Shown here: positions 1-64,000 of the stretch, piece after piece | Position numbering within the stretch: the stretch's first letter is position 1 | Layout of the letters: each line of letters opens with the position of its first letter | Virus record (IMG/VR): IMGVR_UViG_3300045988_123629 | DNA from: a virus | Reading direction: 5' to 3' (one strand) | DNA: 64,000 nucleotides | Made by a program: the position numbers and the translations under genes | Notes under the pieces: model-generated | Database searches by the model: none | Told to the model about the DNA's origin: nothing | What the model saw: the letters and a program-made list of their open reading frames with translations, nothing else

Positions 1-21
1 CTCAATTAAGAGAGCCTTTAA

Positions 22-1365
22 TTAAATATTTACTGTAGAAGTTCCACAATCAAAGATGACATAATTAGCATTGGTATTAACACCGATTTCATCTAAAGTA
101 GGCATCTTATGAACGTGGTCTTCACGAGCATATTTAGCAGAAGTACCAACTGTAGCCGTTCCAAGATTTTTAGGAGCAACACTTCCAGCGACAGGAAGAG
201 TTTGCTGATTTGGCATCGTAATAGTTAATGTTTGTTCAGTTAAACCAGTAGTATGACCATATTCATCAACTACAACTTTTGGAACTTTGATAGAACCAGA
301 AGCACCATAGCCAGAGACACTTACGTTCGCGGTTGCGCCCTTAGTTGCACCACCAGTCGGACCTTTCTTAGCGTGCTTAGCATCAAAAGTAACGCCATTG
401 GACCCAGAAGTGCCAGTTAAAACTACTACATCATCATCAGTAGCAGTAGCAGTAATAGTCTTTAAAGCGTAAGAGCTATCATCGCCAAGTTTTTCCCACT
501 TAGTGCCATCCCACACAAATTCTAAATGGTTATAAAGAACTACATCGCCTTTTTGAGCATTAGCAAAAGTATAACCAGTGATTTTTGGATCAACTTTAGA
601 GTCTTCGGTAATAGCAACAGTAGCAGCGCCAATAAAATGCATCGCAGAACTAAGACCAAGGTCTCCTGCGGTAATATTAAAGGTTTTTGCAGAAGAACCA
701 TCAAATGTAGCTTTAGTAGTACCACCAACTTGAAGAGTTAAAGCATTAGCCACTTTACCAGCACTTGTAGCATTAGTTGCAGTATCGGCATGAATTGCAT
801 TAGCAACTTTACCAGCGGTAATTGTGATTGTCTTCCCAGTTGAATCAGGAGTAATAGTAATTCCATCACCAGCGACTAACTTTACAGCATCATTTGCTCC
901 AAAAGAAGTAGATCCAACGGTAATAGTTTGGTTATTGTTATTATCTGGAATAGTAATAGTAGATACTGAAACCCAATTTTCACTATTCTTTTCTTTACTT
1001 TGTAAAGTAAATTTATGTTTATCAGTACCATCTTGAACTAATTTATAAGTAGTATTAGTATCCACAGTCATAGTGGGAGTATTTCTAATCTCACTATAAT
1101 CATAAGATGGTTTTGTGGCAGTTTTAGCCCAATCATAAACGTCCGCGGCAAGACCGGAACCCCAAGGTAATTTTCCCCAAGCTGTTTTACCATCACCGAC
1201 TTTAAATAAGACAGTAGGAGCAGTTGTAGTAGTTCCAGAAGTCACAGAAGGCACATAACAAAGACCAACTTCACCAGCTAATAAAACTTTTGCTTCATTA
1301 GTAGTCCAATTGGCCAGAGTATCATACTTTAATTTAATACGAGTATTAAATGTTGTATTAGCCAT
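22..1365 (-). CDS. Tail fibre protein. It has the conserved phage tail-fibre N-terminal domain with the K(V/I)GDG..W..LP motif.
   Basis: A continuous 447-aa ORF ending in TAA. The N-terminus (NTRIKLKYDTLANWT...LLAGEVG...FKVGDGKTAWGKLPW) matches the conserved N-terminal module of phage tail fibres and hyaluronidase-type fibres. The same module recurs at 4800-5306 and 6705-6938. Confidence 0.6.
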   Translation of the reverse strand: MANTTFNTRIKLKYDTLANWTTNEAKVLLAGEVGLCYVPSVTSGTTTTAPTVLFKVGDGKTAWGKLPWGSGLAADVYDWAKTATKPSYDYSEIRNTPTMTVDTNTTYKLVQDGTDKHKFTLQSKEKNSENWVSVSTITIPDNNNNQTITVGSTSFGANDAVKLVAGDGITITPDSTGKTITITAGKVANAIHADTATNATSAGKVANALTLQVGGTTKATFDGSSAKTFNITAGDLGLSSAMHFIGAATVAITEDSKVDPKITGYTFANAQKGDVVLYNHLEFVWDGTKWEKLGDDSSYALKTITATATDDDVVVLTGTSGSNGVTFDAKHAKKGPTGGATKGATANVSVSGYGASGSIKVPKVVVDEYGHTTGLTEQTLTITMPNQQTLPVAGSVAPKNLGTATVGTSAKYAREDHVHKMPTLDEIGVNTNANYVIFDCGTSTVNI

Positions 1366-1449
1366 TTTTAAGAACCTCCATATTTAAAAATATCTATATA
1401 TAAAATAAAGAGGGGAAACAAATCCCCTCTTTATTTATCATTTATTTAA

Positions 1450-4035
1450 TTAAGCCTTTCCACCGTTAAGGATAAGTTCATCACCAGCAGTTTGAACTAA
1501 TTTATTAACATTTATATTATTAACAGTAGCTACACCAGTGTCAGAAACACTAATAGCATTTTCAGCATCAGAGCTGACAATTAAACCTGCGCGAGCTGCG
1601 GTAGCAAGAGGAATATTAACAGTCTTTTCGCTAATTGCGATTTCAGTACCATTAACTTGAATCTTTTCAATTACATTAGGCTGTGCAGCATCCCACTGGG
1701 CGATTTTCTCAGAAGTAATTCCTGCATAATCAGCTTTCTTTAATTCAGCGATTGCATCAGCATTAGCTTTTTCAGCAGTTTCAGCGCGAGTGGTCTCAGC
1801 AGCGATTGCATCAGCATTAGCTTTTTCAGCTGCTTTAGCACGAGTAGCTTCATCACTAATAGCAGTGGCATTGGTACCTTCAGCAGTTTTAGCACGAGTA
1901 GCTTCATCTTCGACTGCTTTCTTATTAGCCGCGATATCTTTAACCATTTGGTCTGCAGCAGAACCATGTGTGGTGATATAAGTTTGAATTTCCTTTAAAG
2001 TATCAACTGCGGCGTCGCCGACTTCTGCGGCTGCAAGGAAGGCATCAACACGAGATTTAACACCAGCAATAGCAGTAGCATTTGCTTGTTCTTTACCTTC
2101 TGCACGTGTTTGTTCAGCAGCAACGGCATCTTTAACAGTCTTAGCTACAGAGCCTTCAACAGTATCAATACCATTTAATTTAGCAATAGCATCTGTATTG
2201 GTCTTAATACTTGCTTTAACAACACTATCATCATAAGTAGCAGCCTTTTGAGCATCAGCAATCATCTGAACGATTGTCTTGTCTGCTGGAATGGTGCCAA
2301 CCTTATCACTTAATGTATTAACAGCAGTCTGAGCATCAGTGCCAGCCTTCTTTGCATCAGCAACAGCAGTATCAACCTCAGTCTTAACAGCATAGCCCTT
2401 AGCTTCGACTTGAGCCATAGTAGTCTTGGAAGTAGCAAGTTCATAAGCTTCTTTTACAGTACCAGTATGCCCTTCGCCAAGGATAGCGGTCTTAGCAGTA
2501 GCAACTTTAGTATCAGCATTAGTGCCAGCAGTTGTAATAGCTTCAGACTTAGCTGTAGCAATTGCACCACTTACACTATTAACATCAACTTTACCTTCAA
2601 GAGCAGCGACTTTCTTACCAATAGCAGAAGTATCACCAACTAAGCTGTCAGCATAAGCTTTAGCTGTTTTACCAACTTCATCCGCATAAATCTTTGCACC
2701 ATGGATAGTTTCACTATCTTTAGTGTCAACATCAGTCTGGCCATCTTCACCGCCAAGAGTATGACGTAAATTATCAACTGCGGTATTAACCGTGCTTACT
2801 GTAGCAGCTTTATTAGTACCAGCATTATATTCGCCATCAAAAGTTAAATTATTTTGTTTGCCATCAAGAGCATCCTGAAGACCATCAATTTTAGAAATAC
2901 CAAGAGTAGGAATATCGGAAACAGCAAGATTTTCGCCTTTAGTTACAAGACCTTTGGCATCATAAGTAATCTTTGTGGCAGTACCAGCAGTAATATCTTT
3001 GTTAGCAACAACAGCAGCATTAGCCGTCTTTTTCACAGCAGCAATAGCAGTTGTATTATCACTATCAGCCTTTTCAAGGGCTTTCATCTTAGTATCGTAA
3101 GCAGATTGATCAACAAAATTACCAGCATCTTGCTTTGCGTTCCACTTTTCAATATCTTCAGCAGTAATACCAGCGGCAGGAAGTTTTTCAACTACACTAA
3201 CACGTCCGGCAAGAGTAGTTAAATCAGCAGCCTTAGCATAATCCTCAATCTTAAGAGCCTTAATGGCGCCATCAATATAAGCCTTTACTTCAGGAGATTG
3301 ACCTTCAGCAGTGCCAAATCCTTTAAGAATAGCTTTTAATTTATTAATATCACCAGTTAAACCATTAACAATATCGGGATGGCTCGCGACCCAATCAACT
3401 AATTCTTTAAAGGTGTCAATAGTACCATTTTCAGTAGCTTTGGTAGCAAAATCGTTAATAGCATCATTAACAGCTTTAGTAACTGAACCTTCACCCGTAC
3501 CATTCAAAACACCAATAGCATCTTCATTAGTTTTAATACGTTTACGAAGACCAGCAGTATCATCAGCACCAACAACAGCTTCAAGGGCATCTACATCAGT
3601 CTATGCTGCAGCAGCTTTATCATCGGCAGTCTTAGCATCGGCAACGCCTTTATCTGCTTGCTTCTGGGCAGCTTCAATTAGAGCATATAAACCAGTAGCA
3701 ACAGTTTCGTCCTGAGTAGCAGAGCCAACTTTCTCAATAAGAGAAGCAACTTGGCCCTGAAGAGTAGAAACATCAGAAGCAAGATCGCCAGAAGCAGTGG
3801 TAGAAGCAAGTTTAACAAGAGTACCAGTCGCATTGCTAATCATATAAGCTTCGCATTTATTATCAGCAACTAAAGTTAAAATCTGACCAACATAGGCGGT
3901 AGCGCCAGATTTTGCATAAGTTTCGAGTTCTGCTTTATTATACCATACCGCAGTAGTATCAACAGGAGCAGGATTACCACGTTTAATAGAAAGTGGGAAA
4001 CCCATATAAGCAGCATCATTCATAATAACAGCCAT
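1450..4035 (-). CDS. Large fibrous structural protein rich in Ala/Thr/Lys, with coiled-coil-like repeats. It is read through one in-frame TAG at 3601-3603.
   Basis: ORFs 3601-4035 and 1450-3507 are in the same frame and separated only by a TAG. There is a GGAGG RBS 9 nt upstream of the ATG at 4035. The sequence has internal repeats (ATRAKTAEGTNATAISDEATRAKAAEKANADAIA...). The stop is TAA. Confidence 0.5.
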
Positions 4036-4058
4036 ATTATATATTTACCTCCTTCAAA

Positions 4059-5306
4059 TTAGCCGATGGTGACAGCATAAGTCTCGCCAGCATCAATAGA
4101 AGCAGGCTGATAAACATATACATCATATTTAGCCGCAGTATAACCATTAGCACCTTCAACATCAACTTGAGTGCCCTGTTTTACGAATAGAGCAGTAACA
4201 TCAGCATTGAGTGCGCTAGGCATAAGAACCTTAGTAATCTTGCGACCAGCAGGAACGGCAACAATAACTTTCTTCGCGCCAGCACCAGCACCAAAAGTAG
4301 TGAGAGCGCCAGTACCACTAGCCTGTTTATGCGCAAGGGCGCGAATATTGACAGAGTTTAGAGCCATATCAGCACTGGACATGGGACCCCAGAACATATA
4401 ACGGACACCAGTTAGAGTTTTGGAATTTGCAGTAGCACTACCAGCTTTAATCTTACCTTCAGGATAAGGATTACCAAGATTAGTCTTAGGAACCGCACCC
4501 TCATTATAGGTAGCCTTGGCGGTAATCTTTTTGGAAGTGGCCTCAGCAACAACATTCTCAAAAGAACCAGTTGCAGTGGACTTACTATCAGCAACACCAG
4601 TACAATTGACTTCCCAAGTTTGAGCAGTGATACCAGTAGCAGGACCATAGGTATAATTACCAGTAGACAGAGCTGCAGCATAAGTCAAATTTTTCTTAGT
4701 GCCAATTTCAAAAGTACCAAAACCGCCTTCGGCTGTAAAGGATACAGCAGGATTAGACTTAGAAGGATTGACCTCCTGAGCCATTAAAGAAGAGAGTACC
4801 TATTCAACATTCTTACCCTTAGCAGCAAATTTAGCAGAGCCAGAGGGCTGAGCAAGTGTACCAAAACCAACTGTGTAAGTAATATCTTCATCAAAATATA
4901 CATTATCAGCACGATAATTGCCATCAAAAGCGGCCCAATTAGCACCATCATAGAAATACGCAGTACGAGAAGTTTTACCCTCAACAAACGCATTCTCAAT
5001 AACAGCCATATCTCCCTGAACAGGAGTGGCAATTGTTGCCAGCATATCGGCATCAGTCTTATCTTCAGTTAGAGTTAAGACAGAAACTTTATCACGATTG
5101 CTATTAATAATAGATTTAATAGCATTCTCATCGACACCGGAGTAATTAAGTTCATTCCAAGCTTTAGTACCATCACCAATCTTAATTTTACCAGTGTCAA
5201 CTTCAATACCCATTTCACCTTTTAACAGCACAGGGTTTTTTTCAACCCAAGTGGCTGCTTCATCATTGCGGAGTTGAATACGGGTTTTTAAAGTATTTCC
5301 AGCCAT
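4059..5306 (-). CDS. Tail fibre-like protein. The conserved N-terminal fibre domain (4800-5306) is probably fused to the 4059-4784 segment by read-through of the in-frame TAG at 4800-4802.
   Basis: The N-terminus (MAGNTLKTRIQLRNDEAATW...GEMGIEVDTGKIKIGDGTKAWNELNY) carries the fibre motif. TAG at 4800 lies in frame with the ATG at 4782-4784, and there is no convincing RBS before that ATG. The final stop is TAA at 4059. Confidence 0.4.
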
Positions 5307-5452
5307 ATTAAAATTTCCTCCTTAATAAAAAAAAATTAAGCATTTCCGCCATCTATTAATGAATACTAAGAAGTTTTACCAATTTCAGTAATACTATTAT
5401 CTTCATTAACCAAATAGGGAGTCCATTGTTTATTCTAAAAAATTGAAATTAC

Positions 5453-5674
5453 TTCACCCTTATAATCATATTTTGCGATCCAAGTGCGAGCTTCAATTAT
5501 AGAATCAAAAGAAGTCTTTTTGGTAATATATTTTAAATTACCTTCATCATCATAATAATAAGCCTCTGACTAATTTTCATCAGTTGTTAAAATTAGACTT
5601 TCTTTTGGAATAATACCTTGTTTGATGCTGGATTTAATTTTATTTTTATCTGCATAGACAACATTAAACGCCAT
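5453..5674 (-). CDS. Small hypothetical protein (about 73 aa) with one in-frame TAG.
   Basis: AGGAGGG RBS upstream of the ATG at 5672-5674. A codon-by-codon walk gives MAFNVVYADKNKIKSSIKQGIIPKESLILTTDEN(TAG)SEAYYYDDEGNLKYITKK.... It ends at TGA 5453-5455. Confidence 0.35.
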
Positions 5675-5675
5675 A

Positions 5676-6938
5676 TTATCCCTCCTTTATTATATTATAA
5701 TAATTATTTACTAATTTTTGTTTATATCCAGAAGCAATAAATTCTTCGGGAAGAGGTTTATTAAATTTTCCACCTTTAATAATAATTTCGGCATTATTTA
5801 TACTAGAAAGGATTTTATCACAAGTAGTTTCAAAAATTCCTCCATTAATAATTAAAATACCAGCATTAATATCATCATTATTCTTTTTACATTGGATAAC
5901 TTCATAACCATCATCAGTATAGAAATAACCATCATTTATAGTTAAACTTTTACCAACGTTATAAAGCATACCATAAAAATTACCACCATTAATTTCACAA
6001 ATACCAGCATCATCATTTTTAATAGTAGTATAAGCATTAATAAAAGTACCACCATTAATAATTAATTTAGGATATTCCGCGGACTCGCCTAAATGGTATT
6101 GAGAAAGATAATCGTAATATCCATTCTCAATCATACTAGATAACCCGCCCGGAGAGGAGAATATTCCATCATAAATAGACATTTCACCATGATTTACTAT
6201 TACATAATATCCATTACCTTTTTCATCAATAGAACGTTTATACTCACCATTTATAATAGTTGTATTTCCATTATTCTCAATAGATGCTTTACCATGTTTA
6301 TTACATTCAACGCATCCTTCTCCCGAAATAATTAAAGAAGCGTTATTATTAATTTTAACTGGATTGTCTTCATTATTTAAGATACTAATATTATTTAAAT
6401 CAATATTAATATTTTTTCCTTTTGGAATATCAATATTTTTAACTGTTTTCTACAAAATTATAGTATCATTATTAGAAGCATTTTGAATTGCTTCTTCAAT
6501 AGTAGAATATTTTGTTCCATTAATTTCTACTTCATCAGCAGGTAGTCCTTGGTCTTCACCTTTAATTTTTATAACTTCAACAGTTCCTTGAGAAGATTTA
6601 CCTTGTAATAATCTCCATTTTTCACCATCATAAATATAAAAATCTTCACCAACTAAGCACATTGTACCTTCTTTAGTATTTGGATCTTCAGGTAAAGATT
6701 CTTTCTATCCAATAAAATAAGCGACATCACTAAAATATTTATTTATTTCATTCTTTATCTCATTCTCTGCAAGATAAGGAAGATTATTCCATGTGCGAAT
6801 ACCATCGCCAATTTTTAATCTGCCAGTATCTATTTCAAAACCAGGTTCACCAGGTCCTAAGAGAACATTTTTCTCAGTCCAAGAAGCTGCTTTTCCGCGC
6901 TTAAAATAGAACTTTGATTTCATATAAACATCAGCCAA
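5676..6938 (-). CDS. Tail fibre protein with the conserved N-terminal fibre domain. It contains two in-frame TAG codons (6450-6452 and 6705-6707).
   Basis: ORFs 6705-6938, 6450-6662 and 5676-6182 are in one frame. I checked the stretch 6183-6449 triplet by triplet and found no TAA or TGA. The N-terminus (KNVLLGPGEPGFEIDTGRLKIGDGIRTWNNLPYL) carries the fibre motif. The start is TTG after a GGAGG RBS. The stop is TAA at 5676. Confidence 0.55.
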
Positions 6939-6952
6939 TTAAACGCACCTCC

Positions 6953-7225
6953 TTAATCAATACTACCGCCATCCCAAATGTATGTATTATCAGGATCAGA
7001 AGGTTCGGTGCTTCCACCGCCGCCACTGTTATTACTATTGGATTTCTATTCAACCCAAGTATTATTATCTTGATAAATATATAATTTTGATGATTTAGGA
7101 ATAAAAGCAGTACTGCCAGGGAGCAACGAAATTGTTGGAATTTTTTCAATATCTTCAACAGAATCAACTATGAATTTTTTTAATCCATAATTAACTTTAC
7201 CATTTTGATGTGTTAAAGTATACAT
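6953..7225 (-). CDS. Small hypothetical protein with one in-frame TAG.
   Basis: AGGAGGC RBS followed by an ATG at 7223-7225. A TAA stop follows at 6953-6955. There is one in-frame TAG between them. Confidence 0.35.
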
Positions 7226-7329
7226 CTTATTGCCTCCTCTTTTATTACATCATTCTAAATAATATAAAAAAATATTCTTTATGAATATAAAAAATTGGCC
7301 TACTGAAAATCTCAGTAGGCCAATTAATT

Positions 7330-8823
7330 TTAATAATTGTTGTATGCGGTTAATAAAGTATCTAACTATGTTTTAAAACTAGCATCACCTGATGCTACTT
7401 TAATATTATTTCCTAAAGCAGTTGTTATAGCGTTAAACCAAACTACTAAACGTAGGGGATTAGTATCATTTATAGTAGTAATTGAACTGTTTAAATAAGT
7501 ATTTATATATCCTGCGAAAGTATTTGCTTCACTTCTGGAATAATCTTTCCAAGTAAACGCGGGCCACCAAACCGCGTAGTAAGTTATATTAGATGTACCA
7601 GTAGAAATTGAAGGTGTTGCTCCTTTTTTATAAGTTGCAGTTTTTGCCGAAGACGATGTAGACCATCCTTTAAAAATATAATTATTGCGAGTGGGATAAT
7701 TAGATCCATTTATATTGAAAGAAGAATTAGTGTTAACCGTCTATGATCCTGGACCGCCAGAACCGCCATTTGCATTATAAGTTACAGTAATTGTATTTCT
7801 ACGCCAAATGGCATAAAGAGTTTTATACACAGGACTTGTTGATGATACCTATAATTGCGTGCCAATATCAGCTGAAGAAGAACTAGTTCCCCAACCTAAG
7901 AAAGTATAATTTGCTTTTGTTGGAGTGTCTAAAGTAATAGTTCGACTAGAATTAACACTTGAATAGCTTACTTGCTATCCTTCACTATAACTACCAGATC
8001 CTCCGTTATAATGATAGGTTATATAAGTATAGTAATAAATACGCTACCACATAGCATATAATGTATAAGTTGAACCATTATATGCTTGCACAGGACTACT
8101 TACATAAGCTGATGAATTATCTGTTGTCCATCCTAAAAAATTATACCCAGAGAGTGAAGGTGTATCTAAATATATGTCCCAAGGCTGAGTTGTGCTTGAA
8201 AAAGTATATTGCTATCCATTATTATAACTACCAGATCCTCCATTATAATAATATGTTATATAAGCATAGGATAAATTTTGTCTATAAAAGAATATAACAT
8301 AACTACAATCTCCTACTATATAAGTGGAATCTTGACTCCATGTAGTACCATTACTAATATAATAATTTAAACATTCCTATTCTGAATTACCAGGACAATA
8401 TCCTAAATAAGTATAACTACTACCATAAGAAGGAGCAGTCATACCAAAGCTACCTTGCATCCAACCATTTATATAACTTCCAGTTGTGACATCATAGCAA
8501 GCATACAATGGATCGATGGAGCCTGATCCCCCACCTCCTCCACCACCGCCACTTGATCCTGGGGTAGTAAGAGTGCCATCCCAAATTCCTCCTGTATTCC
8601 ATTGGCCTCCAGTATAATACTATAACCAAACAGTATAATCATAAGTAGTTCCTGGGCTCAGCCCAAGGACATGTACCCAAGGTGTACCAGTAGTTGCATC
8701 ACCCCATACAGTATTTCCATTTATAGTTACTGCCATTTGTCTTTGAACATTATCAGAACTAAGATCCGTTGCTTCAAAAATAGCCCCAGTTTCACTAAGA
8801 CTGGATATGGTATAGCTAGCCAT
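7330..8823 (-). CDS. Repeat-containing structural or adhesin-like protein with a Gly/Ser-rich region and three Listeria-Bacteroides-type (flg_new-like) repeats. It has at least 7 in-frame TAG codons.
   Basis: The RBS is AAGGGGG before the ATG at 8821-8823. I translated 8823 down to about 7680 codon by codon and the frame stays open except for TAG at about 7 positions. It has a G(8) stretch and repeats of YxYNGGSGSY..G(TAG)Q...L.TP....Y.F.GW. The first TAA is at 7330-7332. A TAG at 7366 could alternatively be the real end. Confidence 0.55.
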
Positions 8824-9340
8824 TTAATTTCCCCCTTTTATCTTAAAAATTTCTAAAACCATTTTTAAATCGCGGTTTCGGTCCTTGCGTTTGATGCCGG
8901 TCGGACCACATTAACCGCCCTTATTTAAGCAAACAAAAATGCTCTTAAATTTTGTTATCATGTTCTTTTACTCCGCAAACGCTAACCCGTAGGTTGCCTT
9001 ACGCTTCCTTCCACCATCAAAGAACAATCAAACTCCATTTAAGAGCATTTTCTCGGTTTGTTTTCAGTATTCAATTTGGTTAGATTTAAATAGGAAATCT
9101 TACTTATTCCGCACCGATCAGCATTAAAATTAACAATAGTGCCAAATCACCTTTAATATAAATATTCCTTACCTATTCTTAATCACTCTTTCGTTGTGGT
9201 TAACGTCTTTTCTTCAGCCTGTTAGGAAAAGAAACCTATCGTTTTAAATAAACAACGCCGTCGCCATCTACGACCTTGCCACTTACTCAGGTACGATAAG
9301 CAGTTTTTGCGATTACTATAAAGTATACTGCCAAATACTT

Positions 9341-9430
9341 TGGTCGGAGATGAGGGAATCGAACCCACTCGAGCGACTGAGCGCACCGGTTTTACAGACC
9401 GGGGTGTCTACCTTATCACGTTAATCTCCG
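9341..9430 (-). tRNA. tRNA-Tyr (anticodon GTA), class II with a long variable arm.
   Basis: Manual fold. Acceptor CGGAGAU/AUCUCCG. Anticodon arm CCGGU-CUGUAAA-ACCGG. T-loop GGTTCGATTCC. CCA is encoded. Confidence 0.7.
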
Positions 9431-9770
9431 AAATATATTTCTTATAATCTTTAATAAATCGCAAATAATCTTCTCGATTATAAGGAATATCATTATATTT
9501 ATTAAAATCATGTGCAAAAGCGCAATAAATTAAAAAATCTAAATGCTTAGATTTTAATTGAACATGCCATTCATAAGAACCATCAAGTCTAGCTCCATAA
9601 GCGCGATGAAATAAAGTATATTCTCCAAACCGCGCTTTATCTGCAAGCACAATTTTAAAATCATCTCGATTATTATGAATATTTAAAACATCATAACCAA
9701 GACCATTTTTAGTAAACTTATGAGAACCACCAAAGGTTTCTTCACAATAATTTAAATAAATATCAAACAT
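9408..9770 (-). CDS. Hypothetical protein (120 aa).
   Basis: ORF from the six-frame track. Its 3' end overlaps the 5' end of tRNA-Tyr by about 20 nt. No recognisable motif. Confidence 0.3.
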   Translation of the reverse strand: MFDIYLNYCEETFGGSHKFTKNGLGYDVLNIHNNRDDFKIVLADKARFGEYTLFHRAYGARLDGSYEWHVQLKSKHLDFLIYCAFAHDFNKYNDIPYNREDYLRFIKDYKKYISEINVIR

Positions 9771-10004
9771 TTTTTATTTGAGGGTTTTAATTAGGTTAAC
9801 CCACAACCTCCGATAGTGTGTCTACTGGACCAAGGAAATACCCGATCGCCGCATTTCGCTCTTTAAAAGATGGACGCTTCTAATCCTACTTCCTATCGTA
9901 TAAAAGGACTTATCAATGACTTTTATACATATTGCCTTTATTACCTTTATAAACAAATTAGCATTACCCAGTGCTACCGCGAGGAGGTTTTGTTTTTAGC
10001 ACCG

Positions 10005-10093
10005 CAGCCCCGCTGGGATTCGAACCCAGAACGACTCCTTCAAAGGGAAAACGGTTTTAGAGACCGCCGTGTTAACCATTACACTACGGGGCA
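10005..10093 (-). tRNA. Putative amber-suppressor tRNA (anticodon CTA, reads UAG). It has a long, class II-like variable arm of about 21 nt and discriminator G73.
   Basis: Manual fold of UGCCCCG-UA-GUGU-AAUGGUUA-ACAC-G-GCGGU-CUCUAAA-ACCGU-(21-nt arm)-CUGGG-UUCGAAU-CCCAG-CGGGGCU-G. The anticodon loop is CUCUAAA, giving anticodon CUA. Pair 1:72 is U.U. CCA is not encoded. Confidence 0.65.
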
Positions 10094-10102
10094 ATAAACT
10101 CC

Positions 10103-10222
10103 TTAATTCAACTTACGGAGTTTTCGCTTCATCTTATTAATGAGACGCTGATTCATAACTTCACCATGGGAATACAATTTCGCAATGCGATTTTCATAAT
10201 GCTCTTTAGTGCGACAAATCAT
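10103..10222 (-). CDS. Small basic hypothetical protein (39 aa).
   Basis: AAGGAG RBS followed by an ATG. Sequence MICRTKEHYENRIAKLYSHGEVMNQRLINKMKRKLRKLN, then TAA. It is too short to appear in the ORF track. Confidence 0.35.
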   Translation of the reverse strand: MICRTKEHYENRIAKLYSHGEVMNQRLINKMKRKLRKLN

Positions 10223-10357
10223 AATTTTTCTCCTTAAATTGAATTTATGGTTCGGAGAGGATTATCTGCGTCATCTAGACCCAATTTTTTCATTCATTAT
10301 ATATTCTTTCAGAGTAGCAAATTCATAATCAAATATATAACTTAGCAGAACTCCGAT

Positions 10358-10555
10358 GGCACGGCCGGCTGGACTCGAACCAGCAGATGCAGGAGTCAGG
10401 GCTCAAAAGTTGGACTTGCACCAACATTCTCGGTTTTATAGGACCGGAAGCCTACTAACAGAACTTATATAATACTACTTAACCCCGTCATATTATATAA
10501 CCCATTTAACTGATTTTGAGAAAGTCCTGTGCCTTACCAATTTGGCGACGACCGT
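10358..10555 (-). tRNA. tRNA-Gln (anticodon TTG) gene interrupted by an insertion of about 125 nt in the anticodon loop. Either an intron-containing tRNA or a disrupted pseudogene.
   Basis: The 5' part (ACGGUCG-UC-GCCAAAUUGGUAAGGC-A-CAGGA-CUUU) and the 3' part (UGAC-UCCUG-CAUCU-GCUGG-UUCGAGU-CCAGC-CGGCCGU-G-CCA) together match the bacterial tRNA-Gln architecture. The acceptor halves are complementary. An insert of about 125 nt lies between anticodon-loop positions about 35 and 36. Confidence 0.5.
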
Positions 10556-10810
10556 ATAAAACAAGACACCAAAGAATTTCAATCAATTTATTTCATCTAT
10601 TTGTCGATTAATTCTCTCTTACCCCAAACAGACTACACCTTCGACAGGTAATCAAAAGTTATTGGTAAAACAATATCTCTGTTATCTTCTATTATAGAAA
10701 AGAAAATTCGCAGTTTGTGGTGTCTTTGATATATTTAAAACACGAACGCTGTGCTCAACCATTACACTAATTACAGCTGATTATTGGAATCGAACCAATC
10801 CTGCGTTCGG

Positions 10811-10886
10811 TGGTACGGGATGAGGGACTCGAACCCACGGCCTCCTGAATGTAAGTCAGATGCGCTACCAGCTGCGCTAATCCCGT
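10811..10886 (-). tRNA. tRNA-Val (anticodon TAC).
   Basis: Acceptor ACGGGAU/AUCCCGU. Anticodon arm UCUGA-CUUACAU-UCAGG. T-loop GGTTCGAGTCC. Discriminator A73 and an encoded CCA. A T-arm-only tRNA fragment lies immediately 3' at about 10775-10805. Confidence 0.7.
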
Positions 10887-11295
10887 ATAAGCAACTCAAT
10901 TAATAAAAGTTGCTACAAAATCCTTTTCAAACATATACATAGGAGCAGAAGCAAGACCGCCATCATCAATCTTACAATACAAAATAATATCTTCCGCATT
11001 GGGATTAGAAGCGCGGGCAATTGCTTTTACAAGCTCCTTATTATCAATGGAATTATAATAGCAACCAAAATCAACAGAAGTCTTTTTCATTTTTTATCAA
11101 TTCCTTTCTTAACTTTCTATATATATTATATTATATTTTTTATAAAAAATCAAAAAAGTTATTTCAAACTAGACACGTTAGAAAACATAATTTCAAGTTA
11201 TGTGCGTTAACCAATTTCGCCAAAACCCCAGTTGGAGTTTACAGGATTTGAACCCGTATACCTTTCTAATGAAAGAATTGCTGTATGTGTCTAAA

Positions 11296-11458
11296 TGGTC
11301 CGAGTGGAGCGACTCAAACGCTCGGCCTCCTGAACCCTAGTGGCAACAATGAGATTCGAACTCATAACAGCTATTAACTGACCTCGGGAGCGACCCTCAG
11401 ACATTACCATTCTGTCATCTTGCCAAATCAGGCGTTCTATCAACTGAACTACACCCGG
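11296..11458 (-). tRNA. tRNA-Pro (anticodon TGG) gene interrupted by an insertion of about 90-105 nt in the anticodon loop. The insert itself has a tRNA-like T-arm and acceptor.
   Basis: The 5' part is CCGGGUG-UA-GUUC-AGUUGAUA-GAAC-G-CCUGA-UUU. The 3' part is GGGU-UCAGG-AGGCC-GAGCG-UUUGAGU-CGCUC-CACUCGG-A-CCA. The acceptors pair across 7 bp. The mature loop would be UUUGGGU (anticodon UGG). The insert contains ATGAG-TTCGAAT-CTCAT. Confidence 0.45.
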
Positions 11459-11479
11459 AAATAAACTATATTTTTTATT

Positions 11480-11656
11480 TTAAACTAAATCAATTTCATC
11501 TAAAATAAAATTTTGTTTCTTTTTACAATGAACGCAATACATTGTTTTTCGATGTTTCTTTCCTTTGTAAGAAAATCTTTTAAAATTCTTAGCTTTAGGA
11601 GCGGTCATTTGTAAATGGCAAACAGGACAATGAAAATACCTTAATTGAAATTTCAT
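11480..11656 (-). CDS. Small zinc-ribbon protein (58 aa, CxxC...CxxC).
   Basis: GAGAGG RBS followed by an ATG. Sequence MKFQLRYFHCPVCHLQMTAPKAKNFKRFSYKGKKHRKTMYCVHCKKKQNFILDEIDLV, then TAA. It falls below the 60-aa cutoff of the ORF track. Confidence 0.45.
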   Translation of the reverse strand: MKFQLRYFHCPVCHLQMTAPKAKNFKRFSYKGKKHRKTMYCVHCKKKQNFILDEIDLV

Positions 11657-11828
11657 TATTTATACCTCTCAATCAAGACGATTTTTTAAATCACAATCAA
11701 GTATCCTATTAATTAAACTACATTTAAAAATACAGTTAAGGTCCTGCACCACACATCCGATCTTTGTTCCCCACATATAGGAGTGGGTATGGCCTTTAGG
11801 CAGAATCGTATTTGTTATTAACTGCCCA

Positions 11829-11905
11829 TGGTAGTCCGGGTGAGACTTGAACTCACGACCCTGCGATTATCAGTCGCATACTCTAGCCAGCTGAGCTACC
11901 GAACT
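11829..11905 (-). tRNA. tRNA-Ile (anticodon GAT).
   Basis: Acceptor AGUUCGG/CCGGACU. Anticodon arm UGCGA-CUGAUAA-UCGCA. D-arm GCUC-AGCUGGCUA-GAGU. T-loop GTTCAAGTCTCAC context. CCA is encoded. Confidence 0.7.
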
Positions 11906-11934
11906 ATAAACAAGACTAAATTATCAATACTATT

Positions 11935-11990
11935 GCTCTACCAATTGAGCTAACTCCCGATGGCCGGGAGCGAAGGACTTGAACCTCCAA
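11935..11990 (-). pseudogene. Permuted tRNA halves. A tRNA 3' half (T-arm, acceptor and CCA) is followed directly by the matching 5' half (acceptor and D-arm). There is no anticodon arm.
   Basis: The minus-sense sequence reads GGAGG-UUCAAGU-CCUUC-GCUCCCG-G-CCA-U-CGGGAGU-UA-GCUC-AAUUGGUA-GAGC. The two acceptor strands are mutually complementary, but their order is 3' half then 5' half. Confidence 0.35.
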
Positions 11991-12083
11991 CACATAGTTC
12001 CTTTTATGATAAAAATTGCTGTTTTAGTCTTTAATTTATATATTTATTATATAATATTTTTTTATAAATGTCAAAAAGTTTTA

Positions 12084-12941
12084 TTAAGTAGTTAAAAACG
12101 CATTATAACCTTTTGATTTTAAATCGTTAATTACTTTTATAGCATTTGCTTTGACAGAAAAAGCACCGACTTGAACTTTATAATACTTACCAATCTTACG
12201 AATATAAGCATTTTTATAACCTGCTCCAATAGTATCAGGTAATGCTTTAATTTTCAATAAGAAAGCATCAGCATTAGATTTAGATCCAAAAGCACCAAGT
12301 TGAACACGATAAATAATTTGTGGTTTGAGATAAATAGCCATTACATTATCGACTGCGCGATTGCCCCAATCTTTAGTGATACAAGTTCCATTATGAAGAA
12401 CTTTTGTGCTACCACCGCCATCAAGGTTAATTGCATAATCAACTTTTAATGCTAAAAGTAAATTCTACATTTCCGCGAATGCCATACCTGGCTTTTCAAT
12501 AGCGATTAAATAAATATTAAATTTATTATATGCTAATACTGTTCTACGGGCTTTATAATTTAACTCTTTAGCATAAGTAATTTGAGTTTTTTTACCAGCC
12601 TTAATTAATACTGGATAACCGCTAACAAAATCTTCAAACTTTTCTGTTCCAATTATACCGTATTTCAATTCACCATTAATGATACCAAAACCTTCTTTAT
12701 AAGAAGAAGTGGAATTAATGATTATACCATTGTCCATATAATTAAAACAAGTGCCACCATTATCCATGCTAAAGAAACCACCATTAGTTAAAATAGTAGG
12801 TTTAACCGCACAACTATCATAGTATTGCTTTAAAGTCTAACGCGGTTGAGCGCATAACGCCATATCTAACTTACTAATTTCTTCTTTTGGAATTTCAATA
12901 ATTTTTACATATGAATAATTACTTGGAGAATATATCTTCAT
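12084..12941 (-). CDS. Putative cell-wall hydrolase or lysin. It has a phosphodiester-glycosidase (NAGPA-like) domain followed by two C-terminal SPOR peptidoglycan-binding repeats. It contains two in-frame TAG codons.
   Basis: AAGGAAGG RBS followed by the ATG at 12939-12941. ORFs 12465-12767 and 12084-12341 are in the same frame, and I checked 12342-12464 triplet by triplet. Motifs: TNGGFF and INLDGGGST (NAGPA family), YRVQLGAFGSKSNA and YKVQVGAFSVKANA (SPOR). TAGs are at 12465-12467 and near 12840. Confidence 0.55.
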
Positions 12942-13005
12942 CAAATCACCTTCCTTAATATTTTTAAGGTTTCAATGATTCTTATTAATGAAATATACCC
13001 TCGAT

Positions 13006-13085
13006 TGGTACGGCTACTGGGACTTAAACCCAGATTATGACAGCTTAGAGGGCTGGTGCCATATTCAATTAGGCGATAGCCGTAA
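13006..13085 (-). tRNA. tRNA, probably Arg (anticodon TCT). It has an atypical C at position 33.
   Basis: Acceptor ACGGCUA/UAGCCGU, A73 and CCA. T-arm CUGGG-UUUAAGU-CCCAG. Anticodon arm CCAGC-CCUCUAA-GCUGU. Confidence 0.45.
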
Positions 13086-13196
13086 ATTTATCTACAAGAC
13101 TCTTTATTCTTCTTAATCCCACATTAAGCGCTTATTGCAAGCAAAAAAGTTGCTGTATGAGTCTTTATTTAGTTAAGAAAGGAAATACCATGACAA

Positions 13197-13272
13197 TGGT
13201 AGGGGTAGATGGGATCGAACCATCAATTCCTCAATTATAAGTTGAGAGCCTTACCGATTTGGCCATACCCCC
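13197..13272 (-). tRNA. tRNA with anticodon TAT (Ile-AUA decoding type) and a Gln-like D-arm.
   Basis: Acceptor GGGGGUA/UACCCCU with CCA. D-arm GCC-AAAUCGGUAA-GGC. Anticodon arm CUCAA-CUUAUAA-UUGAG. T-loop GGTTCGATCCC. Confidence 0.5.
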
Positions 13273-13279
13273 ATACCAT

Positions 13280-13876
13280 TTATATCTCTTCAGTCTTATT
13301 TTTAAATCTTTGACTATTTAGATACTTATAATTGGGAGTCAAAGAATGACAATTAGGGCACAATAATTCTAAATTATTCAAATCATTGTGAGTTCTATCG
13401 CCATCTTTATGATGAATCTCTAAAGGACATTTCCCAGTTGTTGGATTAATTTCTCCCCAACCACACTTCTAACATTTATTATTATATTTTTTGAAAAGAT
13501 AAGTTCTAATAGAATCAGAAATTTTAGTAGCATTTCCACTTTTCTTTAAACCACTTTCTTCTCCATTAGCAACTTTTTCAATATATTCTTTTCTTTTATA
13601 TTCCTACTAACAAGCATTAGAACAATATTTATACTATCCTTTATGTAATTCTTTACCGCAATTTAAACAATATTTTTCTTTAACTTTTCCTGTAGTATTA
13701 CAAATACATCCGCACGACTTTGTAGCTCCTCTTGTTAAATTGCCAGTTTTTATTTCTTTCTAATTTCCACAATCACATTGGCATAACCAATAAGTACTTC
13801 CATTACGACTTGGTGCTTTTTTAAGAGCAACTAATCTTCCAAATCTTTGACCAGTAATATCTAAAGCATTAGGCAT
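13280..13876 (-). CDS. HNH homing endonuclease with at least 5 in-frame TAG codons.
   Basis: AGGAGTG RBS followed by an ATG at 13874-13876. The stop is TAA at 13280-13282, and I checked that start and stop are in the same frame. Motifs: N-terminal ...YWLCQCDCGN(TAG)KEIKTGNLTRGATKSCGC and HNH core CPLEIHHKDGDRTHNDLNNLELLCPNCH. No ORF of 60 aa or more appears in the track because of the TAGs. Confidence 0.6.
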
Positions 13877-13972
13877 ATTTATATAACACTCCTTTTATTT
13901 TTCTTCTATTATATATAAATATACCTACTTTTAAACTAAGGGTTTAAGTCCAAAATTTTTCTAATAATTAAT

Positions 13973-14491
13973 TTAAGAAACCCGCGACTTCAACCAATAA
14001 ACTGACATCCGTTCATTAGGCTGATTTGTCATTTCACCTTTTGGCCCTAAAATTTCAGGATAAGGCCAAACATATTCATTAGCAGTCTTTTCGTCAGGAA
14101 ATTCAACTTCTGCATAACAAAATTTTCCATCAACTTCGCTAACCTCAATCAAACGATTAAGATTATAAATATCTTCGACCATATAATAATCCTTGATAAT
14201 AGGATTATAACCTTCGTGTCGAGTTTTCTTAATCATTTCATAGAAATCTGCGGAAATTGGCGTTTCAATTTCTTCACGAGAAAGACCATCACCATATTTA
14301 TAAGTCATCTTATAATCAACTTGATTGGTTTTAAGGTTAATAGCCTTCCGCACTCGAATTTCTTCAAGCACTTTACCATCATTATCAAAATCAATCATAA
14401 GATAAATTTGTTCAATTTTCTTATGACGAACACTTTTTTCCTTCATCCAAGAAGGGATATTTTTAATATCAAACTTACGTTCGATTTCCAT
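13973..14491 (-). CDS. CYTH-domain protein (triphosphate tunnel metalloenzyme, CyaB/ThTPase-like).
   Basis: The N-terminal MEIERKF motif is diagnostic of CYTH domains. A 172-aa ORF without TAG. Confidence 0.55.
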   Translation of the reverse strand: MEIERKFDIKNIPSWMKEKSVRHKKIEQIYLMIDFDNDGKVLEEIRVRKAINLKTNQVDYKMTYKYGDGLSREEIETPISADFYEMIKKTRHEGYNPIIKDYYMVEDIYNLNRLIEVSEVDGKFCYAEVEFPDEKTANEYVWPYPEILGPKGEMTNQPNERMSVYWLKSRVS

Positions 14492-14649
14492 CTTTATACT
14501 CCTTTAACTCTTGGAAATAAGTAAGAATCTACTCATTTTTATCAATAATCTCTGAACTATAATTATAATACTTCATAGAAGCAATCTAATCTTTCCATTC
14601 AGCGATTAACTAATCTACGGTATAATTCATAATTTCACCTACTTACTAT

Positions 14650-14725
14650 TGGGGTGACTGGCGGAATTCGAATCCGCGACCTTCTGAGCCACAATCAGAC
14701 GCTCTACCAACTGAGCTACAGCCAC
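14650..14725 (-). tRNA. tRNA-His (anticodon GTG).
   Basis: Acceptor GUGGCUG/CAGUCAC and discriminator C73. Anticodon arm UCUGA-UUGUGGC-UCAGA. T-loop GGATTCGAATTCC. CCA is encoded. Confidence 0.7.
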
Positions 14726-14726
14726 A

Positions 14727-14813
14727 TGGTGCTTTTGGTGAGACTCGAACTCACATGAACTTTACGCCCACTAGATTCTTAGTCTAGCATGTATACCAAT
14801 TCCATCACAAAAG
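14727..14813 (-). tRNA. Class II tRNA, probably Leu (anticodon AAG).
   Basis: Acceptor GCUUUUG/CAAAAGC and A73. Anticodon arm CUAGA-CUAAGAA-UCUAG. Long variable arm. T-arm GUGAG-UUCGAGU-CUCAC. CCA is encoded. Confidence 0.5.
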
Positions 14814-14909
14814 CATTTTCTTATTTTCATATATTTATTATATAATATTTTTTTTATAAAGTCAAAAGGGGCCGATGTAAAGTATATTCACTTTACATCG
14901 GCCGTCGCG

Positions 14910-16049
14910 TTAATAAAGATACTGTTCAATAGTGTTTGCGACCTTAGTTAAAACAACAGACTTAATTACGCGCTCATTTTTAGCCTTTTCAATAGCTTCC
15001 TTACGCTTTTCAGCATCAGTAATCGTCCAAAAGTCATCAGGATCAATGTAAACTTCAACCTTTTTCGGATCAGCTGTAATCATACCCTTTTCAATCTTAA
15101 TCGAATCAGGAGTCAAGGCATAACGAATAGTCTTACTATCTGAGGCATAACCATCATACCATCTTTGATGATTGGTATTAGGATTGTTAAACAAATTAAC
15201 TGAAGCACCATAGGTATTATATACATCACCATTTACCGTAGTAATAGTGATATTGAAACGAACATTGGAAGTCTGAGAGATATTAAGGTCTTCAAGAGTT
15301 TCTGCCACACCATAACCCTGATTAAGTTCAAAAGCAATCGCTCGAAGATAATCATAAGTCATATTAACAGTGCGAGAAAAATTCACAATATCCTTAATAC
15401 CATCTGCGTATTTAGGCTTAACCTTATCAGTCAAATACTCAACGATCTCTTCCTCAGTTGGGAAAGTAATCTTAAAATGATAATGGAAACGACCAGGTCT
15501 ATTCAAAAGATAAGTGCTAAGTCGATCAACTTCATTACAAGTAATGACAAAAAGCTTCTTACCATTATCAAGACCATCAAAAAGAGAAAGCATTTCTTCC
15601 TGCGGAGAGGGGCCCGCATGGTCGTCAGAGTTATTAGAGAAATTCTTTTCAAACTCATCAAAAATAATTACGACTTCTTGCTCGATACTGGAAATAAAAT
15701 CTGCGATACCAGGCATATAAGTATTAGCCAAAAGGACAGGATATCCGTTTTCAATAGCGTGATGAGAAAGAATACGAGCAAACAATGACTTACCAATACC
15801 CTTCTGACCACTTAAAATAACACCAAGATTACGGTCTGAATACTTAAAAGAATTAAGCACCTTATTGACTTTAACTTCGTGATTACCATAAATTTTTTCC
15901 TCATTGACCGCAAGATCTGGACGAGAAGAAAGATAAAAACCTGCCATCTTACTAAAGCAGACTTCAAAAGACATAAGCGGAAGTCGCTTATAAGTCTTAA
16001 CGTCCTCGCCATAAATCTGATAGCGAGAACCAGCGTTTACAATATTCAT
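14910..16049 (-). CDS. AAA+ ATPase.
   Basis: Walker A GQKGIGKS, Walker B VIIFDEFE and the NRPGRFH sensor/arginine motif typical of classic AAA modules. A 379-aa continuous ORF. Confidence 0.65.
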   Translation of the reverse strand: MNIVNAGSRYQIYGEDVKTYKRLPLMSFEVCFSKMAGFYLSSRPDLAVNEEKIYGNHEVKVNKVLNSFKYSDRNLGVILSGQKGIGKSLFARILSHHAIENGYPVLLANTYMPGIADFISSIEQEVVIIFDEFEKNFSNNSDDHAGPSPQEEMLSLFDGLDNGKKLFVITCNEVDRLSTYLLNRPGRFHYHFKITFPTEEEIVEYLTDKVKPKYADGIKDIVNFSRTVNMTYDYLRAIAFELNQGYGVAETLEDLNISQTSNVRFNITITTVNGDVYNTYGASVNLFNNPNTNHQRWYDGYASDSKTIRYALTPDSIKIEKGMITADPKKVEVYIDPDDFWTITDAEKRKEAIEKAKNERVIKSVVLTKVANTIEQYLY

Positions 16050-16076
16050 ACTTAATCCTCTTAATTTAAAATTTAA

Positions 16077-16165
16077 TGGCGAAGGAGAGAGGATTCGAAC
16101 CTCCGGGCCCCAAATGAGGCCAACACCTTAGCAGGGTGCCGCATTCAACCAGCTCTGCCACTCCT
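16077..16165 (-). tRNA. tRNA-Ser (anticodon GCT).
   Basis: Acceptor GAAGGAG/CUCCUUC and G73. Anticodon arm GCACC-CUGCUAA-GGUGU. Long variable arm. T-loop GGTTCGAATCC. CCA is encoded. Confidence 0.7.
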
Positions 16166-16259
16166 TCATAATATATAAATAGAATAATTTACTGCTTAAA
16201 CAGATGATATCCTCGTTTAAACCATACCACACCCTCACCCAACGCCTCAATTATTCTAT

Positions 16260-16496
16260 TTATTTACACCTATATATAATTAGCTTAGGCTTAATACTAT
16301 ATCCACAATAACTACGCCAAGTGCGATAATTACTAAAAATATAATATTTTCTATCAGGTTTAATATTACCAAATAAATTTAAAACTCTCAGTCCTTGCTT
16401 ATAATGAGAAGTTTTATTATTCACTTGATAATTGGCCCAATCAAGAATTTCTTGACCGCTAAAACAAGGATTTTTATAGCTTAAAATATTTTTCAT
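16260..16496 (-). CDS. Hypothetical protein (78 aa).
   Basis: ORF from the track. No motif. Confidence 0.3.
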   Translation of the reverse strand: MKNILSYKNPCFSGQEILDWANYQVNNKTSHYKQGLRVLNLFGNIKPDRKYYIFSNYRTWRSYCGYSIKPKLIIYRCK

Positions 16497-16906
16497 ATCC
16501 TACCTCCTCTGCTTTTCTGGACTTGGAACCAGCCTATGGTAGCATTAGATAGGCGACCGCACTTATCGTTCGCTAGGACAAAACTCGCGCTCATCGCCAA
16601 AGATCAAATCATCAACATCTTTAAACATATCAGACAATCCTCCTTCTTTATTTATTTTTATGAAACAAAATAGAGAGTAGAAAAACAATTCATTTCTATG
16701 GAAGTGAGAGAAAACAACAATCTATATATCAAACGAAAGGGGAAATCAAACAGAAAGATAAGTAAGAAAATGAACTAGATGTAAAAGACTCTCTCTATTG
16801 TATAGTCTTTTGTTTCTATATATTTAAATATATAGAAGAGTAGCCTTTCTAACAGGCATCCCAACAGCCTCGAGCAGCAAAGAGGTTCCTCATTTGTTGG
16901 TCTTTT

Positions 16907-16982
16907 GGTGGGCGGAGACAGAATCGAACTGCCGACGCTAGGATCTTCAATCCTACGCTCTACCAACTGAGCTATCCGCCCA
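16907..16982 (-). tRNA. tRNA-Phe (anticodon GAA).
   Basis: Acceptor GGGCGGA/UCCGCCC. Anticodon arm UAGGA-UUGAAGA-UCCUA. T-loop GTTCGATTC. CCA is encoded. Confidence 0.75.
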
Positions 16983-17195
16983 TAATATTTATATTGCTAC
17001 GATTCCCGATTCTCCACGTAGTCATTCTTCCTTTAAAATTGACTAAAAGAATGTGATATTTTATTTATCGTACTACATCAACAATATAAATAGAACAAGA
17101 CGCTATAAACAATCTTAAGCATATGTATTTTGTACATTGATGTTTTAAAGTTTGCTGTTAGCGCCTTAATTATTCAAAAAGAAAGGAAAGATAAA

Positions 17196-17399
17196 TTATG
17201 CGTTTGCGGGTTCCGCGTTCTTCGGTCTGCGGAACTTTACATAACGCTCACCATCATATCGGGACATCCAAATGATTGTGCCATCCTTAAAATGGAAATC
17301 ATAAGTAAAATCTTTATCCTGTTCATCAACCTGATGGCAAAAGCCCTTACCATACTTCTTAGAATAAACCTTGTCGCCGGGCTTAAACTTAAACTTCAT
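17196..17399 (-). CDS. Hypothetical small protein (67 aa).
   Basis: ORF from the track (MKFKFKPGDKVYSKKYGKGF...). No TAG. Confidence 0.35.
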   Translation of the reverse strand: MKFKFKPGDKVYSKKYGKGFCHQVDEQDKDFTYDFHFKDGTIIWMSRYDGERYVKFRRPKNAEPANA

Positions 17400-17444
17400 T
17401 TAGATATCTCCTTTTGGATTATTTTAATTTACAAGACACAAATG

Positions 17445-17518
17445 AAATATTTGTTGGAATTGAACCAACTACAATTTGTTTGACAGACAAATACTCTACC
17501 AATGAGTTAAAATACTTT
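17445..17518 (-). tRNA. tRNA-Asp (anticodon GTC), AT-rich.
   Basis: Acceptor AGUAUUU/AAAUAUU. D-arm ACUC-AUUGGUA-GAGU. Anticodon arm UUUGU-CUGUCAA-ACAAA. T-arm GUUGG-UUCAAUU-CCAAC. Confidence 0.55.
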
Positions 17519-17597
17519 CAATAGAAAATGATTGCTGTGTGTGTCTTTATTACTGTGATACCTCTTAAAAGAGGGCTTACGGCATTACGCCTAATAT

Positions 17598-18377
17598 TTA
17601 TATGTTTTTCCATTCATCATCAGTGTATAAATTTATAATTTTTTTTGTATTAGGTAAATTATAAGAAATACACCATTTTCTAATGGAATTATCACTTACA
17701 TGATATATATTCGCGATAGAAGTAAAACTTTTATTACGAATCAATTTTTTTAATTTATCACGAGAAGGTCTTTTAATTTTTCGATGTTCTTTAGCAGAAC
17801 ATTTCTAACATTTTTGACCTTTTCCGCTCCACTCTCCACCACATATAGGACAAACTTTTTTTAAAAGTTTTTTCTCTTCTTCTGGTTTATTTTTATCAAA
17901 ACGAGAATAATGTAAAGGATAATTTAATTTTTCATTAAACCAAGTTCTTCCAACATTTATATCTCTAATAGTATCTTTACTAACTTTATATTTTTTAGCT
18001 AATTCCGAATGATTAACTACACCTAACTTATCATTAATTAAAATATTTTGAATATCTTGGACTTCCTAATAATTTAATTTTTGATAAATTACGCGATAAT
18101 CTCCACCTATTGTCTAATTATACTCTGGTTTATAATAATCAATCCAATAAGTTTCTCTACTATTTAGATTATCAATTTCACATTCTTCTAACACTTCAAA
18201 TATAAAATTAGAAACACCATATTTTCTGAAACTTTGATATAAGGGATAATTATAGCTTTTACTCTTTTCATCTTGGGAGCTATATATATGATTTTCCCAA
18301 CGTTCTGCTATATTTCTTGACTATCCAATATAACAATGATTATTTATTTTATTAGTAATTTTATAAATTCCTATCAT
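17598..18377 (-). CDS. GIY-YIG homing endonuclease with about 5 in-frame TAG codons.
   Basis: AGGAGAT RBS followed by an ATG at 18375-18377. The stop is TAA at 17598-17600, in frame. Motif GIYKITNKINNHCYIG(TAG)SRNIAERWENH, which is GIY...YIG...R...H. There is a C-terminal Cys cluster (CPICGG...C(TAG)KC). Confidence 0.55.
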
Positions 18378-18460
18378 ATTACCATCTCCTTACACTATAA
18401 TTAAAATTTTATTTAAGATAATTATAATTTTTCGACCTCGAAAGTATTTAGGTGATGATA

Positions 18461-18534
18461 TGGTTGCGGTCGGGCGATTCGAACGCCGTTTTTGGCTTAT
18501 GAGGCCAACGAGCTACCTTTGCTCCACCACCGCA
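18461..18534 (-). tRNA. tRNA with anticodon CAT (elongator Met or Ile2 type).
   Basis: Anticodon arm UUGGC-CUCAUAA-GCCAA. D-arm GAGC-AAAGGUA-GCUC. T-loop TTCGAAT. CCA is encoded. Confidence 0.55.
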
Positions 18535-18535
18535 A

Positions 18536-18612
18536 TGGTCGGTCAAATTAGAATCGAACTAATATCCCTTGTCTTATGAGAACAATGCTCTACCAGTTAA
18601 GCTATTGACCGA
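18536..18612 (-). tRNA. Second tRNA with anticodon CAT (Met or Ile2 type).
   Basis: Acceptor CGGUCAA/UUGACCG. Anticodon arm UUGUU-CUCAUAA-GACAA. T-arm AUUAG-UUCGAUU-CUAAU. CCA is encoded. Confidence 0.6.
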
Positions 18613-18850
18613 AAATAGGATAGATATAATATTCATGACTATTATATCTATTGGACTTTCTAACCTATCGTCCCAAAATTCTTAATAGACCTCATCAAAT
18701 GGCCAACTTTTGTAGAGGCTTTTGTGCGACCACCTGCGCACTTACATAGACATAAGAATAATGCCAACATATGGCGACCCCGACGGGTGCCGACCCCGCT
18801 ATCTCCAGCGTGACAGGCTGGCGGCTCTGCTGACTGCCCCCAGGGCCATA

Positions 18851-18927
18851 TGGTACTCCCAGCCGGATTCGAACCGGCGACTCCAACGTGAAAGGCTGGT
18901 GACTTAAGTCCGCTTGTCGATGGGAGC
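18851..18927 (-). tRNA. tRNA-Glu (anticodon TTC).
   Basis: Acceptor GCUCCCA/UGGGAGU. Glu-type D-arm GAC-(12-nt loop)-GUC. Anticodon arm CCAGC-CUUUCAC-GUUGG. T-arm GCCGG-UUCGAAU-CCGGC. CCA is encoded. Confidence 0.6.
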
Positions 18928-19003
18928 ATATTAAATAGACTATAAAGCCGTCTATTAGGGCAAATAATATTTCAGTTCCTTACTAAAAGCGATAAAAGTA
19001 AGG

Positions 19004-19078
19004 TGGTGGCGCGAAGGGGATTCGAACCCAACTATCGCGAGAGTGAGAATCTCGCATCCTAAACCGTTAGACGACCGC
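19004..19078 (-). tRNA. tRNA, possibly Glu (anticodon CTC). The stems are imperfect.
   Basis: 3' end ...UUCGAAU-CCCCU-UCGCGCC-A-CCA. Anticodon arm CGAGA-UUCUCAC-UCUCG. One mismatch in the acceptor stem and a weak T-stem. Confidence 0.35.
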
Positions 19079-19520
19079 GTCATATTTAAGCACATCTATC
19101 ATAATCTTGATTTTTGTGCTTTTGTTTTCGCTTAAACGAGCCTTTACCTTTCTTCGCAGGAACTTTAAATCCTCTGCGCCGAAACAATTGAAGATACTCA
19201 TTAAGCTCTTCCTTATTCTTTTTCATATAACTTTTATTCACGGTATTCATCCTCATCTTCATAAAGGGAAAGATCCTGATAAGCAGCATATTCATCACTC
19301 TGAATCTCGCAAGCATAGCTTTCATAGTAATCATTATACATAATTTAAATCTTCCTTTCTTAACTTTCTATAAATATTATAACTTATTTTTTATAAAATG
19401 TCAAAAGATTAAAAGACCAACCAAAAGCGATATTTGTTAACGATGGTCGCCACTCCACCGCCGTCAATATTCACAAACACTTACCATTTTCACACTAACC
19501 TACTAATTAAAGGAGGTGAC

Positions 19521-19604
19521 TGGTGCTTCGAGAGAGACTTGAACTCTCACCATCCGTTCGGATAATCGGGTTTGAGCCGATCGCGTCTGCCAATTCCGCC
19601 ATCA
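19521..19604 (-). tRNA. tRNA-Leu (anticodon CAA), class II.
   Basis: Acceptor GCUUUGA/UCGAAGC and A73. Anticodon arm AUCGG-CUCAAAC-CCGAU. Long variable arm. T-arm GAGAG-UUCAAGU-CUCUC. CCA is encoded. Confidence 0.7.
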
Positions 19605-19614
19605 AAGCATAACT

Positions 19615-19745
19615 AAGAGGATTTTTAAGAAGAATCCTCAAAACTTCTTTCTAATCATCTAATTGGATTTTTAAGAAGAACCCTCAAAACTTCTTTCTAA
19701 TCTAACGGAAGTTTTAAGAAGATCTTCCAACTTCTTTCTAATCTT
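19615..19745. repeat. Three tandem hairpin repeats of about 40 bp (TTTAAGAAGAAyCCTCAAAACTTCTTTCTAATC) immediately adjacent to tRNA-Leu(CAA).
   Basis: Three direct repeats seen by eye at about 19625, 19667 and 19708. Each contains the inverted repeat AAGAAG...CTTCTT. Confidence 0.6.
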
Positions 19746-20155
19746 AATCGCACTTTAGGGCGGCCGTCCCTTCGCGGCGTCACGATTTGCATAATTTACT
19801 GTATTACCATTTTATTTTCCGAAAAAGGCTACAAACCAAAACGGGAGTTATTTAAGAATAACTTCTAGACTACGCTAACTGCTCAAATTTTCTCTTCTTA
19901 GTGGGAAAAACTTTCTTAGCGCTGAAACCAAAATCACTATTAGCATTTTGTATATATTATCTTATTGTATATAAGTTTTATTAATATACCTTATCTATTA
20001 TATCATTTAGTATATTGTATTAATGTTTAATTAATAAGATAATATTTCTGGCTGCTTTTATCACCAATCATATAATTGGTTATATTGGGCAATGCTCCCA
20101 AACTTGCGGTTTACTTAACCGCCGTGCTTACTCTTTACACCATATAACCATATAA

Positions 20156-20235
20156 TGGTGGACCTCGTGAGAATCGAACTCACCTGATTTTCTGTGTGCA
20201 AGACAGACGACCACGCCATGCAGTCCCGAAGCCCG
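20156..20235 (-). pseudogene. Degenerate tRNA-Ala-like element (anticodon arm with TGC). The D-arm is truncated.
   Basis: T-arm GUGAG-UUCGAUU-CUCAC, acceptor 3' GAGGUCC-A-CCA and anticodon arm UCUGU-CUUGCAC-ACAGA are all present. Only about 12 nt lie between the acceptor and the anticodon stem. Confidence 0.35.
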
Positions 20236-20322
20236 AAATGCGACTTATTTATGTATAGATGGAGTCGCCAACCACCTGCGTTCAAAGTCCGCAAGCCTTC
20301 AACGCATTCCCAGGGAGGGATT

Positions 20323-20397
20323 GGTGCTGGAGAAAGGACTCGAACCTTCAGATTAATGATCCTAAATCATTCGTCTATGCCAATTCGACTACACCAG
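20323..20397 (-). tRNA. Class I tRNA with anticodon TAG (Leu-CUA decoding type). It has no long variable arm.
   Basis: Acceptor GCUGGUG/CUCCAGC, A73 and CCA. D-arm GUCG-AAUUGGCAUA-GACG. Anticodon arm AAUGA-UUUAGGA-UCAUU. T-arm GAAGG-UUCGAGU-CCUUU. An alternative fold gives a 6-bp stem with a 5-nt loop. Confidence 0.4.
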
Positions 20398-20637
20398 CAA
20401 ATAAAGAGTTTTATAACCCACATCGCGAAGATTCGAACTTCGTCAACCGTTAGGACTCGAACCAACTTTTACTCTTTTGGATTCCCAGAACCCATAGCCT
20501 TGATTAATGTGAGTATAGCCACTACTTCACAATAAGTTTTACTTCGCTTTCTTATATTTAGTCGGGCGTTTTCCGCAAACCACATACTCTTTCGATCGGT
20601 GGTAGTTTAAACTTACAAAATCCGTGTTAACGCCCCA

Positions 20638-20714
20638 ATGGCGGGAGAGATAGGATTCGAACCTATGACATCTTGTTTAACAGACAAGCGCTCTAACCAA
20701 CTGAGCTACACTCC
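20638..20714 (-). tRNA. tRNA-Asn (anticodon GTT).
   Basis: Acceptor GGGAGUG/CUCUCCC. D-arm GCUC-AGUUGGUUA-GAGC. Anticodon arm CUUGU-CUGUUAA-ACAAG. T-arm AUAGG-UUCGAAU-CCUAU. CCA is encoded. Confidence 0.7.
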
Positions 20715-21206
20715 CATAAAAGAAGGACTTTTTAAAATCCTTACTTTATATATTTATTATATTATATTTTTTTTAAAAAATCAACTTTTCTCTTTTACCC
20801 AAATTTTTTTATTTTCTTTTTTCTTTCTTCATTTTATATAAATATTATATAATATTTTTTATAAAATGTCAATAAGGTCTTTGAATTGGCATTAAATCAT
20901 CTTCTGAAAGAAGCCACTTTTCACCATGCTCATCAAGGACTTCAATCTGATAATTTAATACTCGAATGACAGTACATTTAAGATACTGTCTACGATAACA
21001 ACGACCACGATAAGGGACAAAACAATAAGAATTACCAACTTCAATATTCATTATTTATTTTCTCCTTTCTCAACTTTCTATATATATTATATTATATATT
21101 TTTAATAAAATCAAAAAAGTTCTTTTTGTTTAAGTAGATTTAACAAATTTACCACAATTTTAGTCGAAATCAGGAACACCGCGTGAAGGTATTGTGGATA
21201 GTTCCC

Positions 21207-21288
21207 GCAGGCGCCGTAGGATTCGAACCCACACCGCAAGGTTTTGGAGACCCGCATGCGACCGTTACACCAGACGCCTATAAAACAA
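21207..21288 (-). tRNA. tRNA-Trp (anticodon CCA).
   Basis: Acceptor AGGCGUC/GGCGCCU and G73. Anticodon arm CGGGU-CUCCAAA-ACCUU. T-arm GUGGG-UUCGAAU-CCUAC. Confidence 0.55.
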
Positions 21289-21302
21289 GACCTTAACTTT
21301 GT

Positions 21303-21383
21303 CCGAAAAATGGATTTGAACCATTAACTTAATCTTGAAGGATTATGACCTAACCTTTAGTCTATTCTGGAAGTTATTTTTGC
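21303..21383 (-). tRNA. Irregular Glu-type tRNA with a non-canonical anticodon loop. The best fold gives a 6-nt loop CUUCAA, so the anticodon is ambiguous (UUC or UCA).
   Basis: Acceptor UCCAGAA/UUUCGGA with one mismatch. Glu-like D-arm GAC-UAAAGGUUAG-GUC. Perfect 5-bp stem UAAUC/GAUUA enclosing CUUCAA. T-arm AAUGG-UUCAAAU-CCAUU. It is the first gene after the promoter at about 21390-21440. Confidence 0.4.
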
Positions 21384-21463
21384 TGTAAAGGTCTTTCTTT
21401 ATTTTATAAATATATTATATATTATTTTTTTAAAAATGTCAAAAAAATTTTTAATTGGTTATC

Positions 21464-24161
21464 AATTTCCATGTTGTACTATCTGTTTTTACATATACTC
21501 TACTGTCAGGATGAGCCATATAATAAGTTAAATATACTGAACTATTTGCTGTACTATCACGATAAGGCTTAACATATATATAATAAGTAGTTCCAGCCGT
21601 AACTTTATAACAAATACCAAAATTAGCTCCAGTACCGCCATATTTTTTTGCATAATCATCATCGCTAGCTAAAATATTAGAAGAAGGCTATCCACTATCA
21701 TTAAGAGAAGTAATACTTGATGTTAAATAACCATAAGTGTCTATTGAAGAATTAGAATAAACAATAAAGTCCCCTGAAATAGTAGGAGTAAAAGAAAAAT
21801 ATCGACAAGTGCTTGGAGATAAAGTCCAAGAAGAGGTGTTCTATTTGTTATAAGTGGGAGCAGATATTGACACAGTAGAATAAGCCCAATTTGCTATAGA
21901 CTAAATAGTAATTCTTATATAGCCATTTCCACCATGACCTGTTTCAGATGACCCTGTTGGAGAAATAAATGAAGAATTACCTGCGATAGTTGATGCAGAA
22001 GTTAAATAATAGTTACTATTTAACAAACAACCAGAAGGATAATTAGAAGCAGTGGATGAGGTATATACATAACCAGAACCTCCGCCACCATGATATTTTG
22101 TTCCACCCTGCATATTAGAGAGTGAAACAATTCCACCATACCAGCCGCCTCCTCCAGCTCCATTTATATTATAAGAAGAACTGGATGAATATCCATTTCC
22201 TCCTACTCCAAAGCTATTTCCTGAAGTTTGTGTACTTAGACCTGGACTATTAGACCCTGCTACACTACTGGTGCCCCCACCGGCATCTCCGCTTTCTGTA
22301 TTAGATCCCCAAGAGGTAGCTCCGCCTCCGCCGGCGACAATTACACGAGCGTAGAGAGAGTTTGATCCAATACGAATATCAGAAGCTCCTCCACCACCAC
22401 CGCTTCGAGACATAGATCCGGAGACTCCTCCAGTACCGCCTCCATTAAATCCTCCTGTATAATCATTAGCAGAAGAAGAAATACAACCTCCTTTTCCACC
22501 AGTATATAAATATACCGTTTGAGAGGAAGAAAGAGTTAAAATTCCCGTTGAATATCCACCTTTTCCTCCTATAGCTCCCGAAGAAGCGTCAAAACTAGAG
22601 TTACTATTAGCACCATTTCCTCCCTAAGCCCCCCAACATTCTAATTTATAAGTACCTTTTGGAAGGGCAATATTTTTATAAGTTCCACTATAAGGACAAT
22701 TTAATATATCTCCTGTTTTTAAAGAAGAAGAAGAAGGAATTGAAGAAGTTAAGTCGTAAGTTGCCATGTAACGTCTCCTCCTTTCCAAGTTGTACTATCT
22801 GTTTTTATATATATAGCTTTAGTAGGAGCATAAGTATTAGAATTGATTTTTATATTTAAAGGAGATAATACTGTAATACGAATATATCCATTTTGCCCTC
22901 CAGGATTAGTTTTACTATAGCCTATCGTAGTAGAGGCATTTGTTAAATAATAATTATTGTTTAACAAACAGCCAGAAGGATAATTAGAAGCAGTTGATGA
23001 AGTATATACGTAGCCAGAGCCTCCCCCATTATAAGTTCTATAATCAGCAGAGCTATCACTAACATTAGTAGAAGCACCACCGCCATACCAGCCACCACCA
23101 CCACCACCGGGACCATAATTATAATTGGTAGATCCACTAGCATCAGCACCTTGACCAAAAGATCCATTTGTTCCTGCTTTAGTCTATGTAGCCTTATATT
23201 CTTCAACCGCAGAGTTACCCGTCAATCCGCCACCCTATTTAATAGAAGAATTACTTTCTCCCGCGCCACCACCACCACCACCGGCAACAATTACACGGGC
23301 ATAAAGAGAGTCTTGACCTACGCGGATATCGGAAGCTCCTCCGCCTCCTCCACCTGATGTGTAAGCAGAAGTATACCATCTAATCCTAGAGCTACCTCCT
23401 CCATTAAATCCACCATTAACTATCTTACCTTTTTCACTATCACTTGAATAACTACCATGCCCCCCGGTGTATAAATAAATAGTGGTAGGAACTGGTAAAG
23501 AAAGAATTCCTATAGAATATCCTCCTGTTCCACCCCAATAACTATTTTTTGAACTCGCAGGAGTATAAGTAGTATTACTTTCCTATTTCTAAATCTAAAA
23601 ATAAACTTCTTCATTATCCACGGAATTTGAGCTATCTTTAGTATAAGTCATTACGATAGTAGATCCTGATGATAAAGAATAAGTGCCAGTAGTAGTAAGA
23701 GAACTTGATCCAGAAACCGCATTTAAAACTGTATTTCCTCCAACAGTTAAAGTGACTTTATCATAGCTTGCTTCAGTTTTATAATAATATGAAAATTTAT
23801 AAGTCCCCCCAGAAGTACAAGTTAATGTAGTTGTAGCAGTACTTGAATCTATTCCTCCGTTAGTAGCTATCCAGTCATTTCCGTCTTGACGAAAATAATA
23901 ATTTGAATCATTAACAGTAAAATAACTGGTCGCATTATGAGTTCCTATATATATCCATGAAGTTGTTGTTGATGAAGTTAAAGAACCAGAATAACCAATT
24001 CCGCCATAGCCACCCCAACATTCTAATTGATAATTTCCCGCTGGAAGTTTTACTGGATTTACCGCTCCTGAATAGCTACTATTAATAATATCTCCTGGAA
24101 TAAATTTAATAGAAGAATAATCTGTTATAGAAGTTCCAGAAGGATTATAAGTATTTGGCAT
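21464..24161 (-). CDS. Large Gly/Ser/Thr-rich tail fibre or adhesin-like protein with many in-frame TAG codons. It may comprise one very large gene or two genes.
   Basis: GAGGAGG RBS before the ATG at 24159-24161. ORFs 23595-24161, 22749-22967 and 21901-22413 and the stretches between them are coding in register and interrupted only by TAG. For example, VYF(TAG)I(TAG)K(TAG)ESNTTY at 23583-23597 was verified by triplets. Repeats GGGGGA.DIR.G..SLYARVIVAGGGG are present. The end coordinate is approximate. Confidence 0.4.
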
Positions 24162-24177
24162 TTAAATTCCTCCTCTA

Positions 24178-24732
24178 TTAAGTGAAATACTAAATCCAAA
24201 TATCTCCAACATTTCCGTCTGAAGCGGTGGGAGCAGAAGTGGATACTTTAATATTTCTTAAAATATTATTGTTTAAATAAGAAGAATTAGTAGTGACAGA
24301 TAAATTAGATCCCATAGAACCATTAGTAATCTAAGCTAAGTCTAATCCTGGATTAATGGGTAAAATATAATCACCACTGGATGACCCTAATTGTATCTAT
24401 CCGATAAATGCTTCATCTTTATATAGAAAATTTGCTTCTACAGCAGTATTCTAATGCCAACATCCTAATCCATTATTAGAATGTTCTTTTTTAATATAAT
24501 ATTGAGTTAATTTTAATGCTCCTAAATTATTTATATTTATTGTTATATTAGTAATTGGATTTGTCGCAACATTATTCATATTTGGAATAAGGCCAATAAT
24601 CATTCCGTCTTTATATTCTTTAATAGATTTTGCGGTTCCTATGTAAGTTAATCCATCAGTAGAAGTAATTGGAATAATTTCTAAACTACCACTTCCACTA
24701 CGCATATGTTCTATTGCTTTTGGAATTGCCAT
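24178..24732 (-). CDS. Structural, probably tail-associated, protein with about 5 in-frame TAG codons.
   Basis: AAGGAGG RBS before the ATG at 24730-24732. TAG at 24451 and others downstream. The in-frame TAA is at 24178-24180. The next gene's RBS and ATG follow directly. Confidence 0.45.
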
Positions 24733-24813
24733 TTAAATGACCTCCTTATAAATTTTATTATTTCTATAAAATTTAAAAATTTATAGGTAAGTCATTAATT
24801 TAATTTGGTTAAA

Positions 24814-24850
24814 TAAAAAAAGAGTAATGTCAAATGACATTACTCTTTAG
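24814..24850. terminator. Bidirectional rho-independent terminator separating the early/middle region (upstream) from the late TAG-recoded region (downstream).
   Basis: Perfect hairpin AGAGTAATGTCA-AAT-GACATTACTCT flanked by an A-run and a T-run. Confidence 0.65.
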
Positions 24851-24851
24851 A

Positions 24852-25157
24852 TTAACTTAATCCCAATCTTGCCTTTAAATCGGCAATATTTTTCTTTTCA
24901 TCTATAGTGATTTCAATTGGGGTTTCTCCGCCTGCAGTTGCCCCATCTTCAAAATTCAAAACATTTGAATCCGCGGTTGCACCTGCTTCACCGATCGGAG
25001 TCTTTGGGCACGTCATACTAATAGCAATCTGAATTCGCTCACCATTTTCATTAGCCCAAAGATAATACTTTTTATCTCGCTCGCCGATCCAATCAGCGCC
25101 AAATACTTCCGCCATTTTCTTAGCGATTTGTTCCTTAGCTACTGCACCTTTAGCCAT
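24852..25157 (-). CDS. Small acidic hypothetical protein (101 aa).
   Basis: ORF from the track. It is the first gene upstream of the early/late boundary terminator. Acidic (about pI 4.5). No TAG. Confidence 0.4.
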   Translation of the reverse strand: MAKGAVAKEQIAKKMAEVFGADWIGERDKKYYLWANENGERIQIAISMTCPKTPIGEAGATADSNVLNFEDGATAGGETPIEITIDEKKNIADLKARLGLS

Positions 25158-25169
25158 ATCTAATTCTCC

Positions 25170-26603
25170 TTAACTAAAATTATGTATAAAGTCTTTTAAA
25201 GACCTAAAATTATTAACTTTTTCTTCACCAGCATCTCTAAAGCACCAAGGACATAAATACATATCAGTCCCTTTATGATAGTGAATATCTTCTGTATAAT
25301 ATAAATTATTACAACATTCGCATCGTTTACAATAAGTATCCGCACAACTATCGCAAACTAATTCATTCTCATCGCCTACGGAATTTGCTTCATCAAGAAT
25401 TATACGAGAACCGCAACAAGCGCAATAACCATAGTTATCGTCTTCATTTACTCCATAACTGAATTCACAATCTCCGCATCGCATATATTCTCCACTTTCA
25501 ATTATAGTTTTACCGCATTGTAAACAAGGAACATCACCACCAATAGACCAATGAGGAAGATCAGTCTTGTCAAATGGATAATAATACAATTTTAAACTAT
25601 AAATAGGCAAATAGCAAGAAGAATAAAGCAAATCATTATATTGAAGAGTATGCTCACCAATATCTTCAACGATATCACTAATAGGATATAAACGAGACAA
25701 AATAGGAATCCATGTTTCAGATAATCCGATAGTCTCTTCTCCAAAAGGAGTGCTACTCATCCTATTAGAGACAGTAGTAATACCTCCGTCTACCCATTCA
25801 CGCAACTGAAAAGTCTTATCAAAAGTATTGATAATATCTTTAATTTTAATTAAAGCATTAGTTGTCATAAAAGGATATTGGCGACCAGCCATCAAACCGC
25901 GTCGTTTATCTTCCATGTAAAGAAGCATACGCCATTTCTTAGAATTCCAAAGAACGTCTTCGGGGAAATGCGGAAGTTTCTGATTCTCCGCTCCGCGCAA
26001 ATAGCAAATAAAAGTGCTTCTATCTACCATGTAAGATAAATTTCCTGCTCTGTATTCACCATCAAGCGCATGACAAGAACGCCAATTATAAGTATTTTCA
26101 CTCACGCTCAGAAAATCCAAAGGATGAACTGAGAAACATAATGTTCCCTCAATCTTGTCCTCTTGGATAATACGACTTGCGTAATTTTGAATATCTTCCA
26201 AAGAGCGCGGATTCTCTTCAAAATACTTAAAAGCCTTAACTAATTTCATTCCTCTTGGAATCTTTTTATCCTTATAAAAATAAGTATCTATAACTGTATT
26301 ATTAAAGAATCCTTCTTTATTTACTGAAATAAAATCTTTTAAGTCTTCATTATTATAAGTATAATTAATTGTTTCAAGAAACTCCTCAAGACGATGCTCT
26401 TTAGTTTTATCATCTAAAGAAAAAGATACCTTTTCCGGCCATTCATAAATTAAATGACCGTGAAAAAATTTAATTAAGTCTTTTTTGGCTTCGAGGAATC
26501 TTTCGAATAGTTCTTCTGTTTTTGGATTACTGATTCCTTGGGAGTAACTGATGACTTTGTTGAACTGTTCTCTAATGCTTTCGATGTCGAAGTCATATGA
26601 CAT
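25170..26603 (-). CDS. Large hypothetical protein with a C-terminal multi-zinc-ribbon cluster. Paralogue of 29111-30715.
   Basis: GGAGG RBS 9 nt upstream of the ATG at 26601-26603 (MSYDFDIES...). The shared core with 29111-30715 is TLCFSVHPLDFLSVSEN..W.SCH...GEYR.G....NSKKWR.L. At least 5 CxxC pairs lie at the C-terminus. Confidence 0.5.
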   Translation of the reverse strand: MSYDFDIESIREQFNKVISYSQGISNPKTEELFERFLEAKKDLIKFFHGHLIYEWPEKVSFSLDDKTKEHRLEEFLETINYTYNNEDLKDFISVNKEGFFNNTVIDTYFYKDKKIPRGMKLVKAFKYFEENPRSLEDIQNYASRIIQEDKIEGTLCFSVHPLDFLSVSENTYNWRSCHALDGEYRAGNLSYMVDRSTFICYLRGAENQKLPHFPEDVLWNSKKWRMLLYMEDKRRGLMAGRQYPFMTTNALIKIKDIINTFDKTFQLREWVDGGITTVSNRMSSTPFGEETIGLSETWIPILSRLYPISDIVEDIGEHTLQYNDLLYSSCYLPIYSLKLYYYPFDKTDLPHWSIGGDVPCLQCGKTIIESGEYMRCGDCEFSYGVNEDDNYGYCACCGSRIILDEANSVGDENELVCDSCADTYCKRCECCNNLYYTEDIHYHKGTDMYLCPWCFRDAGEEKVNNFRSLKDFIHNFS

Positions 26604-27580
26604 TTGACTAATCCTCCAATACAATCTTTACAATACTCGCTGTGTGGGTTCGCAGGGTCAATTTCAAATGCCTCTTCACACTCCGCACACCATTCAACAT
26701 TACTGGGAATACAATCAGGACAATAAAAACATGTATGTCCATCTAATCCCTTTACTGGAAATGTTTCATACTCACTAAATAGCTGACCGCATCCTCTACA
26801 ATGAACGTAGAATCCATCGCCATCAGTTGGAAAATTCTTACAAATATTATCGAACCAAATATTATGATAATTACGATAATACTCAAAATTAGGGATATCT
26901 TTCTCTTGGAGCATGCGGATTACCTTATTAATCGTATCAAAAAGAGCGCCCGCATTTAATGTTTCAACATGACTATGTTCATTCTTGTATCCAACTGAAA
27001 GATTTACACCACAAATTTTCCATTCAGGACATAAAACACTAATATCACTAAACGTGCCAAAATCCTCTACAAATCCAAAAGATTCAATGTAATCAATGAA
27101 TTTAGGATTGTAAAGGTCGTAAAATACACAATCATTTGTGCCTTGTCTATCCAACTGAATAATATATTTCAAATCAGGAAATGGACACTCAAAATATTGT
27201 AATACTAATGCTTCGGCGCCTAATCCACCAATTTCTTCATCAGTGGTAAAAATAATAGAAGGGCGCAAAGATGTATTCCTCAAAATATGAAGAATCGCAT
27301 ATACTCCTGCTCTATCATCTGCACCAAGACCTTCAGGTGACCAAAGCACATTTTTTCTTGTGTCATAATATAAATCTTTGACCGGTTTCTCAAACACGGT
27401 ATCAAGATGAGCCACTAAGGCAATCGGAATATCGCCAACCGCACAAACATACTCTTTAGTAATAACTACTTCAGAATATTTAGATTTCAATACATCGGCA
27501 ACATATTCCCTTAACTCATCTTGCGTCGAGCGAACCAGATATTCAAATAACCAAAGTTCATTAGTTTTAAAACCTCTCAC
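26474..27580 (-). CDS. M42/M20-type metallopeptidase-like domain fused to a C-terminal Cys-rich zinc-ribbon region.
   Basis: Metal-ligand motifs AHLDTV, GADDRAGV and TTDEEIGGLGA in the N-terminal 200 aa. Cluster CRGCGQ...CFYCPDC...CAECEE...CKDCIGG at the C-terminus. The 3' end overlaps the next gene by about 130 nt in another frame. Confidence 0.5.
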   Translation of the reverse strand: MRGFKTNELWLFEYLVRSTQDELREYVADVLKSKYSEVVITKEYVCAVGDIPIALVAHLDTVFEKPVKDLYYDTRKNVLWSPEGLGADDRAGVYAILHILRNTSLRPSIIFTTDEEIGGLGAEALVLQYFECPFPDLKYIIQLDRQGTNDCVFYDLYNPKFIDYIESFGFVEDFGTFSDISVLCPEWKICGVNLSVGYKNEHSHVETLNAGALFDTINKVIRMLQEKDIPNFEYYRNYHNIWFDNICKNFPTDGDGFYVHCRGCGQLFSEYETFPVKGLDGHTCFYCPDCIPSNVEWCAECEEAFEIDPANPHSEYCKDCIGGLVKCHMTSTSKALENSSTKSSVTPKESVIQKQKNYSKDSSKPKKT

Positions 27581-27631
27581 AGTTTATTCTCCTATCTTTT
27601 ATCTTATATTTATATTATAACATTATTTTTT

Positions 27632-28279
27632 TTATTTGTCAATTGAGTCCTCTTCCGCCTCGGGGATAGGATTATTCTGCTTACTTGCTTGAACGGCTTT
27701 ATCTATAACACGAGAGAATATAAATGCGGTTTCACAATAATGGCACGTCCCTTGTCGTTGACAGCGCTGACCGCAATTGATGCGGTTGGGGCCAAAATCT
27801 TCGGGGATTCCACGATTATCCGCATTATAATTTAGATTGGTTAATAAAAGATTTAGATTACCTTGCCAATGACCACTTTGATAGATATCCAAAAGCACAG
27901 CTTCTTTGGAGAGTGCGGGCTCGTCAAATTCTAAAGTTGAGACATATGTTCCATAATAATCTACGTCTTCCGGTCGGACGTAGGAACCGCATATTCCATT
28001 TTCTCTTGGAAGATTATCGTCATAGCATTTATTCGCAATCATACGAATTGGGACTTTTGCTTGCTGATTTAATTGTCTCAAATCAAATGTAAGTGGTGCC
28101 CCGATGAAAAGTTCGCTAACTTTAAGATCAAGGAGAACGCGGACTTCTGCCCATGTAGTAGCGGGATAAGCGAAATAATACTTTACATCAATATTACATC
28201 CATTACGAGTAAGCATATCTTCAAATGCTACAATAAGATCGACTTTATCCTTAAAGGAATCAATCTCTTCCCAATTCAC
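27632..28279 (-). CDS. Hypothetical protein (215 aa) with a C-terminal Cys/His cluster.
   Basis: ORF from the track. Cluster CGQRCQRQGTCHYCE near the C-terminus. Confidence 0.4.
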   Translation of the reverse strand: MNWEEIDSFKDKVDLIVAFEDMLTRNGCNIDVKYYFAYPATTWAEVRVLLDLKVSELFIGAPLTFDLRQLNQQAKVPIRMIANKCYDDNLPRENGICGSYVRPEDVDYYGTYVSTLEFDEPALSKEAVLLDIYQSGHWQGNLNLLLTNLNYNADNRGIPEDFGPNRINCGQRCQRQGTCHYCETAFIFSRVIDKAVQASKQNNPIPEAEEDSIDK

Positions 28280-28603
28280 TTCTTCGTTTTTGCGGATTCT
28301 GATAATATATCGCTTATTAGGAAATTTCTAAATCATATCATACATAATGTTTATATCATTATAATTAACCATAAGCTCATCAGCCTTCTCACGAACAACA
28401 TCAGGTTGACGCACAGAAACACAATATTTCAAATTATATCACTCCTTTATAATATAATTATAACAAAAAACTCTAATTTTGTCAAGAAAATTCTAAACGG
28501 CTTTTTACTTTTGGACTTTCGGTATATGCGACCAGCACCGGTCGGAGCAGATAACAAGAAAAAATGGACTGAAAAATTTTCAGTCCATTTAATCATTTAA
28601 TTC

Positions 28604-29020
28604 TTAGTCCTCAGCGACAATCTTGCGATAAGCCACTTTCTTGGAAGCCTTACCGCCATCAGCGCCCGGAACAGAAACCTCAGTCTTCTCCGCGCGGTTC
28701 TCGCTCACAAGAGTGCGGAGTCGATAGCTTGCTTTCTGTGCGGAGACACTCTCATCGCCGAGAGCCTTGACGATCTCAGGAATGGTCATAAACTCATCGT
28801 CATAAAGAACATTATAAATCTGCTCAGTCAGCTCATCGCCCTCAGCACGCTTGGCGGCCGCACGCTCCTTAGCCTTGGCAGTCTTCTTATCAAGCAGCTC
28901 AATCTCATGCTCGCAAAATGCGATCACGTCATTGGGATCATACTTGATCTCACCAGTGTGCATAGCTCCGATAATCGCGGTCAGATAATCGCGCTTAGAA
29001 ACCTTAACTTCATTAGTCAT
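28604..29020 (-). CDS. Winged-helix-like small protein. Divergent paralogue of 47653-48030 and 50276-50650.
   Basis: Same architecture as those two: N-terminal K/R-rich helix, central acidic helix, C-terminal ...IPEIVKALGDES.SAQKASYRLRTLVSENRAEK. Confidence 0.4.
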   Translation of the reverse strand: MTNEVKVSKRDYLTAIIGAMHTGEIKYDPNDVIAFCEHEIELLDKKTAKAKERAAAKRAEGDELTEQIYNVLYDDEFMTIPEIVKALGDESVSAQKASYRLRTLVSENRAEKTEVSVPGADGGKASKKVAYRKIVAED

Positions 29021-29110
29021 AATTTTTACCTTAACCTTTCATAAATAACAATTTTATTTTTAGGAAGTATCTCTTCCTTTACCTTACATAAATATTATAT
29101 ATTATTTTTT

Positions 29111-30715
29111 TTAAAAAATCAAAGAAGGTCTTTGATTTGGGTTAGTGCCATTCACCCAAGAAATAAATTCCTCTTCATTAATGTCAAAGAGGTCTCTGCC
29201 CTTTTCCGTGAGAGTTTCTCCATCGACATAATAATTAGAGCGCCAACCGTCTCTTTCTTCTTCAATTTCACCAGTGAAGAAGGTTTTTACTTTTTTATCT
29301 CCACAACAATCCCAACAAATATCCGCATAGAATCCAACTGGCTTCTTTTGGAATCGAAGACGGATTTGCTTCATATCATCATAATCTTTACGAACTTCAC
29401 AACAAGGACAAACTTCTGTGCTTTCATCATAACAATAAGCGCAGTAAGTTTTTCCATCGACATTATAAGTGTCATCGACATAAACAATATCGCCACACTT
29501 ATCGCACTTTACTGCACCCGAGCAACTTGGACAGATAGTCATTTCCGCGTTATTCTCTCTATCATCGAAGAGAGAATCATCAAGAAGCTCTCCACAACAC
29601 ATACACTCAGATTCACCCGAGTAGTTAAGATCAATGTTTTCGTCCGTAGGAATCTTAGTGGAAACGTAAGCATTATGCTCTGAATAGATATCGTTATACA
29701 TGAAATTGGTATCAAGATTGAAATAAATATTTCTATCAAACTCACCAATAATATTATTACTGTAATTCTGAATCTTATTTAAATACTTGGTATAAGGACC
29801 AAAGCCAAGATTCTGTTCAGCGAGCTTCTTGATCCAAGCGAGACAAATACTTTCAAGGTTATCATTACAATAAGGATAACCCTTGATACCAAGGATAAGA
29901 CTTTCATCTACGATGAAAAGTTCACGCCAGCGCTTGCTATTCCACATCACAGGCTTACCAACCTTATAACAAATTTCCATGTCCTTATCAGATTTAAGAT
30001 AAGCTTCAAGGATAATGGGAGAATTCATCATCTCAACGGTTCCCTGACGATATTCGCCACCACCATTCTGCCATCTCATACAAGAATCCCAACCGCAATT
30101 ATTATCACTCATAGTGATATAATCAAGAGGATGAACAGAAAGACAAAGTTCACCAGAAATATTTTTCTGATTGAGGAACTGAGAATGAGCGATACGGAAC
30201 TTTTCATAAACATCGCGGTCAATCTCCAAAATATCACTCAGCTTACCAAGCATCTTACTAAGCTTCATGCCCTTATTAATCATAAGAGTTTTATTATTAT
30301 AAGTGAATTTAAAAGATTCACCATCATAGATGTTAGACATTAAAGGTTCAACATCCAAAAGACTTGCCAAATTAAGATACTGAGTATTAGAGATGGTTGT
30401 CCTGAGATAAAGATCTCTTACCTTATTATTAAAGGTATTTCGGAATTCGAAACCATCACCATTTCTACCGAAATAATCATAATAATCATCACTCATCTCT
30501 TCATAAGAACGAGAATAACTTACCTTACGAGAAATGATAAGATTATCTCCCAACATCTTATAAAGATTCTGCTTATTATAAGCCCAAAAGCGGAGAATGT
30601 AGTCGAGAGATGCCTTCATATCGGAACTATCTCCGCCGAGGCCCGCAAAATTACGAATATACTCTTCAATCTTTTCGCAATCTTCTTTGGAAAGGAGCTC
30701 AAATAAATTAGCCAT
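29111..30715 (-). CDS. Large hypothetical protein with a C-terminal multi-zinc-ribbon cluster. Paralogue of 25170-26603.
   Basis: 534-aa ORF. Shared core ELCLSVHPLDYITMSDNNCGWDSC...GGGEYRQG...WNSKRWREL. Many CxxC pairs (CMCCGE, CPSCSG, CDKCGD, CAYCYD, CPCCE, CWDCCGD). Confidence 0.5.
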   Translation of the reverse strand: MANLFELLSKEDCEKIEEYIRNFAGLGGDSSDMKASLDYILRFWAYNKQNLYKMLGDNLIISRKVSYSRSYEEMSDDYYDYFGRNGDGFEFRNTFNNKVRDLYLRTTISNTQYLNLASLLDVEPLMSNIYDGESFKFTYNNKTLMINKGMKLSKMLGKLSDILEIDRDVYEKFRIAHSQFLNQKNISGELCLSVHPLDYITMSDNNCGWDSCMRWQNGGGEYRQGTVEMMNSPIILEAYLKSDKDMEICYKVGKPVMWNSKRWRELFIVDESLILGIKGYPYCNDNLESICLAWIKKLAEQNLGFGPYTKYLNKIQNYSNNIIGEFDRNIYFNLDTNFMYNDIYSEHNAYVSTKIPTDENIDLNYSGESECMCCGELLDDSLFDDRENNAEMTICPSCSGAVKCDKCGDIVYVDDTYNVDGKTYCAYCYDESTEVCPCCEVRKDYDDMKQIRLRFQKKPVGFYADICWDCCGDKKVKTFFTGEIEEERDGWRSNYYVDGETLTEKGRDLFDINEEEFISWVNGTNPNQRPSLIF

Positions 30716-30844
30716 ATCTTATCAACCTCTTTTTAATATCTTTCTTAACTTTATATATATATTATAATATATTTTTTTATAAAAATAAAGAAAGCCCTTT
30801 GCGGTCAATCAAAGGGCTTTCTTGCGAAAGGGGTTTTATTATAT

Positions 30845-32209
30845 TTACTTACAAAGATTACCCATGAACATGAGCGGAAGAAGATCATCCGCGTTCTTGG
30901 AATCCTTCATAAGGAAATACATCATCATAGGATTCTTAGAGAAATCCATACCACTCTGACCACCCATCATAGAGAGCATCAGCATGGTGTTCATGTCGAA
31001 CTCACCACTATTCTCACTCATCATGAGGAAGGGAAGCATATTGCCGAACGGCGCATCCGGAGTGGGCGCATCAGAAGTCATGTTAAAGAGAGACACGACC
31101 TTCGTTGCGAAGTTGAAACCAAACGGAGACTTGGTAAGCAGAATCTTCTTCTCCTCACCGGCCTGCGGATCAATCGCAGTCATACCCGTTTCAGCAACCT
31201 CAGTCACAAACATCGCCTTGCGGTTGTGGATCACAATGTCGCCGACCTTAACGTCCTTGATGGCAACCGGCATCTTGTAAAGGAACTTACCGCCATCAAA
31301 GTTGAAGATATCGACGTCGATAATCTCCTTACTCTCAGGGTTGTAAGAAACCCAAGTGCCATTCGCGTTCTTCACGGCCAGGCCATACATAGACATACGA
31401 ATGTTATCAGTGGTGCAGGGGCCAAAATCAAAATTAAACGCCTTCATTTTCTTATTTCCTTTCTTATTATCAACATTATTGTTAAATGTATTTTGTTCGT
31501 TCAAAACTTTATTGATTTGATCATCAATATAATCGTTATCAATCATGGCACACTTATCTTTAATTGCGTCAATTTGACTACCACCGAGTGTAATTGTATC
31601 AGGGGCAGAAGCGAGAGTAGTAGCAAAAATTGCGTTAGAATCAATTGAAGCAACCTTTCCAGTCATGCAATCATCATCAGAGACTACTGTAATAGGTGTG
31701 GCATTTAACTCTCCAAGAATCTTCTGGGCTTCTTCATCAGAAATAGTATTCGCGCAAGAAAATTCTGTGCTCCATATTCCCTTGTCATACACTTTGATAT
31801 AATCAAGGTCATCGCGGGTTTTGCTTATATCGTTATTCTTTTCAACAGTCTTCTTTGCCCTACGCATCTTATATTCAAGAAACTTTTCCGAACATTCAAT
31901 CGCATAATCATTTGTAAAAATATTACAAACATTATCAACTAAGTATTCACCAAAAGAACCATCAATACCGTCAGCAAAGAAAGAATTCATAATATAAGTA
32001 TCAGGAAAAATATCAAAGAAAATTTTACCATTAAGGTCAGATTTGACAACAATCCTAACACTATTTTTAGTAGTCTTTAATTTACGCCAAAAGACGTAAT
32101 CAAGCTTATGATACTTACCATCTTGAACTGCTTGACTAAATTTATCTAAGACTTTATCAAAGACATTAGGTGGGAATTTATAAGTTCCCATTACATTAGA
32201 TTCAGCCAT
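30845..32209 (-). CDS. Hypothetical protein (454 aa) with an unusual Met-rich C-terminal tail.
   Basis: ORF from the track. The C-terminal 60 aa contain about 15 Met (MLPFLMMSENSGEFDMNTMLMLSMMGGQSGMDFSKNPMMMYFLM). Confidence 0.45.
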   Translation of the reverse strand: MAESNVMGTYKFPPNVFDKVLDKFSQAVQDGKYHKLDYVFWRKLKTTKNSVRIVVKSDLNGKIFFDIFPDTYIMNSFFADGIDGSFGEYLVDNVCNIFTNDYAIECSEKFLEYKMRRAKKTVEKNNDISKTRDDLDYIKVYDKGIWSTEFSCANTISDEEAQKILGELNATPITVVSDDDCMTGKVASIDSNAIFATTLASAPDTITLGGSQIDAIKDKCAMIDNDYIDDQINKVLNEQNTFNNNVDNKKGNKKMKAFNFDFGPCTTDNIRMSMYGLAVKNANGTWVSYNPESKEIIDVDIFNFDGGKFLYKMPVAIKDVKVGDIVIHNRKAMFVTEVAETGMTAIDPQAGEEKKILLTKSPFGFNFATKVVSLFNMTSDAPTPDAPFGNMLPFLMMSENSGEFDMNTMLMLSMMGGQSGMDFSKNPMMMYFLMKDSKNADDLLPLMFMGNLCK

Positions 32210-32362
32210 TTAGTCTCCTCTCCACTTCTCGTCGGATATATTCCATATCGCTGTCTGTTAGAGTGAGCTCAGTCTGGAAAGTCGTTGCACCAGCACTAAT
32301 TTCCTTGATAATTCTTTCAAGTTCCTCAGTGTGATTCGCATAACACATAAACAAATTATCCA

Positions 32363-32638
32363 TTACTCCATCCACTCCAATGTATCTTTATCGTCCCAGA
32401 AGAAATCAAACTCAGTATGAGCTTTGCCATCCTTATCTTTATTAATAAGAATATCCATCATATGAGCATGAATACCATCTTCGGGATAATCCATTTCCCA
32501 AATTTCACGAATCTTATAACGAGACTTGTGAGGAATAGCTAAATGGGTAATGAATTCCTCGGGAGTCCAAGTTTCAGTAGCCGTGCAAAACACCAAGCCA
32601 TAGCGCTCACTATGAATCGCGATTACTTTTTCAATCAT
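32363..32638 (-). CDS. Hypothetical protein (91 aa).
   Basis: ORF from the track. It is preceded by the next gene in the same orientation. Confidence 0.35.
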   Translation of the reverse strand: MIEKVIAIHSERYGLVFCTATETWTPEEFITHLAIPHKSRYKIREIWEMDYPEDGIHAHMMDILINKDKDGKAHTEFDFFWDDKDTLEWME

Positions 32639-32873
32639 TGTTATCCTCTCCTAATATATCGCAAATTGCCTGATGACTAAACGTAATCTTCGCTCCAAGG
32701 TAAGGAACTGTTTTATCATCAGCGATAATAATTTCCACAAAAGCAATATCGTATTTATAGAAATACACAATACGCTTAATTGCTTCCAAATAATCAGAGG
32801 CTACCATTACACCCTGAAAATCTTCTTTTTCTGGGTCTACTGCATGAACATGAGCTATGTAGTGATACTCCAT
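32631..32873 (-). CDS. Hypothetical protein (80 aa).
   Basis: ORF from the track. A consensus AT-rich-class promoter lies at 32907-32935 (rc TATAAT at 32907-32912, rc TTGACA at 32930-32935, 17-nt spacer). Confidence 0.4.
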   Translation of the reverse strand: MEYHYIAHVHAVDPEKEDFQGVMVASDYLEAIKRIVYFYKYDIAFVEIIIADDKTVPYLGAKITFSHQAICDILGEDNND

Positions 32874-32899
32874 AATAAATAACCTCTTTTCTTATTTTC

Positions 32900-32940
32900 T
32901 ATATATATTATATATTATTTTTTTAAAAATGTCAAAAAGA
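32900..32940 (-). promoter_or_regulatory. Representative promoter of the AT-rich class. TTGACA, a 17-nt A/T spacer, TATAAT, then ATATATAGAAAGTTAAGAAAGGAG RBS.
   Basis: The block cTTGACAttttt(a)n-TAATATATAATATATATAGAAAGTTAAGAAAGG recurs at about 11095, 12040, 14830, 19350, 20740, 20830, 21060, 21390, 27590, 29080, 30720, 32885, 33550, 36340, 37430, 40360, 43130 and 46110. Confidence 0.65.
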
Positions 32941-32942
32941 TC

Positions 32943-33227
32943 TTACCAACTACGACATACGAGAATACTTACATAGTCAGTATCACAAAAGACCTTACGA
33001 AGCTCGGCATAAACACGATTCGCGTTAGCAAAAATTTCGCGCTCATCTTCATCAACAAGAGATAAATCTTCATCATTGTTAATGAAATAAACTTCGGTAT
33101 AACTCCAATCACCAAGGATAATGTCTAAAACATCATCAATGTCATTCTCTGACCATTCAGGGAAAGTATCATGAAGCCAAATCCTAAATTGACTTCCATA
33201 TACAATAGGTTTCAAAGTATAATCCAT
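32943..33227 (-). CDS. Small acidic hypothetical protein. Tandem paralogue of 33260-33544.
   Basis: 94 aa. About 50 percent identical to the neighbouring gene (WLHDTFP.W.E.DI.DV...L.D...Y.E..FI.NDEDLS..DEDE.E.FAN.NRVYAELRK.FC.TDY). Confidence 0.45.
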   Translation of the reverse strand: MDYTLKPIVYGSQFRIWLHDTFPEWSENDIDDVLDIILGDWSYTEVYFINNDEDLSLVDEDEREIFANANRVYAELRKVFCDTDYVSILVCRSW

Positions 33228-33259
33228 AAAAAAAGTCCTCTCTTAACTTTCTACATTTT

Positions 33260-33544
33260 TTACCAATCGCAACATACAAGCAGGATCTTGTAATCGGTAT
33301 AGCAAAAGAATTTGCGGAGTTCCGCATAGACGCGATTTACATTGGCAAAGACTTCAAATTCATCTTCATCGCAGATAGATAGATCTTCGTCATTGCCAAT
33401 AAAACGAATTTCTACATAATTACCATAATCAAGAAGGAATTCCACCACATCATTTATATCATCCTCAGTCCAATCGGGGAAAGTGTCATGAAGCCATTCA
33501 ATGAACTGATCATGACGCACAACAGGCTTAGAAATATAAGTCAT
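33260..33544 (-). CDS. Small acidic hypothetical protein. Tandem paralogue of 32943-33227.
   Basis: 94 aa. See 32943-33227. Confidence 0.45.
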   Translation of the reverse strand: MTYISKPVVRHDQFIEWLHDTFPDWTEDDINDVVEFLLDYGNYVEIRFIGNDEDLSICDEDEFEVFANVNRVYAELRKFFCYTDYKILLVCCDW

Positions 33545-33627
33545 ATAAAAAAAAAGTCCTTTCTTAACTTTCTATAAATATTATATAATAATATTTATAA
33601 AAAATCAAAAAAGGACTTTTAATTTAT

Positions 33628-34299
33628 TTAATTATTGAATAAATCAGTATCAATAATGGCGAAATTCGCACGATGAATATATACTGCCTTACCATCAATC
33701 GTTAACTGAGTAGTCTTAGGAAGATTCTTCGGAATATTCCAAGAAATATTATCACCAGTAAACATACAAATGGGGTCGCCCATCTGAGACTGAATTACTA
33801 CAATCTTACTGCCGGTATCCGCATTGTTCAAATCCTTAGACTTCCAATACCACCAAGAAAGATCCCAATACTCATCCCAACTGCGGTCGGTAGGCGCGGA
33901 AATGCTGGCTCCATTGCCACTATTAGTCGAGGCTTCCGCGGGAATATCTACATCATACTGAGTGAGACGGCTATCCGCAAAAACAATAGTAGAACCGCAA
34001 CTCTCAATACTTTTGCCATCAATGTCAATGCTTACAACTGACGAAAGAGAATACGAACCAACCCAACTACCATCAGTAGTATAAGCCCATTCCTTTACCT
34101 TGTTAGGCTTAATGTCGAAGGTCTCGCCTTCACACCGAAGCCACTGGGCGCCGTGGTTATCATAGAAGGTAGCAAGGAAAGAAAGCTTAACATCGCCATC
34201 TTCTGGCTCGGCAGTGATTGTAGTTGTTTCTGGACTATCGCACGCGGTCAACGAAAGGCAAAGGATAATTGCAATAATACCACAAATAAATCTCTTCAT
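33628..34299 (-). CDS. Predicted lipoprotein. Candidate superinfection-exclusion or surface protein.
   Basis: N-terminus MKRFICGIIAIILCLSLTACDSPE. This is a hydrophobic signal followed by the lipobox L-T-A-C. Confidence 0.5.
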   Translation of the reverse strand: MKRFICGIIAIILCLSLTACDSPETTTITAEPEDGDVKLSFLATFYDNHGAQWLRCEGETFDIKPNKVKEWAYTTDGSWVGSYSLSSVVSIDIDGKSIESCGSTIVFADSRLTQYDVDIPAEASTNSGNGASISAPTDRSWDEYWDLSWWYWKSKDLNNADTGSKIVVIQSQMGDPICMFTGDNISWNIPKNLPKTTQLTIDGKAVYIHRANFAIIDTDLFNN

Positions 34300-34475
34300 A
34301 ATTTAATGCTCCTTTGGATTATTTTCCATATAATTTTTGATACGTTCACCATTAAACCGAGAAGGACATTTAAGACAAATATAACTATTATAATAGTCGC
34401 ACCAGTGCTTTTCTGTCCCATCAGGATTCAGAGTAGGATTCAGCGTATCATACGCACAATACATCTTATCAGTCA

Positions 34476-35195
34476 TTATTTTACCTCACTACATCTTGTT
34501 AATGTGTTAATCTTTACATTCTTACGAACATCTTGCGACTTCACAGTTCCACGAATGTGATAAGTATTTCCAATAGTCCAATCACTCTTGGAAGAAGTGA
34601 TCCACATAAACTGATTACCATCAACATCGCTCATAGAATAAGCAATGGTATGACCATATTTACTTTCAAGGGCGTGCTTGTCATCAATTTTCACAGTAAT
34701 CTCAATGCGGTCGCCGATGTTGCCGATCCACTGAGCCAAACTCTCATCATACACAAGGGCATCAACCGCGTGCTTTACCACTTCTTCACGATAAAGCTCG
34801 CCGTCCGCTCCGCCGACCTTATCCCAATCAAGACGAATCGGTTCAACATCTGCGGGAAGCGCAGGAATCTCATCACAAGAGCGGAAATACCAACCCCACA
34901 ACCGCGTATAGCGCGCAGAGCTCATCTTAAACCAATCGTTCTCTTCATCACAATTACCTTTGAAAATCGTGATGTAGCCCGCATCGCCAAACCCAAGAAC
35001 CTGACGATGCGGAGCCATCTTGGTTGCTACCTCTTGGGATTTTTCGGGGTAAAGTTTAGCATACTCCGCGTCTTCATACCAACGCACCTGACGAATAGTC
35101 CCGGTTTTCGGGTTCTTCACCTGGATATATTTCTTTCCCGCAGATACATACACGTCGCCAATGAATTCAAATTTTTGAAAACTCGGAGCTACCAT
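34476..35195 (-). CDS. Hypothetical protein (239 aa).
   Basis: ORF from the track. No confident motif. The C-terminal half is beta-rich. Confidence 0.35.
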   Translation of the reverse strand: MVAPSFQKFEFIGDVYVSAGKKYIQVKNPKTGTIRQVRWYEDAEYAKLYPEKSQEVATKMAPHRQVLGFGDAGYITIFKGNCDEENDWFKMSSARYTRLWGWYFRSCDEIPALPADVEPIRLDWDKVGGADGELYREEVVKHAVDALVYDESLAQWIGNIGDRIEITVKIDDKHALESKYGHTIAYSMSDVDGNQFMWITSSKSDWTIGNTYHIRGTVKSQDVRKNVKINTLTRCSEVK

Positions 35196-35198
35196 GCT

Positions 35199-35486
35199 TT
35201 ACACCTCCCACATACTAACTATGCTAAAATGTTTTTCATCCTCTAAAATATAAGCTTCAAGCGTTTCATATTTCTTAGAGTTATTATACTTATTATATAG
35301 CTCAAAAGAGCATTTCATACTATCAAAATAATCTTCAATGGATAAATCGTGATAAACACAAGACCAAAGAAAATCATCATAAGTTCTTTCTTCATAAAAA
35401 GAAAGAAGCATTTCATATGCATCTGAAAGATCACCGCAAGCTAAAACGGGGCGAAATTCATCACATACTAAGTGAACTCTTTTCAT
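35199..35486 (-). CDS. Hypothetical protein (95 aa).
   Basis: ORF from the track. It is contiguous with its neighbours. Confidence 0.3.
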   Translation of the reverse strand: MKRVHLVCDEFRPVLACGDLSDAYEMLLSFYEERTYDDFLWSCVYHDLSIEDYFDSMKCSFELYNKYNNSKKYETLEAYILEDEKHFSIVSMWEV

Positions 35487-35797
35487 AGGATTGTCTGCTC
35501 CTCAATATAATATTCATGGCTCTTAAACTGAATTGCGAAACCTTCGGTTGTGATATAGGGAGACTTCATGGCTTGAAGCTTGCTATACCAATCTTTCAAA
35601 CTGGCGACCTCAGCCCACCACTTTTCCGGTTCAATGGTAAGATAAGAGCTTGTGAACCGCACGGTATCACTAAGGAATCGCTCATACATTGCTTCCTCTT
35701 GGAGAGAAAGAACTGTCTCCTGAGCGTCATCAATAGTTTCTGTAAGAAGAACAATCTCCTCAGTCTCATTGTCTCTAATAGCGTAAATCGTTTTCAT
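35483..35797 (-). CDS. Hypothetical protein (104 aa).
   Basis: ORF from the track. Confidence 0.3.
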   Translation of the reverse strand: MKTIYAIRDNETEEIVLLTETIDDAQETVLSLQEEAMYERFLSDTVRFTSSYLTIEPEKWWAEVASLKDWYSKLQAMKSPYITTEGFAIQFKSHEYYIEEQTIL

Positions 35798-37520
35798 AAT
35801 TAAAACTCCTTATACTTTTCATATTCTTCTTCCGAGACTTCCTAAACATTGTATCCACATTCGGCAAGATAAGCGTCATACTCATCATAGAAGTCTTCTT
35901 CGCTTTGCTGATCCCACCACTCCATAGCGTCATCTTCAACACAAGATTCCGCATATTGTTCCATTTCTTTTTCCGTGCCTTTAAAGAAATGATCTATTGT
36001 TTCGCCACAATAGCAGGTATATGTTTGAATGTGATAAAATTTAACTTCCATATTAATCCTCCATCAAATAGTCAAATCCATAACCGCATAAACGACCTTC
36101 TTCAACCCAAGAGATGAAGCAAGCGCCACCTTTTTCATTAGGCCATTCAGAGCAAGAAAGATTCCATTGCTGAGACGCGGGCTTACTCTGGAAGTATTCA
36201 ATAATTTTATCAACCGCGATCTCGTCGCAAGTCATTACATCATAACCACCATGACCATACTCAACGCAAATATTCTCAATATCTTCTTCAATTTTAGAAT
36301 AAGGAATATTAACAGTGCCAAGCATAAGCATCTCTCCTTTTTTTATCTTCTCTTTAACTTTCTATAAATATTATAATATATTTTTTTATAAAAAATCAAT
36401 AAAACTCTTTTTTGGAGGTATCATACAATCAAGGATTCAGCGTATATAATATAGCCTATTCAAGTTTGTTAGCAGAACTATCATACCCACTTATAATCTA
36501 ACCTTATTGAATAGCACCCCTGAGCGGTATGGACTGAAACTTTATCCTATTGGGGAAGAGAATGCCCTTCCAGAGTTTTATATTAAGTATTGTGGATATC
36601 TACACAACAATACTCATCAATAAAGAGACTTCTACCGAGGTTCGCAAATTCGCAGTCAAGCTCACTAACGGAAAGCCCAGTGTTATCGCGGACGGGCCAA
36701 ACTTCCCATTCAATGCCTTCCTCTACCTCTTCTAAGTCGTAATCCTCAAAGGCATGACTATAACCGTCGATTACGTCATAAGCCATTCCTTTGCCAATAT
36801 CATCAGCTTCTGCGACACTATCAACCTCAAAGACACCACCAGTATTAATACCGTGGAGTCCGCAATAGACGCTTTCATAAGCATAAATCATTACAACCAT
36901 TAGATAGTCTCCTTATCAACTTCCATAATCTTTACATAGTAGTCGCCGTAGCCGTGAACGAAAAATCCATCAAACGAAGGCTTTTTGCAATATGAGATAG
37001 ATTTATTTTTTTCCCAACGCTCTTGCGCTTCCTTTTCTTTCTTTCGTCCTGCTTCAAAAGCCTTTTCCTCAGTAGAATAAAGGCTAAGCACCGCGGTATC
37101 ATCACCGCCAAAACTATCATAATGATAACAAAGAGCATAAACAGTCATTAATGACATACCTCCGTATAATAAGTTCCAAGAGAGCCATCTGCATTAATCC
37201 AAGAGACAATTAGCACGTAAACCATTTCGATGCCGATTGTATCAAAAACGCAGGGGATTTCAATGTTATACTCGCGGATTCGACCCTCACCCTTAGCCTT
37301 AGAGAAAAGAATCTCAACCGCGTTGGCGATATGAATGCCATCCTTAGAAACGAGCATTGCGTATTCATCATCTTCTGGATCAGTATACTTTCTACCAATT
37401 AGATCCCAAAGCTCTACATACATAATTTTCAATTCCTTTCTTAACTTTATATATATATTATATTATATTTTTTTATAAAAATAAAATAAGGACTTATGAA
37501 TTAACATAAGTCCTTATTGT

Positions 37521-38126
37521 TTAATACGCATTATCTGCTTCGCCGAGATAATACATAACTTCACCAACATCAGTAATTTTACCTTCAACAGTGATATAAG
37601 TTCCAATAGTAGTATTTTTAATAAACTCATATACATCAGAAGTTTTCTTCATCTTCCACTGAATTGTATTGGTAATAACAAAACTATCATCATCTTCGGC
37701 AATGGTAAAATATTTACCATCACTATCCACATTCCGCACATAGCCTGAAACGCGGATATATTGACCCTCATAATCTTCTGCTTGCATAGGGTAATTATCC
37801 ACAAGAGCGATCATATCACTAATATTTTCATTAGAATATTTATCTTCTTCACTCTTAGGCGCGGTTTCCTGTTCATCGATCTCTTCGATGGGATCATCCG
37901 AACTCTGAGACGAGGCTTCCGCGTTCTCTACAATTGGAGTGCGATATACAGTAGGTTCGGGATCGGGATTCCTAATGACATAATCAATCCCCGCAAAGAT
38001 GATAAGCACAAGGAGAATATGGAACCATGTCTTATCATAGAAAGGAACCTTTACATTGCCTCCACAAAACGGACAAATCTTTGACTTATCAGAAATGGGC
38101 TGACCGCAATGTTTACAAATAATCAT
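37521..38126 (-). CDS. Membrane-anchored protein. N-terminal zinc ribbon (CKHCG...CPFCGG), one TM helix, then a C-terminal OB-fold-like domain.
   Basis: ORF from the track. CxxC-x12-CxxC at the N-terminus. Hydrophobic segment WFHILLVLIIFAGIDYVI. Confidence 0.45.
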   Translation of the reverse strand: MIICKHCGQPISDKSKICPFCGGNVKVPFYDKTWFHILLVLIIFAGIDYVIRNPDPEPTVYRTPIVENAEASSQSSDDPIEEIDEQETAPKSEEDKYSNENISDMIALVDNYPMQAEDYEGQYIRVSGYVRNVDSDGKYFTIAEDDDSFVITNTIQWKMKKTSDVYEFIKNTTIGTYITVEGKITDVGEVMYYLGEADNAY

Positions 38127-38137
38127 TTTTATTCTCC

Positions 38138-38542
38138 TTATTTTAGCTCAATAAATTCAAGCCGATCAACATATTCTCCGGCATAGATCTTCAACCAAGG
38201 GTTCGCGCGATTAGATTTTGCGCCCGCAAGGTCTTCATTATATTCCTGAATTTCTTTATAAAGTTCAGTTGCGCCAAGGTTGTTATCATTATCGGTATAA
38301 TCCTGTTCGAGTCGCCATTCAAGAGCTTCTCGACGAGTTGTATATTTCTCATAAAGAGCATCACTGTATACATTTTCATTGATAATCACAATAGTAGAAA
38401 ATACCATTACGATTCCAAAGATAACGGTGCCAGCGATGCCGACAATCGAAGTAAGACAACCAAGAGCAGAATATTTATCAAAACCCCAAATTGCGAGAGC
38501 AATAAAGCCCGCAAACGCAAGAATAAAAACTACATAAAGCAT
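38138..38542 (-). CDS. Membrane protein (two TM helices).
   Basis: ORF from the track. N-terminus MLYVVFILAFAGFIALAIW and a second TM helix VGIAGTVIFGIVMVFSTIVI. Confidence 0.4.
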   Translation of the reverse strand: MLYVVFILAFAGFIALAIWGFDKYSALGCLTSIVGIAGTVIFGIVMVFSTIVIINENVYSDALYEKYTTRREALEWRLEQDYTDNDNNLGATELYKEIQEYNEDLAGAKSNRANPWLKIYAGEYVDRLEFIELK

Positions 38543-38999
38543 AACTATTTTCTCCTTAATGAATAAAATATTGAATTACTCCATATACTCCTGATATGAT
38601 TGGGAGTGTAGAAATTATAAGTAATAAGCTTCCAGTAATGACACAAGTGTCAATTAAAAACGTATCTTCGGGAGCACTTGCGCCGTCAGCAAGCTTGAAG
38701 ATACATAAGGCAAGCCTTGCTATAATTAATCCAAGAATAATTTCTACAATAAACTCTACCATATATCCTCCTCCTCCTTAATCTAAGTCATCGAACAAAA
38801 CGGATAAAATGCCAAGAGCGCAAAAACAAAGAATGATTGCTTTAAGCATAAAAGACTGACTGAATGAAACCGGCAAACAGGCAAAGCAACATGCCCATAC
38901 CGCAGTAATAATACTTCTCATTAAGAGACATAGTATTATCATCCAGCAAATCCATATACATAAAGCCGAAAAATACTAATATAATAAATAGCATAATAA

Positions 39000-39734
39000 T
39001 CATTTCTCCCATATCTTTTTACCTCCTCGCTTCTGTTTTCTCTTGGTCGCGGTGTCGATTGTTTTTCTGTGGACGCTCCCGATCTTTGCGGTTGGACCAT
39101 TTTTCATGAACTGGTTTAGATTCAAAGGAGCGGGGCCAAACACATCTACACAAACATTCTTGTGATAGATGTCCGTCTCTTTATGATTGTGGTCGTGGCC
39201 GTGAAGATCGAGAGCCCAGTCCTGCTTAATCGGTTCGTGAGAAAGCATAAGTTTCTCACCAATGATGAGCGCGCCATCATATACTTCGTCAAAAAGACCG
39301 TTGTCCGCGGTAATCTCCCAATATTCAAAGGGAGTGTGGAAATCAAATCCTGAATCAATAGAATACTTGCAATCAGGATAAAGACGCTTCATTTCCATAA
39401 GCGCTTCGTCCTTTTGGTAGTAATCCATAGAGAACTTCTTCTTGACGATTTTGCGCTTATAGTTTTCAGATCCCGCATCATGGTTGCCCTTGATAAGAAC
39501 CTTATAACCGGCGCGCAGTTTCCGCACATAGGAGATCTTACCTACATCACCGAGGCAAATAAGCGTGTCTTTCCGACCGGCTTTGCTATTCAAAAGTTTT
39601 ACGAGGTCATCATCAGAAATGCGGTCGGGATGGCCAATCCGCAGGTCTGAATCGCCAAAATGCCAATCAGAGGATACCCAGACCGTCTGACCGCCCCAGC
39701 GCGTATTAAAGATTTCATAAAGTCCAGGAATCAT
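39000..39734 (-). CDS. Calcineurin-like metallophosphoesterase.
   Basis: Motifs in canonical order: SDWHFG (D-x-H), GDVG (GD) and GNHD (GNH[DE]). Downstream HGHDH and further H residues. 244 aa. Confidence 0.7.
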   Translation of the reverse strand: MIPGLYEIFNTRWGGQTVWVSSDWHFGDSDLRIGHPDRISDDDLVKLLNSKAGRKDTLICLGDVGKISYVRKLRAGYKVLIKGNHDAGSENYKRKIVKKKFSMDYYQKDEALMEMKRLYPDCKYSIDSGFDFHTPFEYWEITADNGLFDEVYDGALIIGEKLMLSHEPIKQDWALDLHGHDHNHKETDIYHKNVCVDVFGPAPLNLNQFMKNGPTAKIGSVHRKTIDTATKRKQKRGGKKIWEK

Positions 39735-41244
39735 TTATATCCTCCTTAAAATACGTAAGCATTAAATTTATACATATAGAACTCGCCATCCATAAGAAGA
39801 AGTTTATCAACCTCTTTCTGATAATCCACTTCTGTTCTCCACCAATCGGGCTTAGGAAGAGGGAGATCGAAGTATTCAATTCGTTGCGTTTCCATAATGT
39901 CTTCTTCGATCGCACCTTCAAGGAAAGCGAGATATAACTCTTCCGCTTCTGCTTCTGAAATATTGGCGAAGGTCCAAGACTTACTGGTCATCTCATCTTC
40001 AATTTTATAACAAGAAATTTCTTTCATAATTATTCTCCTTACATTTCAACCGCATCAACGAAATCAATGAAAACATCATTTGCGACCTCGTTCATCATAT
40101 CGAGGTAAGAAGAAAATCTTCTTGTCCACTCGCCGGTCATCTCACCGTGGTAAAGATACCAATCATAATCAGAATCTTTCTGAATTGTCTCGAACTGACG
40201 CTCCATAAGGCTATCATCGACCATATCTCGACAATACTCCATAAACATTTCCTGCATATCAGCTTCGGACGCATTCAGGAAATAGAAATTATGGTCTCCG
40301 GCCGTATCACAAAGAATACCAATGGAATGAGTTTTAATCTTAGAATTAGAAGTAGTCATAATTTTTATTTCCTTTCTTTACTTTATATATATATTATATA
40401 TTATTTTTTATAAAAAATCAAAAAAGGATTTGCGGTTTACGCAAATCCTTTAAAGATCAGAGAACGGGAACATATTCGTAATAGACAATCATATGTTCAA
40501 GTGCTTTATTATAGATCTGAGCATCGAACTTATGACAGTGGAATTGCTCTTCGACGTTCTTCTCGATAGCAGACATAGTAATTTCAAGCGCATCAGATTC
40601 ACCGAGATTTGTTGCGCAATAAATTTCATCGCGAGACTCATTATAGATGAATAAAACAGGGATACGACTCATATATTATTCCTCCATTAATTGATTTTAC
40701 CCAAAATTTTTGTTATAATATATTTAGAAATTAAAAGATTTCAATCGCGTTTTCAAAAAGATTGAGAAATTCATCAGCCACTTCGGAAGTTGCGAGAAGG
40801 CCGGTAGAAGAACCGCCATACCAATCAATGTAGATACGCGTGAGTGGACTACCGCCTGCTTCCGCAATCTCATCCGCATACTGCTTAGAATCGACCGCAG
40901 AAAAGCTAACGCTATTGATATTATTAGTATTGATAAGATACTTAATACCGCGGAAGTTGTGTAAAATTACAGTCATCTAAATGCCTCCTTAGTATAAGAA
41001 ATTTCTAAGTTGTCTCATAACTGCCATACCATCAGGATCATTGTCCTCGAACTCATATGAATAAAGAGTTTTATTACTCATACAAAAATCAAGTTTTGTT
41101 TCAAAAGTTTCAGTAGAAATACTGTCATTGTCTGAATTATCCTTAGTAGTATGGGAAATAAGGACCGCGATAATTTCATTCGCATTAAGAAAAACGCTGT
41201 CGCCGTTAGACATTTTTAAATAAATCAAATCACCTTTGTTCATT

Positions 41245-41844
41245 TTACTTCTCCACAATATAGTCTTTTGCCACGTCTGTTCCTTCTGGAATATAAAGAT
41301 AAGCTCGCGTTGATTTAGTGCAGACAAAGAACCACTCTCTCCAATCGCCATAACGAGGGAGACGCTTTTCAATGTGCGGAACCTGATTAGAGTAAATAAC
41401 TACTGTGCTATTCACGGGATAATTTTCAGTGCTTGTAATGCCATCAGCACTGAGTGTAAGATAAGTGTAATAAACACTTTCCCCTTCGAATGCGCGGTAA
41501 GTATAGATATTGCCATCATTATCCATACTTGTTAGCTCTTGGGCTTCCGCAATCGTATAATCATACTTAGAATAGTCCTTATTAACAGAAGACATTATAA
41601 CTCCACCAAACATACCCACGGCAAGATAAAGACAAACGCCGATCCAAAAGGCGGGAATAATTTGACGGGGAATGTTAACGCGGTCGCGGTGAGACCAATT
41701 GCGGAAGCGCTTGGCCTTAGGATCGGAAAGAGTGCTGTAATAGCCATAGCTACAATAAGCAGAATGAATGGCGAAAATCAGAAAAATAATTAAGGTCGGT
41801 AGAACAAATCCGCCCACCAGCGTTTTCAAGAAGAAGATAAACAT
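41245..41844 (-). CDS. Membrane protein (3-4 TM helices).
   Basis: ORF from the track. Multiple hydrophobic helices in the N-terminal 100 aa. Confidence 0.4.
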   Translation of the reverse strand: MFIFFLKTLVGGFVLPTLIIFLIFAIHSAYCSYGYYSTLSDPKAKRFRNWSHRDRVNIPRQIIPAFWIGVCLYLAVGMFGGVIMSSVNKDYSKYDYTIAEAQELTSMDNDGNIYTYRAFEGESVYYTYLTLSADGITSTENYPVNSTVVIYSNQVPHIEKRLPRYGDWREWFFVCTKSTRAYLYIPEGTDVAKDYIVEK

Positions 41845-41858
41845 ATTTAAAAACTCCT

Positions 41859-42308
41859 TTAAAGAATAGGTTTGAGGTTATCGCAACAATTGAAATCTCT
41901 CATACAACCATTTTCTTCGCTGAAACAAGAACAACCATTTTGGCATGTGTCTCGGACAATGTCGGGATTACGGACATTCATAACGGTTTGCATATTTCCA
42001 ACGACTTCTCGCTTTTGGATCATTTTCGGCGTGTCGGGAGAAGCATTAAATGCGCAGTTCACATTTTGTTCACAATTAGCGCATGTGTTAAGTTTTGCCC
42101 AACATTTATTACAATAAGTGTTGCCTTGATCGTCGATGATCATTTGCTTATGGAAAATTGGAGTATGACATACTTTACAAGTGTAATATTCACCGCAAAG
42201 AAAATTATCGCAGATCGCATGATTTGGATCAATTGTATTGCCTGTGATTTGACATAATCCGGTTGTTGGCCGGTAATAACCGCAGTTATTACAATAAAAA
42301 GTCATCAT
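41859..42308 (-). CDS. Cys-rich putative zinc-binding protein (149 aa, about 22 Cys).
   Basis: ORF from the track. Motifs CNNCGYY...C, CKVCH, CNKCW, CANCEQNVNC and CQNGCSC. Confidence 0.4.
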   Translation of the reverse strand: MMTFYCNNCGYYRPTTGLCQITGNTIDPNHAICDNFLCGEYYTCKVCHTPIFHKQMIIDDQGNTYCNKCWAKLNTCANCEQNVNCAFNASPDTPKMIQKREVVGNMQTVMNVRNPDIVRDTCQNGCSCFSEENGCMRDFNCCDNLKPIL

Positions 42309-43319
42309 AGTGTTTTAGCAGAATAGGGTTCATCTTCGCTGTCAAATTTTAGAATCTTGTTAGCAAGATCGCGGTTGACGCGCAAAGGGCCATCGTCAAG
42401 AGGGGTAAATGCGACAGTAATAAGATCGTCGAAATACTCTTCTGCCCAACGACCAGCCTCAGTGAGAGTTTCCGCGAAGATAAAACCGCACGTAAATCTA
42501 TCCATTTTATCAGAGTCGTCCCAATAACGTGCTTCATAATAAACGGGGCATTGTTTCATATTTATTTTCCTTTCTTTAAGAAATTGTGGAGATTAGAAAA
42601 ATCTCGGGATCATCAAGGCTTTCGATGGGGATTTTAAGAAACTTTGCGTAAGCTTCTTTCATCGTGTTATTAAGGCGATAATACTCCTGCGGAGCGATGA
42701 AGATATTGTCAATGCGGACGGCTTCACCTGCGGAAGACTCACCGAGAAGATAGCCGAAGATAGGATTCTCGTCGTTATCATAATCGCTTGCGCGATGCCA
42801 ATAACCTTCTTCGGTAAGTTGTTCGATAGCCTCAGCCATATTATCATAGTTTTCAAGAAGGTTCTTGGGGACTTTATAACCACATACGAGCTTAGAACCA
42901 AAATCAACAGACATATTACTTATCCTCCTTAAAAATAGAATTGATAAAAGTGCTATATTCAGTGGGTCTTACATAATACGCGGTTTTCGCTTCATTATCC
43001 CAAAAAATCATCACAAGTTTATCCGACCCAGAATTCTTTACGGAAATTGAATGAATATGAGTCGTATTAAGGATATGAGTTTGACCTTGATTATCAATAA
43101 GTTTAGCAAGCATTTTTTATCACCTTTAATAGTTTTTCTTTATTTTATATTTATATTATATATTAAAATTTAATAAAAATCAATAAAGAATAAGCGATTG
43201 GACAAAAATGTTAAATGTAATTAAATGTTAAAAAATTGTGTTAAAATTTTAGACATCTATGTGTAGGTATTAGAGATCGCTATGCTTAGGATAGAAGGAA
43301 CATTAGACGGGAAAACCGC

Positions 43320-43480
43320 GTCTTTTTACCAAAAATGGTCATTTCAAATGAAAATGGTCAAAATTTTCTATATGTTGGTCAAAAATTTCTATAAAAATGG
43401 TCAAAAATTTCTATATTTTTGGTTAAAAAATGGTAGATAAATGGTCAAAAATTTCTATATTTTTGGTTGTATTTTTTAGG
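43320..43480. repeat. Iteron array. At least 5 direct copies of about 20 bp (AATGGTCAAAAATTTCTATA-like) upstream of the plus-strand winged-helix gene.
   Basis: Seen by eye. Copies of aaatggtcaaaa(a)tttctata begin at about 43339, 43365, 43385, 43408 and 43440. Confidence 0.6.
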
Positions 43481-43652
43481 TCAGGAACAAATAATAGATT
43501 ATAAATAATTTTTAAATAATAGTGAGAGGAGGTGTGTTATGGAGATAAAGAAAAATTCTCGATAGATTCCCTCTGTTCCGACTATTACACGAGAAAAAGA
43601 TTATTGTGATTTATTATATGCTTGGTTGTAGTGTCATTCAGAGAGAATTACT

Positions 43653-43913
43653 ATGGATAGTGAAGGTCGTCGAATTAATAAGTCATTAGTTAAATGGACG
43701 GCCATAGAAAAAGACTTTGTTAGAACATTGTCAGATGGCACAACTGAAAAAGTTATGTCAAGAAAAACTATTGCGAAATATTTCAAATATTTAGAAGATA
43801 AAGGTTTAATTCAATTACAAGATGATGGTTATTATTATTTGACTATATTAGATGCTACAGAAGCTAATTTAATTGAATATAATACTTTATCTAAATTAAT
43901 AAATGTTTTATAG
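43653..43913 (+). CDS. Small winged-helix DNA-binding protein on the plus strand. It is flanked by iteron arrays. Candidate replication initiator or transcription-switch regulator.
   Basis: 86-aa ORF on the strand opposite to nearly all other genes. Helix-turn-helix-like core KTIAKYFKYLEDKGLI. Confidence 0.45.
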   Translation: MDSEGRRINKSLVKWTAIEKDFVRTLSDGTTEKVMSRKTIAKYFKYLEDKGLIQLQDDGYYYLTILDATEANLIEYNTLSKLINVL

Positions 43914-44154
43914 AAAAATAGTTTGAGTATTTATGTTTATTTGTTTAATAGATATTACGCCAATGGTTTTTAGCCATTTATTGCTACTATTAAATAGATA
44001 AAAGAATTTATTGGTATTGCCACTACCACAACATCTAATAATATTATTGTAGATGATACAATTGATATTTTAAAAAGATTAGGATTATTAGATTATAGAA
44101 TTAAAACTGAAGATAATAAAAGTTATTTAGAGTTTTAGTGGGTAAAGAACGCGT

Positions 44155-44235
44155 TAGAATAAAAATGGTCAAAATTTTCTGACGGAGTGGTCAAAATTTT
44201 CTGATAAATGGTCAAAATTTTCTACATTTTGGTCG
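44155..44235. repeat. Second iteron cluster. Three to four copies of (AA)TGGTCAAAATTTTCT.
   Basis: Copies aaaaatggtcaaaattttctga, gtggtcaaaattttctga and aaatggtcaaaattttcta, then ttttggtcg. Confidence 0.55.
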
Positions 44236-44283
44236 TTTTTTAGAAACCATATAAATAGTAATAGTAATAGTTTTTAAAATAGA

Positions 44284-44336
44284 GGGTATATATTTATAAA
44301 ACTCCGGGCTACGCCCTTCGTTTTATAAATATATAC
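44284..44336. repeat. Perfect 18-bp-stem palindrome (GGTATATATTTATAAAAC...GTTTTATAAATATATACC) with a 17-nt GC-rich loop.
   Basis: Direct reading. Both arms are exactly reverse-complementary. It is followed by a micro-ORF with an AAAGGAG RBS. Confidence 0.6.
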
Positions 44337-44629
44337 CGGGGTATTTTTTGAGAGTAAAAGGAGTAAAATATGAGTTATAGTTATACAGATATAAGAGGCG
44401 GGAAAGGCAATCCTTCAATAATAAGATTTGTAAGAGGAACGCAAGAATAGTTTGATAAGATGGATAAAACAAATATGATAAAACCTGAATTATATATGAG
44501 AGATGATATTCTTTATTTTGTTATTCCAAGTAATACAAAACCAGTAAAAGTAGCATTTGACAATGATAGACCTGAATCAATAGAAGAAAATCCATTCTTA
44601 CAAGAGTCAATTGACTTTTGACTCGGATA

Positions 44630-44790
44630 CTACGTATCCTCGTTGATAAGGGTATTATTGACTTCGGGCATAAATGCCCTCGTTTATAGGGGTATTATTG
44701 ACTTCGGGCATAAATGCCCTCGTTTATAGGGGTATTATTGACTTCGGGCATAAATGCCCTCGTTTATAGGGGTATTATTTGATTTATAAT
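44630..44790. repeat. Tandem direct repeats of about 41 bp, about 3.7 copies. Each contains the palindrome GGGCATAAATGCCC.
   Basis: The unit cgtttataggggtattattgacttcgggcataaatgccct is repeated head to tail. No unique spacers. Confidence 0.65.
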
Positions 44791-44934
44791 AAATAATATA
44801 TTATAATATATATAATAAAAGAAAAAATGAAATGAAAATAATACCCCGTAGGCAGGGAGGATCGTAGATCCGAGTCGCCTGCCGGCGTGGCGAACGCAAT
44901 TTCAAATGAAAAAACGAAAAGGAAAAATGAAATG

Positions 44935-45303
44935 AAATTTACGATTGAAGAATTAAAGAAGAATAATGGAGAAAAGGTAGGCGTCTTCCGCAATTGGAAT
45001 GTAATTGCTACTACTAAGAAAGAGTTCTTTAATAGAGAGAATACGCAAGGCGCATATCTTATTTGGGACGATTGTAATAAGTTGGTTTTTAATGGTAAGG
45101 TTCTTGGTCGAATTAGTGAGCAAGGTAAGGTGGAATATATTGAGAGTGAGTATAGATATGTGAAGCCTGTATTAGAAGAGAAACCGCAGGCTACTAATTC
45201 TGTTGCTCCTGGATCTGAGGATGTGGATCTCAGTAAGAGAACGCTTGCTGATGATATTCTTGATAGTGCATTTAAAACAAAGTTGGAGGAGTTGCTTGTA
45301 TGA
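44935..45303 (+). CDS. Hypothetical protein on the plus strand (about 122 aa).
   Basis: ORF 44887-45303 from the track. The internal start at MKFTIEELKK is preferred. No motif. Confidence 0.35.
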   Translation, partial: KFTIEELKKNNGEKVGVFRNWNVIATTKKEFFNRENTQGAYLIWDDCNKLVFNGKVLGRISEQGKVEYIESEYRYVKPVLEEKPQATNSVAPGSEDVDLSKRTLADDILDSAFKTKLEELLV

Positions 45304-45716
45304 GTGGTATTATTTGGTTTTTAATTGGTGTAGCTGTTGGATATTGCATATGGAACGCTGGAAGAGACCGATAATAGACCTATATTGGTTGATTCGCTTC
45401 TGGATAGTGATTAAGTTTTTAGGTTCAGAATCGGATGACGTAGAGTAAAGTGCGGTTGAGTGGAATAATTGATCGGAAATATAGAAATTATTATGAATTG
45501 CTGAAATTTGCGAAAATGCTGGAATGCTGAAATGCTGAAAATTGCGGTCGTGTGGTACCGATCGGTTTAACCAATCACCAACCACATTTTCCCCGTCTCC
45601 GATCTCCGAACCTAAAAAAAAGAGAGACTTTTTTTAGTCTCTCTTTTTTCATATTAGGCAATTCTTGGTGAAATTGTCGATTCTTAGGATGAAAAATATC
45701 TCACCCGACACATTGT

Positions 45717-46094
45717 TCACTTATTGATGAAAGTATTCAAAAAATCGGCAATTACATCATCATCAGTTCTCTTGACCTTCTTAACCTTTACTTTTTCACT
45801 CTTGGGAAAAAGCACGTCAAGAAGATCGTTAACCCCGGTCATAAGACCGTAAACCTCAGCAAAGATGTTCTCCACATCGGACGCGGTCAACGCGGAATCC
45901 TTGTAGCCATTAAGAGCGGCATACTCGTTAATCCGATCGGCGATTTCCTGCGCGAGCGCGGTCTTCCGATCGGCCTGCTTGGTTTCCTTCTCCACCTGCT
46001 TAACCGCATCGTTCAGAGACTTAGCCATTTCGTCCGCAATAGCCTGAGCGTCCTCACCATTTTTCAGACGAGCAATAATATCATTCATATCCAT
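45717..46094 (-). CDS. Hypothetical protein (125 aa, helical, acidic).
   Basis: AAGAGG RBS followed by ATG (MDMNDIIARL...). The promoter is TTGACA-N17-TATAAT at about 46125-46153. The track ORF extends spuriously upstream. Confidence 0.45.
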   Translation of the reverse strand: MDMNDIIARLKNGEDAQAIADEMAKSLNDAVKQVEKETKQADRKTALAQEIADRINEYAALNGYKDSALTASDVENIFAEVYGLMTGVNDLLDVLFPKSEKVKVKKVKRTDDDVIADFLNTFINK

Positions 46095-46610
46095 ATGAAT
46101 ACCTCTTTTCTTATTTTCTATATATATTATATACTTTTTTTTTAAAAATGTCAAGATTTTTTTAAATGAAAACATACGTGTGAAACAATGTAAGGGCGAA
46201 GCAATTTTTAATTAATCATAAAGGCATATGATCCTACGCGGGCTTAAAAAAGTCTTTTTTTATTATTATAACATATTTTTTATAAAAAGTCAATTTTCGG
46301 GATTTTTTTGGGCCATATGGAGAGGTGCTAGAAGTATGAGAAATTTTGCATATGGGTATACCGATCGGAAACTCGGCCCGGCACGTTCCACCGCGGGCCG
46401 GCCAAATAAACTGAGCATTCCGGGATTTTAGTCTGAGTCTATTTTAGACGCTTTTTTCGCGCAAAATTTGCTAAACCTATAATTATTTCGAAATTCCGCC
46501 CGGAGCGTCAGTGATCGGGCGGTCCATTATACCACATTTTCCGATCGGTGTCAATAGGCAAAATACACAAAAAAAATCAGCAGGTTTTAGCCAACCTGCT
46601 GATTGAATAT

Positions 46611-47027
46611 TTATGCAAGAAATGCGCTTACAATTTCATCGAAAACCGTGGGGTTAATGTCCACGTTAAAAAAGCGGTCATTCTTGCGGAACGCTTTGGG
46701 GTATCGTCTAATCAGTTCCGCACGCAACGCGCTTTCCGCACCCTCGGCGGGATAGTCCCCGCAAGAACGGATTCGATGAACTTCAACGCGCGTGATAGAA
46801 TACTTTTTCGAGTATTCGCCGATTTCATCACGCAAGCGCCCTACAACGTCTTTTGCGGACGTGCCTACCTTGTTAAATTCAAGTTTGTTGTTGTTGTAAA
46901 ACTTGAAAAAGTAGACCGCTTGAACGTCTTTCAGATTCTCGCCACAATTAGGCATAAACTCCATTGAAACGGGTGGTCTACCGTCCTTAAATCGGCGTAG
47001 CTTAATAGTAATTTCTTCCATCGGCAC
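46611..47027 (-). CDS. Hypothetical protein (138 aa).
   Basis: AGAGAGGA RBS. A 28-nt hairpin element (47051-47078) lies in the 5' leader. This element is duplicated at 50161-50188. Confidence 0.4.
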   Translation of the reverse strand: MPMEEITIKLRRFKDGRPPVSMEFMPNCGENLKDVQAVYFFKFYNNNKLEFNKVGTSAKDVVGRLRDEIGEYSKKYSITRVEVHRIRSCGDYPAEGAESALRAELIRRYPKAFRKNDRFFNVDINPTVFDEIVSAFLA

Positions 47028-47144
47028 AAAATCCTCTCTATTGATTGAGGTTTACCATCGTTCTCTCAACCATTATTTTTTACCCTTTTTTGCTTGTTTT
47101 TGGGTGAAAAACCGCATTTTTCAGCGGTTTTTCACCCTTTTTCG

Positions 47145-47552
47145 TCAGTTTTTGGGCTTTCGCTTTTGAATCAGGGTCAATTCATAGTCATTTTCGCCCA
47201 CATGGAACGCAATCATGCGCTCGACATTCGTAATTTCTACATTTTCGCACGCATTTTCGCTGTTTTCACGCAAAAAAGTCGCAAGTTCAGCGATAATCGA
47301 GCGTTTTGTGGGGTTTTCCTTGCGCTGTCGCTTCTCAAACTTATAAGCGGTCGGCGCTTTGCGTGTTCCGGTCTTAGAATACTTGTTAGCTTCTTTCAGC
47401 TTTTCCGCGGACAGGTCAAAGTCCTTGGCGATTCCATGGTCAATGTCATCATCGTCCATGAGAATTTCTTTTGCTTCCTCGGCAGTACAATCCAACTTTT
47501 TCATCAGATTATCAATCTTTGCCTGAAAGTCCTTTTCACTCATTTTAGGCAT
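47145..47552 (-). CDS. Hypothetical protein (135 aa), charged.
   Basis: ORF from the track. It is followed by a strong terminator hairpin GGGTGAAAAACCGC...GCGGTTTTTCACCC at about 47100-47140. Confidence 0.4.
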   Translation of the reverse strand: MPKMSEKDFQAKIDNLMKKLDCTAEEAKEILMDDDDIDHGIAKDFDLSAEKLKEANKYSKTGTRKAPTAYKFEKRQRKENPTKRSIIAELATFLRENSENACENVEITNVERMIAFHVGENDYELTLIQKRKPKN

Positions 47553-47652
47553 TTCTTTTGCCCCCTTTCAAGTATGATTATAACACCGCCGTCAGCAAAT
47601 GTCAAGAGAAATTTTTGGGAGCGCCTAATTTTTTTTAGGCGCTCCCCCTGAA

Positions 47653-48030
47653 TCAGTGAGCGAGACGGAAGTAGGACTTGCGCTTGTCCACAATCTTCTC
47701 GACGCCGTTCGCTTCAATCATCTGACGCAGAAGAGCGGAAACGCGCTGGTTGGTGAGGTCGCCCAGACCGTCCACGTTCTTGATGAGGTCGGTCACGGTG
47801 TACAGCTTGTCAGGATTCGCGGACAGCTCAGCGAAGATAATGTCCTTGTAGCCGTCGTTGGCAATCTGATTCGCGGTCGGCTTCTTATCTCCCGAGTTCT
47901 TACGAGCCAACAGGTCAATCTCGTGATTGATAAACTCAACCATAGCGGGGTCAGCCTGAACCTCGCTCATTTTGAGCAGAGCCTCGAAACGGTCGCGCTT
48001 GGTGAGCTTCTTAACAGTAGAAGTAGACAT
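47653..48030 (-). CDS. Winged-helix-like protein. Paralogue of 50276-50650 (about 75 percent identical).
   Basis: AAAGGAA RBS followed by ATG (MSTSTVKKLTKRDRFEALLKMSEVQ...). The promoter is TTGACA-N17-TATACT at about 48066-48100. Confidence 0.5.
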   Translation of the reverse strand: MSTSTVKKLTKRDRFEALLKMSEVQADPAMVEFINHEIDLLARKNSGDKKPTANQIANDGYKDIIFAELSANPDKLYTVTDLIKNVDGLGDLTNQRVSALLRQMIEANGVEKIVDKRKSYFRLAH

Positions 48031-48758
48031 AGTATCAATTCCTTTCTTTGGCGGTAGGTCGCTACCCTTTTGATATATTGAGTATACCACATTTTAGAGT
48101 GCTTGTCAAGAGGTTTCACAAACTTTTCACACGAATTACTACCCCGACCTGACGGATAATTTATTGTTTGTTGATTCAATCTATTTGTCAGCGGAAAACC
48201 GCGTCAAGGATAGTTGGTTCAATCAAACTCACTTTCGCGTTCAACGTTTGGCTTTACAACGTGGTGTATTATGTTTTCTTCCTGTACTTTCTCAAGGTCG
48301 CGCGCCCTCGGATTTCTTGGGCTACTCCCTCTTGACATTTTCTATTGTAGCACACTCGCTGGGATTTGTCAAGAGGTTTTCAAGAAAAAACTCATGAATT
48401 TTTTCTTTTATCCCGTGCGTTCCGCTCCGAAGAGACCTTAACGTAATAGGTGAACGGTCTATTGCTACTTCCAACCGTAGCCCCACACCGACCTGTGGCT
48501 CAGGGGTTCCCCTCTTGACATTATCTATTATAACAGATTGCCCACGGATTACAATTGACAAAATAACCAAATTACGGGAAAAAATTTTCTTTACTTTTGT
48601 GCAACTTTTCTCTTGACAAAATTGGCGGGGCGTGGTATAATGGTGAATTCGGCCCGCTTTGGGCGTTGGCGGGCCGGCCATTTTATCATAAAAGTTCTTG
48701 TTTGTCAATAGACAAAATAGACAAAAAAAACTACCCATTTTTGGGCAGTTTTTTTATT

Positions 48759-49004
48759 TTAGTCCAGCAGGTTAATCTCACCGGGAATTTTGAAAGAATC
48801 AGCGTCCAGTGTGGAATTGTAGTCCTCGGTAAAAAGGTCAATCATTCCACATTCCATGATGTAATTCTGCACCGCCCGCTGAACATTTCTCCAAAGGTCA
48901 ATCTTTCGGCTTTCCTCGCGGGCTTTTCTGGCTTCCTGTATCTGGATAATGAGTTCGTTCAGTTCCTCGTCGGTCATGTAATTCAAATCTAAATCCATTT
49001 TCAA
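48759..49004 (-). CDS. Hypothetical protein (81 aa).
   Basis: ORF from the track. A bidirectional terminator lies downstream at about 48722-48760. Confidence 0.35.
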   Translation of the reverse strand: MKMDLDLNYMTDEELNELIIQIQEARKAREESRKIDLWRNVQRAVQNYIMECGMIDLFTEDYNSTLDADSFKIPGEINLLD

Positions 49005-49288
49005 AACTCCCCTTTAATTGCTTCTTTCCATGCGTCCCAGCCGAATTTTTCCTCGCGGTCTAACTTCTTGCCAATGTCTTTTGCGGTCAGTAGGTCAAGC
49101 TCGTCCGCAATCTCATCTTCAAAGTTTACCCAAGAGTCGTAGGTCTGAATAATGAAAACTTCATCGGCTTCAAAGACGCCACCGCACTCGGCGCAGATAA
49201 TATAGTCATGGTCGATTAAAATGCCCATGTGAGGGTCATTGTCATCAGGGACTACAAAAAGGACTTGTTTAGCGTTCATGTGAAACAC
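49001..49288 (-). CDS. Hypothetical protein (95 aa).
   Basis: GAAAGAGG RBS. The promoter has rc TATAAT at 49309-49314 and rc TTGACA at 49332-49337, with an exact 17-nt spacer. Confidence 0.45.
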   Translation of the reverse strand: MFHMNAKQVLFVVPDDNDPHMGILIDHDYIICAECGGVFEADEVFIIQTYDSWVNFEDEIADELDLLTAKDIGKKLDREEKFGWDAWKEAIKGEF

Positions 49289-49304
49289 CTCTTTCGTTTG
49301 ATGT

Positions 49305-49340
49305 ATTGATTATACCATAGGGAATAGGACTTGTCAAGCC
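49305..49340 (-). promoter_or_regulatory. Representative early promoter of the GC-block class. TTGACA, a 17-nt spacer, then the extended -10 TGGTATAAT. The -35 box is embedded in the terminator hairpin of the upstream gene.
   Basis: Minus-strand reading GGGCTTGACAAGTCCTATTCCCTATGGTATAATCAATACATCAAACGAAAGAGGTG, then ATG. Hairpin GGGCTTGACAAG...CCC. More than 25 instances of this class lie between 45.7 and 63.0 kb (for example 51959-51987, 54087-54115, 56640-56680, 58160-58200, 61295-61335). Confidence 0.7.
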
Positions 49341-49356
49341 CTATTCCCTATTTTTT

Positions 49357-50133
49357 TTAGCTCATGTTTACAACGGGATTTTCCTTAATGTTTCGCATGA
49401 GCGCGCGCTGAAACTCGGTAGGCTTGGGGCGTTCCGCCGTGGGAGTTTTGAAAAGGGACTTTTCCATGGTCTTATGCTGTCGGACGCAATAGCGCAGAAT
49501 CTCAACTTCAATGAGAACATCTTCAAGTCCCGTGTGGGATTCATCAAAGCTGTCCTCACCGCTGATAAAGCGATAAAGAATTTCTGCGGTAAAGCGGAGC
49601 TGTCCGTTCTTGGTCTTGTAGCCGTTCTTTTCGCAATAGTCGCGGTAAGTGGGCATTTTGCCGATAACCTGTCGCGCCATTTTCAACGTGTCCCAAATTT
49701 CGAGGTCGTAGGGAAAGAAATAGCGATACTTGCTTTTCGTGTCCCATCTTTGCGCGTTGTTGCAGGCGTTAAGGTCGAACCGCATATTATGAGCACAGAC
49801 AAAAGAGCAGTTGTAGCGCTCGACACATTCGCAGAACGCAAGACGAATTTCGTAAAGGTCAGCCATAATGCGCGAACCGTTCTTAATGTCCTCAATGTAG
49901 CGGGGAATCTTGTCGGCGTAGTATGCGGACTGCATGAGGTCGCGTTCGTAGCAGAAAATGTCGCGATTCACAAAGGAATGAGTTTCATAAACATTTCCCT
50001 TGGAATCAATGACCGCCCAGCCGAAGTCATAGGGAAGCACATTTGACATATCCAGCTTATCGCCGTCCTGAATGGTGTTTGCGGTTTCCGTGTCCAGCAT
50101 AATGCCGTAGTTTTTGCGCCTATCAATACCCAT
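49357..50133 (-). CDS. DnaQ-like 3'-5' exonuclease (DEDDh family).
   Basis: Exo I MLDTETAN, Exo II CAHNMRFDLNAC and Exo III HTGLEDV(L) are in order. The RBS is AGGAGACG. The duplicated 28-nt hairpin element lies in the leader at 50161-50188. Confidence 0.7.
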   Translation of the reverse strand: MGIDRRKNYGIMLDTETANTIQDGDKLDMSNVLPYDFGWAVIDSKGNVYETHSFVNRDIFCYERDLMQSAYYADKIPRYIEDIKNGSRIMADLYEIRLAFCECVERYNCSFVCAHNMRFDLNACNNAQRWDTKSKYRYFFPYDLEIWDTLKMARQVIGKMPTYRDYCEKNGYKTKNGQLRFTAEILYRFISGEDSFDESHTGLEDVLIEVEILRYCVRQHKTMEKSLFKTPTAERPKPTEFQRALMRNIKENPVVNMS

Positions 50134-50275
50134 CTTATCGTCTCCTATTGGAAAAGTAGATTGAGGTTTACCATCGTTCTCTCAACCTCTGATAATAGTA
50201 TAGCACTTTGCTATTGGTTTGTCAACAGTTTTTTTTGTAGGGCAGGGGATTTTTTTATCCCCTGCCCTTTTCCCT

Positions 50276-50650
50276 TTACGCGAGGGAGAAGTAGGACTTG
50301 CGCTTGTCAACCGTCTTGACAACGGTGTTGGCCTCAATCATCTGACGCAGAAGAGCGGAAACGCGCTGATTGGAGTAGTCCGCAAGCTCGGGAACGCCCT
50401 TGATGAGGTCGGTCACGGTATACAGCTTGTCAGGGTTTGCGGTCATCTCGTCCAGAATGACCTGCTTCACAGTGTCATTCTCCATCTGCTTGGCCGTGGG
50501 CTTCTTGTCGCCCGCGTTCTTCTTGGCGAGCAGTTCAATCTCATGCTCGATGAACGCCACCATGTCAGGATTTGCCTGAACCTCGCTCATTTTGAGCAGA
50601 GCCTCGAAACGGTCGCGCTTGGTGAGCTTCTTAACAGTAGAAGTAGACAT
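50276..50650 (-). CDS. Winged-helix-like protein. Paralogue of 47653-48030.
   Basis: 124-aa ORF. Nearly identical N-terminus MSTSTVKKLTKRDRFEALLKMSEVQ and C-terminus NQRVSALLRQMIEAN..VK.VDKRKSYF. Confidence 0.5.
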   Translation of the reverse strand: MSTSTVKKLTKRDRFEALLKMSEVQANPDMVAFIEHEIELLAKKNAGDKKPTAKQMENDTVKQVILDEMTANPDKLYTVTDLIKGVPELADYSNQRVSALLRQMIEANTVVKTVDKRKSYFSLA

Positions 50651-51139
50651 AGTATCAATTCCTTTCTGGTTTTTAAGACTGTCCTTGTCTTTGATGTAGT
50701 TATTATACCATAAGCGGAGCAGGTTGTCAATAGTTTTTGCAAATTTTTTTTAGGGGCGGTCGCGAGGTTTATTACTATACATCTTGTTTATACCTACCTT
50801 TATCTATACTCATAAACCAATTCATTTTACTAAACCAAATTAGTCTTTAAGGCGGTGGGCGAGCATTAGAAGTCATCTTGTTTTTACCTCTCTCATTTGA
50901 TGTATTCATTATACCCTACGTAGAACGGTTTGTCAAGGGGTTTTTCAAACTTTTTTTGAAAGTTTGTTCGGCACGCCACGCTTGGAACATTCCGTCGGAT
51001 TTTGGTATAATGAATGGTCAAGGGAACTGCCTTTCCGAAGGTCTTACTCTTTCCTCCTGACATTATGTAGTATAGCAGATTGGTAATGATTTGTCTATTG
51101 GTAAAATAGCTAAATAACGGGAAAAAATAAAATTGAAAT

Positions 51140-51300
51140 TTGTGCGAAATTTCTCTTGACAAAAATGCTGGCAGGGTGTATAATGGTAAATTCCGGCCGT
51201 AGCGCGCGGAAACGGCCGGCCCATTATATCACATTCAAGGAATTTTGTCAATGGTCAAAGTAAACAAAAAAATCTCCCCATTTTTGGGGAGATTTTCTTT
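51140..51300. promoter_or_regulatory. Intergenic module. A plus-strand promoter (TTGACA-N17-TATAAT, 51147-51181) and a minus-strand promoter (TTGACA-N17-TATAAT, about 51228-51262) face each other across a pure-GC hairpin (51193-51219). The module ends in a bidirectional terminator (51270-51298).
   Basis: Direct reading. Homologous modules occur at 48600-48780, 53440-53600, 55230-55390, 57210-57520 and 59430-59600. Variants occur at 46290-46560 and 62900-63130. Confidence 0.6.
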
Positions 51301-51722
51301 TAGCCAATCACACTGACTTCGGTTCTGACAGGCGTTACCATCTTGTCGCGCGAGAACTCGCGAACCTGACCTGTTTCAAGATTCACCGCGTAGCAATACT
51401 GCGAACCTCTCGACCGGACAAACGGCGTGTTGTTGTTGCTGTCAATTTTGAGATACATTCCCATACCGCTACCGTTAGAGCGCAGAGTGGTGAACGTGCC
51501 ACCGCTGAGAATGTTGATAATTTGGAGCTGACCCTTAGTGCCAAAATTTACTTTCATTTTTATTTCTCCTCTCTTAAAGCAGATGTTCCTTGACCCATTT
51601 TGCGGTCACGGTCGCGCGTTCTTTGGTGATAACAGTTTCATAGATGAAAAGGTCGTCATCAATCTTTTCAACTACTTTTCCGATGATTCCAACATCAACC
51701 CAAAAATAAGGCATCATTTTTA

Positions 51723-51930
51723 TCACCCCTTTGAACCGACCGAGAAGATGGACTGCAAAAGCACGAGAATAATCCAAATTGCGAGTGCCAGCTTCCACGA
51801 GAACACGATGACGAAAGTGCCGATTGCGGTAATACCGAGGGCGGGAAGAAGCCAACAGAGAAGCCAAACCAGACCAGAGGTAGCAAGGAACGAAAATGCG
51901 AGAGACAGCAGAATCAAAAGAACAAACATT
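51723..51930 (-). CDS. Small membrane protein (68 aa, two TM helices).
   Basis: AAAGGGGAAAA RBS followed by ATG (MFVLLILLSLAF...). The promoter has rc TATAAT at 51959-51964 and rc TTGACA at 51982-51987. Confidence 0.45.
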
Positions 51931-51983
51931 TTATTTTCCCCTTTCATTTGATACATTTATTATACCATTGGAGTAGGGTTTTG

Positions 51984-52484
51984 TCAAGCCCTTTTCTCCA
52001 AAAGTTCCGAAAGTTTTTCGATAATGTTTACTGCGGTTGGGTCAATGGTTTCACCCAAGTGCCAACCATTCCGAACCTTTTCATTATCGTCAACCAAGAT
52101 GGACACGTCATAGCGGTCGCGCACGCTGTCGGCCTTAGTCGCGCCATATTGGACGCCGTGGAAGTGGTCATAGTGGAAGCCCTGTTCTTCAAGCCACGCG
52201 CGCTTTGCTTCACGCACGAGGTTTTTGTATTCCTCGCTCGAATCTTTGGAAAGCCAAGTGATGATGTTGATTTCCCAGCCCTCGGCGCGGAGAAGTTCGC
52301 AAACCTCATTCAATTCAGCCATATCACACATGGGAACGGCAGTCCGATAGGGCTTAGGATTTTCCGAACGGAGAAGTGCAAGCCAATCCTTGACGCCGTA
52401 GAGGTCAGCAATAGTGCCGTCCATGTCAAAGTTGATGGAACGTCGAGTGGCCACAACGTGGGACTTGATGTAAGTGATTTTCAT
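51984..52484 (-). CDS. HAD-superfamily hydrolase, 5'(3')-deoxyribonucleotidase-like.
   Basis: Motif I FDMDGTIADL (DxDGT). Downstream ITWLSKD and ILVDDN motifs. 166 aa. Confidence 0.6.
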   Translation of the reverse strand: MKITYIKSHVVATRRSINFDMDGTIADLYGVKDWLALLRSENPKPYRTAVPMCDMAELNEVCELLRAEGWEINIITWLSKDSSEEYKNLVREAKRAWLEEQGFHYDHFHGVQYGATKADSVRDRYDVSILVDDNEKVRNGWHLGETIDPTAVNIIEKLSELLEKRA

Positions 52485-53603
52485 AGGTATTACCCCTTTC
52501 CTTTACTGTATCTGTATTATACCATACATCTGCGCGGTTGTCAAGAGAAATTTTAGCAATTTCCCGCTTTATTTATCCATTCTTTCCATTCATCTTTGGC
52601 AAACTTTTTATATTCTTCTTGCCAAATACCACCTGCAATGGCTTCTTTTACTGCATCATCAATAGAAAGATATTGGTTGGGAAAAACAAAGTCATCACAA
52701 AAGAACCGAGTTCGACCAAAGAATTTGCGGTTAGGGCGGATAACTTCATCAACAGAGATATAGATTAGCCCATATGATTCATCGTTGTATACCTTAACCT
52801 CAAAGGTTCTTCCCTCATATTCATAAGTTTTCGGCTTACTCATAGCGTTTGCCCTCCTTTACTATGCTTGTATTATACCACTATTGGATTTGCTTGTCAA
52901 GTATTTTTTTCAAAATTTTCGCGGTCTTTCTCAATACACGAAAGATAAGAAATTAAGCAAAATCAGCACAGGAATAGCGTAGACGATATTGAAAGAGTCC
53001 CACCCGAGACTTTCACAGGAATAGGCAAAAATAAAGCCAAAAACGAGGCCGAAAATGCCGATTAAAATAATCATTCTAAATCCTCTATATGACCGTAGTG
53101 TTCGTTGATATGCCATTCAAGATAGGTATTAGTCGCAATCTGAATTTCTCTATCTAACCAGTCGTAAAAGTCCTCGGGGTCGCGGGCCATGCGTTCGTCA
53201 ATAATATCAGCAAGAGAAACGCGATGGGCGATAAACTCTGAAATATCAAGAGAATCCATAGAAGAAAGAAGTTCTTCTACACATTCTCCGCGAGTAGAGA
53301 ACTTTTCAGTAGAAAAATCGTGAGTGTAATACATTGTTTGTATCCCCTTTCTTTACTGTATCCATAGTATAGCAGATTATTACATTCTTGTCTATTGGTA
53401 AAATACCCAAATTCGGGAAAATAATTAGTTGGACTTTTGGCTAAATTTCCTATTGATAAATTGCTGAGATGGTGGTATAATGGAAATTCCGGCCGTGGCA
53501 TGCGCAAACGGCCGGCCATTTTATCACACTATTGGATTTTTGTCAATAGGCAAAATAAATAAAATTTTGAGACGAGATTTGGTTATCTCGTCTCAAAATA
53601 TTT

Positions 53604-54056
53604 TTAACGTTCGGACACAATGCTGAGGTAGCGGACAATCATGTCCATTTCGCAACCCATGTCCTGCTGGTCGCAAACCGCATAACCCACAAGGTCGCCG
53701 TCCGCACAAATCGGGTAAACGCCATAAGTGTTATTGAAAACAAACGGCTTTCTTTTAAAATCCCACTGGGTCGAAACATAAGGCGGAAAGTTTTCCATAC
53801 CCCGCAGTTTCACGATAGTATCATAGATTGCGATGGGACGCAAACCGGAATTTGATGCCATTGTAATAGCGGTTCGCAGAGCTTCTTCGGTCAAAGAGCC
53901 AAGCACCGAATACCTCTGAAAACAAACGCAGTTGTCTTCTCCAAGGAAGATTTCAAGCGGGTCTCCCTCGCGAATCTTCAAAGTTCGGCGAATCTCTTTC
54001 GGAATGACCACACGTCCAAGGTCATCAATTCTGCGGATAATACCAGTAGCTTTCAT
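53604..54056 (-). CDS. AbrB/SpoVT-family (swapped-hairpin) DNA-binding protein with an extended C-terminal domain.
   Basis: The N-terminus MKATGIIRRIDDLGRVVIPKEIRRTLKIREGDPLEIF closely matches the AbrB N-domain consensus. The promoter has rc TATACT at 54087-54092 and rc TTGACA at 54110-54115. Confidence 0.65.
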   Translation of the reverse strand: MKATGIIRRIDDLGRVVIPKEIRRTLKIREGDPLEIFLGEDNCVCFQRYSVLGSLTEEALRTAITMASNSGLRPIAIYDTIVKLRGMENFPPYVSTQWDFKRKPFVFNNTYGVYPICADGDLVGYAVCDQQDMGCEMDMIVRYLSIVSER

Positions 54057-54120
54057 TTTAATTTTCCCCTTTCACTTGATACGTTAAGTATAGCAGAACA
54101 AAAGGCTTTTGTCAAGCCCT

Positions 54121-54603
54121 TTATTCAAGATTTTTGCTTTCCGCGACAAAATATTTTGCTTCGTATTGATTGGCAATAGCCTTGACTTTTGCGCTTTCCT
54201 TTTGAGTTGCGCAGTAAAAATTGAAAAGCGTATGTTTATCGCTCAATTCAATGTAAGAGTGTGGAACATCATGCAAATCAAAGTCAATGGTATTAGTGTA
54301 TTTTGTCGGGACAGTTAGCTCGACTTTCCATAACCGGTCTTTGCGGGCTTTCTCTTCAATCCACTTGACAAAGTAAACGCCCACAAAATTACAAACAGCA
54401 GTAATAGCCATTTTTAACCAGATAGGCATACCGTCCGCGGAAGTCAGCACAATCACATAGGAATAAAATCCATATGTGATGGCATTGATAAGAGAAGCAC
54501 TAAACTTCCCGCCGTTGACAGTCAAGATGCTTTTGATAGTTGACAGAATCACATTCACCGCCGTGCAAAGCGCGAACAGAAGAATTGTATTCATTATTAT
54601 CAC
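54121..54603 (-). CDS. Membrane protein (about 4 TM helices).
   Basis: ORF from the track. Hydrophobic helices throughout the N-terminal 110 aa. Confidence 0.4.
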   Translation of the reverse strand: MIIMNTILLFALCTAVNVILSTIKSILTVNGGKFSASLINAITYGFYSYVIVLTSADGMPIWLKMAITAVCNFVGVYFVKWIEEKARKDRLWKVELTVPTKYTNTIDFDLHDVPHSYIELSDKHTLFNFYCATQKESAKVKAIANQYEAKYFVAESKNLE

Positions 54604-57600
54604 CCTTTCCTTTTTCTATTATAATAATATCATATTATAATAGAAATGTCAATAGAGAGTTTTTAATTTACTCTTTTAATTTTTCTAATAGGTCATCAGC
54701 ACATTCATAGCTGATACTTCTGCGGTCGCACTCGTTGGACAAAGGACAACAAGCGCAGTCATTAAAGGTTTCCGTCCAAACGCGCAACCAGTCAATCAAA
54801 CGCAAAGTGTTAACTTCCTCATACATTGTTATCACTCTCCTTTACTCGGACAAAAAAGACCTTGTTATAGATTTTATTTGCTTTAAGGTCAATCCAAAAA
54901 TACACGTTTCCGCATACTCGATAGATTTTACAAGTCTCTCCGCTAACCTTTTTAACTTCCTCAAACTTCTCTTGCGTGGTGGGGTGGAAAACCGTCAGTT
55001 TGAGAAATATGCAATAGAAAGCCAAAGGAACAAAGCCGATAATCAGAGCAATCCATGCGAGAACGTCAGTTAAGGTATTTTCCCATTCGCACCATTCATC
55101 GGTGATTGTAGCGAACGCAATACCCACGCAAAACGCGAGAATCAACCAATACCATGCCCCCATTATTTTATTCCCCCTTTATTTGTTGTATACATCTTAC
55201 CACATTATAGGATTTTTGTCTATTGGCATTTTACACAAAAATTCGTGCGAAAATTTGTTGAACTTACCTCTTGACAAAAAACTCGGCGCGCCACAATCGT
55301 CCGCGCGCCGACAATTTTATCACATTCAAGGAACTTTGTCAATAGTCAAAGTAAACAAAAAAAATCACCCAATTTGGGTGATTTTTCATTTAGTTTCCTA
55401 CGGCTTCGAGGTCGACGAGAATGGGAACGAGCTTGTCTTCAAGAAGCGCGACACGCTCAATCATTTCATTTGCTGCTGTTCCGCCCGACGGGTATCTCTT
55501 CTGAATGCCGTATCGAGCCATTCTGCACACCGTTTCAACAACCTCGCTCAGTTTCTCATTTTTCATTTTTCTTATCTCCATTCAATTTATTTTTTGGAAA
55601 GGGTGGCGGTTGTTTCAGGCACAACCGCCAAAGCCATAGGAAAGGGGGAGAAAAAACACGAACAAAAGTTCGGTTTTGTCAAGGGATAATCAGTTCCGCG
55701 TCATAGACAGGCCGAACCATGCAGGGCGCGCCAAAGCAGTCGAGATTGTAAGTGTCTAAATTGAGAGCGTTCCATTCTTCTGCACCGGTATCTTCATCAA
55801 CCACAGTCGCGATTTTGATGTAATAGACGTTTCCAGAAGCAGGGTCTTGAAAAATCATACCCTCGGGGAGGTCTTCAAATGCAACCATTTTGTTGCTATG
55901 CTTAACAGTAATTTTCATTTCGTTCACCCTTTATAATAGTATTTGTAAGCCCATTCAATGATTTCATGGCTTGTGGTAGTCCATTCCTCTTTGGGACTAT
56001 CGAACTTTTCCGCATACTTTTTGATGTAGTTATTATACTCCATGCGCGCGGTGTCGTATGCTCCAATAGCCACAATTAAAGCGTGTTTCGCTTCTTCGGC
56101 GTCGGAGACTGCTTTCTTGCGGTCGGGGCAGTCAGGATAAAGGTTAATCACCCCTACGCGCGTAATGGCTTGCCTTGTCTTTTCATAAAGGCGGTCGCGC
56201 TCTTCCCAAACCTTATAAAGCATTTCGTCTGTGTGATTCTCATAGGGATTGAATTTCTTTTCTTTTTTCTTACCGAACATTTTTCTTTTTCTCCTTTTCC
56301 TGTTTATTCCACATTCTATCGAAGAACGCATTTGCGAGGACACGCTTGTAAAGGTTGTCAGGCATGGGGCGCTCACCGTGCTTGTTTCTCCATATCGCGG
56401 TGATTTTATCAATATCCGCGATATAGGCGGTAATGAGTGTGCCATCGGAAGCGCTACGAACGAGAAGAACGCCGGTTGTAGTGATAGTGTAGAGAATATC
56501 GTTCTCAACGCTGTCGATATATGGTTCGCCGATTCCTACATTATCGTAGATGAAGAGCAGACGGTCAATGCGGTCTTGCGTGGCGTGTTTTGACATTTTG
56601 ATAAGCATTTGTTTTACCTCTTTCTTTTCCTCTTGGATTGATTGTATTATACCATATGGGGAGGGGCTTGTCAAGCCCCTTTAATATAATTGTTCCCCAT
56701 CGTGGTAGCGCTCATATTCCGCTTCAAGGAAGTCGAGAATAGTTTCAAAGTCGTCTGCATCTGCGGGGTCTGCAAAGACCTTTTCAAGGACTTCGTTAGT
56801 GTGTCTGTTGTAAACTCGAATCATATCCATTTTACTTACCTCTTTCTTGATTGTATATGTATTATATCATGCGAAAGGGCTTTTGTCAAGCCCTTTTTAT
56901 CAGAAATGATAATTTCTGATGATGGCGTCGAACTTGGGAGCATATACGTTTTCCCACTGTTCTTCAAGAGTCTGGTCATTCGTGCGATATAATTCCCACG
57001 AGACTGCGCCATAAGCGTTATGCTTGAAAAACTCGGCGTCGCAGGGCATCTGCTCGGCATAGAGAAGCTGGGTCTTGATAAAAGAGTGAATGTTGTAGTT
57101 AGTCATTTTATTTACCTCATCTTTCCGTTCCCCTTGGAACAATTATAGTATAGCAAATGCTTAGGCATTTGTCTATTGACGGATCACACAAAATTGGGAA
57201 AAATAATTTGTGCAAATTTTCGCAACTTTTTGCTTGACAAATTGCTGGCCCTGTGATATAATGGAAATTCCGGGCGCGTGGGCCGTGCGCGCCCGGCCGA
57301 ACAACCATTGTTAAAATTTTAACAAAAATGAAATAGAAAGGGCGCGGTAATTATCGGCTACCGCGCAAACCATAGTATGAAAAATTTGTTTACTACTTCA
57401 AGAGGCTTACCATTTCCTCTTGACATGATTATAATACCACAACGGGGCGAGTTTGTCAATAGTTTTTTGAAAAAAAATTTCAGGCGAGATAATTAAATCT
57501 CGCCTGAAAATTATACGTCCCACATGGCTTCCGCAATCCAGAAGTATTCATAGCGGAGTTTGGACTGAATCGCAAACAAGGCGTTCGCAAGTTCTCCGCC

Positions 57601-57709
57601 GTCTTTGTAGTCTTCCGCGTCTGAAAATTTCTGACTTTCTTTCGCAATTCTTTGAGCCAACTTTTCAAGGGCGTCTGCCTGTTCTCTCAAAGCCTGCGGG
57701 ATAGGTTTT

Positions 57710-58066
57710 TCATTCATTATTTGTTTCCCCCTTTGCAAAGTTAGAGGTTAGCTCTAACGTATGTCCGCATTCATCGCAATACCAATAGTAATAAACTGTT
57801 CCATACCGGCCATGAGAAGCATTTACAAATTTCATTTCATTTCCGCAGATGGAGCAATAGCCGTCATTCCATGCTTTTTTGTCGGCATTGTGGTCAGCGA
57901 CTACTGCGCCCGTCATGCCATAGCCAAGAGCGCACGAAATGAGAAGACCAACCAACAGTCTGACTACTGGGTGAGACTTTTCCATGTTGCACCAACAGAC
58001 AAGGCAGACAAATAGCGCAAGGACTGCGCTAAAAATTCCGCCAACAATTAAAAATTCCGTTCCCAT
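57710..58066 (-). CDS. Membrane protein with a C-terminal zinc ribbon.
   Basis: ORF from the track. Two TM helices, then CSICGNEMKF...YCDECGH. Confidence 0.4.
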   Translation of the reverse strand: MGTEFLIVGGIFSAVLALFVCLVCWCNMEKSHPVVRLLVGLLISCALGYGMTGAVVADHNADKKAWNDGYCSICGNEMKFVNASHGRYGTVYYYWYCDECGHTLELTSNFAKGETNNE

Positions 58067-61000
58067 TTTTATTTCCCCTTTTCACATTTAATGCATTGAG
58101 CGTGTGTTCCGCACTTTCCATCGCAATAAGGACATTCCATTATTTTATTCCCCTTTCCTTTGATACATTAAGTATAGCAGAAAAAGGGCTTTTTGTCAAG
58201 CCCTTTTTCTTATTTTTTTTAATTTTCTTTTCTAATGGAATAGTAGGTTCGGCTTCCCTTTTTGGTGTAGGTCAACTTTTTGTCAATCCAACAAAGATGA
58301 CCGCAATACCATGCAACGGTGGCGCAAGGATATTCTTTGCCTGTCTCACGGTAAAGAATAAACTGGATTTCCGTAGGGCACAGGGGCTTTTCCGCCTTTG
58401 AGAGAACGTCGAGCATCATGTTTTTCATCATGGTGTTGCGGATTTCCTGTTTCAGTTTCCGCGCTTCCTGAGCTTCCTCGAATTTCTGGCAAGCCCGTTC
58501 CGCCTGAAACACGTCCATTCCGGTGAAAGTGCCATCATCAAGGCATTTTCTCAAAAGACTATAAACTTCAAAGTTCATCATGTTAGCATTTCCCTTTCCT
58601 TTATTGTGCTTTTATTATAGCATCTGCTTTTGAATTTGTCAAGAAGTTTTTTGGAAAAAAGAGGGAAAAATTTTCCCTCTTTATTTATCCCCAATAGATC
58701 GAAAGAACGTTGTCAATGTAGCTGGCTTTATAGCCATAATTCTGCATAATATCTTTGCAAGCCTGCCTGACGCCCTTGTCATTTAATGAAGCAAGAGAAC
58801 ACTCGTAAAGTGTTTCTCCCGTTCCTGCCACACGCTCAATTTCCGGCATGATGTGGTCTCCGATAAACGCACGCGCGAGGGCATTATTTTTAGCTTGGAT
58901 TTCTTTGCGGACTTCTTCGGCTTTGCGCGTCATTTCATAAGCATATTTAATTTCCATGGTGTTTCTCCCTTTCCTTTGATGCTTTTATTATAGCATAGAG
59001 GGCTTGTTTTGTCAAGCCCTCTATTTAATTTTTTAGCAATAGGCCAGATTCCCGCGCGCCCAGCCATATACGCTGATTTGATTGCACGCCTTGCCGATTT
59101 CAAGTGCCTGCTTCTTGGTCTGCACTCTCTTGGACTTGTCAACATAATAGATGCCGTTCGCAAGCCACACACCGCAGTTTCCGCCGAAGTCCTTGACCGC
59201 ATTGATAGCTTCGCGGGCGGTCTTACACTCAACGCCGTTGGTAGCGACCTGCCAGCCGGACTTGTAGTTGACTTTCTTGCCATATTTGAGAGTCATGCCG
59301 TCGTTTTCAGCGAGTTTGAGAATAGAACGAATGTTAATCATGTTGTAAATCCCTTTCCGGTTTGGTAGGTTTTCCTTCCCTTACTGTGATTATAGTATAG
59401 CACCGATTCGGGATTCTGTCTATTGACACTTTGCACAAAAATTTGCCCCAAAAATTTGTTGAATCTGCCTATTGACAAAAACTCGGCGCGCCAGGTCCGT
59501 TCGCGCGCCGGCCGATTATACCACAAAATTTTGAAATTGTCAATAGGTAAAATGCACAAAAAAATCTTCCCATTTTTGGGGAGATTTTCATTTTTATTTT
59601 TTAGCCATCAACATAAACGATAAGAACATCATCTTTGGCTTTCAAACCGCTGACAGGCAATCCCAGCACCCATTCTTCGCTTACGCCCAAAACCTCACCA
59701 TTCAGAGTCATGCGACCTTTGCGGTCTTTGAGGTAGCGCCCGCAAGTGTTTTCATTTATCACTTCGATGCCGTTCCCCTCATAGAACATCAGCGCGCCCT
59801 TTACCAGACCAATCACATTTTTAACCATGCCCAAAGTCATTTTGTCAACCTCTTTCGTTTTTAATGTCGTTCCCCTTGGAACAATTATAGTATAACATGA
59901 GCTATAATAAAAGTCAATAGGCAAAATGTATAAAAACTCGGCAGGATTTTGTATGTCCTGCCGAGTTTTTTTAGTTCAAACTCTCGATGACTTCGCCGGT
60001 CAGTGCGTCGATAACATCGACCGAAACAACGTTGTCCGCGTCGATGAACTTCTTTGCAAGGATACAAGCGTTTTCCCGCCCGAACACCGGAATTTCATGG
60101 CGATAATAGAATACATCGCTTGCCTTGTAGTTGTAGTAGTTGATAGAAACATTAAATAACATTTGGTTTATCCCCTTTCCTTTTATATTCTTATTATACC
60201 ATAGATTCGGGATTTGTCAATAGTTTTTTTGAAAAAAGTTTGAAAAAAAATAAGAGCGTTTCCGCCCTTATTTCTCATAAACGATAATGTTGTTGCCTAA
60301 CTTTTCAACGCGAGAATCTTCACAAAAGTGATAGGTGAAGTCCGCTGAAAGATGTTTGAGAAATTCGCGTCTCCATTCGCGGGACTTCGGCTCTAATTCA
60401 AAGAGAATGTAAAGCGTTTCCTCTAACCGGTCGAGAAAGTTTTCAGTGTCCGCGATGTTGAATTTGCCCGCGAGCTTCGGAGCAGAAGAAGTGCCAATAA
60501 TAAGAATGTTGTAAGTAGTCATGGTTTTTATCCCCTTTCTTATTGTATCTACATTATAACATTTGCTTCTGGATTTGTCAAGAGTTTTTATAAAAAAATA
60601 AGGGCTTTTTTCAGCCCTTATTCTTAGCACTTGACCCACGTGTTGACTAACTTCCGCTCAATGGTCGCGGGCTTCGTCAGAGTGTTTGCATACGCCTGCG
60701 CTTCTTTCTTAGTCTTAAAGTAAGTCGGCAGGTAATAGCCAAGGCGAGCGCTGTAATTATCTTCGGTGTAAACTCTGTATTTCATCTTTTGTTTTCCCCT
60801 TTCTTTACTGTAATTATAGTATAGCACTTACTTCTGGATTTGTCAAGGGCTTTTATAAAAAAATTAAGGGCTAAAAAGCCCTTAATTTAACACCGCGACG
60901 ACCTCGCCGTTCATGCAGGCGTGGACATCGAACTCCACGCCCTTATAGGTGTCGGAGTAAAGATACGTCCAGTCATCGCCGAGGACATAGGCCAGGGGCT

Positions 61001-62516
61001 TGACAGGAAGAACGCCGTCGAGAAGAGTCTTGATAGTAGTCATTGAATTAACCTTTCTGGTGTTTGGGATTTTCCTTTCCCTTTCTGATATTATAATACC
61101 ACAGACCGCAAAGAATGTCAAGTGTTTTTTTCAAAAAAAAAGAGAAGTTTTTCAACTTCTCTTTCTACGGCGAATCGCTCTCTTTACGCGGTGCTCCACG
61201 TATTCGATGAGCGCACCCGCGCCGATAACACCGACATAGATAGCGAGAAGAACAAGACCATCGTGAGTAGACATTTGATTTACCTCTTTCTTTCTTTTGA
61301 TGTATTCATTATACCAGACAAAGGGGCTTTTGTCAAGCCCCTTTTTTATTTTTTTACAGTTCTTTTCCAACCTTAACAAATACGATTTTCTCCGGTAAGA
61401 CTTCGATGCCCTTAATGCCCGCTTCATTGACTTCCTTGTTCGTGCAAGTCCACCCAAACTCATCTAATGCGTCCCATTCATCGTTCCCGCTGGGAGTCCA
61501 AGTGTTGAATCCATCATCAATCATCACGTCATAGCCCTTGCTGTAAGTCTCCATAATCTGTTCGATAGTCATTTGTTGTATTCCCCTTTCCTTTGATGAT
61601 ACTATTATAGCATTTCGGGATAGGAATGTCAAGTGGTTTTTGGCAAAAAATGGAAAAAATTTTGCTTTAACGCTTTACTGTGGTAAAGTTCGGGCTGGGA
61701 CGCCCTACACGCGCACTACGGCGCAAGAGAAAGAGCGGGAAGCCCGCTCCCGCCCTTAATACATTTCGCTATTGGGTTCAACTGTGAAATACTCGACATT
61801 CCGCAAGTCGAGCTTGCCATAGGATTTGTCATTATACATTGTAGCACCTGTCGCGAGTAAGTCATTCATCTTACCTGCAATCTCCATAGCGCGCTGTTCC
61901 TCGAACGCCTGCTGGAAGAGATAGCCCTGACCGCCCTTAGTGTAATAAACAATGCCGTAAATCATTTTTCATTCCCCTTTCCTTTTGTGATTATAGAATA
62001 CCACACTCTAACTGATTTGTCAAGACCTTTTTGAGAAAAAATCTTTGTTAATTTTTTAACAATCTACGCCGTTGGAAAGAGAGCATTACTGCTCCCTTAT
62101 TCTGCGTAAAGACTTATCAATTCATTTATCTTTTCAATGGCTTCATCAATGTCATCGAGGTAGTTGTCTGCTAACATACTTGCATGGCTGGCTTCCTCGT
62201 AATCATCATACGCGTCGCTGAGTTCCTGTGTGCCAAACTTGTCTGCCTGTTCGAGTGCATCTACCTCGTGCCATGCCCTCGACATCTCACCACGCTTAAC
62301 CTGACAGTCGCGGAACGCCTGCTTGCTTTCGTTCATTAAACGTTCCTTTTCTGCTTTGAGAGCCTTGTAAAAATCCTGATTAGTCATTTGAGTATTCCCC
62401 TTTCTTATTGTATCTACATTGTAGCACATTACCGCGCATTTGTCAAGACCTTTTTTACTCTTCTCTGCTTGTTAATTTTTTAACAATCTTCGCCGATCCG
62501 CAAGAAAGAGAGAGAC

Positions 62517-62879
62517 TTAATAAGCCTCTCTCCATACCTTAATGATTGTATCATCTTCCACAGTATCAGTGTCATTGTCGTTAATCCACAAGAGCAAGAA
62601 GTCGTTGTCATCAATGTTGAGTGCTTCCACGTTCCACAGGTTGTCCTGCTCATCAATGAGCGTCAGGGTATCGTCTTCGCGTGCGTAGACCTCTGCGCCG
62701 ACGAAACGAATGCTTCCGCGCTCCGTACCTGCACCGCACCAATTCTCAATGACCGAGAGGTCGTAGGACTGGGGTGCTTCCTCACAGGCTTCCGCCGTTG
62801 TGTGGTCGTGGAATCCGAAGAAAGACACGGAAAGAATGATGGCAATGGCCATGGTGATGATTTTGGAAACGTTCTTCAT
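62517..62879 (-). CDS. Secreted hypothetical protein (signal peptide).
   Basis: N-terminus MKNVSKIITMAIAIILSVSFFGFHDHTTAEA. A hydrophobic signal with an AEA cleavage-type site. Confidence 0.4.
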   Translation of the reverse strand: MKNVSKIITMAIAIILSVSFFGFHDHTTAEACEEAPQSYDLSVIENWCGAGTERGSIRFVGAEVYAREDDTLTLIDEQDNLWNVEALNIDDNDFLLLWINDNDTDTVEDDTIIKVWREAY

Positions 62880-63436
62880 TTTGATTTACCTCTTTCTTTT
62901 TGATGATACAAGTATAGCACATGACTACTGGATTGTCAATAGTCATTTTGCACAAATGTGATGGCGTAGTTTCGGGTATTTTGACTATTGTGCATTATGA
63001 CGAAGTTTCGGCGAGAAATTTGTGCAAACTGCTGATTTTTATAAAATTCGGCTCGCCACTACCGCCAGCGAGCCGAGCAACGTTTACCGGGGTGTTTGTG
63101 CGGGATGGCATCGTGCGTTCCGCAAAAGAGCGAGAGTAAGGCTGGTATACTCTCAGAGAATAAACGAGTTAGAACCTTATGGATGGGGGTGTATTTCGGG
63201 AAAAAATTTTTTTTGATTTGTGTTTTTTCTTTTGCGTGGACAAAACACAGTCTAAATCAATTTTCAATTTCAAAATACGATTTAAAACAACAAATCAATT
63301 TTCAATTTCAAATTACGAAGAATAATTTTCGATTTTAAATCACGACTTCTTTTTTCTACCTCTTTTAGGTTTTTCACCCCACATAAGAGTGTATAATCCA
63401 GAAGTAGCAGAATAAGTAGCTTTCTGCTGATACTTT

Positions 63437-63841
63437 TTAGCAACTGCCTTCAAGGGACTGAGTGGTTTCCGCATTTAATTTTTCCTCCATACATTTGATT
63501 AATTTATCTTTATATTTACAACTATTAATATACCTATTAATAGTATTTATATCATATTTTTCCATTAAATGTTCCAATACATATTTGTATTTATTCAACT
63601 GATATTCTTCTTGTTCTTCTTTGGTGCTTAATTGAGCCTTTTCCGCGTCTGATAAAGGTCTGTAAGTAATCGTTCTTGACCCATTATCCTTTTGCTCAAT
63701 ACGTATTGTTTTAAATAATTTCCAATCTCTTACAAAAGGGTCTTTATCTCTTGTAGTGTTAAAATATTCTTGTTCTAATCTAAATATTACTGCGTCTATC
63801 CCTCTTACTTCAAAAGGCTGGTTCCGCCTCATCTTCAATAT
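63437..63841 (-). CDS. Hypothetical protein (about 134 aa).
   Basis: ORF from the track. The start MRRNQPFEV... is preferred. It lies at the AT-rich right edge of the GC-richer block. Confidence 0.3.
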   Translation of the reverse strand: MLKMRRNQPFEVRGIDAVIFRLEQEYFNTTRDKDPFVRDWKLFKTIRIEQKDNGSRTITYRPLSDAEKAQLSTKEEQEEYQLNKYKYVLEHLMEKYDINTINRYINSCKYKDKLIKCMEEKLNAETTQSLEGSC

Positions 63842-64000
63842 CCTCCCATTCAAATGTTCCATCATCTAATTCATATACAAATGCTTGTTTATAGAATGAT
63901 GAAACAATTCTATCATTTGTAATTCCTTTTGGACTATTTTTTGCATCATGAAAACAATTATAAACAATTAATCCTTGCGTTTCATATCGCGAAAAATCTA

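Follow-up and report, generated by a model that had tools for sequence, protein, structure and literature searches.

Probable reading of TAG as glutamine in part of the genome of a large phage

Late-biased recoding of stop codons is a published pattern in phages, and a delay function has been proposed for the recoding of TAG in such phages (Borges et al., bioRxiv 10.1101/2021.08.26.457843). A further described system is phAss-1 (OQ749652.1; proposed Phassvirus, NCBI 'Caudoviricetes code 15 clade'). The host of this large gut phage is predicted to belong to the Bacillota, and TAG is present in 41 of its ORFs and decoded as glutamine. The phage carries a large tRNA array with a Sup-CTA tRNA, and no dedicated synthetase was found (PMC10607447). 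Glutamine-charged amber suppressors are also described in E. coli, namely supE and glutamine-mischarging amber variants of tRNA-Ser, tRNA-Trp and tRNA-fMet, and an amber tRNA-Ser becomes a glutamine acceptor when the pairs 1-72 and 3-70 are changed (PMC9976931).

The DNA analysed here (the window) is a stretch of 64,000 nucleotides from the IMG/VR record IMGVR_UViG_3300045988_123629. It is part of a large phage of a Gram-positive-type host; the relatives of this phage are contigs of 159-196 kb, and among cultured phages large ones of Enterococcus and Bacillus are nearest to it. A megablast search of 50,697 GenBank phage records gave no match to the window, and a terminase gene is absent from it. 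The reading which we favour, with a probability of about 0.85 as judged from the sequence, is that TAG stands for glutamine (genetic code 15) and not for serine in a part of this genome.

TAG as a sense codon between 1 and 24.8 kb

An earlier note, made from the letters of the window, proposed that TAG is a sense codon in the late, structural, lysin and homing-endonuclease genes. This is confirmed for the structural, lysin and homing-endonuclease genes, where domains, selection and homology all continue across the TAGs. Between 1.4 and 24.8 kb, thirteen genes on the minus strand contain 43 in-frame TAGs in total, and those coordinates and counts of the note that were checked are right or are exceeded. 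When genes were re-predicted with amber read-through, as the note had advised, the coding fraction of 1-24.8 kb rose from 0.54 (code 11) to 0.74 and the genes became longer on average (211 aa as against 115 aa). The gain is confined to the TAG-sense code in this block, since reading TGA as sense gave 0.58, which is no gain, and the other two blocks of the window kept their coding fraction under TAG sense. About 27% of the glutamine-type codons in 1-24.8 kb are TAG.

All the recoded genes in this block are on the minus strand. The first recoded operon past the 24.8-kb boundary (21451-24732) consists of the gene 24178-24732 with four TAGs and two genes for ALK/LTK glycine-rich-domain proteins, 22749-24161 with five and 21451-22767 with four. 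The triple TAG reported at 23583-23597 is indeed present in the former of these two, and the protein reads VYFxIxKxES. The GIY-YIG homing-endonuclease gene (17598-18377; Pfam E=5.7e-10) has four TAGs, two of them on conserved motif positions (YIG-x-S and YN-x-T), and the HNH-like endonuclease gene (13280-13876), whose Pfam HNH_3 and HNH matches fall slightly under the cut-offs, has five. A presumed lysin with NAGPA (phosphodiester glycosidase) and SPOR domains (12084-12941) has two, at both of which one relative has CAA. The window maximum per gene is the eight counted in the Flg_new (Listeria-Bacteroides repeat) protein at 7330-8823, for which at least seven had been claimed; the suppressor tRNA is upstream of this gene, and a terminator at 7325-7293 comes after the gene. 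The structural/tail-fibre block (1450-7225) consists of five genes, all with TAG: the structural gene 1450-4035 (one), the tail-fibre genes with an Mtd_N domain at 4059-5306 (one) and 5676-6938 (two), and the genes 5336-5674 (three) and 6953-7225 (one). The last two had not been listed before, nor had a small ORF of 51 aa at 14475-14630 with three TAGs, each alternating with CAA in relatives.

The alternative that these TAGs are true stops, in pseudogenes, split genes or through assembly or sequencing errors, and that the long frames are accidental, draws on the fact that code 11 still tiles 1-24.8 kb with short ORFs (39 genes at the coding fraction given above). We regard it as extremely improbable. 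Relatives with 88-97% nucleotide identity retain most of the window TAGs, at identical codons in up to nine independently assembled relatives, and the substitutions on either side of the TAGs are mainly in third codon positions, which indicates purifying selection in one frame. Single Pfam domains bridge the TAGs (GIY-YIG 2-87, NAGPA 51-204, ALK_LTK_GRD 32-288 and Flg_new), and no restart codons or ribosome-binding sites are found 3' of the in-frame TAGs. TAG is also not used as a gene end elsewhere: the called genes of the window end with 79 TAA, 26 TGA and no TAG, and no TAG is found among 556 aligned stop codons in the relatives. The single candidate in the window for a gene ending at TAG is ORF 9411-9770, whose coding signature halts at a TAG inside tRNA-Tyr. 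In 1-24.8 kb there are 24 TAA and three TGA ends. The AAA+ ATPase gene and 13973-14491 are free of TAG as stated, but with eight and three glutamine codons this is not significant gene by gene, and the naming of 13973-14491 as a CYTH gene finds no CYTH match in Pfam.

The suppressor tRNA and the amino acid inserted at TAG

The codons found in relatives opposite the TAGs of the window are TAG (177), CAA (23), CAG (9), TGG (6) and others (12); the nine CAG are at genuine sites, and four further CAG are at a spurious antisense ORF. CAA or CAG is found in relatives at 16 of the 25 variable sites. Other residues are seen as four serine codons, two glutamate and one tyrosine, mostly in serine-rich, fast-evolving proteins. 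A change between TAG and CAA requires two mutations, so that their alternation is not explained by mutational proximity. In the GIY-YIG protein the column after YIG has Q in 113 of 120 homologues and never S, and in the second motif (YN-x-T) the column has Q in 110 of 120. Three homologues without in-frame TAG have CAA at both motif positions and thus read YIG-Q-S. The note had left the amino acid open. The alignment with homologues which it recommended places glutamine opposite TAG, and the note's own argument, that YIG(TAG)S resembles YIGSS and would favour serine, falls.

An amber suppressor tRNA of 89 nt with the anticodon CUA, already pointed out in the note, is found at 10005-10093 on the minus strand by both ARAGORN and Rfam (tRNA, 57.8 bits). 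It is 98-99% conserved in five related contigs. It has a U1•U72 mismatch, G2-C71, G73, G10-C25, the anticodon loop CUCUAAA and a largely unstructured variable region of 21 nt, and CCA is not encoded. The bacterial glutamine identity set consists of G73, U1-A72, G2-C71, G3-C70, G10, U35, G36, A37 and U38 (PMC9976931). The suppressor shares U1, G2-C71, G73, G10, U35 and A37 with this set and differs in U72 (a mismatch and not a weak pair), C3-G70, A36 and A38, of which A36 is required by an amber anticodon; the 21-nt variable region is unlike that of any ordinary tRNA-Gln. The sequence would thus fit part of the set. In other phage CUA tRNAs, too, G73 is accompanied by a 1:72 pair that is mismatched or weak (U•C, C•U, U•U; U-A in phAss-1). 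Amber suppressors are prone to glutaminylation. From this tendency and the partial identity set we infer that the suppressor may be charged with glutamine by a host enzyme, through GlnRS or by way of GluRS and an amidotransferase. Genes for a release factor or an aminoacyl-tRNA synthetase were not found among the window ORFs of at least 330 aa scanned with Pfam or PHROGs. The suppressor belongs to an array of about 23-25 tRNA genes (9341-21371, minus strand), in which small ORFs, homing-endonuclease genes, the AAA+ ATPase gene and the lysin gene lie between the tRNAs and in which a tRNA-Gln with the anticodon UUG or CUG is absent.

The shape of the suppressor could suggest serine, tyrosine or leucine instead, as in a class-II-like tRNA with a long variable arm. 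It is 89-90 nt long with 21 nt in the variable region, synthetases for tRNAs with long variable arms are largely indifferent to the anticodon, and for serine one can add that G73 is the discriminator base of bacterial tRNA-Ser, that four variable sites face serine codons in a relative, and the YIGSS argument discussed above. This reading is nevertheless very improbable in view of the 16 of 25 sites with CAA or CAG, the GIY-YIG column with its CAA in TAG-free homologues, and the tRNA itself, in which the variable region has a predicted stem of 3 bp at most, as against the 6-bp arm in the phage's own tRNA-Ser. Moreover, close relatives have at the same locus a replacement, an ordinary CUA tRNA of 73 nt with a short variable loop, and their TAGs are unchanged. 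A supD-like class II tRNA-Ser suppressor was accordingly rejected, there being no long helical variable arm and the aligned residues being glutamine. Pyrrolysine can be given a practically negligible chance. ARAGORN does label the gene a pyrrolysine tRNA, a label which it assigns to any CUA anticodon. A tRNA-Pyl is compact with a variable loop of 3 nt, whereas the suppressor has its 21 nt, a normal D-loop with GG and the T-loop TTCGAAT; no PylS-like or pylBCD-like ORF was seen among the large ORFs scanned, and it is glutamine which is aligned with TAG. Glutamine thus remains the preferred assignment.

Distribution of TAG and the timing of read-through

The three blocks of the window have 45 TAGs in 6003 codons (1-24.8 kb), 2 in 5649 (24.8-43.2 kb) and none in 3801 (45.5-64 kb), that is 7.5, 0.35 and 0 per 1000 codons. 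The early block (45717-63832, minus strand, G+C 42-44%) consists of about 41 small genes without any TAG, sense or stop, and these genes therefore read identically under either code. There are about 37 near-consensus TTGACA-17-(TG)TATAAT promoters in it, roughly one per gene. A scan of the window gave 46 sites with at least 11/12 matches to TTGACA-17-TATAAT, where shuffled sequences lead one to expect 4; they cluster at 46-63 kb and none is found in 1-12 kb or 21.45-24.8 kb. The promoters and ribosome-binding sites are of types typical of Bacillota, and together with the avoidance of TAG in early genes they give indirect support to a standard-code host.

TAG is absent from the early genes as claimed, but the roughly 80 ORFs upstream of 24.85 kb, described as essentially free of it, include exceptions. 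The middle-region gene 27632-28432 (minus strand) has a TAG at codon 35 (28328-28330) which is conserved in seven relatives. A perfect TTGACA-17-TATAAT promoter (28485-28457) and an AAGGAG ribosome-binding site immediately precede this gene, and the differences to relatives are 21 synonymous and 0 non-synonymous 5' of the TAG and 244 and 32 3' of it. The ORF 35800-36051 has one TAG, where relatives have TGG. On the plus strand a rep-like winged-helix protein of 207 aa (43539-44162; PHROG 3396, E=5.5e-6) has TAG for six of its eight glutamine-type codons, conserved in relatives, and the neighbouring ORF 44370-44621 has one. The rep-like gene is flanked on both sides by at least eight plus-strand copies of the iteron TGGTCAAAA(A)TTTCT, spaced about 21-22 nt apart (43355-44225), and the GC skew changes sign in the same place, which marks the locus as a putative origin of replication.

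At the other boundary there is a strong intrinsic terminator on the minus strand (24819-24848; 13-bp stem and T-run), with the gene 24852-25157, which has no TAG, on one side and the TAG-using genes downstream on the other. Consensus sigma-70-type promoters precede the tRNA array and, with it, the embedded HNH, GIY-YIG and lysin genes. A perfect one (12046-12074, minus strand) precedes the suppressor tRNA by about 2 kb, without a predicted terminator between the two, and comparable promoters with AT spacers are found inside the array at 14865, 19404, 20872 and 21442. We would propose that the accumulating suppressor out-competes release factor 1, and that the tail, lysin, homing-endonuclease and rep-like proteins may be made in full length only after the phage's tRNA genes have been expressed. 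For the lysin, HNH, GIY-YIG and 27632-28432 genes, which have host-type promoters, the TAGs could delay the translation of messages already open to early transcription. A role in timing is weakened by the apparent position of the suppressor itself after a consensus host-type promoter, from which it may be made as soon as infection begins.

A less probable reading, to which we give an appreciable chance, is that TAG means glutamine without being a timing device. Host-type promoters would then drive the suppressor from the beginning, and the skew would be due to early genes, translated before any phage tRNA, which cannot tolerate TAG, and to CAG to TAG drift in AT-rich, fast-evolving late and mobile genes. 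The promoters upstream of the array agree with this, and so does base composition: the TAG-rich genes are the AT-richest (about 30% G+C) and nearly without CAG, and in the structural genes 22-1365, 1450-4035 and 4059-5306, with their higher G+C content, CAG is retained and the number of TAGs is 0-1. The rep-like gene and the middle gene are recoded too. A delay may be favoured by the retention of the codon-35 TAG in all seven relatives of 27632-28432, by the abrupt change in TAG which coincides with the terminator at 24.8 kb, and by the presence of TAG in the lysin and homing-endonuclease genes in spite of their host-type promoters, which fits the function proposed for other recoded phages. 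The late-biased pattern claimed at the outset thus matches the published one, but the split is less clean, given the rep-like gene, the middle gene and an array behind sigma-70-type promoters.

Comparison with known systems

Over 85-89% of its length the AAA+ ATPase shares 42-43% identity with those of Herelleviridae-type large phages of Bacillota (SPO1-like; Enterococcus EF24C, Bacillus Deep Blue). SPO1 has many small early genes, each with a strong host-type promoter, as well as tRNA genes and homing endonucleases. To our knowledge the cultured phages of this type use the standard code.

The recoding of TAG to glutamine found here is a real but well-described viral trick, code 15 as in Borges et al. 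As in those phages, the in-frame TAGs are found above all in structural and lysis genes, the early genes can be read with the standard code, the replication genes are variably recoded, TAG is given up as a stop, and there is a phage-encoded tRNA(CUA) and a recoded homing endonuclease. The present phage differs in being a separate lineage, with the nearest cultured proteins about 40% identical (large Enterococcus and Bacillus phages), in having no release factor or synthetase gene in the window (frequent but not obligatory there), and in the 21-nt variable region and 1:72 mismatch of its suppressor. With phAss-1 it shares TAG as glutamine and a large tRNA array with a CUA suppressor. The relationship is only distant (29% identity to the exonuclease-like protein of phAss-1), the genome of phAss-1 is 136 kb as against about 160-196 kb for the group of the window, and its suppressor is an ordinary 77-nt tRNA with U1-A72 and G73, compared to 89 nt and U1•U72 here. 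As in the E. coli suppressors charged with glutamine, the combination of U35 in the anticodon CUA with G73 and a 1:72 pair that is weak or broken would favour glutaminylation (PMC9976931); those are laboratory mutants, whereas the features seen here are natural and conserved and recur in unrelated phage suppressors.

In-frame TAG codons and the genes that carry them

Nearly all genes lie on the minus strand, with transcription running from 64 kb towards 1, and the window falls into four parts. About 41 small genes occupy 45.7-64 kb (minus strand, G+C 42-44%, CAG preferred over CAA), a short module on the plus strand lies at 43.3-45.3 kb, and 24.85-43.1 kb holds about 37 genes of mostly unknown function, among them genes for a peptidase, a phosphoesterase and a DUF5052 lipoprotein. 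The region 1-24.8 kb carries tail-fibre-like and other structural genes, a NAGPA+SPOR protein presumed to be a lysin, an AAA+ ATPase, two endonuclease genes (one HNH-like, one GIY-YIG) and some 23-25 tRNA genes that form an array. Genes 27632-28432 and 24178-24732 had no match in Pfam and PHROGs.

In-frame TAG codons number 45 per 6003 codons in 1-24.8 kb (7.5 per 1000), 2 per 5649 in 24.85-43.2 kb (0.35 per 1000) and 0 per 3801 in 45.5-64 kb (0 per 1000). Thirteen genes account for 43 of the 45: 7330-8823 has eight; 22749-24161 (three of them at 23583-23597) and the HNH-like gene 13280-13876 have five each; 21451-22767, 24178-24732 and the GIY-YIG gene 17598-18377 four each; 5336-5674 and 14475-14630 three each; the lysin gene 12084-12941 and 5676-6938 two each; and 1450-4035, 4059-5306 and 6953-7225 one each. 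The per-gene counts of the earlier note were all equalled or exceeded. The block total still includes a spurious gene call at 11207-11404, which overlaps a tRNA; two other calls judged spurious are 26827-26931 (plus strand, antisense to the peptidase gene) and 44513-44671 (minus strand, overlapping a better plus-strand ORF).

Single Pfam domains run across the TAGs (GIY-YIG residues 2-87, NAGPA 51-204, ALK_LTK_GRD 32-288 and Flg_new). Most TAGs are kept at the same codons in related IMG/VR contigs of 88-97% nucleotide identity, in which the differences before and after the TAGs alike are mainly third-position changes. The genes were re-predicted with TAG as sense, as the earlier note had proposed, using a simple codon-usage gene caller. 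In 1-24.8 kb the coding fraction rose from 0.54 to 0.74 and the average gene grew from 115 to 211 aa, and the remaining blocks did not change; the control with TGA as sense gave 0.58 in 1-24.8 kb. The domains, the third-position changes and this gain in coding show that the TAG-bearing frames are genes and not chance open frames. A reading of these genes as pseudogenes was rejected. So was TGA recoding of 46-64 kb, for which a crude ORF count had hinted at a gain and the gene models gave no real one; the ORFs there are short because the block consists of numerous small early genes with individual promoters.

In 1-24.8 kb, TAG accounts for 27% of all CAA, CAG and TAG codons taken together. The TAG-rich genes are the AT-richest and almost without CAG; the structural genes of higher GC keep CAG and have 0-1 TAG each. 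The 105 minus-strand gene ends of the three blocks are 79 TAA and 26 TGA, and among 556 aligned stop codons in relatives no gene ended at TAG. TAG as a terminator is thus abandoned genome-wide with one candidate exception, ORF 9411-9770, whose coding signature is lost at a TAG lying within a tRNA-Tyr gene, and the early genes read identically with either code. The earlier note had singled out two genes of the late region as free of TAG. This holds for the AAA+ ATPase, but with 8 Gln codons the absence is not significant gene by gene; it holds also for 13973-14491, again without significance (3 Gln codons). That gene, labelled CYTH in the earlier note, had no CYTH match in Pfam even at E<=1.

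The amino acid read at TAG

The window TAGs were compared codon by codon with the relatives in all window genes. Opposite them stand TAG 177 times, CAA 23 times and, at genuine sites, CAG 9 times; the rest are four more CAG at a spurious antisense ORF, six TGG (all at one site) and 12 other codons. A Gln codon occurs in at least one relative at 16 of the 25 variable genuine TAG sites. The remaining variable sites have codons for Ser (4), Glu (2), Tyr (1) and Ala/Val (1), and most of the non-Gln sites lie in Ser-rich, fast-evolving proteins. Seen from the other side, TAGs of the relatives mostly stand opposite CAA or CAG in the window. Since TAG to CAA takes two changes, mutational proximity does not explain the pairing; synonymy does.

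The earlier note left the amino acid open with a partial lean to serine, and proposed aligning homologues to find the residue opposite each TAG. For the GIY-YIG protein, Q stands opposite the TAG of YIG-x-S in 113 of 120 aligned homologues and opposite that of YN-x-T in 110. Some database GIY-YIG proteins had been translated with code 15 (TAG read as Gln), and for that reason TAG-free homologues were checked instead. P0001, a homologue of 93% identity with Q at each of the four positions, was rejected as independent evidence, its own DNA having TAG there and its protein being a code-15 translation; the DNA of P0071 also carries TAG, and its protein is likewise translated with code 15. P0087, P0105 and P0002, three homologues with DNA that can be translated under the standard code, contain no TAG in frame and read CAA at each of the two positions, so the motif in this subfamily is YIGQS and not YIGSS. 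The relatives' codons and the GIY-YIG homologues are two independent lines, and on these comparative grounds we regard the amino acid as resolved in favour of glutamine. The serine reading was rejected, as was one with pyrrolysine, and it is highly probable that TAG is decoded as Gln by way of the phage tRNA.

Promoters, the early/late division and the origin-like region

Sites matching TTGACA-17-TATAAT at 11 or more of 12 positions number 46 in the window versus about 4 in shuffled sequence. About 37 of the 46 lie on the minus strand at 46-63 kb, roughly one per small gene, many with the TG of an extended -10 element and all with a strong ribosome-binding site downstream, which marks this block as host-polymerase-dependent early genes. 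It resembles the host-takeover early module of SPO1-like phages. No consensus promoter at this threshold was found among the structural genes in 1-12 kb or 21.45-24.8 kb, and a strong terminator (24848-24819) coincides with the boundary that separates TAG-free from TAG-using genes. This evidence, which is independent of TAG, supports the early/late reading of the earlier note.

The same block contains a repeat of about 190 nt in six copies on the minus strand, with promoter -35 elements at 46554, 48708, 51251, 53546, 55342 and 59543. In every copy a T-rich tract precedes a consensus promoter, and directly after the promoter a GC-rich hairpin and U-tract take the place of ribosome-binding site and gene. 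Between copies the hairpin arms vary compensatorily (CCGCCCG/CGGGCGG, CCGGCCG/CGGCCGG, CGGCGCGC/GCGCGCCG), and the repeats may be small RNAs or promoter-terminator modules.

A second set of consensus promoters with a conserved AT-rich spacer lies within the tRNA array, at 21442, 20872, 19404, 14865 and 12074. Further minus-strand sites of this class occur at 32935, 46154 and 46293; the AT-only spacer and the downstream sequence are both almost identical (TTGACATTTTTAAAAAAATAATATATAATATATATAGAAAATAAGAAA). No terminator was predicted between the promoter at 12074 and the suppressor tRNA, or between that at 14865 and the HNH-like and lysin genes, so that host polymerase may transcribe the suppressor as well as the genes for the lysin and the two homing endonucleases.

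Two TAGs lie in 24.85-43.2 kb. Gene 27632-28432 has a perfect promoter and an AAGGAG site upstream, and its TAG at codon 35 is conserved in seven of seven relatives, with 21 synonymous versus 0 non-synonymous changes before the TAG and 244 versus 32 after it. In gene 35800-36051 the TAG (35842-35844, 14 codons before the end) is TGG in six relatives and TTG in one, and probably arose recently as a nonsense mutation close to the C-terminus that is tolerated or read through.

The plus-strand module contains a rep-like gene (43539-44162) for a 207-aa winged-helix protein (PHROG 3396, E=5.5e-6) with TAG for six of its eight Gln-type codons, as in the relatives. At least eight iterons, TGGTCAAAA(A)TTTCT, spaced about 21-22 nt, lie on both sides of it (43330-44240), and GC skew changes sign around 42-46 kb, at the iterons. 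Iterons and gene together look like an origin with its initiator, a putative function. Three tandem 40-nt repeats (GGGTATTATTGACTTCGGGCATAAATGCCCTCGTTTATAG; 44638-44779), each with a small hairpin, adjoin this region.

It should be noted that the claim of the earlier note that TAG is used in late genes only has to be qualified. The late bias stands, but the rep-like gene, gene 27632-28432 and the host-type promoters in the tRNA array are at variance with exclusiveness. The underlying observation is confirmed and its interpretation supported.

Suppressor tRNAs and comparison with known phages

The suppressor, tRNA(CUA) at 10005-10093 on the minus strand, is 89 nt long, with canonical D- and T-loops, anticodon loop CUCUAAA and G10-C25. 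Its acceptor end has a U1•U72 mismatch, G2-C71 and G73, CCA is not encoded, and the 21-nt variable region has a predicted pairing of 3 bp at most. It is 98-99% conserved in five related contigs. In three other close relatives about the same position is taken by an ordinary CUA tRNA of 73 nt, unrelated to it, with U1•C72 and G73 (loci L012, L014 and L017 on contigs 3300029860_000005, 3300045988_132576 and _118866). Among more distant phages, two have CUA tRNAs with C1•U72 or U1•U72 and G73, and the CUA tRNA of the published code-15 phage phAss-1 has U1-A72 with G73; the one in locus L030 (G1-C72, A73) falls outside the pattern of a weak 1:72 pair with G73. The bacterial Gln identity set is G73, U1-A72, G2-C71, G3-C70, G10, U35, G36, A37 and U38, and altering pairs 1-72 and 3-70 turned an amber tRNA-Ser into one that accepts Gln (PMC9976931). 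The acceptor end of the suppressor would thus direct charging with Gln by host enzymes. No ordinary tRNA-Gln was found in the tRNA array, and no release-factor or synthetase gene among the window ORFs of 330 aa or more scanned with Pfam or PHROGs.

Several other tRNA genes are unusual. The tRNA-Tyr(GUA) at 9341-9430 has a long variable arm, a low Rfam score (35.6 bits) and C1-G72 as first pair, which is an archaeal/eukaryotic Tyr determinant (identity table, PMC9976931); the conserved ORF 9411-9770 overlaps its first 20 nt and ends at a TAG in its D-loop. ARAGORN gave a 2-base 'anticodon' at 21301-21371 and, at relaxed threshold, a 4-base one (tccg) at 10399-10482. An 85-nt tRNA-like gene at 11341-11424 matches Rfam (35 bits) and was missed by default ARAGORN, and relatives _110853 and _118866 have an 80-nt tRNA-like gene with anticodon UCA.

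That recoding works as a timer is, in our judgement, moderately probable. A fuller model, to which we give roughly one chance in three, hypothesizes that phage amber suppressors have converged on one acceptor-end design and that suppressor accumulation times lysis, replication initiation and intron/homing activity. With N1:N72 weak or unpaired and G73, G2-C71 and G10 present, tRNA bodies that are otherwise unrelated could be charged by the glutamine machinery of the host, one of them being the ~90-nt tRNA with its unstructured 21-nt variable loop, which could be swapped at the same locus for the 73-nt suppressor in close relatives. TAG would be placed early in genes which host RNA polymerase can transcribe at once (27632-28432 with its codon 35, the lysin and the homing-endonuclease genes), and the six TAGs of the iteron-flanked rep-like gene would put replication initiation under suppressor timing.

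Annotation under the standard code breaks up roughly a quarter of the late region and loses or shortens the tail fibres, the lysin and two homing endonucleases. Code 15 is needed also for the IMG/VR relatives and for a 164-kb 'Mollicutes' contig: CAMELE010000001.1 (locus L055, 163,874 bp), filed in GTDB/ENA as an 'uncultured Mollicutes bacterium' MAG, has the DUF5052 lipoprotein at 96% identity and, judging from its size, probably represents a phage genome of this group that was binned as bacterial. Used as a lead to the host, the lipoprotein gave nothing beyond this phage copy. The window is well suited as a test system: its early block lacks TAG and is clearly marked by a consensus promoter for each gene, some recoded genes lie downstream of promoters of host type, a rep-like gene that is itself recoded sits at a putative iteron origin, and two suppressor tRNAs are interchangeable.

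A megablast search of 1-24.8 kb against GenBank phages gave no match, so there is no close described relative among them. The AAA+ ATPase shares 42-43% identity with its counterparts in phages of the Enterococcus EF24C and Bacillus Deep Blue type, and an exonuclease-like protein shares 39% with Enterococcus phages and 29% with phAss-1. These nearest cultured relatives, the Enterococcus and Bacillus phages, use the standard code, and TAG-to-Gln recoding is here extended to a group of phages of about 160-196 kb related to them. The phenomenon itself is established, and the present result is a confirmation and refinement and not a new kind: a 'Caudoviricetes code 15 clade' already exists at NCBI, such recoding has been validated by proteomics in crAss-like phages (PMC9523058), and it occurs likewise in phAss-1 (PMC10607447). 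In the pattern described by Borges et al. (bioRxiv 10.1101/2021.08.26.457843) TAG is read as Gln, late and lysis genes are recoded, suppressor tRNAs are present, and homing endonucleases are recoded and replication genes variably so; the phage studied here agrees with it in all these points, as the earlier note had proposed for the late and lysis genes.

Follow-up and report, generated by a model that had tools for sequence, protein, structure and literature searches.

The tRNA and small-RNA island

Within the window, by which we mean the whole 64,000-nucleotide stretch analysed here, a tRNA and small-RNA island occupies positions 9341-21395, with all of its features on the minus strand, which the first-pass annotation left unstated (Table 1). 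The phage that carries this window has a genome of roughly 160-196 kb and reads TAG as glutamine: in-frame TAGs are confined to genes at 1-24.7 kb, and 13 of the 21 orthologous non-TAG codons of relatives are CAA or CAG. ARAGORN and Rfam (at or above the gathering score) each report 21 regular tRNAs, with a union of 23; ARAGORN adds two more when introns are allowed and another two at a relaxed threshold. The regular set that the first-pass annotation put at about 18 members is thus borne out as about 23 canonical tRNAs. These include an amber-suppressor tRNA(CUA), the significance of which that annotation missed; it lacks CCA, has U1.U72 and G73, and carries a 17-nt variable-arm insert. The tRNA(UAU) and class-I tRNA(UAG) that had been listed as oddities (the latter near 20323-20397) are both present. 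The first is canonical, and the second belongs to a conserved family, with compensatory changes at 14 of 21 pairs over four lineages. Neither is exceptional: in this phage group both are conserved, functional tRNAs.

A CYTH-like ORF and an AAA ATPase gene also lie in the island, with tRNA-His and tRNA-Leu(AAG) between them. The former has no Pfam match, and we presume its label from an N-terminal EIERKF motif, the sole basis for it. Throughout, close relatives are those with 88-99% identity in the island's ATPase.

Table 1. Features of the island, with position in the window, strand and source of the assignment.
Feature	Position	Strand	Evidence
tRNA-Tyr(GUA), class II, encoded CCA	9341-9430	-	ARAGORN; Rfam 35.6 bits
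Theta (minimal HDV-like) ribozyme 1, candidate	9950-10003	-	structural descriptor; L3 motif; Rfam HDV-F-prausnitzii
Amber-suppressor tRNA(CUA)	10004-10093	-	ARAGORN; Rfam 57.8 bits; alignment with relatives
Split tRNA-Glu(UUC), nested	10357-10555	-	ARAGORN with introns
F7, 165 nt, variant loop ACAAACUGCGAA	10562-10726	-	motif; fold
T-arm-containing structured element	10740-10810	-	fold; relatives
F6, permuted tRNA-like	11169-11293	-	Rfam tRNA 24.5 bits; fold
Split tRNA-Pro(UGG), nested	11296-11458	-	ARAGORN with introns; Rfam
F5, circularly permuted tRNA-like body	11911-12031	-	motif; Rfam YrlA; fold
tRNA-Arg(UCU)-like, starts 11 nt past F4	13006-13083	-	Rfam 46 bits; ARAGORN relaxed
F4, minimal frame, cargo of small hairpins	13095-13165	-	motif; fold
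tRNA-Ile(UAU)	13197-13272	-	ARAGORN; Rfam 65 bits
CYTH-like ORF and AAA ATPase region	13973-16049	-	Pfam AAA; phrog_2376; tblastn
CYTH-like ORF	13973-14491	-	phrog_6660
AAA ATPase gene	14910-16049	-	Pfam AAA
Twister-P1-like ribozyme, candidate, one hairpin missing	16501-16551	-	Rfam 39 bits (gathering 67)
F3, minimal frame	17096-17167	-	motif; relatives
F2, around AU-rich tRNA (17444-17516) without CCA	17432-17547	-	ARAGORN; Rfam; motif; fold
GC-rich tRNA-Asp(GUC)-like, atypical T-loop	18772-18847	-	ARAGORN at relaxed threshold only
tRNA-Ala(UGC), G3.U70, A73, atypical D-arm	20156-20234	-	ARAGORN
Class-I tRNA(UAG), Leu-like D-loop, A73-CCA	20322-20398	-	ARAGORN; Rfam 59.8 bits
Two T-arm-like hairpins in closing helix	20410-20520	-	fold; relatives
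Theta ribozyme 2, candidate, adjoining tRNA-Trp	21152-21206	-	structural descriptor; L3 motif
tRNA-Trp(CCA), no CCA tail, 6 nt past F1	21207-21279	-	ARAGORN; Rfam
F1, around "6-nt-loop" tRNA-like body (21301-21371)	21286-21395	-	ARAGORN; Rfam; motif; fold

Candidate ribozymes and nested tRNA genes

Two elements match the published theta ribozyme class (PMC10879173), in that both fit the P1/P1.1/P2/P3/J4-2 descriptor and carry the conserved L3. Each begins 1 nt after N73-C74 of its tRNA, Sup-CUA or Trp; no other regular, unframed tRNA lacks an encoded CCA, and the candidates would cleave exactly at these two 3' ends. Theta ribozyme 1, whose G1 adjoins the 3' end of tRNA(CUA), comprises P1 GGUGCUA/UAGCACU, P2 AAAACAAA/UUUGUUUA, P3/L3 CC-UCCUCGC-GG and J4/2 CUAA; it scores 26 bits with Rfam HDV-F-prausnitzii, under gathering, and is kept in relatives, where it follows either of two different tRNA(CUA) genes. 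Theta ribozyme 2 (P1 GGGAACU/UGUUCCU, P2 CCACAAUA/AAUUGUGG, L3 UUCACGC, J4/2 CUAA) had no Rfam match and is missing in L002, whose tRNA-Trp is identical. The twister-like candidate (Rfam E 1.2e-5 / 2.6e-7) is placed before an ORF. All three elements were missed by the first-pass annotation, as were the two nested tRNA genes.

The first of these, tRNA-Glu(UUC), is interrupted at 36/37 by a tRNA-shaped insert of 123 nt (about 10397-10519), and is found across the whole clade. Compared with L005, seven of its 20 stem pairs have changed; every change is double and compensatory, and no pair is broken. To judge from this comparison the gene is clearly under tRNA selection, which implies that the insert must be removed in vivo, likely by RNase P/RNase Z-type cuts and subsequent ligation. 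The anticodon loop of tRNA-Pro(UGG) is broken by an 87-nt tRNA-like insert (Rfam tRNA 11341-11424); this interruption is specific to the window, the gene being intact in five relatives.

Seven framed RNAs

Seven elements, F1-F7, share a recurrent frame that the first-pass annotation also missed. Their 5' and 3' ends form a closing helix (AAGAC plus 2-4 variable base pairs / GUCUUG), followed by an asymmetric internal loop that starts with (A/U)ACAGCAA and is U-rich afterwards. Within the frame lies a cargo of small hairpins or of a tRNA-like body, either whole or circularly permuted, or there is no cargo at all. AAGAC-N(3-8)-ACAGCAA occurs four times in the window against 0.06 expected, and the GTCTTGT... 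motif five times against 0.98. The helix is present in every MFE fold. Single-sequence folds of most frames beat shuffles only by a small margin (z -1.3 to -2.9, the latter for F5), a point against the Y-RNA-like reading proposed below. The closing helix of F3, AAGGC/GUCUU, has a G.U pair, a sign that the RNA is that of the transcribed strand. Downstream of F1, F4, F5 and F7 a tRNA starts 5-11 nt after GUCUUG; past F7 it is the split tRNA-Glu, 6 nt from the end of the frame.

The body of F1, which has its own promoter-like site at 21414-21442, does have the 6-nt loop CUUCAA noticed at first reading; ARAGORN gives it a 2-nt "anticodon" and Rfam 44 bits. Close relatives likewise have a 6-nt loop, but with AUUUAA, and homologues have the 7-nt loops CUACAAA and CUAAAAA. 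With no conserved anticodon, a mismatched acceptor stem and no CCA, this body leaves the suggested additional non-standard decoders unsupported. The tRNA embedded in F2 has GUC in the window and GUU everywhere else among relatives. Inside F5 lie the permuted halves that had been read from the sequence at 11935-11990: a T-arm (11972-11988) precedes the acceptor 3' strand with G73 and CCA (11961-11971), one linker nucleotide, the acceptor 5' strand (11953-11959) and the D-arm (11934-11952). F5 thus has a 7-bp acceptor and G73-CCA, with no anticodon loop, and its own promoter-like TTGACA-N17-TATAAT at 12046-12074. In F6 the order is T-arm, acceptor 3' strand, AACU, acceptor 5' strand, D-arm and an intact anticodon arm (CUUGAAA), with the frame at the variable-arm position.

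Conservation of the frame beyond the window

The frame helix and ACAGCAA loop, together termed the H-element, recur in numerous large viral contigs that are unrelated to one another; unique copies number at least 73, and 14 of 15 loci checked place them within a tRNA array. Hundreds of phages and gut Clostridia (MAGs) encode the module, at times inserted within real tRNAs. The window's ATPase and CYTH-like genes are kept as neighbours, adjoining H-element tRNAs in other phages too (tblastn). Of 40 motif combinations not selected for pairing, 35 have two or more inner pairs, whereas the null gives 21% (P = 9e-19). Among 112 unique copies not selected for pairing, 96 have the first two variable pairs formed, with all four Watson-Crick types represented; the covariation score is 0.243, compared with 0.092 when shuffled (0/500) and 0.03-0.10 once partners are slid. 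These data establish the frame as a genuine RNA helix. Moreover, 20 of 28 paired hairpin-topology matches fall inside tRNA genes, against 0 of 54 unpaired matches (P = 5e-13). Many of the irregular tRNA-like elements are members of a conserved, undescribed small-RNA family, which combines tRNA-like bodies with a fixed stem-loop module.

These data bear on the proposal of active tRNA-gene turnover. Turnover is real: the tRNA complement varies among the genomes of close relatives, in L006 and L009 another gene supplies the suppressor tRNA(CUA), tRNA-Pro is interrupted in the window only, theta ribozyme 2 is missing from L002, and the tRNA embedded in F2 differs in anticodon from that of relatives. 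The headline irregular elements do not result from decay: the permuted halves and the 6-nt-loop body are cargos of a conserved covarying frame in unrelated phages and bacteria. It is very unlikely that the irregular elements are debris, i.e. truncated, rearranged or decaying tRNA genes from duplication and recombination, with a few non-standard decoders. Such debris would fit the differing tRNA content of close relatives, the tRNA-Pro broken in the window only, the presence/absence polymorphism of theta ribozyme 2, spacers that fold no better than shuffles (9245-9340, 19435-19520, 20405-20525), and degenerate loops in the GC-rich Asp-like element and an AGU "tRNA". Against it stand the covarying helix and invariant motif common to framed elements of unrelated phages and bacteria, their linkage to one specific protein family (below), a recognisable homologue of the F1-type cargo in the distant 239-kb contig L055, and compensatory evolution in the class-I tRNA(UAG) and split tRNA-Glu.

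Linkage to a Ro60 paralogue

The H-element is tightly linked to DUF2828/DUF7788 genes, sharing their strand and mostly lying immediately upstream, sometimes with RtcB as well. Among loci fetched by RNA pattern alone, a DUF2828 gene is present in 19/48 true viral loci against 1/149 by chance, and in 14/37 genomic loci against 0/83, at a median distance of about 200 nt. Conversely, 40 of 80 loci fetched by DUF2828 protein contain the motif; near these genes, 57 motif sites lie on the gene strand and 0 on the other (0.15 expected), with a peak at -400..0. Lachnospiraceae MAG contigs have the gene order [H-tRNA][H-minihelix]-DUF2828. An RtcB ORF directly follows DUF2828 in L307 (Pfam), and a close RtcB homologue lies just past it in L329 (tblastn); RtcB was seen in this position in none of the other contigs examined. 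The AlphaFold model of the DUF2828 protein (pLDDT 77.5, pTM 0.75) retrieves Ro60/TROVE proteins as all of its top six Foldseek matches, over the full length (E 5e-9 to 2e-5). On its predicted fold, the DUF2828/DUF7788 protein is a paralogue of the RNA-quality-control protein Ro60 (TROVE plus vWA). Searches by tblastn and HMM of the 64-kb window, and of close relatives over +/-10 kb flanks, found no DUF2828, Ro60 or RtcB gene, a point against the Y-RNA-like reading below; the partner would need to come from the host or from another part of the ~160-196 kb genome.

This arrangement would also suit a cis-acting leader or processing element in DUF2828 mRNAs and tRNA precursors, e.g. an operator or stability element serving as autoregulatory binding site, RNase entry site or blocking site, in place of a trans-acting RNA. 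The motif peaks in the 0-400 nt that precede DUF2828 genes, in every case on the gene's own strand; 4/7 window frames end 5-11 nt before a tRNA 5' end, as also seen in L055, L063 and L108; and the CAA-UUUU junction presumably resembles an RNase E-type site. We nonetheless regard such an element as highly improbable: many copies lie far from DUF2828, including seven in the window, where no such gene occurs in 64 kb, copies are found within tRNAs or enclose tRNA-like cargos, and each of F1 and F5 has a promoter-like site of its own. A site just upstream of DUF2828, also expected of a cis-regulatory leader, counts against the Y-RNA-like reading developed below. Canonical Y RNAs are, however, also encoded just upstream of rsr/Ro60 (PMC4201824, PMC12135203), and position therefore cannot discriminate between the two.

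Framed RNAs as putative Y-RNA-like tRNA mimics

The framed RNAs are best read as putative Y-RNA-like tRNA mimics for the Ro60 paralogue. The island would then comprise four layers: ~23 working tRNAs, including the amber-suppressor tRNA(CUA), tRNA-Ile(UAU) and a class-I tRNA(UAG) resembling tRNA-Leu; RNA-based processing by two theta ribozymes and a twister-like element; two tRNAs with tRNA-shaped inserts in the anticodon loop; and, as its most striking irregular members, the framed RNAs. We consider this organisation, with the frames as a Y-RNA-like family partnered by the DUF2828/DUF7788 protein, probable though far from certain. F1 and F5 would be transcribed from their own promoters and the other frames co-transcribed with tRNAs; RNase P cleavage of the downstream tRNA would set the 3' end of F1, F4, F5 and F7. 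The frame helix may keep the RNAs closed, and the H-element would be the protein-binding module, a Ro-like ring binding the helix and ACAGCAA loop. The tRNA-like cargo might act as a tRNA mimic that recruits or decoys RNase P, the CCA-adding enzyme, RtcB or nucleases, or that stabilises the RNA. If so, the framed RNAs would serve tRNA quality control and repair in infection.

Known Y RNAs offer parallels. The Rfam YrlA model aligns the T-arm, closed acceptor and D-arm of F5 (34.2 bits, E 4e-6), at half the gathering score of 69, and YrlA of M. smegmatis is RNase P-cut and CCA-tailed (PMC4201824). Upstream of the Ro60 gene of phage phiLo lie two genes for Y-like RNAs, in both of which a 5'-3' stem borders a loop carrying a conserved motif (PMC12135203), an architecture that the frames parallel. 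The canonical Ro60-binding motif GNCGAAN0-1G is absent, which, like the low YrlA score, counts against the Y-RNA-like reading.

The H-element could instead be a splicing or circularisation signal, a phage and bacterial analogue of the archaeal bulge-helix-bulge, which we consider unlikely. An endonuclease would cut both sides of the helix and RtcB or an Rnl ligase would join the exons, such that H-inserts leave tRNAs, cargo-only frames yield circular RNAs, and permuted precursors are circularised, then converted to normal tRNAs by RNase P and 3' trimming. The permuted frames are indeed exact circular permutations of H-bearing tRNAs, and several independent copies (F5 of the window, L006, L080, L100) encode N73-CCA and a short linker. 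This encoded CCA, and the H-elements in otherwise normal tRNAs, could mean a processing or splicing signal and to that extent weaken the Y-RNA-like reading. Some anticodon-loop H-inserts, once removed, leave canonical 7-nt loops (L082, L048); RtcB, a tRNA-splicing ligase, shares the operon in L307 and probably L329; the split tRNA-Glu shows that the phage clade must excise tRNA inserts; and tRNA introns of an enigmatic kind have been described in phages (PMC6784885). Yet the position of the H-element varies, from outside the acceptor stem (F1, F2) to replacing the anticodon loop (F5) or at the variable arm (F6), and in L085, L243, L307, L323 and others it is inserted in the anticodon stem between nt 28/29 and the anticodon arm is intact. 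Frames without cargo offer nothing to be spliced, F5 lacks anticodon nucleotides for joining, no endonuclease candidate was found, and the predicted fold of the partner is that of RNA-binding Ro60 rather than a nuclease.

Other irregular elements

The T-arm-only fragment described previously does contain a T-arm hairpin (10783-10799), but as part of a larger closed element of ~70 nt (10740-10810) with closing helix CGAACGC/GCGUUCG, MFE z = -2.0 and 93-100% identity in relatives. The element reported at 18772-18850 is tRNA-Asp(GUC)-like with an atypical T-loop and is called only at a relaxed threshold. In L003 and L007, default ARAGORN places a tRNA-Asp(GUC) at the equivalent syntenic site, right after tRNA-Glu(UUC); the window segment matches L002, L005, L006 and L009 by blastn, and not L003 or L007. 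The element at 20156-20235 is assigned to tRNA-Ala(UGC) by ARAGORN and falls under the Rfam tRNA threshold. At 20410-20520 no tRNA was called and the fold was not above shuffles; two T-arm-like hairpins lie there in a closing helix, with 95-99% identity in relatives.

A covarying frame in the tRNA island

The first-pass annotation described the island as an irregular tRNA array and proposed gene turnover, possibly with non-standard decoders. The observation itself stands, since every oddity it listed was recovered by ARAGORN, Rfam and sequence reading, at most a few bases from where it had been placed. All tRNA-type features at 9341-21395 lie on the minus strand. Among them are seven RNAs, F1-F7, in which a common frame, here termed the H-element, encloses a cargo of small hairpins, a tRNA-like body or a circularly permuted tRNA-like body. 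They follow a single plan: 5'-AAGAC, two to four variable nucleotides, (A/U)ACAGCAA, a U-rich stretch, the cargo, nucleotides complementary to the variable ones, and GUCUUG-3'. The AAGAC/GUCUUG closing helix, which holds the ACAGCAA loop, is present in all MFE folds of the frames.

Frames, split tRNAs and candidate ribozymes of the island
Feature	Coordinates	Strand	Description
F1	21286-21395	minus	cargo: whole tRNA-like body (the 6-nt-loop element)
F2	17432-17547	minus	cargo: AU-rich tRNA
F3	17096-17167	minus	cargo: small hairpins; G.U pair in helix
F4	13095-13165	minus	71 nt; cargo: small hairpins
F5	11911-12031	minus	121 nt; circularly permuted tRNA-like body (permuted halves), no anticodon loop
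F6	11169-11293	minus	permuted tRNA-like body, anticodon arm kept
F7	10562-10726	minus	cargo: small hairpins
Split tRNA-Pro(UGG)	11296-11458	minus	87-nt insert; ARAGORN with introns
Split tRNA-Glu(UUC)	10357-10555	minus	123-nt insert; ARAGORN with introns
Candidate theta ribozyme 1	9950-10003	minus	directly 3' of tRNA(CUA); L3 UCCUCGC
Candidate theta ribozyme 2	21152-21206	minus	directly 3' of tRNA-Trp; L3 UUCACGC
Twister-P1-like core	16501-16551	minus	Rfam RF03160, 39 bits, local E 2.6e-7

Across 112 unique H-element copies, gathered without a pairing requirement, the two variable pairs beside AAGAC/GUCUU are paired in 96 and include all four Watson-Crick types. The covariation score of 0.243 compares with 0.092 for shuffles (0 of 500 as high) and 0.03-0.10 for slid partners, and the G.U pair in F3 indicates an RNA of the transcribed strand. 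F1 and F5 have promoter-like sites of their own. F1, F4, F5 and F7 are each followed, after 5-11 nt, by the start of a tRNA, and RNase P would therefore set their 3' ends.

The permuted frames differ in what they retain of a tRNA. F5 has both strands of an anticodon stem with no loop nucleotides between them, the frame occupying their place, whereas F6 keeps an anticodon arm and its frame helix falls exactly at the position of a class-II variable arm. Permuted tRNA genes of Cyanidioschyzon merolae and two-piece tmRNA genes run from a 3' half (T-arm, acceptor 3' strand, CCA) through a short linker to a 5' half. F5 shares this order but has an H-element at the junction, and neither an anticodon loop, a BHB motif nor a tag-reading frame; its halves lack the anticodon loop and so give no complete tRNA, and a C. 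merolae-type permuted tRNA gene was rejected. A resemblance of the F4 3' end (UCUUGUAGAU) to Cas12a repeats was dropped, as it is found in two copies only. Hairpin, hammerhead and pistol ribozymes, retrons, MITEs and terminators misfit in motif or geometry and had no Rfam match.

Two framed anticodons vary among viruses. The F2 tRNA (17444-17516, minus strand) reads GUC (Asp) here, whereas every close relative and a distant contig, L132, have GUU (Asn), a single-base switch. The F6 arm reads UGA (Ser) here and UAA (Leu) in a close relative (L006:6498-6618), both being class-II isotypes.

The H-element is also built into tRNA genes

In viral contigs the pattern TAAAGAC-N(3-5)-ACAGCAA mostly returns chance matches, and becomes usable after filtering for the complementary 3' strand. 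So filtered, the frame recurs in many unrelated large viral contigs, within tRNA arrays at 14 of 15 loci checked. A second topology, the hairpin N'GUCUUG-loop-AAGACN-ACAGCAA, was found inside tRNA genes: 20 of 28 matches with a paired inner helix fell within ARAGORN tRNAs, compared with none of 54 unpaired chance matches. In the clearest class the module sits between nucleotides 28 and 29 of the anticodon stem and the canonical anticodon arm is kept, with loops CUGAUAA, CUGUCAC, CUUCUAA, CUUUUAA and UUUGGGU; in two contigs (L082, L048) it lies in the anticodon loop instead. The H-element thus occurs on tRNAs around the body, in circular permutation and inside the anticodon stem.

A simple anticodon-loop intron was dropped as a description of these inserts, the ARAGORN intron parses of H-bearing tRNAs being partly wrong; a reported tRNA-Lys(CUU) intron in L085, for example, is really a tRNA-Pro(UGG) with an insert between nucleotides 28 and 29. 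Rfam holds no H-element model, and only its tRNA model matches the H-bearing genes. In Clostridial MAG contigs (L307:3904-4140, L323:380-640, L301:7683-7872 and similar) ARAGORN calls no tRNA by default, so the H-bearing tRNAs beside DUF2828 and RtcB genes are invisible to routine annotation. Default tRNA finders miss irregular elements or mislabel them, with wrong isotypes and false introns.

Genomic coupling to a family with a predicted Ro60 fold

In MAG contigs of Lachnospiraceae and other Clostridia, a tandem pair of RNAs lies immediately upstream of a gene for a DUF2828+DUF7788 protein of ~500 residues. The pair comprises an H-bearing tRNA of varying anticodon, then an H-bearing minihelix with a long acceptor stem and a T-arm. 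An RtcB ORF directly follows the DUF2828 gene in L307 (Pfam), and a close RtcB homolog takes the same place in L329 (tblastn), with other genes downstream in L301 and L323. Among loci fetched by RNA pattern alone, a DUF2828 gene is present at 19 of 48 viral loci with the true motif and at 1 of 149 with chance matches; the genomic counts are 14 of 37 and 0 of 83. The median distance from motif to gene is ~200 nt. Reciprocally, 40 of 80 viral loci fetched by protein profile carry the motif, and all 57 motif sites at such loci lie on the gene strand (0.15 expected), mostly 0-400 nt upstream. The family so coupled in the genome to the H-element has at least 5,812 homologs and at least 554 viral loci.

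By sequence, DUF2828 matches Ro60/TROVE marginally (E ~1), and Pfam does not recognize DUF2828/DUF7788 as TROVE. Its AlphaFold model (pLDDT 77.5, pTM 0.75) has a Ro60 fold: Foldseek returned full-length matches only to Ro60/TROVE proteins (top six E 5e-9 to 2e-5), including those of Thermus phage phiLo, Xenopus and human, and Rsr of D. radiodurans. The protein is predicted to combine a HEAT-repeat ring with a C-terminal vWA domain bearing a MIDAS, as in Ro60/TROVE, and the DxSxS of the MIDAS is invariant. Our literature search returned no paper giving DUF2828 a function; papers that merely list the domain record it in plants as well.

These data bear on several accounts of the framed elements. 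Decay and turnover of tRNA genes, as in the first-pass annotation, explain some spacers and polymorphisms of the island, but leave unexplained the frames, which are conserved, covarying and protein-linked. The location upstream of DUF2828 genes and of tRNAs is what a leader acting only in cis would show, but copies within tRNAs, or far from any DUF2828 gene, do not fit it. An attractive alternative is a splicing or circularization signal, given the permuted copies with N73-CCA, the RtcB gene in the operon and the processing that nested tRNAs need; against it, the module occurs at many different positions, cargo-free frames exist, and the fold of the proposed partner is RNA-binding rather than that of a nuclease. 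Our own proposal, to which we give even chances, is that the AAGAC/GUCUUG helix and ACAGCAA loop form the cognate RNA module of DUF2828/DUF7788, taken as an unrecognized and very large family of Ro60 paralogs, and that gut phages and Clostridia graft it onto tRNAs in all these topologies.

For the window itself, the main weakness of this proposal is that its 64 kb hold no DUF2828, Ro60 or RtcB gene detectable by tblastn or HMM; Pfam and PHROG scans of 30 window ORFs likewise found no RNA ligase, Ro60, RtcB or CCA-adding enzyme. The AAA ATPase and CYTH-like genes of the island are, however, conserved neighbors of H-bearing tRNAs elsewhere: homologs flank such tRNAs in seven contigs (L085, L158, L173, L185, L229, L287, L330), and in L012 the ATPase homolog adjoins a DUF2828 gene. 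Within the island, the CYTH-like protein (13973-14491, minus strand; phrog_6660) has an N-terminal EIERKF motif and no Pfam match, and the ATPase lies at 14910-16049 (minus strand; phrog_2376).

Resemblance to Y RNAs

YrlA-type Y RNAs are encoded with Ro60 (Rsr) in the rsr-yrlBA-rtcBA operon, and in M. smegmatis RNase P cleaves YrlA, whose acceptor is 7 bp long and to which CCA is added (PMC4201824). The H-RNAs resemble this system in several respects. Their 5' and 3' ends form a stem, an internal loop of which bears a conserved motif; the effector module imitates a tRNA in permuted order; and the protein encoded immediately downstream of the RNA genes has a Ro60 fold and is in some cases accompanied by RtcB. 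A CCA-bearing 7-bp acceptor is a further point in common with M. smegmatis YrlA. On these likenesses we read F1-F7, by analogy, as Y-RNA-like tRNA mimics whose frame is putatively bound by a Ro60 paralog. The protein would bind the frame, and during infection F1-F7 may act as tRNA decoys or take part in surveillance or repair of tRNAs. The YrlA-like effector (T-arm, closed acceptor and D-arm within a 5'-3' stem) is present in F5 and F6, whereas F1 and F2 hold tRNA bodies in normal order and F3 and F4 hold none. F5 scores 34.2 bits against Rfam YrlA (RF02553; E 2.4e-4 in 14 kb, 4e-6 locally), below the gathering score of 69 bits, with only its tRNA-like part aligning well.

There are differences as well. 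The Ro60-binding motif GNCGAAN0-1G (PMC4201824) is absent from the 5' strand of the frames, which instead have (A/U)ACAGCAA, in H-RNAs set beside the AAGAC/GUCUUG helix. The protein is DUF2828/DUF7788, the module is grafted into or around otherwise complete tRNAs of varied anticodon and also exists as cargo-free mini-frames, and many copies per genome are scattered in tRNA arrays. Phage phiLo, with two Y-like RNAs (Yrl1 and Yrl2) upstream of its Ro60 (PMC12135203), offers another parallel in being a phage with a Ro60-fold protein, which ranks with the top structural matches to the DUF2828 model, and Y-like RNA genes of stem/bulge/stem form directly upstream. The proteins nonetheless share ~15% sequence identity, the motif of the phiLo RNAs is CGAA and no embedding in tRNAs is described for them (PMC12135203), and the hosts differ, the H-element belonging to gut phages of Clostridia type.

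Theta ribozymes, genetic code 15 and phage tRNA introns are already known; the H-element family, its three tRNA topologies and the DUF2828/Ro60-fold link appear undescribed in Rfam 15 and the literature searched, although an earlier in-silico link of DUF2828 to TROVE may exist. If our reading is correct, tRNAs or their mimics would themselves be the scaffold on which Ro-type RNPs assemble, possibly in combination with RtcB repair or with module excision and ligation, as a phage-host system of tRNA quality control or counter-defense. It would give a large domain-of-unknown-function family a function and an RNA partner, bring abundant gut phages and Clostridia, and a new recognition motif, into the Ro60-Y RNA paradigm, and provide the first Y-type module built into otherwise decodable-looking tRNAs. 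Short frames such as F4 and F5 would be ready test substrates. The question bears on why large phages have tRNA arrays and on how phage tRNAs are protected or repaired against host anticodon nucleases.

Nested tRNAs

Two tRNA genes of the island are split by inserts that in turn resemble a tRNA in shape, each having a T-arm and an acceptor-like stem, and removal of the insert leaves a perfect 76-nt cloverleaf in both. The insert in tRNA-Pro corresponds to a tRNA called by Rfam only (11341-11424); the gene is unsplit in five relatives, so the insertion is recent. The split tRNA-Glu is found throughout the clade. Between it and its diverged copy in L005, 7 of 20 stem pairs differ; each of the seven is a double compensatory change, and no pair is broken. 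Selection thus keeps the exons in tRNA form, which requires that the insert be taken out in vivo. The conserved part of this insert was not found outside the clade. Excision from the precursor might proceed by RNase P/Z-type cuts followed by ligation. Group I tRNA introns were rejected, since they have a P1-P9 core and a length of at least ~200 nt, and the inserts have no Rfam group I match at E <= 10.

The closest precedent comes from Lak megaphages, whose tRNAs have "enigmatic" introns, among them one that may itself hold a tRNA gene (PMC6784885). Both sets are tRNA-shaped inserts in phage tRNA anticodon loops, too short for group I; ours come from another phage group, and the compensatory evolution of the exons is evidence that the host tRNA is functional (PMC6784885 for Lak). 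How such introns are handled is a question to which the split tRNA-Glu, being under selection, is directly relevant.

Theta ribozymes and the amber suppressor

A minimal-HDV descriptor is loose, giving hundreds of matches that include inactive A/G/U controls, and we kept the two that also have the conserved theta L3 (about UYCNCGC); it is this pattern, not the descriptor, that singles them out. In both, P1 begins at G1 and is closed by a G.U pair, a P1.1 dinucleotide, P2 and P3 are present, L4 is short and J4/2 opens with a C; the first also has an Rfam HDV match below threshold. In each, G1 comes 1 nt after N73-C74 of the upstream tRNA, within the ±5 nt of a tRNA 3' end typical of the class, and these two tRNAs are the only regular unframed ones without CCA. 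Theta ribozymes occur beside gut-phage tRNAs, especially CCA-less amber suppressors of code-15 phages (PMC10879173). The window copies share the nested double pseudoknot, short L4 and J4/2 C, and both adjoin CCA-less tRNAs, one after tRNA(CUA) in a code-15 phage; there is no essential difference (PMC10879173), copy 2 being distinct in following tRNA-Trp and in being polymorphic among relatives. On sequence they belong to this published class, with self-scission predicted; cleavage would leave N73-C74 on the tRNA. Theta 1 is kept behind two different tRNA(CUA) genes among relatives, whereas theta 2 is missing in L002 (L002:5905-5970 compared), where the upstream tRNA-Trp is identical, a presence/absence polymorphism.

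The twister-P1-like core aligns in its conserved part, but one hairpin is missing and its score falls short of the 67.2-bit gathering threshold of RF03160. The 3' strand of the core, GAGGAGG, coincides in part with the Shine-Dalgarno sequence of an ORF that starts at 16496.

Megablast of window 1-25000 found no match among GenBank phages. IMG/VR holds nine close relatives (L001-L009; contigs of 160-196 kb, 88-99% identical in the AAA ATPase of the island) and more distant ones; UViG_3300045988_122866, _119030 and _131075 are among the relatives. In-frame TAG occurs in genes at 1-24.7 kb (tail-like, glycine-rich, lysis-type, homing endonucleases) and is absent from those at 24.8-43 kb. Where relatives have a non-TAG codon at the orthologous position, 13 of 21 are CAA or CAG, so TAG is read as Gln (code 15), and tRNA(CUA) at 10004-10093 (minus strand) is by its sequence an amber suppressor. 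A 17-nt insert in its variable arm forms a 3-bp stem with a 7-nt loop, CUUUGAA. As this loop is of tRNA-Gln(UUG) type in a phage with TAG as Gln, it may present GlnRS with a mimic of the anticodon. In L006 and L009 another, class-I tRNA(CUA) precedes the same theta ribozyme; both tRNA(CUA) types have a mismatched 1:72 pair and G73.

Remaining tRNA complement and neighboring genes

Regular tRNAs number 21 by ARAGORN and 21 by Rfam at or above the gathering score, 23 in union; local ARAGORN runs added two insert-bearing genes with introns allowed and two at a relaxed threshold. Nearly all encode CCA and have a preceding UAU or UUAU; only tRNA-Trp, tRNA(CUA) and the bodies inside frames are without CCA. 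Near-identical promoter-like TTGACA-N17-TATAAT sequences occur at eight sites across the island.

The tRNA(UAU) is of canonical form, and these AT-rich phages commonly have one. The class-I tRNA(UAG) belongs to a conserved family, with compensatory changes in 14 of 21 pairs, an invariant GAAUUGGCA D-loop resembling tRNA-Leu, and A73-CCA; its simplest description is a tRNA-Leu that lacks the long arm. The 6-nt-loop element (21301-21371), suggested as a decoder, does not qualify as a canonical tRNA, which has a 7-nt loop, a conserved anticodon, a paired acceptor and CCA or a processing site: its loop has 6 nt and differs in sequence among relatives, its acceptor stem has a C.C mismatch, and it lacks CCA. 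ARAGORN needs a relaxed threshold to call the GC-rich tRNA-Asp-like element at 18772-18847, whose T-loop is atypical; tRNA-Ala(UGC) has G3.U70. Two relatives have a UCA-anticodon tRNA (ARAGORN SeC; L007:16911-16990 and L009:16489-16568) ~600 nt downstream of tRNA-Tyr, with no counterpart called in the window.

Folded GC-rich spacers 3' of tRNAs (9245-9340, 19435-19520, 20238-20321, 20552-20640, 11735-11828; minus strand) form no convincing common family; TGGCGAC occurs nine times against 3.4 expected. The conserved spacers directly 3' of tRNAs, including 20410-20520, belong to no assigned family; three contain UGGCGAC and one has two T-arm-like hairpins. Two to three tandem hairpin units of ~45 nt (AGAAAGAAG...CUUCUU) lie upstream of tRNA-Leu(CAA) at 19613-19750.

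HNH and GIY-YIG homing-endonuclease genes are embedded in the island (13280-13876 and 17598-18377, minus strand), with four to five in-frame TAG codons, and in L008, L001/L003 and other relatives ARAGORN tRNAs are split by inserts of ~470-900 nt with endonuclease-like ORFs. At 46000-64000 the GC content is 0.42-0.44, compared with 0.30-0.40, with many small ORFs, few Pfam matches and almost no in-frame TAG; this region includes a weak polynucleotide-kinase-phosphatase-like match (51984-52484) and a MazE/AbrB-like match (53604-54056).

Follow-up and report, generated by a model that had tools for sequence, protein, structure and literature searches.

The 64,000-nucleotide stretch of viral DNA analyzed here (IMG/VR record IMGVR_UViG_3300045988_123629; the window) carries a cluster of 21 to 24 tRNA and tRNA-like genes on its minus strand, between 9.3 and 21.4 kb. 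One of these genes, with the anticodon CUA, was called by ARAGORN at positions 10004 to 10093 and matched the Rfam tRNA model RF00005 at positions 10005 to 10093 with 57.8 bits (E = 1.5e-10) (Table 1). The covariance-model alignment placed CUA at positions 34 to 36 and treated 17 to 18 nt of the variable region as an insertion. The two programs thus agree on the anticodon that a sequence-only reading of the same DNA had proposed, and no other triplet was placed there. From its 5′ end, the tRNA reads UGCCCCG UA GUGU AAUGGUUA ACAC G GCGGU CUCUAAA ACCGU, followed by the variable region UUUCCCUUUGAAGGAGUCGUU and then by CUGGG UUCGAAU CCCAG CGGGGCU G. The U1.U72 end, G2-C71, and G73 listed in the earlier reading are all present, as are its D stem (GUGU/ACAC) and anticodon arm (GCGGU-CUCUAAA-ACCGU), and the variable arm that it put at about 21 nt corresponds to a variable region of 21 nt in the alignment. 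The fold of the single sequence alone was not significant (z = -1.79); support for the structure comes from the covariance model and from covariation within the family rather than from single-sequence folding. In four relatives that are 87 to 98% identical to the window, the tRNA differs by one D-loop base. Because no other copy of the CUA anticodon occurs in the window's whole tRNA cluster, this gene is the UAG decoder unless another one lies outside the 64-kb window, and we consider it nearly certain that the tRNA is real and reads UAG.

TABLE 1 Positions of the suppressor tRNA gene, its parts and neighbor, and selected in-frame TAG codons in the window
Feature	Position	Strand	Basis
Candidate minimal HDV-like (theta) ribozyme	9949-10003	-	Sub-threshold match to Rfam HDV-F-prausnitzii; helices read from sequence
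Amber suppressor tRNA(CUA), 89 nt to discriminator G73 (10005)	10005-10093	-	ARAGORN and Rfam RF00005
Variable region, 21 nt, UUUCCCUUUGAAGGAGUCGUU	10030-10050	-	Covariance-model alignment
Variable-arm hairpin UCC-[CUUUGAA]-GGA, with 3 bp and possibly a closing C.A pair	10036-10048	-	Family covariation and loop table
Putative pseudo-anticodon UUG (Gln) in the variable-arm loop	10041-10043	-	Loop table and CUA/UCA cross-table
Anticodon CUA, loop CUCUAAA closed by stem GCGGU/ACCGU	10058-10060	-	Covariance-model alignment
In-frame TAG, NAGPA-SPOR cell-wall hydrolase (endolysin), ORF 12084-12971	12465-12467	-	Database homologues
Second in-frame TAG, NAGPA-SPOR hydrolase, ORF 12084-12971	12837-12839	-	Database homologues
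In-frame TAG, YIG-TAG-S of the GIY-YIG motif, homing endonuclease, ORF 17598-18389	18321-18323	-	Pfam GIY-YIG and homologues
In-frame TAG, ECWGA-TAG-GG, glycine-rich (ALK_LTK_GRD) protein, ORF 21451-22818	22624-22626	-	Pfam and aligned homologous viral loci

The closest relative of the suppressor within the window is the phage's own tRNA-Trp, a likeness that had already been noted. The tRNA-Trp arm quoted at that time (CGGGU-CUCCAAA-ACCUU) is there as well; the end coordinate given for that gene, 21288, was wrong and is 21279. ARAGORN labels the suppressor "Pyl" because of its CUA anticodon alone. Pyl-type tRNAs have a very short variable loop, a small D loop, and an elongated anticodon stem and occur with pyl genes. 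We rejected a tRNA-Pyl identity for this gene, which has an ordinary cloverleaf and a 21-nt variable region.

The body of the tRNA is class I and Gln-like, with a short hairpin added in the variable region. Its D stem comprises four paired positions (G10-C25, U11-A24, G12-C23, and U13-A22) and its D loop, AAUGGUUA, has 8 nt; the class II D arm, with a 3-bp stem, unpaired 13:22, and enlarged loop, is absent, as is the Ser element C11-G24. A class II trait that the tRNA does have is the long variable region with a stem-loop (21 nt with a covarying helix). The class II body assigned to it in the sequence-only reading is contradicted by the 4-bp D stem with U13-A22, the 8-nt D loop, and the Gln-like acceptor end. 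Class I CUA tRNAs that share nearly the same 5′ half and have no hairpin also occur (L056, L022, and L048, compared with L007), and several phages carry class I and long-armed CUA genes in tandem. The existence of such near-identical tRNAs without the hairpin indicates that the long arm is a module added to a class I suppressor body. The premise that Gln-type amber suppressors of phages are all class I tRNAs does not hold in practice; the long-armed type is common in IMG/VR.

Measured against the GlnRS identity set of Escherichia coli, the tRNA has a weak or unpaired 1:72 (U1.U72), G2-C71, G10, G73, U35, and A37, an overlap that had been pointed out earlier and with which the family pattern agrees. 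It has C3-G70, A36, and A38 in place of the GlnRS elements G3-C70, G36, and U38. GlnRS and TrpRS are both strongly anticodon dependent, and G36 is a major identity nucleotide for glutaminylation; the E. coli CUA suppressors supE and su+7 do receive Gln, though their charging is poorer. In the phage tRNA, G36 in its full loop context is found only in the loop of the variable arm.

After G73, the gene encodes a single further nucleotide, C74 at 10004, and no CCA. Most other tRNA genes in the window encode CCA; the suppressor and tRNA-Trp do not, and only in these two is G73-C followed directly by HDV-like sequence. Next to the suppressor, the Rfam HDV-F-prausnitzii model matched with 26.1 bits, below its gathering score of 44 (E = 0.014 in a search of 851 nt and 0.22 in one of 13 kb). 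Helices P1 (GGUGCU/AGCAC), P2 (AAACAAA/UUUGUUU), and P3 (ACC/GGU) are readable in this candidate ribozyme, and its L3, UCCUCGC as in genomic HDV, is followed by GCUAA with a candidate catalytic C. The predicted cleavage site lies 5′ of the G at 10003, one nucleotide past the discriminator. [quoted passage not shown] Theta ribozymes have been described 3′ of phage tRNAs, where suppressors make up about one in five of the associated tRNAs and 19% of the theta-associated suppressors are predicted to have the Trp isotype (Kienbeck et al. 2024, PMC10879173). The candidate resembles these ribozymes in starting no more than 1 nt from the 3′ end of a tRNA without CCA, in its gut phage context, in its L3 sequence UCCUCGC, and in its readable P1 to P3; it differs from them in that its Rfam match is sub-threshold and its cleavage is a prediction (Kienbeck et al. 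2024, Nat Commun 15:1559).

Between 1 and 33 kb, 20 of the 35 minus-strand open reading frames (ORFs) carry a total of 56 in-frame TAGs, and 33 of the 35 end in TAA. The genes of this TAG-bearing region encode Mtd_N tail fibers, a protein with Flg_new repeats, glycine-rich proteins, and a NAGPA-SPOR wall hydrolase, along with GIY-YIG and HNH endonucleases, and Pfam domains are intact across the in-frame TAGs. From 33 to 64 kb, ORFs are short and end in TAA or TGA. Reading through TGA raised ORF coverage between 44 and 64 kb; we rejected TGA recoding of this region, which holds short, ATG-started minus-strand ORFs with TAA or TGA ends and fits early genes in the standard code.

A megablast search with 12 kb against 50,697 deposited phage genomes returned no match, and relatives were located by tRNA and protein patterns in IMG/VR, where close relatives of the phage lie on contigs of about 160 to 195 kb. 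Among relatives that are 87 to 98% identical, four of five coding swaps from TAG to a sense codon were to CAA or CAG, and none was to a Ser codon. Two of the four CAA/CAG swaps need two base changes, which argues for synonymy rather than single mutations. The wider comparison took in about 40 more distant viral loci. The ECWGA-X-GG column of the glycine-rich protein is occupied in homologous viral loci by CAA (68), CAG (39), and TAG (2) and by nothing else, making Gln the residue at 107 of 107 sense codons, and homologues of the homing endonuclease have TAG (6), CAG (5), CAA (2), or AAA (3) in the YIG-X-S column. Of 40 sites with TAG in relatives, 9 carry Q in the window, far more than the Q content of these proteins would give. 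For the two TAG columns of the NAGPA-SPOR hydrolase, Q is present in 110 of 120 homologues (12465 to 12467) and in 90 of 120 (12837 to 12839); a homologue with no in-frame TAG has CAG in the former column and GAA in the latter, and in a recoded homologue, 4 of 6 TAGs stand opposite a Q of the window. The proteins concerned are rich in Ser, and Ser is found at some of the TAG columns.

We also ran a likelihood test over all TAG columns, taking each amino acid's substitution pattern from the same alignments. Log-likelihoods were -179.1 for Q, -192.8 for S, -238 for W, -245.3 for Y, and -248.8 for L, placing Q 13.7 nats above S; in a version based on the majority residue, Q stood 24 nats above the next residue and 31 above S. 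Taken together, three independent comparisons, namely, the swaps in close relatives, the columns of distant loci, and the likelihood test, favor Gln over Ser, Trp, Tyr, and Leu, and from these comparisons UAG very probably means Gln (genetic code 15) in this phage. The sequence-only reading had left TAG between Ser and Gln and had suggested homology as a way to decide. Swaps, conserved columns, hydrolase homologues, and likelihoods all point to Gln, and the Ser half of the suggestion, at 13.7 to 31 nats below Q, was not borne out.

Two pattern scans of IMG/VR, the first with the anticodon arm fixed and the second with the anticodon stem left free, together yielded about 60 distinct CUA tRNAs with a long variable region. 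Of these, at least 48 distinct sequences form one family, in which the D arm is of class I, with 4 bp and the loop UAAYGG..., and whose members share descent, so that counts over the family are not counts of independent events. In the 40 members that were aligned, 1:72 is U-A in 16, mismatched in 18, and G-C or C-G in just one, a Gln-like acceptor end; G2-C71 or G.U is invariant in the family, and the discriminator is G73 in most members and A73 in one subgroup. The long-armed suppressors are 88 to 91 nt long and are labeled "Pyl" or "undetermined." The scans also returned five CUA tRNAs with class II bodies, all of which lack the Gln-loop motif described below.

The variable helix covaries. 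In a MAFFT alignment of the 40 family members, its pairs were distributed as GC 14/UA 8/CG 4/UG 4, CG 22/GC 12, and CG 25/GC 8, and the helix failed when pair partners were slid. The stems are unrelated in sequence (UCC/GGA, GCC/GGC, GCG/CGC, UGC/GCA, CACGG/CCGUG, and CUAGGG/CCCUAG, among others), and the loop that they close is always C/U-U-[C/U]-U-G-A-N in the 48 distinct members. Position 34′ of this loop is only ever C or U, which gives CUG or UUG, both of the Gln anticodons. Four of the loops (CUUUGAA, CUUUGAC, CUCUGAA, and CUCUGAC) also serve as authentic anticodon loops in tRNA-Gln genes from the same phage loci, and the window's loop, CUUUGAA, is identical to that of genuine phage tRNA-Gln(UUG) genes. 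Among tRNAs of at least 82 nt from the collected loci, for which the search patterns fix the anticodon loop and the T loop, the Gln-loop motif stands at the variable position in 51 of 60 with the CUA anticodon and in 4 of 171 others (Ser, Leu, Tyr, and others), the latter taken as chance matches. We therefore have strong confidence that the arm is a selected hairpin presenting a loop like the anticodon loop of tRNA-Gln. We rejected an intron or an alignment artifact, which had been allowed for earlier, as the source of the long arm, given that the arm is a covarying hairpin in at least 48 distinct genes. The extra stem in the CUA family mostly has 2 to 4 bp (range, 2 to 6 bp), and the window's own hairpin is weak, with 3 Watson-Crick pairs. 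The sequence-only reading had overlooked that the long arm carries, as its loop, a Gln anticodon loop.

If the arm supplies an anticodon identity that the suppressor has lost, Trp-inserting UGA suppressors should carry CCA at the same place, and we tested this prediction. A scan for a UCA anticodon loop together with a long variable region found about 32 distinct tRNAs, most of them with Trp-like ends (A1-U72 and G73); A1-U72 is present in 16 of 18 members of the UCA family. In this family, a 5-bp helix that covaries makes up the variable arm and closes a loop with invariant UCCAA; the usual form of the loop, CUCCAAA, recurs as the anticodon loop in 38 genuine phage tRNA-Trp genes. YUGA occurs in the loops of 52 of the 62 distinct long-armed CUA tRNAs and in none of the 32 long-armed UCA tRNAs, and CCAA occurs in 29 of the latter and in none of the former (nominal Fisher values are about 1e-16 for YUGA and 3e-21 for CCAA; since the sequences are related, these are not true probabilities). 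The anticodon in the loop thereby matches the reassigned amino acid in two unrelated identity systems, Gln for UAG and Trp for UGA, and it is mainly because of this match in both that we prefer a role in aminoacylation to a relic or structural role. A scan for long-armed ochre suppressors (UUA) was uninformative, returning just a few class II-like tRNAs in which no pseudo-anticodon could be read.

The explanation that we find most probable as a whole, judging from these sequence patterns, is that the tRNA is a Gln-inserting class I suppressor whose variable arm serves as a natural pseudo-anticodon for the host's Gln-charging enzyme. The real anticodon, CUA, would have cost the tRNA G36, a major Gln identity nucleotide, and the variable arm would present a complete Gln anticodon (CUUUGAA, with the pseudo-anticodon UUG) to the part of the synthetase that binds anticodons. 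The synthetase in question would be the host GlnRS or, in a host without GlnRS, a nondiscriminating GluRS followed by GatCAB. Charging with Gln would then be efficient and specific, and decoding of UAG on the ribosome would be left to the canonical arm. It is somewhat more probable than its contrary, in our judgment, that the synthetase reads the loop of the variable arm as an identity element, and we extend a similar, guarded degree of belief to the broader proposal that phage stop suppressors evolved a second, "identity" anticodon, YUG for Gln at UAG and CCA for Trp at UGA.

Structurally, the arm departs from the core at the upper end of the anticodon stem and, speculatively, could lie beside the anticodon arm or replace it; such alternative placements are conceivable because unpaired linkers flank the arm. 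The arm is similar in size to an anticodon arm in the Trp family and shorter (2 to 6 bp) in the Gln family. The main objection is one of geometry: monomeric GlnRS lies along the inner side of the L, reaching from acceptor end to anticodon, and an arm of 3 to 4 bp projecting from the core may miss the anticodon-binding domain of GlnRS without rearrangement. In the engineered precedent described below, the enzyme had to be given an extra binding domain. We looked near the tRNAs for a phage-encoded class I synthetase, GlnRS included: no ORF in the window and about 230 loci has both the HIGH and KMSKS motifs, and no synthetase came up when 19 of the window's larger ORFs were scanned with Pfam. In the genome collection, all contigs with near-identical tRNAs were of phage size and had been binned with metagenome-assembled genomes of "Mollicutes," Erysipelotrichaceae, and Bacillota; this binning weakly hints at a host within the Bacillota.

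The main competitor accepts Gln insertion and denies the arm a part in aminoacylation, taking it for the remnant left when an ancestral tRNA-Gln duplicated its anticodon arm in tandem, or for a device with another purpose, such as folding or stability, binding of a phage factor or modification enzyme, or a decoy that draws host anticodon nucleases. Duplication would give just the observed likeness between the arm loop and the tRNA's own anticodon loop, which differ at position 36 (CUCUAAA versus CUYUGAA). Phage class I tRNAs for Cys, Met, Arg, His, and Thr also have variable hairpins, with loops that are not their own anticodons, and class I CUA suppressors stand alongside the long-armed type in the same phages. 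The arm may moreover be dispensable, because CUA tRNAs with a weak 1:72, namely, supE and su+7, are already glutaminylated in E. coli with no such arm. A relic would decay, however, whereas here the stems have been fully replaced by compensatory change while YUG-A stayed fixed and 34′ stayed C or U, and neither a nuclease decoy nor a stability element would predict that the loop matches the amino acid in both the Gln and Trp cases. We regard this competitor as possible and distinctly less probable than the pseudo-anticodon. Another alternative is a two-headed tRNA in which either hairpin stacks as the anticodon arm, so that the molecule decodes both UAG and CAA/CAG or alternates between a charged and a decoding conformer. 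It would accord with the UCA family, where the extra arm is a full copy of the tRNA-Trp anticodon arm (5 bp and a 7-nt loop), with the flanking linkers, which are unpaired and of variable-loop length, and with the lack of a separate tRNA-Gln gene in the window in the ARAGORN calls. The extra stem of the CUA family is usually just 2 to 4 bp, though, both the covariance model and ARAGORN take the CUA hairpin as the anticodon arm, and we know of no tRNA that works in this way; we consider this alternative improbable.

Still less credit goes to readings in which UAG is not Gln. A class II suppressor recognized by SerRS through its long arm and G73, with UAG read as Ser, would account for the 21-nt variable region, G73, and G2-C71; Ser was also second best in one version of the likelihood test, and some TAG columns do align with Ser in Ser-rich proteins. 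Against it, Q exceeded S by 13.7 to 31 nats, TAG falls on strictly conserved Gln columns, and none of the five coding TAG swaps in near-identical genomes was to a Ser codon. The tRNA itself has a class I D arm of 4 bp with U11-A24 instead of C11-G24, its variable stem of 3 to 4 bp with long unpaired flanks is unlike those of the phage's own tRNA-Ser and tRNA-Leu, and the loop motif is confined to 4 chance matches among the 171 other long tRNAs. We judge a Ser-type suppressor very unlikely, and equally so a suppressor derived from tRNA-Trp and charged by TrpRS, with UAG read as Trp. The kinship to tRNA-Trp within the window, the shared G73, the arrangement of G73, C, and theta ribozyme common to both genes, and the proportion of theta-associated suppressors with a predicted Trp isotype (19%; Kienbeck et al.) would all suit a Trp origin. 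Yet W is among the poorest fits at the TAG columns (-238 versus -179 for Q), the acceptor ends of the family are U1-A72 or mismatched rather than the A1-U72 of the UCA/Trp family, and the arm displays the Gln anticodon, not that of Trp. The Gln-inserting suppressor with a pseudo-anticodon in its variable arm thus remains the reading that we prefer.

If this reading is true, the anticodon used for decoding and the anticodon used for identity are separated within one tRNA. How host GlnRS and TrpRS charge phage suppressors has been posed as an open question (Borges et al. preprint), and a built-in pseudo-anticodon would answer it. The variable-arm loop, read from the tRNA, would then predict the amino acid of a recoded stop codon; the arm would be the first example from nature of a design known until now only from engineering for genetic-code expansion; and the phage genes would offer ready-made, evolved scaffolds for efficient suppressor tRNAs. 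For annotation, tRNAs of 88 to 91 nt labeled "Pyl" or "undetermined," which could be mistaken for Ser-type suppressors, are corrected.

To our knowledge, phages that recode against a standard-code host have been seen to make only TAG-to-Gln and TGA-to-Trp reassignments. As a decoder, the tRNA described here belongs to the known amber suppressors of code 15 phages. Like those of gut phages (crAss-like, Lak, Agate, phAss-1, and others), it has a CUA anticodon and TAG aligns with Gln; in-frame TAGs likewise lie mainly in late, structural, and lysis genes, early genes keep to the standard code, and no phage synthetase is found nearby, so that charging by the host is presumed. Published accounts handle the code 15 suppressors as ordinary tRNAs and type them with tRNAscan isotype models; the tRNA of the window differs in its variable region of 21 nt, which carries a Gln pseudo-anticodon.

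Among classical suppressors, E. coli supE (tRNA-Gln with CUA) and su+7 (tRNA-Trp with CUA, charged with Gln) show that UAG suppressors drift toward Gln identity. The phage tRNA shares with them CUA, U35, G73, a weak 1:72, and G2-C71. Both E. coli tRNAs are of class I, with a variable loop of 5 nt, and the loss of G36 makes them poorer substrates for GlnRS; the phage tRNA has an additional loop in which G36 stands in context. With bacterial class II tRNAs (Ser, Leu, and Tyr), it has in common a variable region longer than 10 nt with a hairpin and, as in tRNA-Ser, G73; it departs from them in its class I D arm, shorter variable stem, long unpaired flanks, anticodon-specific conserved loop, and Gln decoding.

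In the open-access literature on recoded phages, we found neither the long variable arm nor its loop nor a natural pseudo-anticodon or anticodon mimic, the only example being an engineered one; the long-armed architecture, with its Gln pseudo-anticodon and Trp parallel, seems undescribed in the open literature. In the engineered case, a pseudo-anticodon put into the variable arm to recruit the anticodon-binding domain of the synthetase brought a modest gain in charging and specificity, and an anticodon-binding domain had to be fused additionally to the enzyme (Mukai 2020, PMC7590224). Both that tRNA and the phage tRNA are amber suppressors whose variable arm copies a cognate anticodon arm, and in the window it is the loop, CUUUGAA, that is copied. 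The system of Mukai 2020 is synthetic and was built on an allo-tRNA chassis for HisRS with the fused extra domain, whereas the phage tRNA is natural, appears specific for Gln (in the sister family, for Trp), and presumably needs no modification of the host enzyme.

The two homing-endonuclease genes that lie among the tRNA genes of the window (see the table) carry in-frame TAGs and therefore both depend on the amber suppressor tRNA(CUA), through which UAG is read as Gln. Another open reading frame extends into tRNA-Tyr, over the 5' portion of that gene, and its first in-frame TAG falls within the tRNA. The two TAG-free paralogues had no match in Pfam.

Three further genes in the cluster resemble tRNAs but are odd. 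The one at 21301-21371 has an anticodon stem of 5 bp and a loop of only 6 nt, CUUCAA, with UCA within it, and lacks a CCA. In the relatives L086 (from the group 87-98% identical to the window) and L121, the corresponding loop is AUUUAA, with UUA within it; stop codons are complementary to both triplets. The gene at 13009-13083 has the anticodon loop CCUCUAA, with C at position 33, for which a normal reading gives the anticodon UCU; its T loop is UUUAAGU and its CCA is encoded. The 84-nt gene gives no clean cloverleaf.

A second candidate theta/HDV-like ribozyme, in addition to the one that follows the suppressor, is located directly 3' of the tRNA-Trp(CCA) gene (21208-21279, minus strand), where it takes the place of an encoded CCA. 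Its putative elements are P1 (GGGAAC/GUUCC), P2 (CCACAAU/AUUGUGG), P3 (ACC/GGU), and L3 (UUCACGC), and no Rfam model matched it. In the close relative L086 this tRNA-Trp gene encodes its CCA and is followed by no ribozyme, so the candidate is polymorphic in its presence. Between tRNA-Ser and tRNA-Phe lies a stretch that matches the type-P1 twister ribozyme, with a score below threshold.

Odd tRNA-like genes, candidate ribozymes, and protein genes in and around the tRNA cluster of the window
Feature	Coordinates	Strand	Remarks
ORF overlapping tRNA-Tyr	9222-9773	-	tRNA-Tyr gene at 9341-9430 (-)
tRNA-like gene, 84 nt	11341-11424	-	Rfam only, 35 bits
tRNA-like gene	13009-13083	-	Rfam only, 46 bits
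HNH homing-endonuclease gene	13280-13894	-	Among tRNA genes; 5 in-frame TAGs
Type-P1 twister ribozyme, sub-threshold match	16501-16551	-	39 bits versus gathering score of 67; E = 1e-5
GIY-YIG homing-endonuclease gene	17598-18389	-	Among tRNA genes; 4 in-frame TAGs
Second theta/HDV-like ribozyme candidate	21152-21206	-	Directly 3' of tRNA-Trp(CCA)
tRNA-like gene	21301-21371	-	Rfam 44 bits; ARAGORN "tRNA-???"
Paralogue pair, glycine-rich, TAG-rich	21451-22818 and 22749-24161	-	ALK_LTK_GRD domain
Paralogue pair, TAG-free, ~480-530 aa	25170-26627 and 29111-30718	-	Cys-rich C termini

The sole host hint found for the phage comes from the genome collection, where three contigs of phage size that carry this long-armed suppressor or a sister of it were binned into Bacillota MAGs. 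L219, of 163,874 bp, was assigned to a MAG named "uncultured Mollicutes bacterium," and L222 and L224 were assigned to Erysipelotrichaceae MAGs. These contigs are probably mis-binned phage genomes.

Among the fetched viral loci, ARAGORN predicted variable hairpins of 10 to 20 nt on many phage tRNAs of class I isotypes (Cys, Met, Arg, His, Thr, and Trp), so extra variable arms are a general habit of phage tRNAs in these loci. The loops of these extended hairpins differ from the tRNAs' own anticodons.

Genuine class II bodies, with a 3-bp D stem, a long D loop, and a variable stem of 5 to 8 bp, were found in CUA-anticodon tRNAs of viral loci L017/L066/L074, L049, L159, L181, and L190. The Gln pseudo-anticodon, a variable-arm loop reading as YUG, is absent from these tRNAs, which are candidate Ser-, Leu-, or Tyr-inserting amber suppressors. 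They are the sort of case that the sequence-only reading had envisaged in proposing that the window's long-armed tRNA might insert Ser. Elsewhere, a class I tRNA(CUA), without the added hairpin, occurs together with a long-armed one (L004, L051, L059, and L068; also L022/L038 and L077); in L004-type contigs the two are in tandem, 3 nt apart after the encoded CCA.

The pseudo-anticodon idea was tested on a family of long-armed opal suppressors with the anticodon UCA, found in IMG/VR viral loci (L245, L246, L258, L268, L275, L292, L304, and others). The variable arm of this family is the anticodon arm of tRNA-Trp copied nearly whole, as in CGGGU-CUCCAAA-ACCCG.

Follow-up and report, generated by a model that had tools for sequence, protein, structure and literature searches.

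The 64,000-nt stretch of viral DNA analyzed here (the window) carries a tRNA-Gln(UUG) gene that is split within its anticodon loop by a 123-nt insert, and this insert, judged by the covariation of its helices, is itself a tRNA derivative of cloverleaf form that does not decode. We regard the architecture of the locus, the existence of a family of such elements and the functional constraint as solid. A tRNA-shaped insert of this sort in a phage tRNA gene suggests a type of intron that has not been described before, and we found no description of tRNA-shaped introns or of nested phage tRNAs in Rfam 15 or in the full-text literature, a body of texts that leaves subscription papers mostly outside.

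The split tRNA-Gln(UUG) gene

The gene is located on the minus strand. Its 5' exon (10555-10521, 35 nt; delimited by ARAGORN with option -i and by covariation of the exon stems) corresponds to tRNA positions 1-35, i.e. the 5' strand of the acceptor stem, the D-arm, the 5' strand of the anticodon stem and C32, U33, U34 and U35, with the sequence ACGGTCG TC GCCA..GGCA C AGGA.. and the last bases CAGGA-CTTT. The 3' exon (10397-10357, 41 nt, minus strand; delimited by ARAGORN, by the call on the spliced product and by covariation) starts with G36, A37 and C38 and continues with the 3' strand of the anticodon stem, the variable loop, the T-arm, the 3' strand of the acceptor stem, G73 and an encoded CCA (GAC-TCCTG, CATCT, GCTGG-TTCGAGT-CCAGC, CGGCCGT, G, CCA). 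Between U35 and G36 lies the insert, a putative intron of 123 nt (10520-10398, minus strand). The unspliced exon/insert junctions read GGACTTTCTCAAAA and TTGAGCCCTGACTCC, and joining of the exons in silico yields CAGGACTTTGACTCCTG. A preliminary description of this DNA had already recognized the split layout, which stands, with exact ends that were off by 1-3 nt; its figure of about 125 nt for the insert was right in order of size and not in exact length.

With its intron search switched on, ARAGORN places a tRNA gene at c[10357,10555] and gives the length of its insert as 123 nt; in the window, the split gene was missed by ARAGORN in its default mode and by Rfam. The product spliced in silico at 35|36 is called tRNA-Gln(ttg) by ARAGORN, and so are all spliced nested Gln loci with intact exons, with no call for the locus L101. 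The spliced product shows 91.7% identity over 95% of its length to the annotated intact tRNA-Gln of Phage Phass-1, to which it is collinear across the junction and whose anticodon loop is also CTTTGAC, and most of the other annotated matches listed for the spliced product are tRNA-Gln as well. Both the call on the spliced product and the alignment to Phass-1 confirm the earlier proposals that the two halves belong to a tRNA-Gln(UUG) with the loop CUUUGAC and that the insertion site is 35|36 within the anticodon loop. The junction placed by ARAGORN by default (36|37), which would turn the gene into a tRNA-Glu(UUC), was rejected as an artefact of the placement rule of the program, because the tRNA body is about 92% identical to tRNA-Gln, because the window has its own Glu(UUC) and Glu(CUC) genes and lacks a second Gln gene, and because the C that opens the insert forms a base pair of the inner stem. 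No further tRNA-Gln gene was detected in the otherwise near-complete tRNA arrays.

In an alignment of 12 nested and 3 intact tRNA-Gln sequences, pairing across the four exon stems reaches 99.7%, and 14 of the 20 pairs carry compensatory changes. Three of these compensatory pairs are found in the anticodon stem, the two strands of which lie on opposite sides of the insert. In addition, the loop nucleotides CTTT and GAC are invariant in the nested copies, which comprise at least six exon variants. Since its exon stems covary, the split tRNA-Gln(UUG) gene is, as far as its substitution pattern can tell, functional, with exons under tRNA-type selection. A different picture emerges for L101, where the 3' exon is riddled with transitions and the element is intact; this nested tRNA-Gln looks like a decaying copy.

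The insert folds like a tRNA

The two ends of the insert pair with each other: its first seven nucleotides, CTCAAAA (10514-10520), and the sequence TTTTGAG (10402-10408) form an acceptor-like stem (1-7 with 113-119 in insert numbering) that is evident from covariation in the alignment and, like all helices described in the following, lies on the minus strand. This stem encloses an elongated D-arm (10449-10511; recognized by covariation and by RNAalifold) with a D-stem (10508-10511/10449-10452; insert numbering 10-13/69-72) and, within it, a 10-bp hairpin (10491-10500/10465-10474; 21-30/47-56). It is followed by an anticodon-like hairpin with a 4-bp stem (10430-10447; 74-77/88-91) and by a T-arm, GTTGG TGCAAGT CCAAC (10409-10425; T-stem 96-100/108-112). 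The 10-bp hairpin and the T-arm are the two hairpins that had been named in the preliminary description, and both of them exist. The GTTGG-TGCAAGT-CCAAC hairpin abuts the 7-bp stem just as a T-arm abuts an acceptor stem, and the same T-arm is also seen in ordinary phage tRNAs. The insert ends with the 4-nt tail CCCT (10398-10401), which resembles a discriminator base plus CCA; the proposed 3' splice site is located directly after this tail, and the proposed 5' splice site, a putative RNase P site, is the first base of the acceptor-like stem. Seen from the outer tRNA, the junction consists of the 5-bp anticodon stem, an internal loop of 4 x 7 nt and the 7-bp inner stem.

The alignment of the insert includes 29 distinct sequences from the window and 59 further loci. 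Across its five helices 99.0% of the cells are paired, and 21 of the 30 pairs show changes on both sides. The acceptor-like stem is 100% paired with double changes in six of its seven pairs, and the T-stem contains compensatory changes in four of five pairs around an invariant loop, UGCAAGU. None of 500 shuffled controls reached the observed value of covariation, pairing dropped to about 40% when the partners were slid by 1-3 columns, and RNAalifold recovered the same helices de novo. Furthermore, ordinary tRNAs of 74-78 nt can be aligned end to end to a covariance model built from the insert, with scores of 25-43 bits. The fold energy of the insert and of the whole locus is no better than that of shuffled sequences (z about -0.9). 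With no thermodynamic signal, the case for the fold rests on covariation and not on energy.

The insert is conserved more strongly than the exons. Its D-arm is about 55 nt longer than that of a canonical tRNA, and about 55 nt of it are nearly invariant (TTAAATGGGTT, GGGTTAAGTAG, AAGTTCTGTTAGTAGG). The anticodon-like loop (7-10 nt) varies in both length and sequence, which argues for a non-decoding RNA; tested as a canonical decoding tRNA, the insert gave no match to RF00005 at E<=10 and has no fixed 7-nt loop with U33 and a conserved anticodon. The tails of its nested relatives mostly follow the pattern NCC(A/T) (CCCT, CCCA, TCCA, GCCA, TCCT), and CTCT and, in L101, TTTT are found as well.

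A family of elements nested in phage tRNA genes

Pattern scans identified 59 further loci with the 123-nt element, 17 from IMG/VR, 41 from metagenomes and one from a "Mollicutes" MAG, and a blastn search of the element against 50,697 GenBank phage records gave no match. The nested arrangement is no product of chance, as it is present in 54 of the 59 other independent insert-bearing contigs; four copies are free-standing, and one is cut off by the end of the locus. At 35|36 the element is nested in tRNA-Gln genes whose sequences fall into six or more clearly distinct types (those of the window, L060, L102/L115, L079/L085 and relatives, L092 and L078), and in L106 it is nested at 36|37 of a tRNA-Lys(UUU) (ACGCA CTTTT|GTCAGAT...ATCTGAC CCCA|AA TGCGT). 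Nested copies encode a CCA-like tail, whereas the tails of the free-standing copies (L084, L123, L100 and L104) are CCA-less and A+U-rich. Free-standing copies occur beside intact tRNA-Gln genes; that of L104 is located 11 nt upstream of an intact tRNA-Gln with the predicted loop CTTTGAC. Insert-free alleles, for which a search had been suggested, are thus available in L104 and in Phass-1, with the loop CTTTGAC in both. The paired ends of the element were also considered as terminal inverted repeats of a MITE-like element with a target duplication. We rejected this reading because the terminal "repeat" covaries like RNA, with G-U pairs kept on one strand only, and because no consistent duplication is present.

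The window contains a second nested tRNA, a tRNA-Pro(UGG) gene (11296-11458, minus strand; ARAGORN -i) that is split at 34|35 by an insert of 87 nt (11338-11424, minus strand; GGCAAGA...TGTTGCC plus ACTA). This insert matches the tRNA model of Rfam with 35.1 bits and shows an aberrant anticodon region of 31 nt; its terminal stem is 7 nt long with six of seven positions paired, its tail is ACTA, and it is unrelated to the 123-nt element. A scan of IMG/VR for relatives of the Pro insert with 18-mers retrieved just two chance matches in coding DNA. The orthologous tRNA-Pro gene is intact, with the same flanks, in 11 relatives, which indicates a clean and recent insertion (TTT^GGGT); the insertion is shared by L094. 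The preliminary description had noticed neither this second nested tRNA, 750 nt away, nor the pairing of the insert ends, the T-arm identity of GTTGG-TGCAAGT-CCAAC and the family.

Such nesting is general among these phages. In related loci, tRNA-like inserts of 47-92 nt split tRNAs for Ile, Leu, Gly, Glu and Lys at sites ranging from 32|33 to 36|37: Ile(UAU) at 32|33 in L084 and at 36|37 in L089, Leu(CAA) at 34|35 in L085 and L119, Gly(UCC) at 35|36 in L101 and at 36|37 in L119, Glu(UUC) at 36|37 in L126, and Lys(UUU) at 34|35 in L100 and L117/L126. Those inserts that were folded adopt a mini-tRNA form in which a D-like hairpin is combined with a T-arm. When the fold delimited by the 7-bp stem is taken out together with its tail, most of the independent tRNA/insert combinations parsed are left with a loop of exactly 7 nt that carries a canonical anticodon, among them Gln at 35|36, the Lys of L106 at 36|37 and Pro at 34|35, and in the cases checked ARAGORN names the expected isotype after removal of the insert. 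The tails are NCCA-like in nine combinations (TCCA in four of them; the remaining tails are ACCA, CCCA, ACAA and ACTA/ACTG) and consist of a single nucleotide in two CCA-less inserts (Lys of L117/L126 and Leu of L119). The homologous Leu inserts end with the tail TCCA in L085 and with A in L119, and the removal of either restores CUCAAAA. Exceptions are the Gly insert of L119 with a 3-nt tail (ACA), the Pro gene of L115/L102 with a non-tRNA-like insert of 49 nt and a 2-nt tail, and the locus at 13512-13643 of L100, where removal would leave C33. In the unrelated phage loci L005, L013, L042 and L071, the "intron" calls of ARAGORN break the rule of stem plus tail and leave non-canonical loops; we did not accept these calls, which probably reflect either false positives or insertions of a different kind.

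A proposed route of excision

Sequence features at both ends of the insert are consistent with an intron that is removed by RNase P and an RNase Z/BN-like enzyme and whose exons are joined by an Rnl1-type ligase, a reading to which we assign an even chance. RNase P would cut where the inner acceptor stem begins, at its first base, and leave a 3'-OH on the 5' exon. An endonuclease of the RNase Z/BN kind would cut directly behind the CCA-like tail or, where an insert lacks CCA, behind its discriminator, and leave a 5'-phosphate on the 3' exon. The exon halves would be held together by the pairing of the acceptor and anticodon stems, and the nick in the loop would be sealed by an ATP-dependent Rnl1-type ligase; a 3'-OH/5'-phosphate nick in a paired tRNA body would present T4 Rnl1 with its natural substrate. 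The freed insert would be a mature tRNA-like RNA, probably with a function of its own. The broader reading, in which tRNA-shaped and CCA-tailed RNAs would represent a new class of mobile introns that enter anticodon loops at various positions, with an RNase-P-dependent third pathway of tRNA splicing for the bacterial world, the 123-nt member being a conserved non-coding RNA released during tRNA-Gln maturation, is in our view slightly more likely to be wrong than right.

Substrates of RNase P and RNase Z were scored by a 7-bp acceptor stem stacked coaxially on the T-arm, by an unpaired NCCA or discriminator at the 3' end and by junctions that lie at +1 and behind position 76 (or 73); at the sequence level, the Gln element shows these features, and so do 9-11 further inserts. 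The putative cut sites keep their place with respect to the insert, at its +1 base and behind its CCA or discriminator, while the site in the loop floats between 32|33 and 36|37, which excludes the geometry of the host tRNA as the basis of recognition. In these phages 83% of the tRNA genes encode CCA, so that cutting at a CCA end should be routine for these transcripts. RNase BN/Z of E. coli and RNase Z of Thermotoga cut after CCA if it is present and otherwise after the discriminator. RNase Z of the Bacillus type, in contrast, is inhibited by CCA, and a Firmicutes host would therefore have no obvious enzyme for a 3' cut after CCA. To judge from markers, the phage appears to be SPbeta-like and to infect Firmicutes.

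Candidate genes for the joining step are encoded by relatives. The 34-kb contig L100 combines a free-standing element and a nested tRNA-Lys with a ligase of the T4 Rnl1 family (PF09511, E 1.4e-13, full profile), the gene of which is 8 kb away and directly preceded by an AAA_33 polynucleotide-kinase-like gene (with a weak HD match). The cassette of Rnl1 and AAA_33 kinase recurs in 13 related contigs of 70-120 kb (L132-L144), and Rnl1 and kinase genes are located beside tRNA genes in the large gut phages L152 and L154. The latter two were considered as relatives of the window type and discarded, as they are different phages with no nucleotide similarity and a DUF2828 protein that is 37% identical. 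In L092, which contains a nested Gln, genes for a metallophosphatase and an AAA_33-like kinase are situated beside the tRNA array. Within a genome of about 193-197 kb, the examined parts of the window and 10 kb beyond each of its ends yielded neither an RNA ligase nor RtcB nor a polynucleotide kinase; the window was covered by tblastn in all frames with the ligase and kinase of L100 and the genes of L092 and, for 20 of its ORFs, by Pfam. Window-type contigs are also absent among the best 80 of 257 Rnl1-like loci retrieved from IMG/VR by a profile scan. The kinase beside Rnl1 is an observation against the route via RNase P and RNase Z, as it hints at the repair of 5'-OH ends and neither of the two enzymes produces a 5'-OH.

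With respect to origin, one may speculate that no more was needed than for a complete gene of the tRNA type to be captured as DNA, because the boundaries of the insert are those of a mature tRNA and because most tRNA genes of these phages encode CCA. An alternative, likewise speculative, is that a mature tRNA-like RNA was ligated into a nicked loop and then copied back; target proteins of the DGR-type Mtd_N kind are encoded by the phage.

Alternative explanations

The kinase beside Rnl1 also leaves room for a different, protein-only set of enzymes, in which an endoribonuclease of the phage or host other than RNase P or RNase Z recognizes the tRNA-like insert, cuts both junctions and leaves a 2',3'-cyclic phosphate and a 5'-OH, the ends are healed by a kinase/phosphatase and the exons are joined by Rnl1 or directly by RtcB, much as phage T4 repairs a tRNA cut by an anticodon nuclease. 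The Rnl1-family ligase is always paired with the AAA_33 kinase (plus weak HD) in L100, L132-L144, L152 and L154, and L092 with its nested Gln has both a metallophosphatase and an AAA_33-like kinase beside its tRNA array. However, the analysis revealed no candidate for the endonuclease, and the junctions fall precisely on the canonical 5' end of a tRNA and on its 3' end at the CCA or discriminator, the sites of RNase P and RNase Z/BN. Moreover, cassettes of kinase and ligase are widespread in phages rich in tRNA genes, where they serve anti-defence repair, and have no necessary tie to splicing. We therefore consider this explanation unlikely, albeit worth keeping in view.

Alternatively, there might be no splicing at all: a mobile or duplicated tRNA-like gene would have entered the loop, the outer tRNA-Gln would be dead or dying, and the inner RNA alone, set free by RNase P and 3' processing, would be functional. 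Such a scenario accommodates the free-standing copies in L084, L100, L104 and L123, the recent and polymorphic Pro insertion, and L101, whose outer 3' exon is degenerate around an intact element. It is difficult to reconcile with exon stems that covary over at least six sequence variants, with the invariance of the loop nucleotides, with insert and tail lengths that give an exact 7-nt loop and the correct anticodon in most combinations parsed, and with the fact that the split gene is the sole tRNA-Gln in otherwise near-complete arrays. Taken together, these observations make the absence of splicing improbable.

Self-splicing or self-processing of the RNA, in which the insert would be a much reduced intron of the group I kind or a small ribozyme of a new type and the invariant D-arm segments its catalytic core, has in its favour that the insert is more conserved than the exons and that roughly 55 nt are nearly invariant with no obvious cause. 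A search of 10250-10650 against Rfam 15 at E<=10 retrieved no group I or group II intron, self-cleaving ribozyme, Y RNA, tRNA or tmRNA, and the group I model (RF00028) gave no match window-wide at its gathering threshold either; a tmRNA was called neither by ARAGORN nor by Rfam. The terminal G of group I introns is absent, as every nested member of the family has T or A as the last base of its insert, and the rule that the 5' exon ends with U does not hold for other nested tRNAs, some of which have 5' exons ending with C. The suspicion voiced earlier that the insert is too small for a group I intron is borne out by the lack of an Rfam match and by the cloverleaf fold of its 123 nt. In addition, the position of the split in the loop ranges between 32|33 and 36|37, unrelated inserts of 47-70 nt without the invariant segments show the same end architecture, many inserts of this architecture are so small (57-65 nt) that a ribozyme is excluded for them, and the fold is no more stable than that of shuffled sequence (z = -0.9). 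We thus deem self-splicing very improbable. An archaeal- or eukaryal-type BHB intron cut by the splicing endonuclease has a negligible probability, since its likeness ends with the location in the anticodon loop (archaeal introns at non-canonical positions are known as well), and inspection of the junction revealed a 4 x 7-nt internal loop and no bulge-helix-bulge of the 3-4-3 kind (two 3-nt bulges and a 4-bp helix). The SPOR/NAGPA genes, the SPbeta-like genes and a tRNA-Gln of bacterial type, moreover, mark the context as that of a bacterial phage. By these sequence criteria, the insert is neither a group I nor a BHB intron.

Comparison with known systems

To our knowledge, introns are removed from tRNAs in two ways, by self-splicing of group I introns in bacteria and organelles and by the BHB endonuclease and a ligase in archaea and eukaryotes. 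Group I introns such as those in the tRNA-Leu(UAA) of cyanobacteria, the tRNA-Ile of Azoarcus and tRNAs of Patescibacteria share with the elements described here an intervening sequence in the anticodon loop, patchy presence and functional exons. They differ by their P1-P9 core, a size of about 200 nt or more and a terminal G, compared to a cloverleaf of 123 nt with a CCA-like tail and a variable insertion site. In the case of BHB introns the excised product can be a functional RNA, as for the intron of archaeal pre-tRNA-Trp that encodes a C/D box RNA, and removal depends on proteins, with exon halves that are held by the tRNA body and then ligated, as we propose here. However, a motif at the junction is recognized in BHB introns, whereas in this bacterial phage it would apparently be the tRNA shape of the intron itself.

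Excision of a tRNA-shaped module by RNase P and RNase Z is known from mascRNA of MALAT1, MEN-beta, the tRNA punctuation of mitochondria and engineered tRNA-flanked guide arrays. The flanks of such modules are not rejoined, whereas here they are the halves of another tRNA and would need ligation. Sealing of a break in the anticodon loop by a ligase of the Rnl1 family is reminiscent of the repair by Pnkp and Rnl1 after cleavage by PrrC in phage T4, and the related contig L100 encodes Rnl1 and a kinase. The break that T4 repairs is host-inflicted damage, whereas the one considered here would be programmed as a part of maturation; for the window-type phage, no ligase was found within the sequence examined. 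The species 1 and 2 RNAs of phage T4 (rnaC/rnaD) and the YrlA Y RNAs of bacteria are non-decoding RNAs with tRNA-like ends or modules that are matured by tRNA enzymes. Encoded among tRNA genes, they resemble the free-standing copies of the 123-nt element, but show no sequence or Rfam similarity to it, and we know of no case in which they are located inside another tRNA. The locus unites traits of the excised tRNA-like modules, of T4 repair and of the tRNA-like stable RNAs in a combination that we did not find described in Rfam 15 or in the full texts searched.

Implications

Nested tRNAs are not only missed but also misnamed by standard annotation: ARAGORN assigns the nested Gln gene to Glu(UUC), a Leu to Phe(aaa), a Gly to Arg(tcg) and a Glu to SeC(tca). 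The tRNA inventories of recoded gut phages, and the predictions of their genetic codes, are therefore incomplete. The tRNA-in-tRNA design is testable in vitro with commercial enzymes. If the proposed route is true, it would represent a third solution to the removal of tRNA introns, in which the sole recognizable signal of the intron is that it looks like a tRNA and has a CCA end, and which is built from the housekeeping enzymes of tRNA maturation and an RNA-repair ligase. The tRNA repair that phages use as an anti-defence measure would then be tied to gene expression, and an RNA might easily turn into an intron wherever processing and ligation activities coexist.

The nested tRNA-Gln element, its relatives and other inserts in tRNA genes

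Comparison of the window with L060, another of the compared loci, revealed an uneven distribution of substitutions around the split tRNA-Gln. The 20 nt upstream of the gene (CTTTGGTGTCTTGTTTTAT; window 10556-10575, minus strand) and approximately 40 nt downstream of it are nearly identical, whereas about 25 substitutions separate the exons of the two loci and about 13 separate their introns. This pattern suggests either an exchange of the tRNA-Gln exons or a faster rate of evolution in them than in the flanking sequence. A different state is seen at the related locus L101, whose nested tRNA-Gln (approximately 4410-4607, minus strand) shows many G>A and C>T changes in the 3' exon and ends in a TTTT tail, and whose 121-nt element is intact, scoring 134 bits against the model of the element; selection apparently still maintains the element, while the tRNA that hosts it seems to be decaying.

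The window contains a second nested tRNA, a tRNA-Pro(UGG) (11296-11458, minus strand) split between positions 34 and 35 by an 87-nt tRNA-like insert (11338-11424, minus strand; Rfam tRNA, 35.1 bits), which has an aberrant anticodon region of 31 nt and the tail ACTA. The orthologous tRNA-Pro lacks this insert in 11 related contigs; the insert is present in the contig L094.

Outside the immediate relatives, four unrelated phage contigs encode tRNA-like RNAs of 120-135 nt that share the T-arm GGTGCAAGTCC with the element and whose D-arm or anticodon region is enlarged by big insertions (L064, 13144-13268, plus strand; L042, 7643-7773 and 8094-8227, both minus strand; L020, 960-1084, minus strand; L062, 1165-1287, plus strand). 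The L064 RNA, with a score of 42 bits, is a distant, free-standing relative of the 123-nt element. On the 14.7-kb contig OGLI01001458.1, the nested tRNA-Gln element is found together with ORFs that look like candidate Bacteroidota SusC/SusD-type outer-membrane proteins; this contig may represent a prophage or host junction, or else an assembly chimera. ARAGORN also called six introns in a single tRNA array of a huge phage (IMGVR_UViG_3300015606_001334, 359 kb; 766-10413, minus strand). These inserts measure 38-82 nt and do not follow the rule by which removal of a 7-bp stem fold with its NCCA tail restores an exact 7-nt anticodon loop, and the calls may be false positives or a different kind of interruption.

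The tRNA array and its protein genes

Several further tRNA genes of the window, all on the minus strand, are unusual in arrangement or detection. The His/Leu (14650-14814) and Met/Met (18461-18611) pairs are each separated by a spacer of only 1 nt, so that an RNase P cut at the downstream tRNA would almost yield the CCA terminus of its upstream neighbour. A tRNA-Arg(UCU) (13006-13083) was found by Rfam and relaxed ARAGORN only, an additional Asp(GUC) tRNA (18772-18847) is a weak call made at the relaxed threshold only, and an odd call with a 2-base anticodon ("tRNA-???", 21301-21371) matches Rfam tRNA with 44 bits.

Free-standing HNH and GIY-YIG homing-endonuclease genes (13280-13894 and 17598-18389, minus strand), an AAA ATPase gene (14910-16049) and a gene for a NAGPA+SPOR protein (12084-12971) lie within the array. 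In two distinct phage lineages the tRNA array ends with a gene for a DUF2828/DUF7788 (vWA-type) protein (L080, 1033-2560, minus strand; L152, 458-1984, plus strand; 37% identity). Close to tRNA genes in large gut phages of several groups we also found a cassette in which a T4 Rnl1-family RNA ligase gene always adjoins an AAA_33 polynucleotide-kinase-like gene (loci L100, L132-L144, L152 and L154; for example L100, 2080-3516 and 3565-4557, minus strand; L152, 10001-12000; L154, 10001-12033). The L132-type kinase-like gene has a weak additional HD domain, and the 479-aa ligase ORF of L100 probably comprises a 360-aa protein and read-through of an upstream ORF.

Phage lineage and TAG recoding

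YonD_N/YonG_N genes past the high end of the window (L145, 4443-7307) suggest that the phage belongs to an SPbeta-like lineage. Mtd_N domains occur in target proteins of diversity-generating retroelements; the two Mtd_N-domain paralogues of the window (415-420 aa; 4059-5321 and 5676-6938, minus strand) thus imply a reverse transcriptase encoded somewhere in the phage of approximately 193-197 kb. The window also encodes a suppressor tRNA(CUA) of 90 nt (10004-10093, minus strand; labelled "Pyl" by ARAGORN). Its variable arm is long, and its counterparts at the same place in relatives are shorter (72-75 nt). Three structural-looking genes (7330-8823, 21451-22818 and 22749-24161, minus strand) contain 5-8 in-frame TAG codons, which indicates that part of the phage genome uses TAG recoding.
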